From: Reclinomonas americana ATCC 50394
Lineage: Eukaryota
Direction: 5' to 3'
DNA: 42,567 bases
NCBI GenBank assembly: GCA_048213135.1
Contig: PS015020.1
Coordinates: 330,430 to 372,996 of the forward strand
Shown: positions 1 through 42,567 of the stretch, piece after piece
How the letters are laid out: each line of letters opens with the position of its first letter
How positions within the stretch are numbered: the first letter of the stretch is position 1
Notes under the pieces: generated by a model
The model's input: the letters and a program-made list of their open reading frames with translations, nothing else
Told to the model about the DNA's origin: nothing
Databases searched by the model: none
Made by a program: the position numbers and the translations under genes

Positions 1-22
1 CCCCCTCATACGCGAAATGCAG

Positions 23-1430
23 TGCAAGGATCTGCACGCCATGGTCGTCATTCTCGACGGCTACGACGAGTGCGTCGAGCCACCGCGGCAGCTGTTTGAT
101 GCGCAGACGTTTGCTGTTGCGTGTGCCCTTCATTTACTCATTTTTTCCGCACGGGCTCACTCGCAATGGCAGGCGTGGCCCAATTTGCTGCTGATCGTGT
201 CGGTGCGGCGTGAGTTCCTGCTCAGTCTCGGTGCCTGCGACGCACTTGCTTTCTTTGCCCCGTCGGCACCGCGATCCGCGCTGGCACAGTGCCATTTGCG
301 GCTGCTGGAGCAGGACGATGTGGACGAATTCCTCCGACGGTGAGAACTCACATGGCCCTCGTCCCCTCCTTCCTCACCTCCTCACCCTCCTCTTCTGTTC
401 GCCGCAGGTTCGTGGTCAAAAAGTCGCGCGGCTACAGCCCGCGCACGACGTGGGAGACGTATCGCGAGTTTCTAGAATCGATCCCCGGTCTGAGGGAGAT
501 GGCGCGCTCGGTGAGACTGTCGCACTCGTCCGAGAGTGGTGCCTCGCACTCACCGTGCGCACTTTGTGCAGCCGCTGCTGTTGAACATGTTGGTGTCGGT
601 CAAAGATGCACTGCGTTCGGCCGCCGCCGAGCGATGCATCACACTCGGCTTTGTCTTCGAGTCGCTGGTGCAGCGAAAGATCGACTGGGAGTGTCGTCAT
701 CACGCTGCCGACATTGAGAAAGTGCGTGCGGTCACTATCCGTATTCATGTGCGCGCGTTACACTCACTCGATTACACGCACACATGCAGTATTTTGTGTC
801 GTCCCGAGAGCAGTTTGCAGAGAGCGTCTTGCAACTCTGCACGGATGTGGCCGGCGAAATGATGCGGTCGTCGGTTTCCATTGTACAGCCCTTTGTTGCG
901 TTTCTCAATCACACACTCTCTCATTTTTCTCATATCTCCCGCTGACTCCAATCCCACAGACGGAACCCGGCACACTGTTAATGGCCGAGTCAGGTGCTTC
1001 ATCTTCTTCCTCCTCCCCCAACGGCGGCGGAGGCGGCGGCAATTCACGTGCAGCGATCGCGGCGCGAGCCGCCAGCCGGATATGGGATACGCGCTTTTTC
1101 AATGTCGAGCCGCATCACGTCACATCGCAGCGTGGTGCGCTGCTGAGGGTTGCGCGCATGGCGCAGCCGCCATTCGCGACCTTTCTGCACCGCTCCATGC
1201 TCGAGTATTTTGCCGCTTGCGACTGGCTCCTCACGTTGTCCCGTCTCACCAACGAGGGAGTGTCGGATGAGGTGCGCTTATGCAGTCTCATGCAATTAGT
1301 ATTCTCCTCGTATCTCAACCGTTTTATTCCTCGCAGGAGCGTCTCGACATGCTCAGCCACTCGCTGGTGGGACAGGTGTTGTTGACACGGAACAAGGATG
1401 TTGCGTCCGCTATACATTCCCTTCTCTTCT

Positions 1431-1492
<62 letters not shown>

Positions 1493-4400
1493 NNNNNNNN
1501 NNNNNNNNNNNNNNNNNNNNNNNNNNNNNNNNNNNNNNNNNNNNNNNNNNNNNNNNNNNNNNNNNNNNNNNNNNNNNNNNNNNNNNNNNNNNNNNNNNNN
1601 NNNNNNNNNNNNNNNNNNNNNNNNNNNNNNNNNNNGCTCACCCGCGAACCGCACAGACTCCTCGCGTCGTGCTCACATTCATTGCGGACCGCGCGCGGAA
1701 CGACGAGGCCGTGCAGCAGCAGTTGTGGCGCTGCATTGAAATGTCACGCGGTCAAGACGAGCCGGCCGTCATCACGGCGGCGGCGAGTGCGGCGGCGGTG
1801 TTGTGCGTCGCACGTGTGCCGTTCTCGGGTCGCGACTTGAGTGGCGTGCGCCTGCGCAATGCCGATCTGCGCGACATGATTGCGCAGCGCGCGGTGTTCC
1901 GTGGCGCCGACCTGCGAGACGCTGTGCTGGAGGAGGCGTACTGCCGCGAAGCCGATTTTTCACAATGCCAGTTGGCAAACGCGCGCCTGACGAGCACCCC
2001 CGAGTTGGTGCATGCGGGCGAGGTGCGTGCTGCGGCGCTGTCGGCCGACGGACGACGCTTGGTGAGCGCCGCCGACGATCAAACCCTGCGCGTGTGGGTC
2101 GCTGAAAGCCACGAATTGCTGGCGTCCCATCGAGTGGGTGGTGTGGTGGGAGTGCTGGCGCTGGCCGGTTCCGATCGCTGCTTGGTGGCGTACACGGCCT
2201 CCCGAGCAGCTGCGGCCGCCGCCGCTTCGGCCGCCGACGGCAGCAACCCCAGCAACGTTGGTGTTATTGCGTTGTTGTCGCTGCAAGACGGCCGCGAAGA
2301 GGGTGTGCTTGCGGGCCACACGGGCACGGTGCGTGCGCTGGCCGTGTCGAGTGACCACACGTCGCTGGCGGTGAGCGGTGGCGACGACCACACGGTGCGC
2401 GTGTGGGCTCTGGAGAGCTTCCAGCAACTGCGCTGCCTGGAGGGGCACCAGGCGAGTGTGCAGACGGTGGCGCTGTCGTCGGGCATGCACCGGGTGGTGT
2501 CCGGCAGTCGTGATCGCACACTACGAGTGTGGGACGCCGACTCGGGAGCGCAACTGCATGTGCTGGAGGGACACACTGGCGCGGTACTGTCGGCTCTTAT
2601 CACCATCGACGATTCGCTGGTGGTCAGCGGTTCGGGCGACGGCACGCTGCGCGTGTGGTCACTGACCACGGGCGCGGCGGTGCGCACCATGAGCGGACAT
2701 GACGGCGGTGTCGCGTGTGTGGCGCAGACGGCCAGCTCGGACGTGCTGGTCAGCGGCGGTGTCGACTGTACGGTGCGACTGTGGTCGCTGGAGAGTGGTG
2801 CCCAGCTGCAACTTCTCGGCTCGCACGCCAACCCAGTGACCGTGGTGTCCGCCGCCCGATCGGCCAACACAATCGCCAGCGGCGGTTTGGATCGGCGTGT
2901 TCGTCTCTGGTCGCTCGCCGTTCCCAACCGATCACCATTCGGTGTCAGTCACCACGAACATCATCATCAACTACACCACCACAATCAGCAACACGATCAG
3001 CAACTTAATAATCAGTCGAATCGGTCGGTCGTTCGTGTGGTGGAGGTGACGCCCGACAACAGCTGCGTTGTCAGTGCCGGCACAGACAATATTGTGCGGT
3101 TGTGGTCACTGGCGAGCGGCGAGGAAGCCCGGAGGCTACCATGCTCAGACCTCACAGGCGTGCGACTGGCCCCCAACGGCAAGTGGATCGTGACCTGCAG
3201 CAGCGACCGCACTCTGCGGGTGATTCCGGTGGCGGCGGCGCCGGAGCTGGCCTCGCCGCGCGTTCTGCAAGGTCACCTAGATCGCGTGACGTGTGTGGCG
3301 GTTTGCAACGACGCGCAGCTGCTGGTCAGTGGCGGCGCGGATGCCACGGTGCGTGTGTGGACTGCGGTGTCGGGCGCCGAAATCGTGCAATACAGCGTGG
3401 ATCCGGGCAGCACGGTCACCGCCGTGGCGTCGTCGCCTGACGGACGCCAGGTAATTGGCGGCACCGACACTGGCGCCATTGTGATATGGTCGTTTGCCAG
3501 GCTCGGTGTGAGTGGCGCCGCTGCCGGTGGCGAGCTGCGGCGCATGCAACCGCACCGCGCGGCAGTGAATGGCCTCACGTGCACACCGGACGGCATCTAC
3601 TTGCTGAGTTGCAGCTCCGACGGCTCCATGGTGGCGTCGCTGCTGGCCACGGGTGCAGCTGCGCGACGCTTCGAGGTCGTGAGTGGAGCTGCGTTCCTGG
3701 CCGTCGCAGTGTCGCCGGCCGACGGCGATCTGGTGGCAGTTGCCTGTGCCGACCACTCGATTCGTTTGTGGTCGCTGGCCAGTGGTACCTCCCTTGGCGC
3801 ACTGCACGGTCACGTGTCGCCGCCGCACTCGGTCGCCGTGTCGCCCGACGGCAAGCGCGTCCTTAGCGGTGCTTCTGACAATACCATTCTCGTGCACTGC
3901 GTGATGGAGGGTGCCGGTGGTGGCGTCGATGCCGTGTCGCCGCACCATGTGGCGGTCTCTGTGCCGGGAGCAGATGTGCGGTGAGTTGCAACGGGGGAGG
4001 TTGGGAGGTGCTTCTACTCACAAGTCTGTGCGTCCCCCTAGTGCACCGTTTGTGCTGCATCGCGTGTTGAGCGTGGACGGCGGCGCAACGTGCGGTCGCG
4101 ATTTCTCCGGCTGTCGTTTCGAGCATGCGCACGGACTGCCGGCAGGAGCCGCCGCAGTAGCAGCAGTCGCCCCCGTGGCGCTGTCGCCCGCTCGAAGCAC
4201 GGACCTGACAACCACTGCAGCAGCAGCAGCGCGGTCACCCGCACCACGTCCGTCTCCCCACGTATCCGCGGCAACGCCTCCTCCATCTCCACCGCCGCCT
4301 GCGGAGAGCCGTCCGTCACCGAGCGGCGTGTCGGCCAATGCGCCCGAGCCGACGCTCGCCTTGGAGGGCTTCAAAAAGGGCGGCATCTTCAACACGACAT

Positions 4401-4690
4401 GGCAAGCGCGTCGCTTGGAGCTACTGCCCACACAGCGTCTCATCCAGTACTACACACCCGGCAAGGACACCGCCAATGGCAACATTGTGCTGACCGACGC
4501 CACGTTTTCGACGCATTCCGAACCCGATCAGCACGACGGCCTGCAGATCTTTGCCGTCACTGTCAATCCCAAGGAGGCCACCACTCGCCGCCAAAACTAC
4601 GTGCTCGGCTTGCGCACACGCGCCGAGCAGGACGCGTGGGTGGCCGCGCTCGAGCAGTCTGGCGCACGTCGCATTGCCCCGCAGTCCTGA
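23..4690 (+). CDS. NACHT NTPase - pentapeptide repeat - WD40 repeat protein with C-terminal PH domain (multi-exon, 5' partial)
   Basis: Walker-B-like VVILDGYDE; LLIVSVRREFL; PLLLNML; FLHRSMLEYFAA; AAASAAAVLCVARVPFSGRDLSGVRLRNADL (pentapeptide block); many GH...WD/WS repeats; PH-like GFKKGGIFNTTWQARRLEL...YVLGLRTRAEQDAWVAAL. GT-AG introns (e.g. 116-172, 340-408, 511-571, 722-789, 3981-4041) join these blocks; 3981-4041 links ORF 1669-3984 to ORF 3911-4690 in frame. Walker A is not in the window. Confidence 0.88.
1433..1635. repeat. (CT)n microsatellite plus assembly gap (N 1493-1635) within a gene 1 intron
   Basis: Direct observation. Confidence 0.95.
1810..1995 (+). other. Pentapeptide repeat domain of gene 1
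   Basis: RDLSG VRLRN ADLRD ... AVFRG ADLRD AVLEE AYCRE ADFSQ CQLAN ARL: A(D/N)LXX periodicity. Confidence 0.85.
2000..3900 (+). other. WD40 repeats of gene 1 (about 13-14, probably a double beta-propeller)
   Basis: Repeated LxGHxxxVxxVAxSxDxxxxVSGxxDxTVRVW. Confidence 0.92.
4355..4660 (+). other. PH domain of gene 1
   Basis: EGFKKGGIFNTTWQARRLEL, LIQYY, GNIVL, IFAVTV, YVLGL...EQDAWVAALE with the conserved helix Trp. Confidence 0.8.
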
Positions 4691-4694
4691 TGTC

Positions 4695-4700
4695 AATAAA
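4695..4700 (+). promoter_or_regulatory. Possible polyadenylation signal AATAAA of gene 1
   Basis: AATAAA 4 nt after the TGA; the next ATG is at 4727. Confidence 0.35.
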
Positions 4701-4726
4701 CTGTCTGATTGACCGACACAAAGAGA

Positions 4727-5138
4727 ATGGTGGAAGCAGAGTGCGCGTGGCTGGTGAGCGAGTCGCACACTGTGCTGCTCATGGCTCTTGCTCACTCTCT
4801 CTCTCTCTCTTTCTCACAGTGGTCACTGTTCTCTGAGGGCGCTCCTGTGTTGCGCCCCCGCGTGCTTGCTCCCTCTGCAGCAGAGGAGATCGCTCTCCTG
4901 CGACGCGCATGCTCCGACGCCGGGCAGTCGCTGGACGCACTGAAACGAGCTCACGGGGCGCGGTCTGTGTCACGTGCACATTCACATCTACAACACTCAC
5001 ACTCACTCCCCCCAATGCACACAGATGCACAGCGTGTGGAGGTACCGCGCGAGGCAAGGGCGTCTCCACAGCTGCGCAGCTGGTGTGGGACTTGGATTTT
5101 GAGTCGCGAGTGGCCCGCGCAACTCGTGTGCAGGTGCG

Positions 5139-5209
<71 letters not shown>

Positions 5210-5782
5210 ACTGGCACACAGTTCCTGTGCGATCGGTGCCTTGTGTTGACCTCGACCGAGTCGTTCTTGGAGCTCACCAATCGCGCGGATCCGTCGGAGA
5301 GTGCGGCAGAGGTGCAGCAGCTGATTGCGCACTGGGCGCGCGTCAACAAGAGCATTGGGGATGGCGATCAGACGCACGCCATTCAGCAGTGCTTCTCGCT
5401 GGCGCACGCGCTCAAGGTGCTCGCGCGCAACATTCCCGGCTGGACGCACTATGCGCATCGTGAGCTGTTGCAGTCGTTGCCGAGTGCGGTCGGGCCCAAG
5501 CGATCGAAGGAGGAGGAGGTGGAAGGGGAGGTGGAGGAGGAGCCGTCAGTCAAGAGACCGAAGAAGAGCGCGCAGAAGAAGAACAAGAAGCAGAAGGTGG
5601 CGGAGAAGGAGGAAGAGGGCGAGGATGAGGATGAGCAGGTGGCAGTGAGGAAGACGAAGCCAGCGATGAAGATGAAGAAGAAGAAGACTGCTGCGGCGGC
5701 GGCAGTCGGTGGATCGGTGGCGGCTGTGAAGCCCAAGCTGAAGAAGTTGAAGAAGAGTGTGGTGGTCAAGAGGATAAAGTGA
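4727..5782 (+). CDS. Zn-binding HNH-like fold protein with acidic then Lys-rich tail (4 exons)
   Basis: Introns 4754-4819, 4963-5024 and 5134-5221 give ...HGARCTACGG...AQLVWDLDFESRVARATRVQFLCDRC...IAHWARVN...QCFSLAH...PGW, then KKSAQKKNKKQK...KLKKLKKSVVVKRIK*. Introns 2+3 total 150 nt and restore the frame. Confidence 0.7.
5141..5206. repeat. (CA)n(CT)n compound microsatellite in gene 2 intron 3
   Basis: Direct observation. Confidence 0.95.
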
Positions 5783-6183
5783 GGCGTGTTTGGTTTTGTC
5801 TCTCGTGGTGATTGTGACAAGGTGCATTCATCTGCTGGGGTACGAGGTGGAGAGGTCATGCAGTCGAATGTCAGATCCACGGACCGCATCGCGATGACTG
5901 TGAATTGATGACTGCGATCCGGAACTCAGAACAGCGAGTAACAGTTGTGGCAACCGCTTCTCTCTTGACTGCGACGTCGCCCGCATTGGATGCGTCACGA
6001 ATAACGCATGCAGTTAACGTTGCCAATAGTGTACGCAGCGTATGAATGTGGCGGGAAATGAATCTGATTATTACAATCAGCGCTGCGGCGGGAGAGAGAT
6101 CGCCGCTTTCCCCCCACAAGTGTGGCGTACACACACCAACGAAACAAGTGTGGTGCCACGTCGCACAGAGGCCGCCATTGAGC

Positions 6184-9100
6184 ATGATAATCGAACATAC
6201 CGCAGTTGTGCGTCCTTCCTCCTCCCCCTCTCTCACACACACACACGCACACTCACTGCGGCGAGCACAGCGACACCAACAATGGCAGTGGTCTCTTGCC
6301 GTCGTCTTCATGCTGCTCGTGGCCATGAGCGCCACCGCAGGTGATGGAGACTGCACATGTGATTTTTTCGCGCGCAATCTTCCTCTGTCTCTCACTCGCT
6401 CGCACACTCGATCACAGCGGGTCAGCTGAGTGAGACCATCACCAACGTGTCGGCCTCCTCCTCTGCCTCCACTGCCACCACACTCACCATCACCATCACG
6501 CCCAGTGGACCTGCGCAGGTGGCCTATGGCACCACCCCGAGATTCGACATGCAGTGGGTCGACAGCTCAGCGGCTGCGCAGGCGGCAAGCAACGCCGACG
6601 TGACGCCACTCGGCCCCGTCACTGCGCTCACGCCCAGTGTGTGTGCCTGGTCGACATCGACACCCGTCGCCTCCACCACCTGCGTGTTGACGGGACTGAC
6701 GCCCGCCACCAACTACTATCTGCGGGTGAGTGGAGCCTCGTCGCTCACTTACCAGCAGTGTGTGCGTCAGCTGATTGCTGGTTGGCAGATACGCGTGGCC
6801 ACCGACAGCAGCACTGGCGCGTGGTACTACACCGCGTCGACTCTGTTGCACACGAGTCTGCAGGAGACCGTGAGCATGACGGTGACCAGTAGCACCACCA
6901 CTGGCTTTGTGGTGGCGCTGGTGCCGAGCGGCGCCTACCAGGCGGCGTATGGCACCTATCAGAAGTTTGAGTTGAACACAGTGAGCAGCACGGCGGCGGC
7001 GACGGTGGCGGGAGGCGGCACCATCAATGATGACAGTACAGATTCTGTGTCGTTCTCGCCGTCGCCGTGCACATGGGCCGCCGCTGCCAGCACCTCGTGC
7101 ACGATTGTCGGTTTGAATGCGGGCAAGACGTACTACTTTCGGGTGCGTGCACCCCTCCTGCGACTTTGCAGAGAACAACTCGCCTGTGACTCACCACCGT
7201 GTGGTGTGCTGCAGATGCGTGTGAAAACCAGCAGTTACACGGGTGTTTGGGCGTACTACGTGCCGGCATGCCGCACGATGCTGAGTCAGACACTGTCGGT
7301 CGCCGTCACGAGCACCACCACCACAACTGTGGTGCTGAGTCTGCAGCCGTCGGCGGTCGCCTCCTCGTCTGCCACCACGCCCAAGTTCGACATTTACAGT
7401 GCCATTGGCGGTGGCACGCCAGCTGCAGTCACCAACGTCGCTCCCTCGACGTGCACGACGTGGTCCAAGCTGCAAACCAGCGTTGCGTGCTTGAGTGAGT
7501 GTCACACTCTGTTTGTCTTGGTCTCTGTGCACTTATTTATGCTCTGCCCGCAGCCTGTCGTGTGCACCGTGTACGGACTGGCGGCGGCGACCACCGTTGC
7601 GTGGAGTCCCTGAACAATCTTGCCGTGCCCGCCACTCACCTCATGCCCCACAGTTTGCATTCCGTGTTCGTGTGGCCGATGGAACGACACTCGTCGGTGC
7701 CTGGAGCGGAGACTTGAGCGGTGAGGGAGACGAAGGTATTCGTCATGCAGCTTTTTTGGATGCTCACTCGACACGCAGCGACCACGGCGGTGTGGTCTGG
7801 CGTCAATCTCGTGGATCCATTCATCAATGCTGCGCAGTCCACGGCCACCACCATGACATTCTACATTACTCCGTCGACGGCTGCACCGAGCTTCCTGTGC
7901 ATGTTCATGATTTACTCGACGTTTCGTGTGTTAGACCCTCACAACCGAGCGGATTTTCTGCGACGATGCTAACCCGTCTTGCTGCAGCACAAACCTATCG
8001 ACTGCGCTGTCGCAGCAGAGCATCTGCTGGTGGACTACGATCTCTCCTTCGTCGTGCACGGTTGCGTAGTAGCACAGCTGCAGTGAGTTGCCGTCTTTGC
8101 AGTTGTACTCAACGTACCACTGCATGCACCTTGCAGGTCACCGGTCTCACGCAGGGAACGACGTACAACTTTCAAGTCAAGGCATACTATCTGAGTGGCT
8201 CGGGCGCCCTCTCCAGTGTCATCAGTGGTCTGTAGGATTTGTTTCACCCGATGCTCAAGTGTACCCGTTCTCACCCCCGACATTACGCGCAGGGGTAACA
8301 CGACTTGCGGCGACCGCCACCATCTCGTCGGTGGTCTCCGTCTCGTACACCTCGGCGGTGGTCGAGTTGGCGGCCAGTGCGGCGTCGCTGGGTACCACGC
8401 CCGTGTTCAGTGTGTTCGAGTCGGCTGTGCTGGGCACGGCAGTCACCTTTTCGGCACCGTGCACGTGGAGCGCGGCCACAACCCCGCTGCAATGCACGGT
8501 GCGTTTCAAGTGCCGCTGCGTCACGGGCGTGATTCTGGCGTGCTTGACATTGGATGTTGCAGATTATCAACCTGCAGGCAGGCTACCGGTACAGTCTCAC
8601 AGCCACCGTGCAAAACTCATTGACGTTCTCGGCCACCCCTTCGTCTGTGGTCTATGGTGCGTCACTCGGCATCTCACATTTTCATTCTCCTCTGCTCACA
8701 ATATAACTGCAGTCGCCACTCCCATCTCCGCCACCCTCACCTTGTCGACGGTGGTCACCGTCATTGGCAACCAGTGAGTCGCTTCCTCCTTCCGTGTGTC
8801 ATTGCCCTGTCGGTGGCCGCTGAACGTACCTCATGTGCATTCCAGAACCAAATTGTCGGTCAATCCAAGTGCATCGGCGCCGGGACAAGATACAAGCCCA
8901 CGCTTCGAGTTCTTTGTCGACGGTGACTCCTCGTTTTCTGCACTGGCCGTGTCGCCCTCGCCTTGTCAGTGGAAGTTGTCGTCGTCTACCACATGCACTC
9001 TGTCTGGATTGACAACTCCCGCCGAGTACAATGTCCGTGCTCGGCTGGTGACCGACCTGTTCTCCGTCAGTGCTGCCAGTACCGCCGTCGCCACGTTCAA

Positions 9101-12100
9101 GACGAATCTGGTGGAGACCCTCACCCTGGTGAAGAGCACTGCGCTGAGCAACAGCATTACTCTCACGCTGACACCAAGTGGTGTGGCGAGGTATGTCGCT
9201 ACACTCACCTCTCTTCATTGCTTACCGCGTGCACTCACACGCGAGCTCGCTGCTCCGTCGCAGTGTGGCCTATGGAACGACACCGCGCATCGAAGTGAGC
9301 GTGTCGGGATCGGTAGTGAGCACATGCGCCTGGTCAACGGCGTCGGTGGCGGCCGTGGATTGCACGGTCACAGGCCTCCAGCCGCTGACACAGTACACGT
9401 TGAGCAGTCGTCTCGTGACGGATCGCTTTGTGTCCAGCAGTCTCACTTCGCAAGGTGGGCTGTGGAGTCGCGCAACAGCGAGATGAGGAGACTGAGCCTT
9501 GCTGATTACATGTCCCTTGTTTACAGTGTGGACTGCACTGCCGGCCTCGATGGTTCTCGATCGCTTCGAGCTGGACACCAGCACCACCAACCCCGTAACG
9601 CTACGGCTCAAGGCTTCAGATCCTCCCCCGGCTGGCACGACGTCGTCGCCAGTCTTTCAAGTCATTGACGACAATGATTTGTCGCAGACACCTCTCGCTT
9701 TCACGGCCTCCTGCGACTGGACGAACAGGGGCATGGTTTCGTGCGCTCTCTCCAGCCTGTCCTCTTTCACGGCGTATTCTTTGCGTGCACGGCTCTACGC
9801 ACCGCCGTATGCGCCTGGTGTGCTGTCTGCGGCCCTGACGTTCACCACGCCGTTTACGGTGACCGCGACGATAACATCGTCTGTGTCCAGCACTCCCACC
9901 ACTGCCACTGTAGCTGTCGTCGCCTCCGAAGTGGCTGCGTTGCGTGCTGTCCGTGACTACTCGCATTCTTGTGTCTGTCTGTATTGTGACCGTCGATCTT
10001 GTGCAGCGTGAACTATGGAGCGCAACCTGTGTTCCAGATTGTGAACAACACTAACCAGAGCACTGTGCTGTCCACATCCGCTCCCTGCACATGGTCGGCT
10101 GCGTTGACCGCCGCCATCAATTGCACGATCACCGGCCTCAGCGCAGCCACCACCTACGCATTTAAAGTTCGTGTGGCAACCACGCTGGCCACCGGCGATC
10201 TCTCTGCTTCATTCACAGGTGCGCTGAAAACACAGATTTCTCTGTATTCGTCAACTGTTGCTGCACACTTAAATCTCCCCTGTATCATCGGCAGCACGCA
10301 CGGCGGTGAATGCCTCAGTGGCCGCGCAGCTCTCGACTGCCGTCGATGCACTTACGCCCACTAGGTGCGTGCGTCTGTTCCCCCGCGTTCACGGAGTGAT
10401 CGATAGAAAGTTGACACCGTTGTGCGTGCACAGCGCGGTACTGTCGTTGACTGCGTCCGCCGCACCACCGGGTGGCGAACCGAATCCGCGATTTGAGATC
10501 TATGCCGACAGCGATGCCAATTTGACGGCATTGCCGACGAATCCGGCCGTGTGCACATGGACTGGCACCGCTGTGCGGCTGTGCACCCTCACTGGACTCA
10601 CATCACCAACTGCGTACCAGCTTCGTGCGCGACTGGTCACCAGTCTCTACTGGGCCAGCACTCCGTCGGCGTTGTTGCAGTTCACCACGCCACTCGCCAA
10701 TGCGGCCGATGCGTCGCCATCTATTGTTGTCACAAGTTTGGCTGCTCGTGGGTACGTCTTCGTTCTTTTTCTCTCCACCTCGTGTGTGGTAGCTCACCAT
10801 GTGTGCTCTGTTGCGTAGTGCTGTTGTCTCCGTGACGCCCGTCTCGGCAGCATCACACACGGGGGCGCACTTTGAGTTTGTCGCCGACAGTGCGCCGCAG
10901 ACACTGTTGACCACATCGCCAACGCCGTGTGTATGGAGTGCAGCCACGGCCACCGCCTGCACGCTCACGGGCCTCGTGGCGAATCAGGGCTACGCTGTGC
11001 GCGCGCGAGTGGCGGCCGATGGTGTCGGTGCATCGGCTCTGTCGGCCACCGCCGCCAATTTCACCACTCTCCTCGACGTCTCCGTGCTCGTCAGTGCCCC
11101 TGCTCCGCGGGTTTCGTTGACGAGCGCCGTCGTTGTGCTGCAGCCGTCGTCGATTGCCACCGCTGCTCTCGGCAGCAACCCACGCTTCGAGATTGCGCTC
11201 GCCAACGGCGCCACGCCAACGCTGCTGCAGACGGCACCCACCGTGTGTGTGTGGTCGAACGCCACCACGTCGCCCGTGAGTTGCACTGTGAGCGGACTGG
11301 CAAGTCAGGCACAAAATCTGTTGACGGTACGTGTGCGTACCAACTCCAACAGCGGCGCCTGGAGTCCGAACACGCCTGGTATGCGCCGCCTGCCACCGTT
11401 ATTCTATAGTGTTGCACATTGACTCTCCAATTCTGTGCCAGTGAACACCTTGCTTGCCGTCGCGACCACCTGTACAGTGGCGGCGGTGTCGCCCAAGCGC
11501 GTGTCGGTGACGTTGAGCGGCACTCGAGCGCCGACCGACTCTGACGGCTCGAGCCCGCGATTCGAGGTGGCGATGGACGGTGCCACCGGCACGCCACTCG
11601 CGACGTGGCCCACTCGCTGTGCGTGGACTGCGCCACCCAGTGGCGGTGCACAACCAACCACCACTTGTGACATTCTTGGTGTCGTCGGTGCCTCGCTCAA
11701 ATTTGTGGCTCGTGTGCGCACCGACTCGTTAGTTGGCGTGTGGTCGGCAGCCACGTTGGCTGGTGAGCTCGTGAGAATTTCCCCTGCAGTGCGACCTGTA
11801 CTCTCTCACGTGCCAGTCATATCTGTCCCTCCTTGTTCTTTGCAGTAACGGTACCGGGGCCTACGTGCACGGGCACCACGCAGCTGGCGGTGTCACTGGG
11901 AGGCGGGTCAGTGACGGTGAACGACGGCAGTGTCTCCAGTAACATGTACAGTCCAGATCTCTCGTGTCTCTGGGTGCTCACGGTGCGTGCAGAAAACTCA
12001 GCTCTTGTTTTTTCCGAGACTCCTGTGTGACCAACTCTCTATTCTCCCGCTCCCTCTAGTCCACCACCGACGTGCCTGTCGGTGGCTCCCTTCTTGTTCT

Positions 12101-15100
12101 GCTAAAGCGACTGGACACGGAGGTCGAAACGGATCTGCTCACGGTCTACAAAGGGCGGCAGTCCGACGCTGGCGCACTGGTCCGCAAATGGTCCGGCAGC
12201 CTGTCGCCAGCCGATGCAATAGCCGAGGCCGGAGGTAAGAATGGAGTCGCGAGTGCATTTCGAACCACGACACTCACTAGAACGCACGCACACACCACAC
12301 CGCGTAGGCGTCTCGAGTGTCACGCTGCAGTTTACGAGCGACAGCAAGGTTCAAGGCCGCGGATGGGAGGTTGCAGTCTCAGGTTTGTCGTTCGCCGTCA
12401 GGAGAGAAAGTGGCGCTGTTCTGACTCGGGAGACCACAAAATCAGTGTTGCGACCGCTGCAAGTGTCTTTGAGTGGCGGTGGTGAGTTTGGCAGCACTGC
12501 CACCATTCAGCTCACCGCACGGGTGGCGGACCCCGAGCAAGCGTCCACAGCCCTGCAGGTGTGCTGGTACCGGTGTGCTGGAAAATATGAAGCAAAAAAG
12601 CGCCCTGCTGACCTCTCTGAATCAACTGCAGAACTTGCCGGTGCTGTACACGTGGAGCTGCTCCATTGTTTCCGACTCTGGCTCTGGTTCTGCGGCCACT
12701 TCTTCTCCGTGCCCCTCGAATGCTGCATTCTCGTCTGCCACCCCGTCCAGTGTACTGGCGTTGCCGGCGAGTCAGCTCGGAGCGGGGAGGTGCAGACAAA
12801 CCCACAGCACCCTGCTTTTCCTGTCAACAGTATGCTGACTGTGTACGCTTGCAGATATCTCATACAGGTTACGTGTCAGCGCGGGGCACGGCAGCAAAGC
12901 GCCAGTGCCAGTGTCGTGGTGCTTGCCAGCAGCGGTAATGGTGACAGCGGCAGCAGTGGCAGCAGCGGAAGCGGAAGCACTGGCGTTTATTCGGTGTCAC
13001 TCTTTGAGGTATATTTTATGCCTCGCATCTGTGCGAGACACGCGTCTCATCCCAGTCTGACCCCAACGCACATGCGCACAGCCACCGACGTTCGCTGCAA
13101 CGGCCGTGCGTGATCCGACGCTGCCAGTGCTTGTGCAGGCCGATGTGACGGCATCCTCGGGTGGTACCGTCCCCAGCAATCTCACGTACGAGTGGACATT
13201 GACGACTGCCAACAGCGCGGTGTCCGCCTCCGTTGCTCTCGTGAGCGTCCTCGATAGCAGCGGTCGTGCGACTGCGGTGCGTATCGAGGGCGGCTCACTC
13301 ACCAGTGGCGTCGAGTACTCGATCAAGGTCGTGGTTCGCGACAGCCGCGGCAACACTGGTAAGTCGTGTGGAGTTTCGCTTTCGGTTGTTCTTCTCCATT
13401 TACGCGCGCGTGCGTGCACACACGCTGCAGGCTCTGGTTGGCACGCAGTGACCATCGGCACGCCACCCACAGTCGTGGGTCCTCTGCTAGTGACCCCAGC
13501 CAGCGGCACCGAGTGGAGCACCATGTTTACCGTGTTATGTGGGACAGCCACTGCATCGGCATCTGCCTCCATGACGTACACGTATTACGCGGTCGATCCT
13601 GCCTCGGCAAAAAAGGTGTGCGAGTAATTGTGCTTGTATGCGTGTTCTTGTGTGTGCGCCTGTTTCACCATCCGTCGATGCAGGTTCTGGTTGGCACGTC
13701 TTCCGTGCCGCGGATGGCGATGCAACTCATGCGAGGGCGCACGTCGGACGGGCAGCTCACGCTCGTCATGACTGCGGTTGACAGCAGCGGACTGACCAGG
13801 CGCGTACAATACTCTGTATCCATTTTGTTGCGGTTTCGCGTGTGCTGAATTTTTGTGTTGCTCGTAGCGGAGAGCTGCAGACAACCGTCACGGTGCTACC
13901 ATCTGCTGCGTCATCGACTCCGTCAACCTCGCCTACCGACGCTGTTACTGCGGCCAAGCAACGATTGGTGGACGTTTCGAACTCCGTGTCCAATATGATG
14001 CCGCCCGCCAGTACGACAGTGGCCTCGAACGCAGTTGCACGAGTGGCGATGGTCTTGACGCAAGTTCAAGGTACTGCAGGCAGTGTCATTTCTAGTGCCG
14101 ACGGTTTGCATTTCGTAGTACTCTGCTCGAGAGTCCTTGCTGTGTGATCTCTGATGGCTTGGCTTGCTCTGCTGTAGCCTCTCGCGCGATCGTGGATGTG
14201 GCAAGTGTGCTTCGGCAGAGTGCGTCGTCGCTCTCCTCGTCGATGGAGCACTTGCCTGCTGTGAAAGCGGTGGTGGAGCAGTTGGGAACTGTGACGTCGT
14301 TGCGTTTTCCTTGTTTCCATCGCTCCCCCGTCCTTCTCCTCTTTGCTAACTCGAGCTGATCGGCAGTCTCATGCCGAGCTTGATCGAGAGTCACCGCAGC
14401 CAAGCGCTGCTGCAGGTGACAAGTGCGGTCAAGTCTATTGCATTGTCGTCAGTGATGCGTGATGCCAGTGTCGTCACGGTGAGTGCTTTGGCGTCGTCGT
14501 CGGCGGCAGCGCGTGTTTCAAGCGTTTTTGTTGACTCATTTTTCCTGAATTAATAGAGTGTGCTGACGACCACGGATCGTTTGCTTGATCGCACAACACT
14601 TGGGCTGAGTACCGGCGCCGTCATGCCACCCTTTGCGGTAGCGGCGGCGGCAGAGGCTGCACGATCCGTGCTCGCTGCCGCAACACAGACCAAGGTTGGA
14701 TTGAGAAAGCGAGATTGCTTTTTCGTTGTCATTCAGTTACACACTAAATGGTCTGTGTGGCGCAGTCGGAAAGCGACGCTCCGCCCACGTACAACGGGAC
14801 CAACATGCGAGTCCAAGTTCAGCAGCTGTCGGCCACAGCACCGCCAAACAGCAGCGTCATGGTGCACACTTTGCCTTCTCCTGGTGTGGTTGTGCGTGCT
14901 GACGTATGCGTGTGTCTGTGTAACGTGCAGATGGCCACCAATTCCACCTCGATCACTGACGCCCTGGCACAGCTCACCACCAACACTGGTACGATGACTG
15001 TCGTTTGCGACTGTGCGTGTGTGTAGATTTTTTTGCTACTCTGTTGATCACGCGTGCTCAGGAGGCTCGGTTGCGGTCGTGCTGCCTACCTCCATGAAAA

Positions 15101-18100
15101 CCGCGTTTTCCACAGCCAGATCTGTGTCGGTGACCGAGTACAAAGGTGCGTGATGCTCCGTGTCGTGGGTATCTTGTTCCTTTTGCGCAATATGATCACG
15201 CCTGTCGATTTCCAGGACTCAATCCGCACGAAGCGGACATGACCCCGCTGGTTCCCGCTCTTCTTGCTTCGTCAGTGGTCACGATCGACCTGCTCGATGA
15301 TTCATTCAAAGATGTCAATGTTGCCAACGCCACTGAGCCGTTCTGGTTCGATCTTCCATCACGAAACCGCACTGCATTTGACAGTATGCAACAAAAGCTG
15401 GTGCGGTTGTGTGCGGTTGTGTGTGCGTGTGTGTGCCCCGTCGCTGACGGATATAGCACAGGACTCGCTCGCGGCTCTCGTGGACAAGTGCAGCGGCGCA
15501 GCGACGACTGCACCCGCCTCGGATGGCACGCGTCTGTTGCCTCTGTTCAATGTGTGCCAGCAGAATGCAACTGCAAGTGGAGGTTCCACTCGCGCCGTGA
15601 ACACCACCGGTCTGCCACAGCACTTTGACCTTTGTCGATACTGGAGCGTGAGTGATGGACGTTGGATGGGCGACGGCTGTTTGTCATACCTAAAGGTTTG
15701 CGTTATTGTGGCAAGCTGCACGGGACATCGTGCTCATTTTCGAGTTGTAGATTCGCGGTGGCCATGTCAGCGCTGTGACATGTGCTTGCCGCCATATGAC
15801 CTCGTTTGTGCTCGACCTGGCCGATGTCAACTCTGCATCCGTGCCCTTTGCTCGGTGTGTCCGTGTGTGAGAATTCACTGCAACGGCGCTGTCTCTCATT
15901 TGCGGAGGCGGATACAGCGCACCGATTACTGGTTCATTAGTCGTCCTCCTCTTCACGAGTCCTGTGTTTTACTCTGTTCTCGGTTCGTGCCGTGTCTTGC
16001 CTGTCTCGCGTGACTTGCCTGCCTACCTGACCTTCTCGCCACCGCCAGTGTGCTACCTGCTCTACCTGTCGCTGTGGCCTCTTCTCGCTCGTGCTGACCA
16101 CCGTCGTGACGCTCGCGCACGGTTGTACGCCGTTCGGAAGGAACTGGCTGTCGCCCGCGAGGTACGCAGCACTGCTTACACGTCGTTGTTGGCAGGCAGT
16201 CGTACTGAAAACTACGCACGTCATGTAACAGAAGCGCGCTCCGACAACCTACGCGCCGTTCCGCGGTCTATTCGACTTCCGCGAGTGCGTAGATCAATAC
16301 AACAAGTTGGCTGCTGGCGCCGGTCAGTCGTGCATCACGTTGCGACCCGCTGGCTACCATGCCGAGTTGCGCGCTCGTGTGTGTCAGCTCATTCTCGTAC
16401 GTTTCTCAAATAGGTCATCATCTCCTCTTTTCATCCAGATGTGCTGTCGCTCCACCATCGCCCACAAACGGCGCTGAGGGTCGCTTTGTGGAGGATTACG
16501 CACCATCGTCGCTCTGCCTGTCGGAATACGGCGGCGATGCGTTTGGTGAAGTAGAGACTGCCAGATCTCCGTTGGCATCGCCCCCACCGCTGCCACAAGC
16601 GCCGCCGCCGCCGCCACCACCACCACCACCACCTGCGCCGCTGTCGTCTCTCCCGCGTCACATGTCGCACCGTCGGAGCCTCTCCAACGATGCCATCTCC
16701 TCGCCAGTTTTCTTCCGCCGACGGGCTGACTCGGTCGTGTCGACGGTGAGTCATGATTTATGAGTCTCATTCTCCTGTTCTTGTATTCAAGCTGCTGGTC
16801 AGGAGGACAATGATGACGACACGCCAGTGCGCTCGTCGGTGCGCACAATGTCGTTTGCTTCCTGCGCACAGCCGCCCACTCACGATCGATGTGCGCACAG
16901 AGACGTGGCTCACGCGCCGCCATGCTGCCGTCCATGCCGAGGGTTACGGCCGCCGCTTGTGTTCTGGGTGCTGGGTGCTGCTGTGTTGACACGTATACTT
17001 ACGTGCAGACCACGGACGACATTCGTGAGGTGCGAGACACGAGCAGCAACAAGGGTGGTCAGCTGACATACCGATCGAACAAGCGAGTGGACGGTGAGCG
17101 GGTGTTGTGCTGTTCTGTGATGCGGCGAGCATGTGGTCACTGAAATGCCCTCGAGCAGATGTTATTCGTGCTTTGCGGTGTCGCTCGGTGGAGCATGGTG
17201 CGTCGAATCATCTTCTGCGCGTGCGTTGTTCCTCAAGCTGACTGTCTCCCCTTTTCAGTGGTCTCCACGGAGACAACCTTTGCTACGTTCCGCAAGTCCT
17301 CCACCGCCTCCGTGAGCAGTGACGTTGGCCTGCTGGCCGCGCCAACGGTGCTTGTTGCTCGCATGTACTTGCGTTGCGATTGTATCTCATCTCTTCTCTG
17401 CACTTCTTTACGTGTACAGTTCACGCCAAGTGAATCCTCCAAAAGTGTGGTCGTGGAGGTTGCGCTGCCGCCAGTGCCTCACTTGCAAGTGCCTGCCGGC
17501 ACCGATCTGCGACACACTCTGCGGCAGCATCTGACAGCCATTGCGCGATTCCGCAGTTTCGTTTATGATGCACACGGTATGTGTTATCTGAATGCGGAAC
17601 ACTCACCATTGCGTTCGTCGTGTAGAGTGTGTTGGCCGTGTGGTGGAGGAGCGACGAGCTCAGTCCGCCCTCTCGCGAGCTTGGGATTTCACCTGGCACC
17701 ATCACTGGTGGTGCGCAGTCGTCTCCGATCGAACCGGCAATCGATACCGGCGCACACAGCGACTTACGGCATTGTGGTTCAGCCTGTTGTGCGTTGCCTT
17801 CTGTTGCTCGGCGTACACCACCTTTGCCACTGCCACGGGTGCGGCAATGTCCCTGGTTGCGGTCGTCGTCATGGTGCTGGTTGCTGGTGTGTTATCAAGT
17901 TGCATCTCGATCTCAAAACATGCATGTTGTACTGAGATGCTGTCTGCGCAGCACCTTGCCTTACAGTGCTCCGACACGCGGCTGGCGCACTCTTCCAGTG
18001 CACACCACGCTTGCCACTCTCGAGCACCTGGTTGGAGACTGGTGATTCGGTTCTTCGCCAGCGTCTGTTGGAGCAACCGTCACTCGAAGAGAGTGTCATT

Positions 18101-20518
18101 CGACCCACATTGGAGCAGGTGAATTCCAATCCTTTGCACAAGTCCGCGGCGGCTTCTTATCGCACTCTGCAGAGTGGTCGCGTGGAGCCGTTCGGTGAGG
18201 AGAAAGGTCCTGCCGCGCACTCGTCCAAAGTCAGTAGCGCAAGCCCAGCAGAGTCGCCATCGCGTTGCGTGCACTTTCGGCGACAGTCCATGCCACCAAT
18301 CATTCACATCCATTGCCTCCCACGCGCAGTGCTTGGAGCGTTGTCTTCGGGTTCGCAGACGACTCGGAGTACGTCGATGGCATCACCGAGCACCGTGGGA
18401 CTCGTTGCGGCTCATATTGTGCTGCTGATTGGAGACTCTCCGTTTTCACTCACATTGCTGCTGCTCTCCGATTTGCAGATGAATCTCACAGTCACGTCTG
18501 CCAAGGATCAGCCGTCACCTCGTGTGCCCGCGGTGAGAGACTTATTTCTTCATCACGAATGTGTTGCTGGCTCATCACTCACTTCAATTGCAGGCGGGAT
18601 TCTTGAGCACCCGGTCCGACAGTCTGCGAAAGGTGCGCATACAACAAGCGTGTGTGTGTGTGTGCATGTGCTCATGGTCATCTTGCGTGACAATGTTGTG
18701 CAGAGACCGCTCCCGGTCGGGCAGCCGCCAAGACTCGCAACTCTTGCCAACATCTCTGTGTCGGTGACAAGTAGTGAAGAGGTGCAGTGTCGCCTGGCTC
18801 GCCGCCTCTGTCCATTTTGTATTGCGCTCACGCGCTCCATCTCCAGTTCGGTGCGAGTCTTCCGGGCTCCATTGGCTCGCCGACGTCGGCAAGCGTGCAA
18901 GCCGCCGGAGCAATCGTATCTGATGACGACAGTGACGCGGCAACGGACGATGAATTCAACGACGGCTCGCTGGTGGTGAGTGCACACGATTCAATGCGTT
19001 GTGATCGAGGTGCACAGAGTCACTGACGTTGTCTGGCAGAGCGACGGGAGCGAGTTCACGGATCATAGCGTCACCAGCAGCATGGCGTCTACGCACTCCG
19101 CATCCATGGTACGTTGTCTTGCTTCTGTTTGAACGCGCGTAGCGCCACCAACTGTCAACGCGCAGCGAGTGCGACCCCGTGCACGTCGTGCAAGTCGCCA
19201 GTCAGAGCAACTGCCAGGTGCGTCTGGTTGGGCATTGCTTTTTCCTCAAAAATCTCTGACTGATTTGGTAACGGCGTGCAGCTGCGTTCACCATTGTTCA
19301 CGTACGCGCGGATGAGGGTGGACGGCGAGAGGACATGCGACACATGCGACTCGCTGGTGTCCTCGGCATGCCCTCATCGTTGCCGTCGGTCATTGAGTTG
19401 TGCCCGGGCCTGTACGACTCGATTGTGCTACCACCCGACGCTTGCACTCCCGACGGCACGCTCACTCTGCGTGCGTCGCATCGTCGTACCGTGGTCAGTC
19501 AGCGAGTGGCGCGCGGGGCGTGCGTAGCAATCAGATGTCTGAGTCGTTGCTGCCTTGGTGCAGGTTTTCTCCCCGGCGGCATTCTCGCTGACCGCTCTGG
19601 AAGAGCTCGCCAACTGGCGTCGTGAGCTGTCAGCAGGTCGCGCGCAGCTCCGTGACATGGAACATATTGTGCGTGAGCTGCCGCCAGCAATTACCATTCG
19701 TTGCGATTCACGAGCGGAAGGAGATATTGCAGTTGCGCTGATCCATGCTGTGTCGTTTGCACTGTGCAGACTTCGCCTAACACCTATCTATCAATACGCA
19801 GGTGCAGCGCGGTCACCAGCTGGTGCGACGCATCGTGCTGGATGGTCTGTTTGTCGATGGAGCCAATGTGGCGGTGGCGGTGGCGGGCGGTGCGAGTGGC
19901 TCTCGTGCCGTGGAGATTGTTGTGCAGAACTGTGATTTGCGAGAGTGTGCACACGTGGCGAGTTATGACGCGCCGCTTACGTATGTACGAGCGCGAGTGC
20001 GGGCCGACGGGAATCTTCACATTCTGCCTGCGGTCGCTGCCGCCAGCACTCCTCAGCTGAACGGCGAGGAAACCGACAAGGACGGTCGCACAGTCAAAGC
20101 TGTGCTTACGCGTGCGGTCGTCGAGTCCTACAGAAAGTTCCTGGAGGGCAACCTGCCGTACAGGTTTGGCGTGATGCATAGGCGGGCGCTGTTCCTTTCA
20201 TGTTGCTGACAAGTCGCGCAGTGTGGTGTACGTCACGTACACGATCTTGTGGGCCCTCGGTGTGGCGTGTTGTGTACTCCTGGGCACCGTGGCAAGTGAT
20301 GCCGTCCTCCGCACGAGTGTGGGTACAGCAGCGGCCGTGGCCCTTTGCGGAGGGTGTGTACACTTCGAACTGTTTTTGCAGAGCATACATTAACCTTAAC
20401 AGTCAACATTGTTATCGTTGTACAAAAATGCAGGGCGGCTGTGGATTTCCTGGTGCTGGAGATGATTCTCATGTTCGTCCGCAGACGGTTCGCTCGGCGA
20501 TCACGTGCGGGAGAATGA
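6184..20518 (+). CDS. Giant polycystin-1/PKDREJ-like receptor: signal peptide, 13 FN3-like repeats, CUB, REJ, GAIN/GPS, ~5 TM, with a beta-helix-like cytoplasmic insert (many exons; start codon uncertain)
   Basis: Signal WSLAVVFMLLVAMSATA; FN3-like ..CxW..C.LTGL.P.T.Y..RVR; CUB; REJ (SLSGGG..ADPE..YTWSC, PLLVTPASGTEWSTMFTV); GPS CRYWSVSDGRWMGDGC...CACRHMTSF; PKD1-like HHWWCAVV...YRRTQRLTAL; LPYSVVYVTYTILWALG; end AAVDFLVLEMILMFVRRRFARRSRAGE*. Confidence 0.82.
6447..11762 (+). repeat. 13 tandem FN3-like protein repeats of gene 3
   Basis: Cores in order: CAW, CTW, CTTW, CWW, CTW, CQW, CAW, CDW, CTW, CTW, CVW, CVW, CAW, mostly preceded by a (T/S/N)P(R/K/V)F motif and followed by C..(T/S)GL. Confidence 0.8.
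11846..12385 (+). other. CUB domain of gene 3
   Basis: CTG...VNDGS...YSPDLSCLWVL...LKRLDTEVETDLLTVYKG...WSGS...VTLQFTSDSKVQGRGWEV. Confidence 0.85.
15630..15815 (+). other. GPS autoproteolysis motif of gene 3
   Basis: CRYW...WMGDGC | IRGGHVSAVTCACRHMTSF; HMT at 15793-15801. Confidence 0.9.
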
Positions 20519-20566
20519 AGAGACGAATGGGAAATATTGTTGCAGTTGCACCGCGGCCATACTTGC

Positions 20567-23500
20567 TTAGCGCCTCGTTGGTGAAGCGACGGCGGTGACC
20601 ACTCGACGCTTGGACTTGCGTCGTGCGCACTGGTAGTGCGCGAGACCAAACATGACGGCCACGAGGATTTTCAGCGGCTCTGCGCACAATCGGGTGAGCG
20701 ACACAAAGAGCACGCTGACCAAATGCCCAGGCAATATGACATACCATTGAAGAACCAGTCTGTGCGCACGATGCAGCGGATGAGACAACAGTGTCTGTGC
20801 AACGAAAAAATGAGACGAGGGCACGTACCAGTAACTGTGCCCGTCCATGCAGCCGTAAACACCGAGTCGGTTCCGTCCTCCTGTGCCTGCTTGCCGGCAT
20901 TGACGAGCGTCAAGTATGTGACAATGATGCCTATTGCAGCATAGCAGTGAGGAGGACGCAGCAGAATGAAATTGGCGAGAAAACGGGAGTTCGAACCGAG
21001 AAGCCACAGGGAGGCCATGGCAATGTACACGAGAGTATACGGCAATCGGCTTGTGTTGTCTGTTGGGTGATGAAAAGGGAACATATATGAGTTCATACAC
21101 CGCCCACGCTCTGCAAAAGCTGCAGACTACGTACATCGCTCCCTCAGACGAGCAAAGCATCCGCGTTCTGCATATTGTCGACACGCATGAAATGTGAGAA
21201 AAAGGGGGAGCACAGGAGCCGCCAAACTGTGCGTAACTCTGCTGTGCAGGCAAAAGCGGGTTGTCAAACTCCGACTCTTGATCGACGCGACTGCGCAAGC
21301 CACGCTCGTCATCGTAGATGGAGACCACCGAGTGGTCCAGCATGCGACGCCGTGACGACACGGACGACGTGTCCGACTGCCGGGCGAATGGACTGCGATG
21401 CGGTGCGTCCATGTCCTCGTCGCCACCGATTTGAACATTGGTGGGCGAGTTGATGGTCACCGTCATCAGCTGCGTGAGGCACACGAGTCAAATTCCGTGC
21501 ACAGTGGTGACGTAGTAGCTTGTTTGCTGCATACCTCATCTTCGACACCGGTTCGCATCCGCGGCGAGCTGGCCGGCAACGGGGGCAAAATTGCATTAGA
21601 CCGACGACCACGAATGGTGGCCAGTGCCATGGACAATGGAGGCGGGCCAGGTGGCGGAGGCGCACGGGCACCACCCGACACGTGTGCCGTATCGGGCGAG
21701 GCCATGAACGGCGCGGTGAACTGCGCCGCATCACGGGACATGCTGTCGGCGGCCAGACGACGGAGCGTGGGATTGGCCGACAGTTGGGCGGCCAGCAGAG
21801 CAAGTGAACGCGACGGGCCGCTGCCGACTGGTGTCACCGCTCCGGAGGAGGGCGGCGACTCACCACGCGACGGAGCCGGTGAAGCGTTCGCACTTCCTGA
21901 TTCGCTCAACAGCGGCGCATTCTCGCGAACGGACACGCCGCCTGGAGTGACCGTGCCAGCCACCGAAAATGGTCGACCACCGGGCGACATGGGACGCACA
22001 CTGCTGCTGCCGCTGCCATTGGATGTTCGCCCTGCAACAAGAACAGGTCAGAAAAAAACAGATGGAAATAGTACCGAAAAGGGGCAGTGAGTGACTCACG
22101 ATTATGCGCACTGCCAGTTGGTGAGTGTACCACATCAAATAGCGCCTCATCGAGGCGGTCGAGGGAGGGACGGCGCGAAAGCACTGCACACCACCAAGAA
22201 AAACAGTGAGTATACCAATGTATGAAGAGAAGAGGACAGAGCAGCGCAGTACAAACCTGGCGTTCCTGGCACTGTGTTGCGTGCGATACAGCAAGGCAGC
22301 ATCGAGTGAGCACACAAGGATTGGGAGACATAAGCGGAAGGAGCATCCAAAAAAAAAAACACGCACATGACTGCTGCAGCGGGTCCCACTGGCCTTCCCA
22401 TGTTGCATTGTCGCCGGCTTCTGACGACGTACTTGATACAGACGTTGATCGGTCGTCGGCACTTCTCAGCTCCAGTTCACTGACCAGGCGCTTCAACTTG
22501 CGCACTTCGCCCGTCTCAAAGCACGTGCTGTGCAACGGTACGCGCGGCGTCCCGACTACGCATGAAACAAGCAACGATCAGCAAGCATGTCATGCACGGC
22601 TTTGAATCGCGAAACGGTACGCACTGAAAATGGTGACAAAGAGGACCTCAAACGGCAGCGCCATCAGTCCTGCAAGATGGAGTGAGCCAGAGAAGAACGG
22701 ACACGCGGACGAACGCAAGCAACTAACCAGAAATGATGCCAATCCACAGGTCTGCGACACGAGATACATATCAACGAGAAAATTAAGAATCACACGTCGA
22801 CAATCCAGACAGTGCATGATGCCGCTGCGCACCTTGCAGGACGCTGGAGATCTGGTTGGTTGGTCGCTGGTTGATGAACACGGAAGAGAACCAGACGGCC
22901 AGCAGGATGGCAAACCAGACCATCTGCAGCGAGCGGATCGACGATGAGCGACACCTCGTAAGTCACGACGTGCTCAACAAGCGCAACACGCAACCGTCAG
23001 CTTCTGGTACTTGCGGAACGGGTCAGAGCGGGCGCCAGTGAAACTCGACAACAGCGTGTGGTCCTCCTTGAAAACGTGCATAACACGCACAGCGTACTTC
23101 TTGAGGACCGGCTGAGTGCGCCGTGCTTCAATCACCTTGAACACAATCGCTCGGAATCGCGCAATCGCCGACATGTGACCACGTACGACCGTCACATCTG
23201 CTGGCGGCAGTTGCGCCACCGCCGTCGCACCCGCAGTGTCGTCGGCTGCAGGAGCAGACAGACAAACAGTGAGACGCATGCCGTACCGCAACATCAGCAG
23301 CTACAGCAACTCACCAAACGACACCTCCATGTCGTTGTCCTCACTGATCATGGTGTCGGCGGCGGCTGACGCTCCTGCTCGCAGCAACATGTCAATACAA
23401 TGCCATTGAGTGACAAGAAACGCAAGCATTTTTTGTTGGCAGAATCCGCAAACTCACCCAAGATGCGGATGGAGCTGCGGCTGGCTCGTGATCGCGACAC

Positions 23501-24821
23501 GCGCTGTTGAACTGCGGGGTGACACGGCGGTCAGTGGAATGGAGAAGAGTCGATGCCAGTGCACACGGTTACTCAACTCGCACGGGTGCGGACGAGACGC
23601 ACCACGTCGCTGAACGAGAAGATGCCGCGCAGTTGCTGGCCGAGAGCGTCGACAGCCGACTGCGTACAAGTAAAATGGCATGGTAACGGTGAGCATCGAC
23701 AATTTCCCCCATGAACAACACAGAAACGCACTGACTCACCGGGTCGCGTTGCGTCTGACGAGCCGCCAGCAAACGCCGTGCGTGCTTTTCACGCAGGATG
23801 CGATCATTACGCCGGTCGTAGTAGACCACAATCGGGAACATGATAATGTAAAGGATGTGGATGGCCAGAAGCCAGAAGAAGATTGGGCGCTTGTAAATGT
23901 CGGAGAGGAAGCTGAAATCGAACGGATTGGCAAAGGTGAACTCGATGGCAAAGATCTGCGCACATCAGACGCATTGAGCAAAGGCGGGAAACAGATGGCA
24001 GGCCAGCCAGCAGGAAAGAACGCAACGGCTTGCAGATCAATCGTGAAATCAGTCATGTGGTTGCACGCGCAGTGAATGCGCGTGACGTTGCCACCAGGCT
24101 GCACCTCCAAGTAGGCCGAGCAGCCGTCGGAACGGAAGGTGCTCGTGTGCTGCGACAAAGCGGGTGTGAGCAACGATGTGACGGGAGTGCAAGGGGAAGG
24201 AATTAGCGTGGCACTATACCTCATCCCAGTAGACACACATGTCGAGCGCAGGCGGAACAACCTTGGTCGGCTCGCCAAATGTGCTGTTGCAAATGTGGAA
24301 TGCCGGAAGCAAAATGGCGTAGTTGGCGGCGGCCGGCGGCTGCACAGGCATGTCGTTGTTGCACTTGGAGATGCGGTTGAGGACGGTGGTCTGTGGGTCG
24401 ACACCATGTGAGCTAGACAGGCATGTTTTTGGTGGGGGCTCAGGAACAATGAAAACACGCAACGAATGCCGGCTGCAGCTGATCAAACAGGGCGCGCGAC
24501 TGCTGTCCGATTTCAAACGAAAAGTTGTCGGGCATCCTCTCCAGCGGCAGCGGCACCAAGATAGACGTCGGATCGCGGTCGGTGCGTCTTTGGAAGACGC
24601 TAATGCGCTGCACCGGTGACGCGAGACGGTTGGAGAGATGGTCGTTGCGAATGTCCAGTGCGTATGGGTTCGCCGCGGAATCGAATTGCACCGACATGTA
24701 GACCGGCGAGCGAGTGGCGAGCGTGGTCGTGTAGGAGCGCGGCACACTGAAGCTCGAGAAGAAGTGCTGGCTGCTGAGGGGCTGCACATCGGGAATGCCG
24801 GCGGCGATGTTGTCCTTGATC

Positions 24822-24867
<46 letters not shown>

Positions 24868-25084
24868 TGATAGTAGACGACGAGAGTACGTACGTAACGA
24901 AACGTAACGACGACGAACGAAACGAACGCGTACGGTACGGAACCGGTACCGTACCGGACCGGGTCCGGTTACCGGNNNNNNNNNNNNNNNNNNNNCGGTA
25001 CGGTAACGGTACGTACGTACGGTACGGTACGTACGTACGTACGACGAGTAGACGTAAGTAGGACGGTACGTACGGACGACGACG

Positions 25085-25119
<35 letters not shown>

Positions 25120-28100
25120 GTGCAATGTAAGCGACAGGAGTTCTCGAAGAAACTGCGACACGAAAAGCGCGTGAAGACCGTCAGGCCCGGTGTCAGCGAC
25201 GATGCAGCGAATCCGGAGGCCGCCACACGAATCAGTGCTTGTCCACCGTAGTCCAGTGGCGACTCGCCGGGCAACTGCAAGCATAAGAGTGTTGAGCTCG
25301 CGGGCCATGCAAGCAGACGATGAATGTCGCCGCCCACGCACCTTGCCAATAAGTGCAGAAACACAGATCTGTTCCAGAATGCCCTTGGCTGGTTTGACCA
25401 CCTCAGAGAATGTGACAAGGTCCACCGGGTCGCTAGCGGCACTGAAAAGCACCACATCCACGATGCGCAGCAAATCCTACATGCCAAGAAACACTACCAC
25501 GTGAGCATGCTGCTGGGAGAGAAGCAAGGGGAAGGTGCGGAAGAATCGAGACCTTTTGCTCCGTTTGCGAGAACGCGGCAGTACCGTCGGCCAGTGGTTT
25601 CGCCAAACCAACGGTTTCCAGCAGAGCGCTCTTGAGGACTGACGACTTGGGCGAGAGGAACCGGAACAGCCTGCAAAGCGACGATCGTCAACAAGCATCA
25701 ACCAATACTTCTCAGGTGAAATCACAGTACGCACGATGAAGCGAGATCGCCACAAGTCAGCAACAGACGACCAACTTCGGGCTCGCTGAGCACGTTGATA
25801 AAGTTCGACGACGTACGGCAAGCTGACACAGCCATCCACACGCCGTACTCGACCTTGTCGGCGGAAACGCCCTCCATGTTCAGCACTTGAGAGCCCCACG
25901 AGCCGTCGAGAATCGACAGAGCGAAAACGGCACGTGCGGCATACGTGACGGCCTCTTCAAAGTTCGTCGGCAGCGGCAACGAAGCCAGTTGATCAGTCTC
26001 CTGCGTAAACTGTGTGGCGCGGCCAAGTACTGTGCTGAGCATTTCACGCGGCTTGACGACCACTGTCGTGCTGATCGATGACCTGTGTGGCGAATTCGAG
26101 AATGTGTGAGCATTTTAGCAGGGAATGATCAACGTTGGTGGCGACGCAACGAGGCCTGCAGGTTGTCGCGGGCCGTGACTGTCAGCCTCAGTGCGTTGCC
26201 CTGCAAGCGATCGCCACGAGCGAGCTGCATGAGGGGGAAATTTGGTGACTTTTGCACGGCTCGAATGATGCGACGGCCGGATTCGGAGTCAATATACGAC
26301 AGCGTGTACGTCAACGGCAAGCTGTTGAAGCAGATGAGACACTCTCTCGGCGACTAGGCAAATGGCAAACGTAGCACACGCAACTCCGTGTCGACGAAAC
26401 CCGGTGCCTTGATCTGGAACATGGTGTCACGCTCAATGCCGGACAACGGGTACGACGTGATTACTGCCCGCGAGGTATCCGGCGGCAAGTTGATCTCCAG
26501 TGTCAGCGTGCCAACAGCCAATACTGCGAGAGGAAACCCCCCAACAACCGCTGTCAGCCACTGCGAACGAAAAGCAAGTACGAGTACCGATCCGCGCTCA
26601 CCGGTCGCCTCGCCGCCCACAGGCAAGCGCGTTACGACAACATCAAAAGCGTACGTGTGGCCGCCAGTCAGCGTGTTCGGCGCAACGCGGACGGACACTG
26701 GGTAGCCAGTGTCGTCGGGCACAAAAGAGAACGACTCCGGGCGCATCTCCACTGCTTCGCCAGTGGTGAGATCTGCGCGTGTCCAAATGTGAGAAGAGCG
26801 GTCAAGCAAAGAGGAAACGAAGGTGACTGCGCAGCAAAATACGAACCGCGCAATGACCACGTGTACGTGAGCGGTGCTTGCACGGGCGACTTGACGGCTG
26901 TGGTGATGGCCACCGTTTGGTCTGGGTTGACGCGACGGAAACGCATGCCGGGCGATACCACGGACTGCGAATGTCCACCAGCGGTGTGAAAACGGCGAAA
27001 AAAGAGAACGAAAGGAAGGTGATGCGCACACAGTTGCGCGTACAGACCTCCATGGCGATTCCCAGCGGACCGACTTGGAACGACGTCGAGGCCTTGCTGC
27101 TTCGGTATTGGCCGTTGGTCAGCCGGGCCGTGAAGACGTACCTGCCGACGACGCAATGTGAGAGGAGACGATGCACGAGAGGCGGCGCATAGATTTTTAC
27201 GCAACATGCCAGCATGAATCAACTCGGAGCCCAACAGAGTCAAAAAGGGCGATGTGTGAGTGGCCACACGATCGAACGGACAGTCCTCAATCGGTTTCTC
27301 CGGCAGCTCTTGGTAGGTGCACGACCACGACAAGGAGATTGGCGGAAGTCCCTTCGTGCATTGCGTGTAAGGAAAAGAGTGGCTGCAGAGAGAGTTGAAT
27401 GATAAATACAGTACCTGCACGGGGTACGAGCCAGCGTCTTGGTCCACGTAGACCGCCTCCAGAGTTCGCGGATCACCAACCAGCGTCGTTCCGTCGCCAC
27501 CATCAATGCGAAGATCAATGGGGCGAGCCACTACATGCGAGGTTAACATGTCAGGCTTAACAGCATCCACAATCTGCACACAATAAGCTCTCACCAATCA
27601 CTTCGGCCTCCCAACCACGCTGGCCGAGCGGCGGCTTTGGCCAGCCAGAAATGTACCACAAGCCAAGAATCTGATAGTCCGCCTGCAGCACAATGCTCTC
27701 CGCCTCATCATGTCGCCCGGTCCACGTCTCCAGAGTCGCCTGCGTCCACGCCTCCACACGCGTCTCCGTCTCCACCGCCAAGTCAAAGCGATGGAAGCGG
27801 AGAACAAACGGGAAGATGGCTGGTGGATGATACGGGACCTCCTGCGCAAAGGAGACGGCGTGAGGGACACCACAAAACCACAGCACAAGAAGAGGCGCGA
27901 GGCGAACCCGATAGAGAATGAACTCGCGCGAGTGTGAGCTGGCGTACTGCTCGAAGGGAGCGCTGCCGTCGGAAATGGTATACGTGAAGCCGGGAACCAT
28001 TCGTTTCCAGATAATGTCCGCCACTGAGAATGCGAAGAGAGGATAGGATGAGTTCCATGATTTGTGGATACATGCAATAAAATAGAAGACGCACATCCGT

Positions 28101-31100
28101 CAACCACGGGTCCATCGATCCATCCTTGTGCGGCATTGAAAAACATGCACATGCGATACTGCTCCCGCTCCAATGCCACGAAATCATACATGCCAATCAG
28201 CAAGTCGGCGGAGCGGCCATTGTCGCTAATACCGGTGACGGTGAACGACACACGCACGGTGAGGTGGGCCGTCGTATCCTGGCAGGACTCGTAGAAGCGC
28301 ACAAACGTGAACGAGTCGCCAGCGGTAAGACCGCCAACACCACTGTGTAGGGTGGCTGGCGTGGTGGTTCGCACATACAGCTCGGGAATCGAGAGCGTAA
28401 TGTCCGTCGACTCGGGTGCTACAGTGGGGCAGAATGAGCACAACAGGAACTGCAGTGAAGGACAGCCTGAGCGTCAACGTACCAATGTCAAACACGGCTG
28501 CCGTGGCGACGGGTCCGGCATTCGGCACGTCGCCGGCAAAATCGACGCACAGCTTGTATCCGTTGCGCACAATGGGCGTGCTGAGCTCCGCGACAGCGAT
28601 GCTCAGTGACGCCTGACGACCAAAGTCGCTGACGCTCTTGCAGGTGACTGTGATGTCGACAATGACGCTGGCCGAATCGGTGCAGGCGGCGGTAACAGGC
28701 ACCACAAAGTAGTGATCCTGCGGCAGCAGACCGCCGTCACCATTGCTGGTGACACTGACTTCGGTGGTTGCACGCAGCGGCAGGAATCCCGAGTTCACGG
28801 TCAGCGAGTTGACGTCCGGAGCTGCGAACAAACACAGATAGTGGATGAGACATGCGAGGCAAATACATGATATGTGCAGGTGGGTGACGCACAAACAAAG
28901 AGGTACTTGAGGGCAGCACCCATGCCAGCCGAGCTCTCCGCGAGAAACACGCGGCCCGTCTGTGTGTCAACCGCCATGCTCGAAATGGGAGACAGGCTGA
29001 CTGTGGCACCGGGGCACGAGGGAGCATTGTCCAGCGCCGGCACCGCGACTCCAATGAGGTTTTTCTGCAGAGATGTGAGACACTTGTTGGCACGAGGGCT
29101 CAATGGTCGAACGCACCATATTGATGCAACCAGAAGGGGTTTCATGACCGGCGACTTGCGTGCCCACCAATGTGGGATTGACGGGGTCGAGCACCCAAAT
29201 CTGAGAACACAGAAAACCGAGGATGTCAGTCTTTCTTTCTTTCCTTTTCCCTCAAAAAAAGACACAGACCTGCCCGTTCATCGCGTCGGCGACATACAAA
29301 TTACCGTCGACGCCAGTGGCCAGCGCTTGCGCGGCCCAGGGAACCACGCGCGTAATAGTGTCGATCCTGACGGTCTGTGCATCCACCCAGCGCAGCTGAC
29401 CATTCGATTCGGTGTAGAACGTGTTGAGGCTCGGATACGGTTGCGCGGCCGACACTGGTGTCTGCACGCGGGCACTCGCCGCAGCGCCACCGTCGCCGCT
29501 AATGCCCTGTTGAATAAATAAGGAAATAAGTGATGAGTTTAGTCGACAGAACCGGTCCGGTCACCACACGAGGGAAAAAGACGCAACTGGCACACCCGTG
29601 CCAACCAGGGCGGTCGGGTAGGCGCCGGGCAAGTAAATGGCAAACACCGACGCCTCCTCGGAGAGGGTCGTATTCGTAGTCATGTCGTAACCATCTACTG
29701 TGGTGCTGACCGACGTGCTCAGCAGCCACATTGTGTCGGCGCCAATGGCGGGGTTGAGCGACGTGTAGTGACCGCCGAGACGACCGGTGAGCAACTGCGT
29801 GTCGCAGCAGTGCGAGTCGGAGTCGTAGTTGGCCGAGCTGATGAGTCCCGTGTCCATGTCGACCACTCGCAGGGGTTTGCGACCGAACTGCATGAGGGAA
29901 GAGAGGAAAAGGGGGAAAGGGGGAAAGGGGGGAACGGGGGAAAGGGGAAAGGGGGAAGGGGGACGGGGGAATGAGAGAGAGGGTGAGAAGGGGAAAGGAG
30001 AGGGTGAGAAGGGGAAAGGAGAGAGAGGAGGGGGGTGCATTGAAGGTAAACGACGTGGTGCAGCATTCTGGAAGTGAATGTGTGAGAGAGACAGAAGGGA
30101 GAGAGAGATAAAGATGACAGGGGATCCATCATGATCCGCGGTGCAAATAACGGTGTATGCAGAATTTCAGTGAGTGAGCGAGAGAATAGGAGGTGAGAAA
30201 AGAGGGCGGGAGAGCGGAGTGCAACAAAGGAAAACGACGCGAGATCTTGTGAGAGACGGTACCTCGGCGACATACAGCTGCTTGCCGTCGAGGCTGAACG
30301 CCAAGCCCACGGGCTCCTGTGAAACGAGAGAAGGATGCGTGAGAAAAGCGAGAAGGGAAACAAAGAGACCCACACACAGACAGACCAACAACGTGGCACT
30401 GGTGGCCGCGATATCCTCCGCGTCGGGCGTGGTGGCCACTCCGGCGACTCCGCACTGCCCAATCACCACTTGTGCGACCGCGGCATTCGGTGGCAGCGGA
30501 ACCCGATAGCAGCAGTGTGCAAATCTCTGGAGCACAAAGTGAGTGAGTGGAGACAGCAGAAAACAGAGGGAGAGAGAGAGATGAGAAAAAAACGCAACAT
30601 CGCAAACGTATGGTTCATGACTGATGGGGTTCACTGCAAACGAATGGGTGAGTAGGTGCGACTTAAAGTGTGTCGCCTAGTGCGCCTTATCCGACGCCTA
30701 AAGTGCACAAAAGGAGAGAAGGAAGCGAAGAGAAGAGAGAGTCAATCTCTGCTGTTGTGTGAGGTGCACAAAGGAGAGAGAAGGCTGCTCTCAATCTCCA
30801 CAATCAGTCGTGCACTTACTCTCTCATGCATGCTCGTGTGTGCACAGAGACAGAGAGAGAGAGAGGAGGGTGAGTGAGCAGTCAGAGAGAGACCAGTCAG
30901 AGAGATGCACGCATCTTGCTCCGAATGTGCTGCTGTCACTCTCTCACTCTCTCTCTCTCTCTCTCTTACACACACACACACTCTCACTCTCTCTTCTGTC
31001 CACACTCTCACTCTCTCTTCTGTCCACACTCTCACACACTCACACACTCACACACTCAACATTCACTCACTCTCCATCTTGTATTGGGGGTGCATGTCAC

Positions 31101-31316
31101 TCAATACTCCCTCTCTCTCTCTGCTCTCTGCTCTCTCCCTCTCTCACACACACCTGCCACTGTTCTCAGCGTGTCACCCGCCGACGGCGCGAAGCCCAGA
31201 TCGACTCCCGTGATGTAAAACGTAGGCACAATGCCGCGCACCGCCACCGCCATCACCAACACCGCAACAACCGCAGTGATCGTGGCGATAACATGCGCTT
31301 TTCGTGCCCTTATCAT
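20567..31316 (-). CDS. Giant polycystin-1/PKDREJ-like receptor: signal peptide, NHL-like propeller, two Cys-containing Ig-like repeats, CUB, REJ, GAIN/GPS, ~5 TM (many exons)
   Basis: Signal MIRARKAHVIATITAVVAVLVMAVAVRG; NHL-like GLAFSLDGKQLYVAE, LATGVDGNLYVAD, MAVDTQTGRVFLAE; REJ DLRIDGGDG..DQD..LSWSC, NTLTGGHTYAFDV, PLSGIERDTMFQI; GPS CVYWDE...SDGC...CACNHMTDF; DHTLLSSF...FRKYQKL; LPYTLVYIAMASLWLLG; end DWFFNEPLKILVAVMFG...SPTRR*. Confidence 0.82.
24035..24240 (-). other. GPS autoproteolysis motif of gene 4
   Basis: CVYWDE | ..FRSDGCSAYLEVQPGGNVTRIHCACNHMTDF; HMT at 24059-24051. Confidence 0.9.
24825..25116. repeat. (GA)n microsatellites flanking a gap (N 24976-24995) in a gene 4 intron
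   Basis: Direct observation. Confidence 0.9.
27603..28020 (-). other. Divergent CUB domain of gene 4
   Basis: TISDGS...YASSHSREFIL...LRFHRFDL...WTG...GQRGWEAE matches the gene 3 CUB pattern and has the same position before REJ. Confidence 0.6.
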
Positions 31317-31524
31317 GGCGACGAGACGAGGAGAGATGCACGCTCCTGACTGTGCTTTTTTGACTTTTTTGACTGTCTAGAAGTCTGTCAGTGTCATCAA
31401 GTCCGCATCGCCTTTTGCAGCGCAGCCATTGCTGAGTTACATGATAGTTGTCCGCCTTGAGATGAGCACCAGCGGCCTTGGAGGAAGTGGAGAGAAAAAG
31501 GCACAGGTGGAGAGTTCTGCGCGC

Positions 31525-31888
31525 GACGTCGACGTCGACATATGCATTATCCAAATTTGGTCATCCGCAAAGCATTGACAACTGATGACACGCGAGTGCA
31601 GCCACGTATCTGTACACCAGTGGCCTTGGTGAATGTGGAGAGCGAGAGGAGAGCTTCATTCAACGTTGACGTCGACTTTATCCAAATTTGGTCATGCCAA
31701 AACTTTGACAACTATACGCGAGTGCAACCATGTGTCTACAGCTATACACCCGCGACCTTGGTGAATGTGGGGAGAGAGAGAGAGAGCTTCATTCAACGTC
31801 GACGTCGACATTATCCAAATATAGTCATCCCAAAAACTTTGCAGCTGTCTTGAGGAGCGAGTGCAATTGCGCAACCATGTGTCTACAG
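31525..31888. repeat. Imperfect ~132-bp tandem repeat (about 2.7 copies), intergenic
   Basis: TTATCCAAAT(T/A)T(G/A)GTCAT at 31547, 31678 and 31811; CCTTGGTGAATGTGG...GAGAGCTTCATTCAACGT occurs twice. Confidence 0.9.
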
Positions 31889-32149
31889 AACGCCAATCTG
31901 GAGTAATGCTTGTGGCTTCTCTTGCAGAAATGCCAGCAGCAGATTTCGACTTTTTTCTCGTCATGACAATGCAGCATTGTTGTTGTTGTCGAGCTGGTGA
32001 TTCGCGCGTGCTTCAAGACATTTCCCGGTGCATCGTACACAACGAACATGCAGTCAACGAGGTGCGGCATCCTCATGCCTAGATTTTGATAAACTATTCA
32101 CTTTCTTGTTTTTCCCACTCTCTCTCTCTCTCTCTCTCTCTCCCACAAA

Positions 32150-34270
32150 TTACTTGCCCGTTGGTGACGTGGCGCCCGGTGGCGGCTTCACCTCTCGAGG
32201 TTCGCAACGCAGCGAGGCCTTGTCTTGCTCGATCTCCGACAGCACCGGCATGTTGGTGAGCCAGTGGAGCAAATCTACCACCACCTACGTCAGTCCACTT
32301 CCACACAAACAAGCACACACCGAAACAGACGTAACATGGTACAGGGGTGATGGCATACGGCGTCTGCTGGTAAAAGGCGACCTCCTTGATAATGGCGGCG
32401 ATCTTCTTGTACTTGAAAAAGTTGACCATCTTGGTGTCGCCGACAAACGGCACGTTCTCGTCCAGGTGCACCAACAGCGTCAAGAAGGAGCCGACAAACG
32501 GAATCGAGGGTGGGAAGGCGGCCTTGACCGCCGCGCGGAGCTTGCCGTTGTTGGCGTCGAACGAGGAGAGGTCCTCCAGCGCGGTCACCATTTCCTGCTT
32601 GCGCTTCGACACCATGGCCTTCATCTTCTTCAGCCGATGGATCGGCGCCGACGTGAGGCCCATAACAATGGCCAACAGCGTGCTGAAATTGTGCAACGGC
32701 GAGCGACAACACTGCACGACACGACACGACTCGCAAGCCATGAGCACCAATGTGGGGAGGAGGCACTGAGAGACAGAGAAGTACTGACCTCGGCAATCTC
32801 GATCCACTTGCCGTACACCTTCTTGCGCCGGTACGCATCCTCCTCCGAGACAATCGACGACGCCACAAACCACGTCACCATGGTGGAGCGACGAATGAGA
32901 CGAATAATGTTCGGAGCGATTTCCATCTTGGTGGGTCGCGTCCACGCCTGGCGAATGAATTCGCGCGGCTGAATGCGACGGTACAACGAGTACTCGACCA
33001 GAGTCAGCTGGCGCGCCAACTCCATTGAATTCCACTGCAGCAAGTTGAGCGGGGCCGCACGGCTGACCAGTCGCAAGTACTTGCGCGGCAGCAGAGGCGG
33101 CGCCAAATTCACCACCACGAATTTCATCCAGTCCAAGTCGCTCGTCTGGCCACTGCCCAGCAACTGTAGCGATAGGAGTGAGACAGGCGTCGGAAAAGCA
33201 GCACCCCCCTCTCTCGCTCCCTCTCACCTCCTTGAGAAGCGCACGCTGCAGGATTTTGGCACTGCTGCGCTGGTGCGTGGCCATGAACATGTCGCAGAAT
33301 CGCGTCAGTCGTGCAATTAGTGGCACGTCCAAATTGTAAAACTGCTGATCGACAATCTTGCGGAGCACGCCGAGCACACTGCGTGACATGACGACACAGC
33401 AATGAGGCAAGATATCGACATTGATCAATGGTCAACCGCCTGGCATACCGTGTACGACTGGCATTGCTGTCGCGTTCGTCGCCTCTTGCAAACTCCGGGG
33501 CAGCAATATATCGCAACATTAGCTGCTGGATGAGTTCGGTTGGAGTGGTGAACCAGCGGTACGTCAGCAGGAACTCGGTGGAGAATGCTTGGCCTGTGAC
33601 GCGCGCAATCAGTGAGGAGAACAACAAGGAGAGGTGGGGAAGACTGCGACATGGAGAAGAGAAAAGAAAAAGAATACCGCAGACGAAGAGGAAACGCAGA
33701 AAATAACAGGAGTGACGGGAAATTAAAGAAACAACAACAACAACAAGAAACAAGAACGAATGAAGAAGACGAAGGGAGAGAGAGAACAGAGAGAGAATGC
33801 GAAAACATCAAGGACGACAATAAACAGGAGGAGATACTCAAAGAAAGCACAACAAAGACCCGGGGACGAATGAAGGTGGAGAGAGAGAGAGAGAGAGGAA
33901 GAGACAATGCCGAAGACAACGATGAAAGGAGGAGAAACTGACGAAAACACGGCAGAGATCAATGACGACTAAATGTAGTGAAAACAAAGAGAGAGAGAAA
34001 CGAGAAACCAGAGCTAAAATATATAAAGTCACAGCAGCCTGATTCACGCACTTTCTGTCTCATTCCCATTTCCTCCCTTTTCCCTCTAATTCCCCCTTTC
34101 CTCCCCTTTCCCTCCCATACGAACCGAAATTCTCGTGACTGGCCAACTTCTCAATCAGCTTCTCGACCGTGCCGGCGGCAATCTGACGCACGCCAGGTGC
34201 CTCCTGCGGCAGTGGCACTGCTCCCGATGCCCCGGCCGCGTTGTCGCCCTCCTCCTCCAGCTCGCCCTCA
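32150..34270 (-). other. REM + CDC25-homology RasGEF catalytic domain of gene 5
   Basis: Canonical CDC25 motifs present in order; intron 34124-33594 joins ENF|GQAFSTEFLLTY in frame. Confidence 0.93.
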
Positions 34271-37200
34271 AAGAGGATGACGGTCGGGCTGTCCTGCTCC
34301 ATGGTGGCAGCGATCCGTCGTGCATTCGTCACCTTGCACAAGAGTAAAATGCATGAGAACGGCAACAACAAGAAGTCACGTCGAGCAGTGACAGACCTCC
34401 TCATCAAACGTGCCCAGCACGCCGCCCGACGAAATCAGCGAGTCACGACGTCCGCCCGTCGATTGCGGCGCGGGCGGCGCACCGCCAATGACAATGGACA
34501 TCATGTCCTCGAGGCGGCGCAGGCCAAACTGCGCGAGGCCCTCGCGCAGATACAACCGTTCGCCCCACTGGCGCATGTGGGCCTCCAGTTCCGCATTCCA
34601 CCGCTCACATTCGGCCTCGTTGAGACCCTCGCCCAACTGCACAACAATGAGATTGTCGGTGGGAGCGTGAGGAAGCACAGTGGCGGGCGACTGCACGACA
34701 GACCTTGATCAAAATGTGCAACATAGACGTGACCTCCGGCTGTGTAAACAGCAGCGTCGGCATGCGGCAGTGCGACATTACGGCACTGAAGACAAGAATC
34801 CAACTGCGCTGTCCACGTTGCATCTCAGGAGCTCCTGTGTGCGACGGGGGAATGAGTTGCAAAAATCGAGAGCACCATCACACAACCGCACAACAAACCG
34901 TGGCAGTAGTGTCGCGAGAGAAGCGGGGCGTACAGGTTGAGGAAACAGGGTAGCGCGCTGGTGAATGCATGCTGCAGCGGCTTCGACAACTCCGAAAGCA
35001 GTGGGGTGGGGATCATGACCGAATCGCTGCGCGCACACACACACATAATTGGTAAGCACGAGGGACACACACATCCACAAAAAATGAGATCGCCAAACCT
35101 TCCACTGCCCAACGAGGACACCTCTGCGCTCATGACATCGCTCAAGCAGAAAATCGCTTGATGCAACATGGCGGCGGCCTCCTCCACCACCGACAGCATG
35201 GGGCCGGAGAGCGAGCCGTCAGCCAGAGAGCCACCGAGCTGGAAGGCCACTGAATCGGACTTGGCGGCGGCGGCAGTCGGCAGCTCGACCGACGGCGGCA
35301 TCAGCAGTGCCAGTGCGTGGCTGACTTGCGTCGACGGGGGCGGACACACGCACATGGCAATGGACAACATGTCCAAGGCCACCACGCCAGCCACATCACC
35401 AAACATCTGTTGGGAGGGAGGTGAGTATGCACGCCGTCGCTTTTTTCTTTCTTTCTTCATGGACGCAACGGCTGGTACGCCGGAAGAGCTCTCCACCGGG
35501 AAATCGGACTTGTCGACATCGTCGGGTCGCGCAAAGAGACGAATCACGTGATTGAGCAGGCGCACAAAATTGCACACGGCAGTGTACGTGAAACCGGCCA
35601 CCCATGTCCTACGCGCCCACGAAAGCAGTGAGGGACAAACAAAATAAAACAAAATGACCAAGCAAGCAGCTGCTGCCACGCAACACCAAGTACTTGCGCT
35701 CGAGGCTTCGCAGCAAATAAAGTACACAGAGGAGCAAGTCGCGCTGCGTCGCCAGAGGGAGGAACGGTACTTGCTGCACATCTTCGATAATCTGCGATGT
35801 AAGGCAGCAGGCATCGTGTCAGCCTATGCTCCGACACACTCCGTGCGTGTGTGTGTGGTTTCGCGACAACGCACCATTTGTAACAGTGGAATATACAAAC
35901 GCGCGACGCGATGCCGCGCTCCAGGATTCTGGTATCTAGCATCGAGATCGTGCTTCCGCAGCACGTGTCGCACAAGAGACACGGCCTGCAAGCACAATGA
36001 GCACCAACAAAAAAACAACGGCAAAAGTCATCTTTCCCCTCGTGCACGACGCACCTCGGATCGAATTACAGGAGACGGTTGGCGGAAGGCACGATCAAAC
36101 ACAAACGCCAGCCACTCGGGCAGACGCGGCAGCTCGTCAAACTCCGACCCAAGCGGACCGGGCACTGGAGACTGACTCAATTCCACCAACTCCGAGTGGT
36201 CCATCACCACGCGCAGGAACTCGAGCTGCACGCGCAGCGCGTACTGCGACACCGAAGTCAATAGTTGATCCAACTCGTCCTCCGGCTTGACTGCCTCGTC
36301 TGCTTTGGCCGTTGGTTTGGCCGTCAGCTGATACTCGACAGGAATGGACACCGGCAGCGGCTCCGGCGCCTTCTTCGACTGCTTGCGTGACTTGCCGTCC
36401 GCCGCCGCGGGCGCCTCCTCTTCCTCTTCTCCTTGTCCGAACTCCCAGGTGAAGCCAGAGGTCTCCATGAATGTCAGCACCTGTTGAACAAGGAGAGTTG
36501 AGACATGGATGCAAAAAGGCGTATCACTCGTGTCAAACAATAACACACCAGCTGCATGACCGTGGGCGTGTCCAACACTCCAAACAGATCGTTGATGAAG
36601 AGCGCCACGGCACGGACCATGCCCGTGGCCGTCGTGCTGGCACCCCGCTCTGCTACAGACGGTGGCTGCACCAGCAGGTCAATGGCGCGATGCGACACGC
36701 CCTCGATCACCAGCTGCAGCAGCTCACGCGTGCGGAACAACTGGTCACGACAATCACCATGAGTGCACTGCGCAGAGCATTCTCTCGCTCCCCACACACG
36801 CTTTCCACTCACATCCATGGCTGCCGTGTTGGGATCGCTGGCAGGGAGGCTCTTGAAATGCAACGCCAGGCTCTTGGCAATGAGATCAAACATGAACCAC
36901 GAGTAGGTGGACGAGTCGCGCAGAGCCTCCGACACGGTGTGCTCCTCGGCCAAGTTGGAAATGTTGGGTCGTGGAAGAGCAGCCTGAAACACCGAATGAT
37001 GAGCGAAAAAACATACAAATGCTGTGCAGAGCACACACATCAAAACGCACCCGTGCAGTAAAGCGACGCGTGTCGGCCAGCAAGTTGGCCTGCTCCAACA
37101 TGTCGACCTGCAACAGCGACAGTGTGTTGCAGAAACGGTGCAGAAGCAAGCCGTACTCCTGTCGCCGTGAGAGCACCGAGCTTTCGACCACCACCGACTC

Positions 37201-39318
37201 GTCAATGTCCTCCTCTGCTTCCTCGTCCGCCTCGGCGGCAGCCACACCATTTGTCGGCGACGACACAGATCTCGAACCCGAAGGGGCGGCTGCCGAGCTC
37301 GGCGACTGCGCTGGCGACGTGGGCGACACGGCGCCATTGCTGCCGCTGCCGCTGCCGCCGACGCCGTCGGCCGTGTCCGCAGCGCTGATTCTTCGCAGAC
37401 CCACATCGACCGCCACCATACTCAGCGACTTGGAGTGATCGCGCGGCACAGGTCTCGGGCAGAACTCGTGCTCCTGCGACGTCCACGACAGACTGGGGTC
37501 GGCACGCCGGGGCGGCACTTGCTCTCCGGCCAGAGATGAAAGGAACAGCGGCAAGTCGGGCCGCCACCGCAAACGTCTCCGCAGCACGTTGTCGTCGAAT
37601 GGTGCCGGCTCGAACATTGGCACAAACGTGAAGAGCTTCAGCCACTGCTCCAGGAGCACAAAATGGAACGGCGGCGACAGAGGTCGACGACGCGGCAGGT
37701 CGAACACGTACTCCACATACGACGACAGCATCGTGTTGTGTCGCGTGTTGAATAGGTCGCCGGCGGCCACAGTCGGTCCTTGGCCTCGTGCGTCCGGCGC
37801 CAACAAGAACGCCGACACCATGCTCGACTCCATCACCGCCGCCACCGTGTTGGTGGCCGTGGGCGACAAGGATGAGCTGCCAGCATCAAAGCTGCCATTC
37901 GGTGACGACATGGTGGGTGCAGTGGCGCCCGAGGCACCGCCGACGGCGCCAGACGACGGCGACATGACCGAGTTGCGGCGCGTGCGAGAGGCGTACGAGC
38001 TCAGATCCGAGTTGATCGTGGACGAACTGCGTGACGACGTGGGCGACGACGACGAAGCGGTGCCGATGGCCGCGGCCATCGAGATGGGCGACATGGACTG
38101 CACGGTGGTGCCACGGCGCTCGAGACCAGGTGTGGAGGTGCCGGAGGCACCACTGCCACCCACAACCGTGGAACTGACAAAACTGGAGAGGCCGGTGGCA
38201 AACGAGGAAAGGTCGCCCGTGGTCTGCGCACGCACATTGTCCTTTTGACGCGACTCCTCGTCCGCGGCCACGGCACGTGCCGCGCCGCGCAGTAGCGACA
38301 GGAGCGTGGCAAACGTGGTGCGCTGCACACGGGCCACCATGTCGGGGGTGGCCAGCGGCTCCGAACTGAGCGTGTCGCGGTGCGGCGCCGACAAGAGCGG
38401 GTTCACAAACGTCGACACAGGGCTCGAGAAGCGGCGGTGGAGGAACGGGTCGTCCACACTCAGCGCCTGGCTCGTGGGCAGTTCGGCGACCTGCAGAAAG
38501 GGGGGAAGGAGGGAAAAGGAGAATGAGCAGGCAGGTGATACAACACAAGCGCATAGAAACAAACAAGACAGACCTCGGCCAGAACGCGGAACATGATGTT
38601 GAGGATGACGGGAAGGAAGCGCAGCAGATCGGCAAAAGCCGTCACCTCGCCAGTGGCGTGACGCAGAGGCACGGTGGCGGTGACCCATTCTTGCAGGGCG
38701 TGCTTGATGCGCTCGTGGTTGGGGTCGCCGGAACTGTGTGGCCGAGTTAGGGAAGGGGGAGGGGGGAAGGGAGGAGAGGAGAGAGAAGAGGTGGCTGACA
38801 TGGAGGCACAGAATATGCAGAAGAGATGGGGGCGAAGGAGGAAAAGAAGTAGAAACTGCGTAAGAGAAAGAAAGGGAATGGAGAAAGGAGAGGAGACAGA
38901 AAAGGTGGCTGACATGGAGGCGATGCAAAAGAGAAGGGGGCGAAGGAGGAAACGAGAAGCAGAAATGGCGGGAGAGAACGGGAAAGTAGAATGAGAAAGT
39001 AGAGGAGACAGACATGGTGGAAGAAATATGCAAAAGAAGATAGAGCGCATGCGCAGAGAGAGGGAAAGAGAAATGTAGGAAGGAGAGATGAAGGTAGAAA
39101 GCACAGAAGACAGACAGAGCGAGAGAGGGGGGAAGAGACAGGTGGAAAGGAGAAAGGAGAGGAGAAGGAGAACTAGTGAGGAGACAGGCACGGTGGCAAA
39201 GAGTACAGGGGATAAGGTGTGTGCAAAAGAGGGAGAAGAAGGGCAGAGAATGTAGAAAGGAGAGAGGAAGGTAGAGAGTAGAGACAGACACGGCGCGAGA
39301 GAAAGTGTAGGCGAGAAG

Positions 39319-39368
<50 letters not shown>

Positions 39369-42248
39369 TAGAAGAAAAGCGCAGAAGAGACGTTGTGCAC
39401 GAGAGAAACCCCCGATAGAGCGGCACACAAGTGCGTGAGGGGTGAATGTGCAAGCGACGAAACGCAAACTCCAGCACGTCCAACAGCGGTCGAGACAGGC
39501 GATAGAAATCGCGGAGTCTCGAGTGCTGCGGTACCACCGAGCTGATCATGCGAGTGGAGATGATCAACAGCTCGCGACTGTTGGCCAGCGTCGGCAATCT
39601 GCGCAGCATCAGGCACGTGAGCAGATAGTATCAAGACAAACACGGGTCCCGCAAAATAGGACGCAACTCAGCGCGTACAGAATGCGATGTGTACGACGAC
39701 TTGAGTTGTGTAAACACCGGCAGGCCGTGGATGGTGTCGGCGGCACCGCCCTCGTGCAGCGGCAGTACAGCGTAACCGATCAGAGTCTACAAAGAGAGTG
39801 CAATGTTAGCAAAGGGGAAGGGAAGAAAGATGGAGAGGAGGAGGGAGGCGAGAGAAGGAGGCGAGGGAAAGAAGGATAAGGGGAGCGGAAGCAATGAGGG
39901 GCAGTAAGAGTGGAATAGCAAGGGAGACGCGAGAAGGGTGAATAGAAAAGGGAATTGGAGGAAGCAGTAATAGATAGGGGAACGGGAAAAGGACGAAGAG
40001 AAAAGGGAGTGGGAGGAAGCAGTGACGGACAGAAAGTAAGGGAAACACGAGAGGGACGAAGAGAAAAAGGGTGGATGCGGAAGGCAGTATCGAAAGGACT
40101 TGGAAATGAGTGGAAACGTGGATTTGCGAGTGAGAGAAAGAGGGAGCAAGAAGTGAAAAAATACGCCTATCTCGCGACACTCTTTCTCCATTCCCCGCCA
40201 CCCACTCACCTTGTGTCCCGGTGTCCACAAAAACACATTCTTCGACACGCCACGCTTCTTCGGCACATTGTAGATGAGGAACAGCAGGTGATGCTGACCC
40301 GAGGTGGTGACCAGCGGCATGGACACGCGAAATTCGTCGCGGAATGCGGGATTCTGCGAGAAGAAGAAGGTGAGTTTCTACCACACAAAGCACCGACAAT
40401 ACAGCGTTTGATCCAACCTGACTCCTGTAGTGAACCTGCAATGCAACATACGGACGTGAGTACGCGACGAAACAAACAAGACACAAAGAGAGATAGAGAG
40501 AGAATCACGCACATGTGTCTGCGCGCAATTGGTCAGCAGCGGCGCTCCGTGCTTGGTGTAAATGTTGTGCAGGATGCCGGGGAGCGAAAAGATTTCGCGA
40601 TCAGTCGGGTAGAGGCCAAGTGTGCCGCGCGGCAGCACATCAGTGTCACGATACAGCATCTGCGTGCCACCAATCGTCGCACAATTAAACTCTCTCACCG
40701 CAAATCACCCTCTCTCCCACTCCCACGCACCTTGACCAACACACTCTTGACGCCCTGCATGCCGGTCAACCGCACGGTCCGCGGGTACACAAACAAGTCG
40801 TTCACGTAGTTGAAGGTGGGGACGCGCGGTGCATACAGCGGCATCTCCACCACGCTGCGGAAGCTGCGCAACAAACGCTCCTCCAGCGCAAATCGCAAGT
40901 AGTGCGTGTCGATCTCGCGAGGCACGTCGGCCGGCAACAGCCCCTCTTGGCGCAGCGACAACGCCACCATCTCGGTCGACGGCTCAATGCCCTCGGCAAA
41001 GTCGACCAGGCCAGTGAGACCCACGGACAGGCCGCGTCGATTGAGCACACGCGCCGCCGGCACAATGGTGATCTCCTCGTTGGGCTCCAATCCAGCATTC
41101 ACATCGTCGTCCTCCACGTCGGCACGCAGCGGGGTGATGTTGAGCAGAATGTGCCCCGGCAGCACAGTGAGACCGGCACCCTGTCGTTTCACCGCGTCGC
41201 ACACGTCGAATGGGCGGCTCTCGTCGGCCGATGGCACCTGGCAGTGAGAGTGAGGGATCACCACCACATACACAGAAAAAATGAGCGAGAGAGAGAGTAC
41301 CTCGTAAAGCGGCTCCAGTTTGAAGAGTCCCTCACGAACGTGCAACGCCTCCAGATCCGACCGCACAATCACCGACGTGCGGCGGTCTGACTCGGCCAGC
41401 CCCGACATGTCCTCCTCGTCCTCCCTGCGCGCGACAAAACGAATGGTCAATGGCGGGGGATATGACACGCGCGCACCGCTTCAAATAATGTACCTGTCGG
41501 TGCGGATGAGGCGGAGGGATGTCCACGCGAAGGGCTCGCGGAACTGCGAGAAGAAGCGCCTTTGCTCCTTGTGCTTGAAGTCGACCATCCTGGGAGGTGA
41601 GAAGGAGTATGAGTGGATCACCAGCAGGCTCTGTGAATCTCTCCATTGCACGCAACTCTCGATCGAGATCGTTGCGTGGCTGGTACGGCACGAGCGAGAT
41701 CGAGTGCGGCGCACCGTGCAGCACTCGCTCCAACCACACCACCAACACCACACGCGCAGTCGGCTCCGACAACGTGAACAGCGCACGTGCGCTCACGGGC
41801 GACCGTGAATCGCTGCCAAACTCGTAGCCACCCTCCGACGGAGGAAGAGCAGCCATGTGCTGTGACGAGAAACATATACTGTGAGAAAAGTGCGAGAAAC
41901 AGTCGGGGGTGGAGGAAAGAAAAGGACCTTGGCGCTGTTCAGCTGAAAGTGAAACGTCTCCGACAGCTTCTTCTTGGTGATGACATCGTACAGAGCAGCA
42001 CCGCAGAAAATGGCCTCCAAGTCACCGGCGTCGAAACGCACACGATTGAAGGAGATCAGCAGCTTGGTGCAGCTGAGGAAATGAAATCAGCAAGACGCTG
42101 TCTTTCTATTGTATGCAGATCAAAAGGACGCAACGTGTTGAGGGCATACGGCGGCAGCAGTCGCCGGTTGCACAGCAGCGACTCGGCGAGAATCGGAGGC
42201 GCCTCGTACGGGTTGAACAGCTGGAATAGCGGCAATGAAGGTGAAAGC
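32150..42248 (-). CDS. Zizimin/DOCK-C/D-type N-terminal, C2 (DHR-1) and ARM scaffold fused to REM + CDC25 RasGEF domain (multi-exon, probably 5' partial)
   Basis: DOCK motifs: EAIFCGAALYD..KKKLSETFHFQLN, WLERVLHG, FREPFAW, YVNDLFVYP, HHLLFLIYNV, IGYAVLPL, STRMISSV, FLPVILNIMF, YSWFMFDLIAKS, QLEFLRVV, KHDLDARY..RVARLYIPL. RasGEF motifs: AGTVEKLIEKL, FLLTYRWFTTP, ELARQLTL, LHNFSTLLAI..GL, IPFVGSFL, VNFFK, SLRCEPR. Confidence 0.85.
38785..39040. repeat. Intronic ~114-bp imperfect duplication
   Basis: GTGGCTGACATGGAGGC...GGGGGCGAAGGAGGAAA at 38791 and 38905; partial third copy near 39011. Confidence 0.75.
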
Positions 42249-42288
42249 TGCATTGTCAATAGGGGAGATGTGTGAGCAACGCGGAAAA

Positions 42289-42567
<279 letters not shown>

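Follow-up and report, generated by a model that had tools for sequence, protein, structure and literature searches.

The window analyzed here, a stretch of 42,567 nucleotides of Reclinomonas americana DNA, raises the question of whether GTTGCGT, a heptamer that lacks the conventional G at position +5, can serve as a routine 5' splice site, and, if so, how such a site is read. The original prediction listed 16 GTTGCG donors, described them as an abundant class, and proposed either shifted-register recognition or variant U1/U6 snRNAs. Shifted-register 5' splice sites in human genes were reportedly described by Roca and Krainer in 2009, a work cited by Tan et al. (2016). Our full-text search, which covered CC-licensed PMC articles and bioRxiv, found no description of a GTTGCG or GUUGCG donor class among the papers listed.

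The introns throughout the window were predicted from the DNA sequence. The initial analysis was performed using a self-trained, donor-agnostic gene finder, in which only GT was required at the donor and the 3' model was trained on seed introns; the GT and AG ends of all 25 predicted GTTGCG introns are requirements of the models. A refined, donor-aware model, which is partly self-reinforcing, gave 144 introns. Seed introns were exactly recovered in 16 of 33 cases in the donor-agnostic run and in 23 of 33 in the refined run. Early versions of the finder, with a one-exon codon model and a flat intron penalty, produced noise, and a version with too low a penalty over-split the genes into 507 introns; these versions were replaced.

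Even when only GT was required, GTTGCG was the top donor hexamer, beginning 21 of the 157 sense introns. The sense copies of GTTGCG were used as donors in 21 of 44 cases (binomial p ~1e-16) and those of GTTGCGT in 18 of 23 (binomial p ~4e-20), against a baseline of 157 of 3294 (4.8%) across sense GT sites of every kind, and none of the 15 spurious antisense introns began with GTTGCG. In the refined model, 25 of the 144 introns (17%) begin with GTTGCG, and 22 of the 23 sense GTTGCGT copies are donors, which makes this the most reliably used heptamer (GGTGCGT, 13 of 19). All 16 sites listed originally were found at their coordinates and strands and are included in the refined model; that list was too short, as nine more donors were predicted (+895, +16366, +18404, -41656, -35684, -35469, -26150, -24463 and -22994). 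GTTGCGT is the top single heptamer, with a share of approximately 13-17% of the predicted introns of the window. When the positions of the 144 donors are modelled as independent, the comparison called for in the original prediction, 0.30 GTTGCGT donors are expected where 22 are observed. The heptamer occurs 23 times on the transcribed strand and 3 times antisense, and Markov models of order 1-3 expect 6.5-7.6 sense-strand copies. Copies that do not serve as donors are slightly scarcer on the sense strand than expected (1 compared with 4.7-6.6). The predicted introns, together with related T-inserted donors, are as follows ("additional" designates the nine sites absent from the original list).

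116..172, + strand: GTTGCGT intron of 57 nt in a NACHT/WD40 gene; read-through in frame
895..959, + strand: GTTGCGT intron of 65 nt, additional; read-through meets a stop at +48
1400..1656, + strand: GTTGCGT intron whose span includes an N gap (1493-1635) and may differ from its true length; read-through causes a frameshift
7482..7553, + strand: GTTGCGT intron of 72 nt in an fn3/REJ receptor gene
7596..7653, + strand: GTTGCGT intron of 58 nt; read-through stop at +15
8061..8136, + strand: GTTGCGT intron of 76 nt; read-through stop at +6, no other in-frame GT
9939..10006, + strand: GTTGCGT intron of 68 nt; frameshift on read-through
14299..14366, + strand: GTTGCGT intron of 68 nt; read-through stop at +58
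15696..15750, + strand: GTTTGCGT donor with two extra T, used in the refined model
16366..16438, + strand: GTTGCGC intron of 73 nt, a weaker variant, additional; frameshift on read-through
18264..18329, + strand: GTTGCGT intron of 66 nt; read-through in frame
18404..18478, + strand: GTTGCGG intron of 75 nt, a weaker variant, additional; read-through in frame
19732..19801, + strand: GTTGCGC intron of 70 nt; frameshift on read-through
22924..22994, - strand: GTTGCGT intron of 71 nt in a REJ/GPS receptor gene, additional; read-through stop at +18, no other in-frame GT
23512..23577, - strand: GTTGAGT donor (T-inserted GTGAGT), the sole GTTGAGT in the model
23956..24026, - strand: GTTGCGT intron of 71 nt; frameshift on read-through, no other in-frame GT
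24391..24463, - strand: GTTGCGT intron of 73 nt, additional; read-through stop at +21
26083..26150, - strand: GTTGCGT intron of 68 nt, additional; read-through stop at +19
26322..26384, - strand: GTTGCGT intron of 63 nt; read-through stop at +28
27142..27205, - strand: GTTGCGT intron of 64 nt; frameshift on read-through
29507..29587, - strand: GTTGCGT intron of 81 nt; read-through stop at +24
30527..30598, - strand: GTTGCGT intron of 72 nt, with the junction YVCD/RFAHC; read-through in frame
32275..32335, - strand: related T-inserted GTTACGT donor of a 61-nt intron in a RasGEF gene
35407..35469, - strand: GTTGCGT intron of 63 nt, additional; read-through in frame
35609..35684, - strand: GTTGCGT intron of 76 nt, additional; read-through stop at +73
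39173-39469, - strand: intron with the second sense copy of GTTTGCGT as its donor in the refined model
39599..39667, - strand: GTTGCGT intron of 69 nt in a DOCK-like gene; read-through stop at +34
41590..41656, - strand: GTTGCGT intron of 67 nt, additional; frameshift on read-through
42073..42134, - strand: GTTGCGT intron of 62 nt; frameshift on read-through

Support for individual donors came from the encoded proteins. The junctions AATT/FAFRVRV, CT/VTGL and YVCD/RFAHC, given as examples in the original prediction, were reproduced. AATT/FAFRVRV (7596..7653) reproduces exactly the spacing GL-x5-[YF]-x-[FL]-[RK] found in paralogous repeats, CT/VTGL (8061..8136) fits the repeat motif C-x-[VLI]-x-GL, and the intron at 9939 shares its repeat position and phase with the GTATGT intron at 9191 (SEVA/AVNYG compared with SGVA/SVAYG). 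The predicted donors 7596, 8061 and 9939 are therefore confirmed by paralogous fn3 repeats, and if the intron 7482..7553 were retained, the conserved W and C of an fn3-like repeat would be separated by 24 further residues. Similarly, the predicted GTTACGT donor in the RasGEF gene is confirmed by a 73%-identical homologue, P0121, whose PIPYLLAHL aligns with the junction PVP/YLLHWL; when the RasGEF exon was searched exhaustively using HMMER, this one 123-aa fragment was obtained, all other matches being at most 45% identical. The GTTTGCGT donor at 15696 and the GTTACG donors mentioned in the original prediction are likewise present. Read-through of the intron 116..172 keeps the frame, so that its prediction depends on its branch point and 3' site (gctcac..cag). 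The exon upstream of 39667 weakly continues a DOCK-C2 profile (positions 108-149, E=0.1), and exon-wise Pfam scans around 116, 39667, 41656 and 42134 gave weak, non-decisive matches (NACHT E=0.034; DOCK-C2 E=0.1). Searches for longer homologous proteins with the DOCK ORF and with the RasGEF exon gave no match, and the WD40 exon retrieved only generic relatives of at most 36% identity. Matches that carried a name came from Amoebozoa, chytrid fungi and Heterolobosea, without a focus on one group. A mutual check of the two REJ/GPS paralogues was dropped, since at 22% identity they are too distant at the residue level.

These results bear on the possibility that the class is an artefact of gene prediction, i.e. 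that the segments are coding or that splicing starts at other donors, the enrichment of GTTGCGT having a different cause. The introns are predictions from sequence, the seed introns were incompletely recovered in both runs, and model errors are present elsewhere: the intron at 6726 was missed, an acceptor near 8563 and a donor near 40209 were misplaced, and neighbouring genes were merged. The donor-agnostic run chose an in-frame GT 3 nt upstream of 14299, GTTTGCG 9 nt upstream of 30598 and a GT 9 nt upstream of 35469, and 6 of the 25 GTTGCG introns can be read through in frame. Against this stand the approximately tenfold enrichment in the donor-agnostic run, the sense-to-antisense ratio of 23 to 3, the three junctions confirmed by paralogues, and the 19 of 25 introns whose read-through leads to a stop or a frameshift and whose removal is needed for the frame. 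The few in-frame alternative GTs are not donor-like. Moreover, a model trained on canonical introns only detected branch and 3' signals at the correct spacing; in this model, the best 3' signal lies 50-90 nt downstream for 13 of 23 GTTGCGT sites, compared with 549 of 3179 other GT sites (p=3e-5). We therefore regard an artefact as very improbable.

In their anatomy, the GTTGCG introns resemble the other introns of the window. The median length is 69 nt in both groups and the composition is the same (T 34% and C 32% in the GTTGCG introns). Of the GTTGCG introns, 20 of 25 carry a CTVAY branch motif 8-45 nt before the 3' end, compared with 85 of 119 others. The acceptors are GCAG (12), ACAG (8), CCAG (3), TCAG (1) and GTAG (1), GCAG or ACAG being typical of the other introns as well, and the 3' signals are no stronger than average. 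The branch motif and the pyrimidine-rich content agree with U2-type introns, as do the GT and AG ends in 25 of 25, which the models impose.

Introner copies carrying their own GTTGCGT end, or U12-type introns, could also be expected to have a sharp terminal heptamer and to be uniform in length, and this reading seems to us scarcely credible. Shared 8-mers average 0.16 per pair of GTTGCG introns (maximum 4) and 0.17 per canonical pair, and at least three are shared in 5 of 300 GTTGCG pairs and in 22 of 1653 canonical pairs; the GTTGCG introns are thus no more alike than canonical ones, and an introner family was rejected. Each of the four gene groups, moreover, contains GTTGCG introns (3 of 13, 9 of 58, 5 of 30 and 8 of 43). 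A U12-type class was rejected as well: the donor is GTTGCG[TCG] and not /RTATCCTT, the TATCCTT motif occurs in no donor, and in place of TCCTTRAC the branch site has the CTCAC, CTGAC or CTAAC of the other introns. In this window, GTTGCGT is, as predicted from the sequence, a genuine and abundant second 5' splice site class in ordinary U2-type GT-AG introns.

The composition of the donor itself suggests its relationship to the ordinary sites. The original prediction described it as the common GTGCGT donor with one extra T, and this description is supported by several results. The inserted base is always T, since none of the 19 sense copies of GT[ACG]GCGT is a donor, compared with 22 of 23 for GTTGCGT and 2 of 2 for GTTTGCGT; the bases after GCGT are distributed alike in the GTTGCGT and GTGCGT classes; and position -1 of the exon has a profile that matches canonical position -2 (chi-square p=0.25) and differs from canonical -1 (p=5e-9), although the sample is small. 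Such a displacement is what a one-base shift predicts. The absence of -1G had been noted at 15 of the 16 sites first listed, with 8061 as the exception, and both this count and the proposed anticorrelation were upheld: -1G occurs in 2 of 25 GTTGCG introns and in 17 of 33 unbiased seed introns (p=0.0006), while codon composition would lead to 7.45 (p=0.009). Only 6 of 25 have A at -1. Among the predicted introns of the window, the analysis establishes a class that is strongly enriched, in which T is required as the insert, which is without the exonic AG consensus, and whose introns have a normal anatomy.

As to how these sites are read, the explanation that we place first, at about even chances, is that GTTGCGT is GTGCGT with one extra U, a real class read by shifted or bulged pairing to a standard U1 and later by U6; both the pairing register and the standard character of U1 and U6 are what we infer here. 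The extra U would follow the cleavage-site GU of the local consensus GTGCGT, and the UGCGU block, lying one base deeper in the intron, would pair with those U1 nucleotides (A7 to A3) that are also used at a canonical site. The first G of the intron would then lie opposite U1 C9, the usual place of the exonic -1G, in what is called the "shifted" register; equivalently, one U may be regarded as bulged. U1 would see both classes as G-N-U-G-C-G-U (GGUGCGU or GUUGCGU), the position of the cut would be set by GU, with cleavage still in front of it, and an equal displacement by one base would later have to be accommodated by U6. A T-only insert is expected if the +3U pairs with U1 A7, and it was counted in favour of this logic together with the shared context after GCGT, the -1 profile and the two GTTTGCGT donors.

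Standard U1 genes have the 5' end ACUUACCU. By a hand count against an assumed standard U1, the offset register has 4 Watson-Crick pairs and 1 wobble, and the canonical register has 2 and 1. When pairing energies were computed using ViennaRNA duplexfold against an assumed standard U1 5' end (AUACUUACCUG), the 25 GTTGCG sites averaged -1.06 kcal/mol, GTGCGT donors -4.76 and the set of all other donors -5.32, so that essentially no stable pairing of the GTTGCG sites with standard U1 is predicted in any register. These near-nil energies count against the shifted or bulged reading. With such pairing, a site so weak would be expected to need help, and several results run opposite: there is no exon complementarity, the 3' signals are average, and the heptamer usage is the highest. 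The depletion of -1G is also opposed to it, as -1G would stabilise either register, and so is the rarity of GTTGAGT, because a standard U1 would favour an A facing pseudouridine 5 (GTTGAGT 1 and GTTGCGT 22, compared with GTGAGT 9 and GTGCGT 21; p=0.03).

Because predicted pairing to standard U1 is almost nil, a variant U1 is a serious rival. In this case, a lineage-specific snRNA variant, U1 or a second U1 paralogue, would pair continuously with GUUGCGU, and the sites would be strong and not off-register. This would agree with the near-invariant seven positions, including a +5C that standard U1 leaves inexplicable, with the dispensable exonic AG, with the highest usage of all heptamers and the mild avoidance of non-donor copies, and with a preference for GCGT over GAGT that is specific to the T-inserted class. 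Few RNA sequences of eukaryotes are as conserved as the U1 5' end, which speaks against a variant, and the offset problem persists at U6: a variant U1 alone leaves the need for bulge tolerance, since U6, with its catalytic ACAGAGA box, would meet this offset too. The GTTTGCGT donors, moreover, suit flexible spacing better than one fixed complement, and the likeness of -1 to canonical -2 fits a shift on standard U1. A search of the window with Rfam models found no U1 or U6 gene, nothing reaching the gathering score; at E<=1 only sub-threshold miRNA-like matches were obtained, in a low-complexity stretch at approximately 30834-31018. On balance we consider an snRNA variant rather unlikely. Of the two mechanisms of the original prediction, a shifted register agrees with the one-base-shift pattern at the exon, and a variant snRNA is kept alive by the near-zero pairing energies.

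The heptamer may also be read mainly by means other than U1 pairing, which would then be incidental: the extra U could fit a protein pocket of the U1 snRNP or of the tri-snRNP, or the site could be recognised by an intron-definition factor or at an early stage by U6/U5. Near-zero U1 pairing and the strict T requirement are compatible with this, as are the very short, uniform introns, typical of intron-definition systems. Yet we found no positive evidence for such a reader, the donor logo has no extra conserved motif beyond +7, and the GCGT block shared by both classes points to a common RNA reader; we hold this to be improbable, though less so than an artefact. A broader reading, which we entertain tentatively and as only slightly more plausible than an snRNA variant as such, is that the major spliceosome uses two parallel 5' splice-site codes here, (A/C)AG/GTRNGT and an intron-only GUUGCGU read by a dedicated component. 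If so, this component would be a complementary U1 variant or a protein pocket for the extra U, with high affinity, and GUUGCGU would be a strong signal and no tolerated defect, actively avoided elsewhere in transcripts.

With about one in six predicted introns beginning with GTTGCGT, the window appears to make routine use of an off-register signal that humans use only rarely. A free-living eukaryote in which an off-register heptamer begins more introns than any other would lend itself to the study of three questions: by what means U1 and U6 accommodate one more nucleotide beside the catalytic GU, whether the 5' ends of snRNAs and the splice sites can co-evolve, and how contacts with exon and intron are traded off. 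Gene finders with position-independent donor models would mis-annotate approximately one intron in six of this genome.

Compared with the ordinary introns of the window (GTGCGT, GTGAGT, GTCTGT), the GTTGCG class has the same length, composition, CTVAY motif, GCAG/ACAG acceptor and GCGT core; it differs in the extra +3 T, in being without the (A/C)AG exon consensus (-1G in 2 of 25, compared with 47 of 58), and in the near absence of phase 1 (1 of 25, compared with 43 of 119). As in human shifted-register sites, an extra U follows GU, the consensus block lies one base downstream, the conventional +5G is absent, and the cut is at GU. In the human sites, U1 pairing is better when slid by one base; for the present class, the hand count with an assumed U1 favours the slid register, and the pairing energy is about zero in either. 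Unlike those rare sites, the class makes up roughly every sixth predicted intron, more than any other donor, its block is GCGU and not AAGU, its predicted pairing is far weaker, and its register is inferred.

In human cells, according to Tan et al. (2016, PMC4856993), there is experimental proof of shifted and +2/+3-bulge registers, 68 +2/+3-bulge sites are predicted among 201,541 5' splice sites (Table 3 therein), all validated noncanonical registers together make up 1.5% of human sites, and U12-type introns 0.36%. Off-register recognition has so far been known only as a rare human exception (~1.5%, all registers). Like the human bulge sites, the present class tolerates one extra nucleotide between GU and the pairing block, but it comprises 13-17% of the predicted introns compared with 68 in 201,541. 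As with U12-type introns, a second, highly conserved 5' motif class stands beside the ordinary introns; the RTATCCTT donor and TCCTTRAC branch are absent, and the frequency is far above the human 0.36%. Splice-site rules have reportedly been rewired lineage-wide, with GT-AG given up, in the tunicate Fritillaria (PMC13326754) and in hemistasiid diplonemids (PMC12621601). The window shares with them a departure from the textbook 5' splice-site code with the U2-type spliceosome kept; unlike in these lineages, GT-AG is retained here, and only the spacing of the downstream block is altered, in a subset of introns.

All introns were predicted from the sequence of the window with a gene finder written for it, which combines codon log-odds with an intron model. 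The intron model scores intron length, composition starting at +9, and matrices for the branch point and the 3' splice site; its training set was 33 seed introns whose donors have the canonical form GT[GA][AC]GT. In the self-trained "agnostic run", only GT was demanded at the donor, and 157 introns were obtained on the sense (transcribed) strand and 15 on the antisense strand after self-training. In the "refined run", a first-order donor model was added to the same finder, giving 144 introns. Exact recovery of the seed introns was 16/33 in the agnostic run and 23/33 in the refined run. Four kinds of model error were identified: an in-frame GTGAGT...CAG intron at 6726-6788 (+) was missed; near 8563 (+) the chosen acceptor lies 15 nt downstream of the one that the repeat motif requires (CT|IINLQAGYRY); near 40209 (-) the donor at 40164 was chosen, whereas continuity of the DOCK-C2 profile suggests GTGAGT at 40209; and neighbouring genes were fused.

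The most common donor hexamer in the agnostic run was GTTGCG (21 introns), followed by GTGCGT (14), GTCTGT (7), GTGCGC (6) and GTGAGT (6). GTTGCG also headed the ranking by usage, with 21 of its 44 sense occurrences used as donors, and the method is validated by the fact that recognizably canonical hexamers rank just behind it (14-29% of sense occurrences). The heptamer GTTGCGT, i.e. the local GTGCGT donor with one extra T, was used in 18 of 23 sense copies, compared with 157 of 3294 for all sense GT sites, and GTTGCG started none of the 15 antisense introns. At four of the five unused copies, the donor chosen instead was an in-frame GT lying 3-12 nt further upstream. In the refined run, 25 of the 144 introns (17%, 95% interval 12-25%) start with GTTGCG, comprising 22 GTTGCGT, two GTTGCGC and one GTTGCGG; we named these introns the "GTTGCG class". 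The original prediction had listed 16 such sites; all were found in place, G is missing at the last exon base (-1) in 15 of them, and all are donors in the refined run, which added nine more. With one exception, at 10810, every sense GTTGCGT is a donor in this run; the exception falls within the 3' end of a different intron. On the transcribed strand there are 23 copies of GTTGCGT, on the antisense strand 3, and Markov models of order 1-3 give an expectation of 6.5-7.6 for the sense strand. A model of the 144 donors with independent positions predicts 0.30 GTTGCGT, against 22 observed, so the excess on which the original prediction had made its claim depend is present. We consider the observation of GTTGCG donors confirmed and extended.

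Only T is accepted as the inserted base: GTAGCGT does not occur on the sense strand, and GTCGCGT (8 occurrences) and GTGGCGT (11) are never donors. The donor with two extra T, GTTTGCGT, is used in both of its sense occurrences. The T insertion is nearly confined to GCGT, with 22 GTTGCGT to 21 GTGCGT donors versus one GTTGAGT to nine GTGAGT (p=0.03). The T at +7 also matters, as only three of 21 sense occurrences of GTTGCG[ACG] are donors. Usage per sense occurrence is 22/23 for GTTGCGT versus 13/19 for GGTGCGT, and non-donor sense GTTGCGT is mildly depleted (one observed versus 4.7-6.6 expected).

A further donor type, GTCTGT (+3C, +4T), was used eight times, each time with G at -1, and of the 10 sense copies of GGTCTGT, 8 are donors. 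These donors, taken from the refined gene model, are:
4963, 8228; + strand; GTCTGT donors
27047, 29269, 30385, 34396, 34703, 38573; - strand; GTCTGT donors

The window (42,567 nt, 58% G+C) is filled with intron-dense eukaryotic genes according to Pfam, and T-richness tracks the transcribed strand, i.e. gene orientation. The main features are:
Roughly 1-20,500; + strand; NACHT/WD40 STAND-type gene, PH-domain gene and large fn3/REJ receptor gene (Pfam)
2-3981; + strand; STAND-type gene (NACHT motifs in upstream exons, then a 782-aa WD40-rich exon)
Remainder of the window; - strand; paralogous REJ/GPS receptor gene, RasGEF gene and DOCK-like gene (Pfam)
1493-1635 and 24976-24995; N gaps

The NACHT match in the upstream exons of the STAND-type gene is weak in Pfam (E=0.034), and VVILDGYDE and SPLLLNML can be read in the translation. 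The nearest relatives of the WD40 exon are at most 36% identical and include bacterial NB-ARC/WD40 proteins. The best match of the RasGEF exon is a 123-aa fragment (73% identity), and its named matches, at most 45% identical, are spread over Amoebozoa, chytrid fungi and Heterolobosea. The window's own proteins were not found in the protein collections searched with a DOCK ORF and the WD40 and RasGEF exons, and the organism appears to be without annotation and poorly sampled. At 22% identity over about 1000 aa, the two large receptor genes of the REJ/GPS type are distant paralogues; they converge tail to tail, and because the predicted stops, at 20518 (+) and 20567 (-), are only about 50 nt apart, the 3' UTRs of the two genes probably overlap. 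Microsatellites of (CT)n/(TC)n, which ORF translations render as SLSLSL runs, lie at about 1440-1492, 24900-25180 and 38900-39470. Both N gaps are flanked by them, and they also fill long introns rich in pyrimidines in the DOCK-like gene; the AT skew there reaches 0.47. Several Rfam matches, to MIR533, MIR156, MIR529 and others, cluster on both strands at 30834-31018, a single hairpin-prone stretch of low complexity where the receptor gene on the minus strand has its 5' end. All fall below the threshold, the highest reaching 38 bits where the gathering score is 80, and these miRNA-like matches are probably spurious.

Several single junctions can be judged from the proteins. The motif C-x-W...C-x-[VLI]-x-GL-x5-[YF]-x-[FL]-[RK] is common to the fn3-like repeats of the large receptor, and the in-frame joins proposed earlier at 7596 (GLAAATT|FAFRVRV) and 8061 (SSCT|VTGLTQGTTYNFQ) restore its spacing exactly. 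The intron at 9939 corresponds in repeat position and phase to the GTATGT intron at 9191. Comparison between species confirms the related donor GTTACGT at 32335: its spliced product, PVP|YLLHWL, aligns to PIPYLLAHL in P0121, the RasGEF homologue fragment. When the 25 GTTGCG introns are read through, 11 give a stop and 8 a frameshift (19/25), and six stay open. In-frame alternative GTs (-30 to +60 nt) are few and none is donor-like; nine of the 25 sites have none at all. With a 3' signal model free of length, coding and donor terms, the best signal lies 50-90 nt downstream for 13 of 23 GTTGCGT versus 549 of 3179 other sense GTs (p=3e-5). That the class is an artefact of gene prediction, of the kind the model errors could suggest, is very improbable.

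Apart from the donor, introns of the GTTGCG class are ordinary. Their median length (69 nt) and base composition equal those of the other introns, the branch motif CTVAY is present in 20/25 versus 85/119 others, and the acceptor is GCAG or ACAG. They share 8-mers at the level seen among canonical introns, are not copies of each other, and are present in all four gene groups. We rejected an introner origin, against which stand the canonical level of 8-mer sharing and the spread over four gene groups, and a U12-type assignment, against which stand the ordinary motifs, the lack of a copy relationship and the same spread. Across the predicted introns, G at -4 of the 3' splice site occurs in about half (GCAG in 77/144; seeds 21/33); this extends the YAG consensus in an unusual way.

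On the exon side, canonical donors show (A/C)AG, and the GTTGCG class shows no consensus. The proposed anticorrelation with -1G held: G is found at -1 in 2/25 of the class versus 17/33 unbiased seeds (p=0.0006), and codon composition gives an expectation of 7.45 (p=0.009); in the other model introns it reaches 90/119, though the donor model has raised this value artificially. Hardly any introns of the class are in phase 1 (1/25 versus 43/119 others, p=0.0007).

The interpretation offered in the original prediction, a shifted register or variant U1/U6 snRNAs, is partly supported: the -1 profile behaves as a one-base shift would predict, but the predicted pairing with a standard U1 is near zero. 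No U1 or U6 gene was detected in the window by an Rfam scan. We give about an even chance to standard snRNAs reading the class in a shifted or bulged register. Aligned from U1, G|GUGCGU and |GUUGCGU would differ at one position; the first intron G would face U1 C9 or, equivalently, one U would be bulged. The extra U would pair with U1 A7, and since this pairing would be needed while U+2 is retained for catalysis, the extra base would have to be U. Such a register would explain why the sequence context after GCGU is identical in both donor classes, why -1G is dispensable, and why the -1 profile resembles canonical -2 (p=0.25), unlike canonical -1 (p=5e-9).

Duplex energies were computed against an assumed standard U1 5' end (ACUUACCU), and the mean is -1.06 kcal/mol for the GTTGCG class; GTGCGT donors reach -4.76 and all others -5.32. 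This weak predicted pairing of a donor nevertheless used in 22 of 23 sense copies, together with the mild depletion of its non-donor copies, the lack of exon help to U1 pairing and the preference for C where standard U1 would prefer A, is a real difficulty for the shifted register and fits a dedicated complement, e.g. a variant U1, at least as well. We regard a variant snRNA as possible but rather unlikely, and another reader of the class as improbable.

Recognition by standard snRNAs in a shifted or bulged register has a precedent in human cells, where, as described in PMC4856993, noncanonical U1 registers are proven but rare: all validated ones together account for 1.5% of 201,541 5' splice sites, and the +2/+3 bulge for only 68 predicted sites. 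The predicted GTTGCG class would work like the human shifted or bulged sites; it differs in its GCGU block, in being the dominant heptamer, and in representing 13-17% of the window's predicted introns versus well under 1%. The lineage-wide departures described in tunicates (PMC13326754) and diplonemids (PMC12621601) abandon GT-AG itself, whereas the GTTGCG class consists of GT-AG introns, and they are therefore not the same thing. A full-text search of the literature (CC-licensed PMC and bioRxiv) found no earlier description of a GTTGCGT donor class. Off-register donor recognition is known, and what appears to be new in the GTTGCG class is its scale, its GCGU block and its dominance.

Follow-up and report, generated by a model that had tools for sequence, protein, structure and literature searches.

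A 42,567-nucleotide stretch of DNA from Reclinomonas americana ATCC 50394 (contig PS015020.1, positions 330,430 to 372,996; hereafter the window) raises the question of whether a DOCK scaffold can exchange its DHR-2 Rho-GEF domain for the unrelated REM and CDC25 domains of a Ras-family exchange factor. The first-pass annotation had claimed a series of DOCK motifs running on one strand into REM+CDC25 at 32150-42248. This series was recovered, on the minus strand, in a gene model covering 42253-32150. The features of the model are as follows.

42253-32150, minus strand: DOCK-like plus RasGEF gene (28-exon model, approximately 2198 aa, own curation)
42253-42150, 42072-41928, 41859-41657, 41589-41527, 41424-41301, minus strand: exons 1-5, N-terminal region
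41237-40731, 40659-40513, 40353-40210, 39786-39695, minus strand: exons 6-9, pre-C2 region and DHR-1/DOCK-C2 over four exons
39598-39470, 38733-38574, 38490-37039, 36983-36813, 36740-36549, minus strand: exons 10-14, helical-repeat region, first part (ARM/TPR_DOCK9-like)
36480-36055, 35985-35875, 35791-35685, 35608-35479, 35406-35099, 35026-34899, minus strand: exons 15-20, helical-repeat region, second part
34834-34704, minus strand: exon 21, linker block specific to fused proteins
34636-34397, minus strand: exon 22, last exon upstream of the junction (GC3 0.75 in frame)
34396-34333, minus strand: proposed junction intron (64 nt, GTCTGT...AAG)
34332-34125, 33593-33449, 33378-33228, minus strand: exons 23-25, REM (RasGEF_N) domain
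33163-32789, 32711-32343, 32284-32150, minus strand: exons 26-28, complete CDC25-homology (RasGEF) domain and C-terminus

The model was built with our own exon-chaining script and hand curation; automatic retraining of the exon model over-split the gene, and the splice sites of exons 15-20 were taken from a three-frame view. The 6597-nt coding sequence is open throughout with zero frame repairs and ends at a TAA stop codon (32152-32150). Each of the 27 introns in the model begins with GT and ends with AG; the acceptors comprise 23 CAG, three TAG and one AAG, the last belonging to the junction intron. We regard exon 1 and the start codon as provisional, and the gene start may fall past the end of the window.

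Composition of the two halves

The DHR-1/DOCK-C2 domain is identified by a Pfam DOCK-C2 match on exon 8 (E-value: 1.4e-5; 25.6 bits vs. a cut-off of 33.6; profile positions 68-107 of 187) and by the alignment of model residues 37-688, which span the C2 region, with positions 92-702 of a profile built from related proteins described below (E-value: 5e-74). Positions 1-91 of that profile have no match in the model. Assignment of the helical repeats is based on exon 16, whose sole PDB match is DOCK6 residues 1141-1176 (E-value: 0.011), and on the alignment of the relatives' profile to DOCK8 residues 806-1340. When six DOCK-side exons were used singly in PDB searches, a DOCK protein was found with one, so that single exons by themselves give slender evidence for the DOCK side. 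DOCK proteins were absent from the exon-level PDB matches of exons 10-14, exon 21 alone had no PDB match and exon 22 had neither a Pfam match nor a DOCK match in PDB. Pfam gave no DOCK_C-D_N match for the 25 scanned window exons or for 17 relatives; PF28208 (TPR_DOCK9) is present in the precomputed Pfam list of the relative P0024 and absent from our local Pfam report.

With these 17 DOCK-C2+RasGEF relatives as queries, tblastn matched the minus strand collinearly between 42065 and 32334. The matches include exon 2 (P0081, E-value: 7e-5; P0111, 3e-4; P0142, 1e-3), exon 3 (P0118, 6e-5), exon 6 (P0118, 1.6e-8; P0024, 4e-7), exon 8 (P0010, 1e-4), positions 37992-37630 (P0118, 1.3e-5; P0024, 5.8e-5) and 36974-36486 (P0111, 3.4e-5), exons 15-20 (P0024, 1.5e-4; P0035, 4e-4; P0036, 6e-4) and the REM exons (P0024, P0118 and others).

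Between the repeats and REM lies a conserved linker block. Its tryptophan, encoded in exon 21, is invariant in 14 of 14 aligned relatives (W1634 of P0024, approximately 75 residues before REM in that protein), and this invariant alignment column falls on the exon at 34834-34704. In the profile alignment, the first ~20 residues of exon 22 (34636-34397) extend the block and the remainder is an insert peculiar to the window gene. The block is thus encoded upstream of the junction.

The complete REM+CDC25 domain claimed in the first-pass annotation was borne out. Pfam RasGEF_N (PF00618) matches exon 24 (E-value: 1.2e-8; 35.5 bits vs. a cut-off of 28.3), and the pre-REM motif and REM are covered by the profile alignment. 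A complete CDC25-homology domain (PF00617) extends over two consecutive exons: exon 26 corresponds to RasGEF positions 1-78 of 181 (E-value: 1.8e-20; 74 bits vs. 23.1) and exon 27 to positions 83-180 of 181 (E-value: 1.6e-22; 80.7 bits vs. 23.1). The best match of the second of these exons is the RasGRF1 catalytic domain (E-value: 5e-19), with SOS1 also matched (E-value: 1.2e-11) and the hairpin segment aligned. In the sequence alignment of this hairpin, the window protein has Val and Glu opposite Leu and Glu of SOS1, and RasGRF1 likewise has Val. We take the SOS1 Leu and Glu of the aligned segment to be the catalytic hairpin residues that open the nucleotide site.

Relatives with the same architecture

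A RasGEF search of a protein library returned 2967 matches (E-value ≤ 1e-3), and the best 150 of these were taken further. When the spliced model was compared by phmmer with these proteins and P0001 (151 in total), both halves were matched collinearly in 17. Pfam identifies DOCK-C2 (57-117 bits vs. a cut-off of 33.6), RasGEF_N and RasGEF in 14 of the 17 and DHR-2 lobes in none; the other three are N-terminally short (827-882 aa). With P0152, the 14 representatives at 50% identity bring the number of full-length public proteins with this architecture to at least 15, among them the unnamed proteins P0024, P0152, P0118, P0127, P0011 and P0111. The first-pass annotation knew of no described example. 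The window gene is not a one-off. Our literature search likewise found no description of a DOCK-C2+REM+CDC25 family.

P0024 (2100 aa) is encoded on a 6750-nt contig and P0152 (2114 aa) on a 6919-nt contig, each with both halves in one uninterrupted frame that, from these sizes, fills more than 90% of its contig. P0152 is 78% identical to P0024, which is the closest relative of the window protein among the best 150 of the 2967 matches. A profile of the 14 relatives matches the spliced model with an E-value of 1.9e-223, a figure that depends on the exon model. Against PDB, the same profile matches SOS1 best (E-value: 1e-110) and also full-length DOCK6 (1.6e-88) and the DHR-1 domain of DOCK8 (3e-35). 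Against DOCK8 itself (P0153; E-value: 1.5e-120), it aligns from residue 136 to approximately 1340 and then ends; DHR-2 of DOCK8 begins near 1600-1614, with lobe A at 1614. The next recognisable module of the fused proteins is REM+CDC25, and this pattern supports the catalytic-domain swap, DHR-2 for REM+CDC25, that had been predicted from the window.

Trees were calculated with a small set of eight canonical DOCKs (six vertebrate DOCK8 proteins, one from the amoebozoan Balamuthia and one unnamed). In the tree of the DOCK part (25 rows, 1114 columns), the 16 fused proteins, including that of the window, all fall to the same side of a branch supported by an SH-aLRT value of 97. In the REM-CDC25 tree (92 rows), the window protein is placed outside the well-supported 20-row clade that contains the other fused proteins, on a long branch (1.26). 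A constraint uniting it with the other fused proteins was not rejected (p-AU 0.43; 42 rows), but this group was defined only once the first tree had been inspected. The window protein shares with its fused relatives the collinear architecture, the pre-REM linker block and the lack of DHR-2, but is the most divergent member: identity to the nearest relative is 26% in the DOCK part and 35-36% in REM-CDC25, and it differs from the relatives in having a serine-rich low-complexity insert (within exon 12, 38490-37039) and approximately 90 extra residues before REM.

The junction and the missing DHR-2 domain

No obvious intergenic gap had been noticed between the halves, and this observation stands: the DOCK-side exon ends at 34397, the next open exon begins at 34332 and the intervening 64 nt are intron-like in form. 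Their length is within the 55-102 nt range of 22 of the 26 other introns, and their donor hexamer GTCTGT is found at two other introns of the model. Their T content is 0.41, whereas the 23 other short introns average 0.32 and the exons 0.21; none of 612 exonic 64-nt windows reaches 0.41. The AAG acceptor is the only non-YAG acceptor of the model. Splicing to a CAG at 34296-34294 instead would lengthen the intron to 103 nt, and both candidate acceptors preserve the frame. The junction falls between model residues 1738 and 1739, and a single stretch of profile alignment (residues 854-2186) crosses it. Based on homology and splice-site form, which are our grounds for continuity across 34396-34333, we predict that the intron is spliced out and hence that both halves are part of one polypeptide.

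If the junction is left unspliced, the DOCK-like frame runs into an in-frame stop codon, TGA (34378-34376), which is located 18 nt inside the proposed intron, and an ATG in strong context is found at 34302-34300, 30 nt beyond the junction acceptor. Together with the unusual AAG acceptor, these signals make it physically possible for translation to stop and restart, such that the locus would comprise two adjacent genes (separated by ancient or recent fission), one DOCK-like without DHR-2 and ending at the TGA and a small one encoding REM+CDC25 from the ATG. We consider this arrangement unlikely for four reasons. First, the gap between stop and start is just 73 nt, whereas other non-coding stretches beside the gene reach hundreds of bases. 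Second, in the relatives a single protein contains both halves, and for two of these the frame is open without interruption on a short contig. Third, the conserved linker block that precedes REM is encoded with the DOCK half, ahead of the gap. Fourth, both candidate acceptors are in frame.

A single spliced gene could also be simulated by mis-assembly of unrelated halves, or the gene could be a decaying pseudogene. Because the window contains two runs of N (1493-1635 and 24976-24995), the assembly must be regarded as a draft. However, no N falls inside 32150-42253, the splice sites of all 27 introns and the reading frame are intact as described above and the same order of parts occurs in independent database proteins, so that we find an artefact or pseudogene very improbable.

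The lack of DHR-2 motifs reported in the first-pass annotation was confirmed by two types of search. Pfam lobes A, B and C gave zero matches at E ≤ 10 in the 25 window exons and in 33 minus-strand ORFs (≥ 30 aa) within 33600-36600; a match in 34300-36000 had been named as one of the findings that would count against the swap, and none was present in this wider interval. A custom 486-position DHR-2 profile, built from the eight canonical DOCKs and run without filters (--max), scores its own sources at E ≤ 1e-202. When the whole window was scanned with it (1036 ORFs in six frames), the best E-value was 3.4, the spliced model was missing from its 45 best rows (E-values up to 54) and nothing better than 13 was obtained in the 17 relatives. 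Single exons are short, weak domains can escape detection and most DOCK-side exons also lack a Pfam or PDB match, but given these negative searches and the approximately 340 model residues (about 150-220 in relatives) that separate REM from the last block of DOCK homology, compared with the 486 positions of the DHR-2 profile, we regard as the least probable reading a canonical DOCK gene with a DHR-2 too diverged or intron-fragmented to see, followed by an unrelated RasGEF gene.

Interpretation and comparison with known exchange factors

Based on these results, it is probable that the locus is one spliced minus-strand gene of approximately 28 exons and 2200 aa, encoding a DOCK-C-like scaffold joined to a Sos/RasGRF-like REM+CDC25 module and predicted to be a Ras-family GEF. 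In this model, the N-terminal two thirds comprise a DOCK6/7/8-type N-terminal region, DHR-1/DOCK-C2 and helical repeats to about residue 1340 of DOCK8, and the C-terminal quarter a complete Sos/RasGRF-like REM+CDC25 in a protein from which the DHR-2 Rho-GEF domain is absent. As judged from its sequence, the protein is a putative GEF acting on a Ras-subfamily GTPase, in which the DOCK-derived C2 and repeat array may serve as a membrane-targeting and regulatory chassis, comparable to the histone-fold and DH-PH region in SOS, and could couple a DOCK-type phosphoinositide or partner input to a Ras-type output. The redirection to Ras/Rap and the lipid sensing proposed in the first-pass annotation are likewise predictions. 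The window protein is apparently a DOCK-C-like scaffold turned Ras-family GEF and a member of a family that seems undescribed so far.

A wider proposal, on which our judgement is evenly balanced, is that the DOCK scaffold, consisting of the N-terminal region, a phosphoinositide-binding DHR-1 and the repeat array, is a portable regulatory chassis and that a single exchange during eukaryote history of the Rho-directed DHR-2 for a Sos-like REM-CDC25 founded a lasting and diversified family, the "DOCK-Ras GEFs". Such proteins would allow membrane and partner signals of DOCK type to control Ras-type outputs, and the family may have been overlooked because DOCKs were assumed to have a fixed DHR-1/DHR-2 core. 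The related proteins keep the whole DOCK regulatory body with an unrelated GEF fold predicted to act on a different GTPase branch, which suggests that the scaffold can function without DHR-2, and they may be viewed as a natural experiment on what is contributed by DHR-1 and the repeats. Where such proteins occur, DOCK-type inputs could reach Ras signalling directly. There is also a risk in annotation, as fused genes may be named merely "RasGEF domain-containing protein" or be mis-split at the junction.

The published description of DOCK proteins is of a conserved core of DHR-1 and DHR-2 to which an SH3 or PH domain is added at most (PMC5499878). Compared with the DOCK-C proteins (DOCK6/7/8, "zizimin-related"), the window protein has a homologous N-terminal region, DHR-1/DOCK-C2 and helical repeats in the same order, but REM+CDC25 in place of DHR-2 lobes A, B and C. 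As DHR-2 is absent, the protein would lack two defining features of DOCKs, Rho-GEF activity and the lobe-A dimer interface. With SOS1/SOS2 and RasGRF1, the window protein has in common the complete REM and CDC25-homology module; unlike them, it lacks the histone-fold, DH-PH, IQ and proline-rich regions, and its whole regulatory N-terminus is DOCK-derived.

Gene model and single-exon matches

The window is eukaryotic and approximately 58% G+C, with short GT..AG introns. Because it contains two runs of N, at 1493-1635 (143 bases) and 24976-24995 (20 bases), its assembly is a draft; both runs are far from the DOCK/RasGEF gene. On the minus strand from 42253 to 32150, there is a succession of open frames with high third-position G+C, the frame changing from one to the next. 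These were chained into exons with a simple script based on codon usage and splice sites, and the segment 36480-34397 was curated by eye in a three-frame view. The resulting gene model has 28 exons and a 6597-nt coding sequence with no interruption of frame (approximately 2198 aa), and all 27 introns have GT..AG ends. Apart from the intron proposed at the junction of the DOCK and RasGEF halves, 22 of 26 introns are 55-102 nt in length, while the other four are 159, 423, 531 and 736 nt. Exon 1 and the start codon are tentative. A profile built from 14 full-length relatives (alignment A1) has 91 N-terminal positions with no match in the model, and the 5' end of the gene may fall outside the window edge. 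An automatically retrained exon finder split the gene into 37 pieces, with exons of 3-18 nt; this was judged to be over-split and the first chaining was kept.

Low-complexity tracts, (GA)n/(TC)n and pyrimidine-rich, are found at 42260-42567, 38750-39450, 39800-40200 and 33650-34100. They occupy the gene's four longest introns as well as the flank upstream of it, and yield spurious long ORFs rich in Ser-Leu or Glu-Arg. Elsewhere in the window, a long gene, or a series of genes, lies on the plus strand at 6363-19000. Its weak Pfam matches are to fibronectin type III, purple acid phosphatase N-terminal and REJ domains, and its product resembles a large receptor-like protein of the extracellular type. 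A PH domain is weakly matched at approximately 4.4 kb.

Pfam and PDB were searched with one exon at a time and gave the following matches:

40353-40210, minus strand: partial DOCK-C2 (Pfam, E-value: 1.4e-5, under Pfam's curated cut-off)
35985-35875, minus strand: DOCK6 residues 1141-1176, the sole PDB match of this exon (E-value: 0.011)
33593-33449, minus strand: RasGEF_N (Pfam, E-value: 1.2e-8)
33163-32789, minus strand: RasGEF, profile positions 1-78 of 181 (Pfam, E-value: 1.8e-20)
32711-32343, minus strand: RasGEF, profile positions 83-180 of 181 (Pfam, E-value: 1.6e-22)

The RasGEF domain is thus complete over two exons. DOCK proteins were absent from the PDB matches in five of six DOCK-side exon searches, and the exon-level matches, thin when taken alone, are suggestive of a DOCK identity. 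When proteins of 220-2000 aa were searched by word index with the RasGEF exon, a single match (295 aa) was obtained; in a like search, the 484-aa exon had no match in 8000 candidates of 1601-4570 aa.

Relatives with both halves and the extent of DOCK homology

When 1.84 billion representative proteins were scanned with the first RasGEF exon using HMMER, 2967 matches were obtained at E ≤ 1e-3. Two matched stretches are present in many of the top RasGEF matches, as they are in P0089 (a 1755-aa protein with tandem REM-CDC25 modules, matched at 157-566 and 652-1043). The best 150 of the 2967 include several proteins of approximately 2000-2400 aa with the matched stretch near the C-terminus, and 17 of these 150 align with the spliced model over its DOCK-like part as well as over REM+CDC25, in conserved order (phmmer). 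By Pfam, DOCK-C2 (57-117 bits), RasGEF_N and RasGEF are found together in 14 of the 17, the remaining three are N-terminally short (827-882 aa), and DHR-2 lobes are found in none. In tblastn against the window, the matches of the 17 relatives are collinear on the minus strand and extend from 42065 to 32334, a result independent of the curated splice model. Together with the single-exon Pfam and PDB matches, this collinearity bears out the first-pass annotation, in which a DOCK-type series was followed by REM+CDC25 on one strand.

The closest relative, P0024, is a 2100-aa protein on a single 6750-nt contig. A word-index search from P0024 identified P0152 (78% identical, with the same architecture), a 2114-aa protein on a single 6919-nt contig, as well as canonical DOCK8 proteins, in which DHR-2 lobes A, B and C are all present. 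As both halves of P0024 and P0152 lie in one unbroken frame, these proteins are not products of a gene-prediction merger. The ESM Atlas gave DOCK7-like clusters (0.82) and generic RasGEF clusters (0.90), as leads only, and none combining both families. The DOCK-C2+RasGEF architecture is already in public protein sets, and by sequence the window's gene appears to be a further, very divergent member of this set.

The relatives' profile matches the REM-CDC25 of SOS1 (E-value: 1e-110), full-length DOCK6 (E-value: 1.6e-88) and the DHR-1 domains of DOCK8 (E-value: 3e-35) and DOCK1 (E-value: 1e-11). Against full-length DOCK8 (P0153; E-value: 1.5e-120), the alignment is confined to residues 136-1340, and DHR-2 lobe A of this protein begins at 1614. 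The distance from the last DOCK-homologous block to the REM is approximately 150-220 residues in the relatives and 340 in the window's model. A 486-position DHR-2 profile, built from eight canonical DOCKs, was run unfiltered against the spliced model and the 17 relatives, as well as 1036 six-frame ORFs taken from all of the window. Its best E-values were 3.4 among the window ORFs and 13 among the relatives, as compared with ≤ 1e-202 for its own eight source proteins. Pfam lobes A, B and C were likewise undetected at E ≤ 10 in 25 exons and in 33 minus-strand ORFs (at least 30 aa, 33600-36600), and the earlier observation that DHR-2 is missing holds in both searches. Exons 35026-34704 had been considered as the start of lobe A; this assignment was dropped, being unsupported by Pfam, PDB or the custom profile.

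A tree of the DOCK part was built from 25 rows and 1114 columns. In it, a branch with an SH-aLRT of 97 separates all 16 fused proteins, including that of the window, from eight canonical DOCKs and a partial protein of a brown alga. In a REM-CDC25 tree (92 rows), a clade with a support of 98 contains the 15 database fused proteins, the three short relatives and two further short proteins. The window's protein lies outside this clade on a long branch of uncertain placement. Forcing it in with the fused proteins costs 2.7 log-likelihood units and is not rejected (p-AU 0.43, 42 rows), the group having been defined only after the first REM-CDC25 tree was seen. The data are compatible with a single origin of the fused family, canonical DOCK sampling being narrow.

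One gene or two at the junction

The DOCK-side exon ends in GAG at 34397 and is followed by GTCTGT from 34396; without splicing, its frame is closed by a TGA at 34378-34376. A proposed 64-nt intron (34396-34333), with an AAG acceptor at 34333, keeps the frame into exon 34332-34125, where the REM starts, and an alternative CAG acceptor at 34296-34294 is likewise in frame. We consider it likely that the DOCK-like part and REM-CDC25 are joined in one polypeptide by this putative splice, chiefly on grounds of homology. The relatives' profile aligns with the spliced model in a single stretch, 854-2186, which spans the junction. P0024 has a linker block with an invariant tryptophan approximately 75 residues N-terminal of the REM; this block is conserved in the relatives, and its counterpart in the window is encoded upstream of the junction (exons 34834-34704 and 34636-34397).

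That a DOCK-like gene is instead followed by a separate small RasGEF gene seems improbable. Such a gene could start at an ATG in strong context at 34302-34300, and the junction AAG is the sole non-YAG acceptor among 27, the 26 other introns all having YAG. However, the junction is otherwise intron-like: its donor hexamer is present at two more introns of the same gene, 64 nt is a typical intron length for this gene, and its T content is 0.41, as compared with a mean of 0.32 for other short introns and 0.21 for exons (0 of 612 exonic 64-nt windows were as T-rich). The unbroken profile alignment, the pre-REM linker block on the DOCK side and the uninterrupted frames of P0024 and P0152 on short contigs also argue against two genes.

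Predicted activity and comparison with other DOCK proteins

A single fused protein would have a DOCK-C-like body lacking DHR-2, followed by a complete REM-CDC25 for which the nearest solved structures are RasGRF1 and SOS1. In the printed alignment of the CDC25 hairpin segment, the window has Val/Glu opposite Leu/Glu of SOS1, and RasGRF1 also has Val there; this Leu and Glu are the residues with which SOS1 pries open the nucleotide site. The protein would activate a Ras-subfamily GTPase, which may be Ras, Rap or another member, as the sequence does not discriminate among them. The C2 domain would recruit it to membranes that carry phosphoinositides; partner binding or autoinhibition of the catalytic module would fall to the repeat array. 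Since DOCK dimers form through lobe A and DHR-2 is absent, this mode of dimerisation would be lost.

No description of a DOCK-C2+RasGEF protein was found in the full-text literature covered, which included passages of PMC8923023 and PMC5499878. P0156 of Balamuthia mandrillaris (2678 aa) is named "RasGEF domain-containing protein" at NCBI, but by Pfam it is a canonical DOCK with DOCK_C-D_N, DOCK-C2 and DHR-2 lobes A, B and C and no RasGEF. Because it bears this name without the domain, P0156 hints that a named entry with the DOCK-C2+RasGEF architecture exists, from which the name may have been carried over.

PMC5499878 describes a conserved DHR1/C2 plus DHR2 organisation of DOCKs, supplemented at most by one SH3 or PH domain. 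P0160, a partial brown-alga protein of 2129 aa, has DOCK-C2 and, in a precomputed list, TPR_DOCK9, whereas Pfam detects neither DHR-2 lobes nor RasGEF in it; it could represent a second type of DOCK lacking DHR-2, or its model may be incomplete. In P0161 (2049 aa), otherwise a canonical DOCK, an inserted LIM domain (1303-1355) separates the repeat region from DHR-2, and this insertion is another exception to a fixed DOCK architecture.
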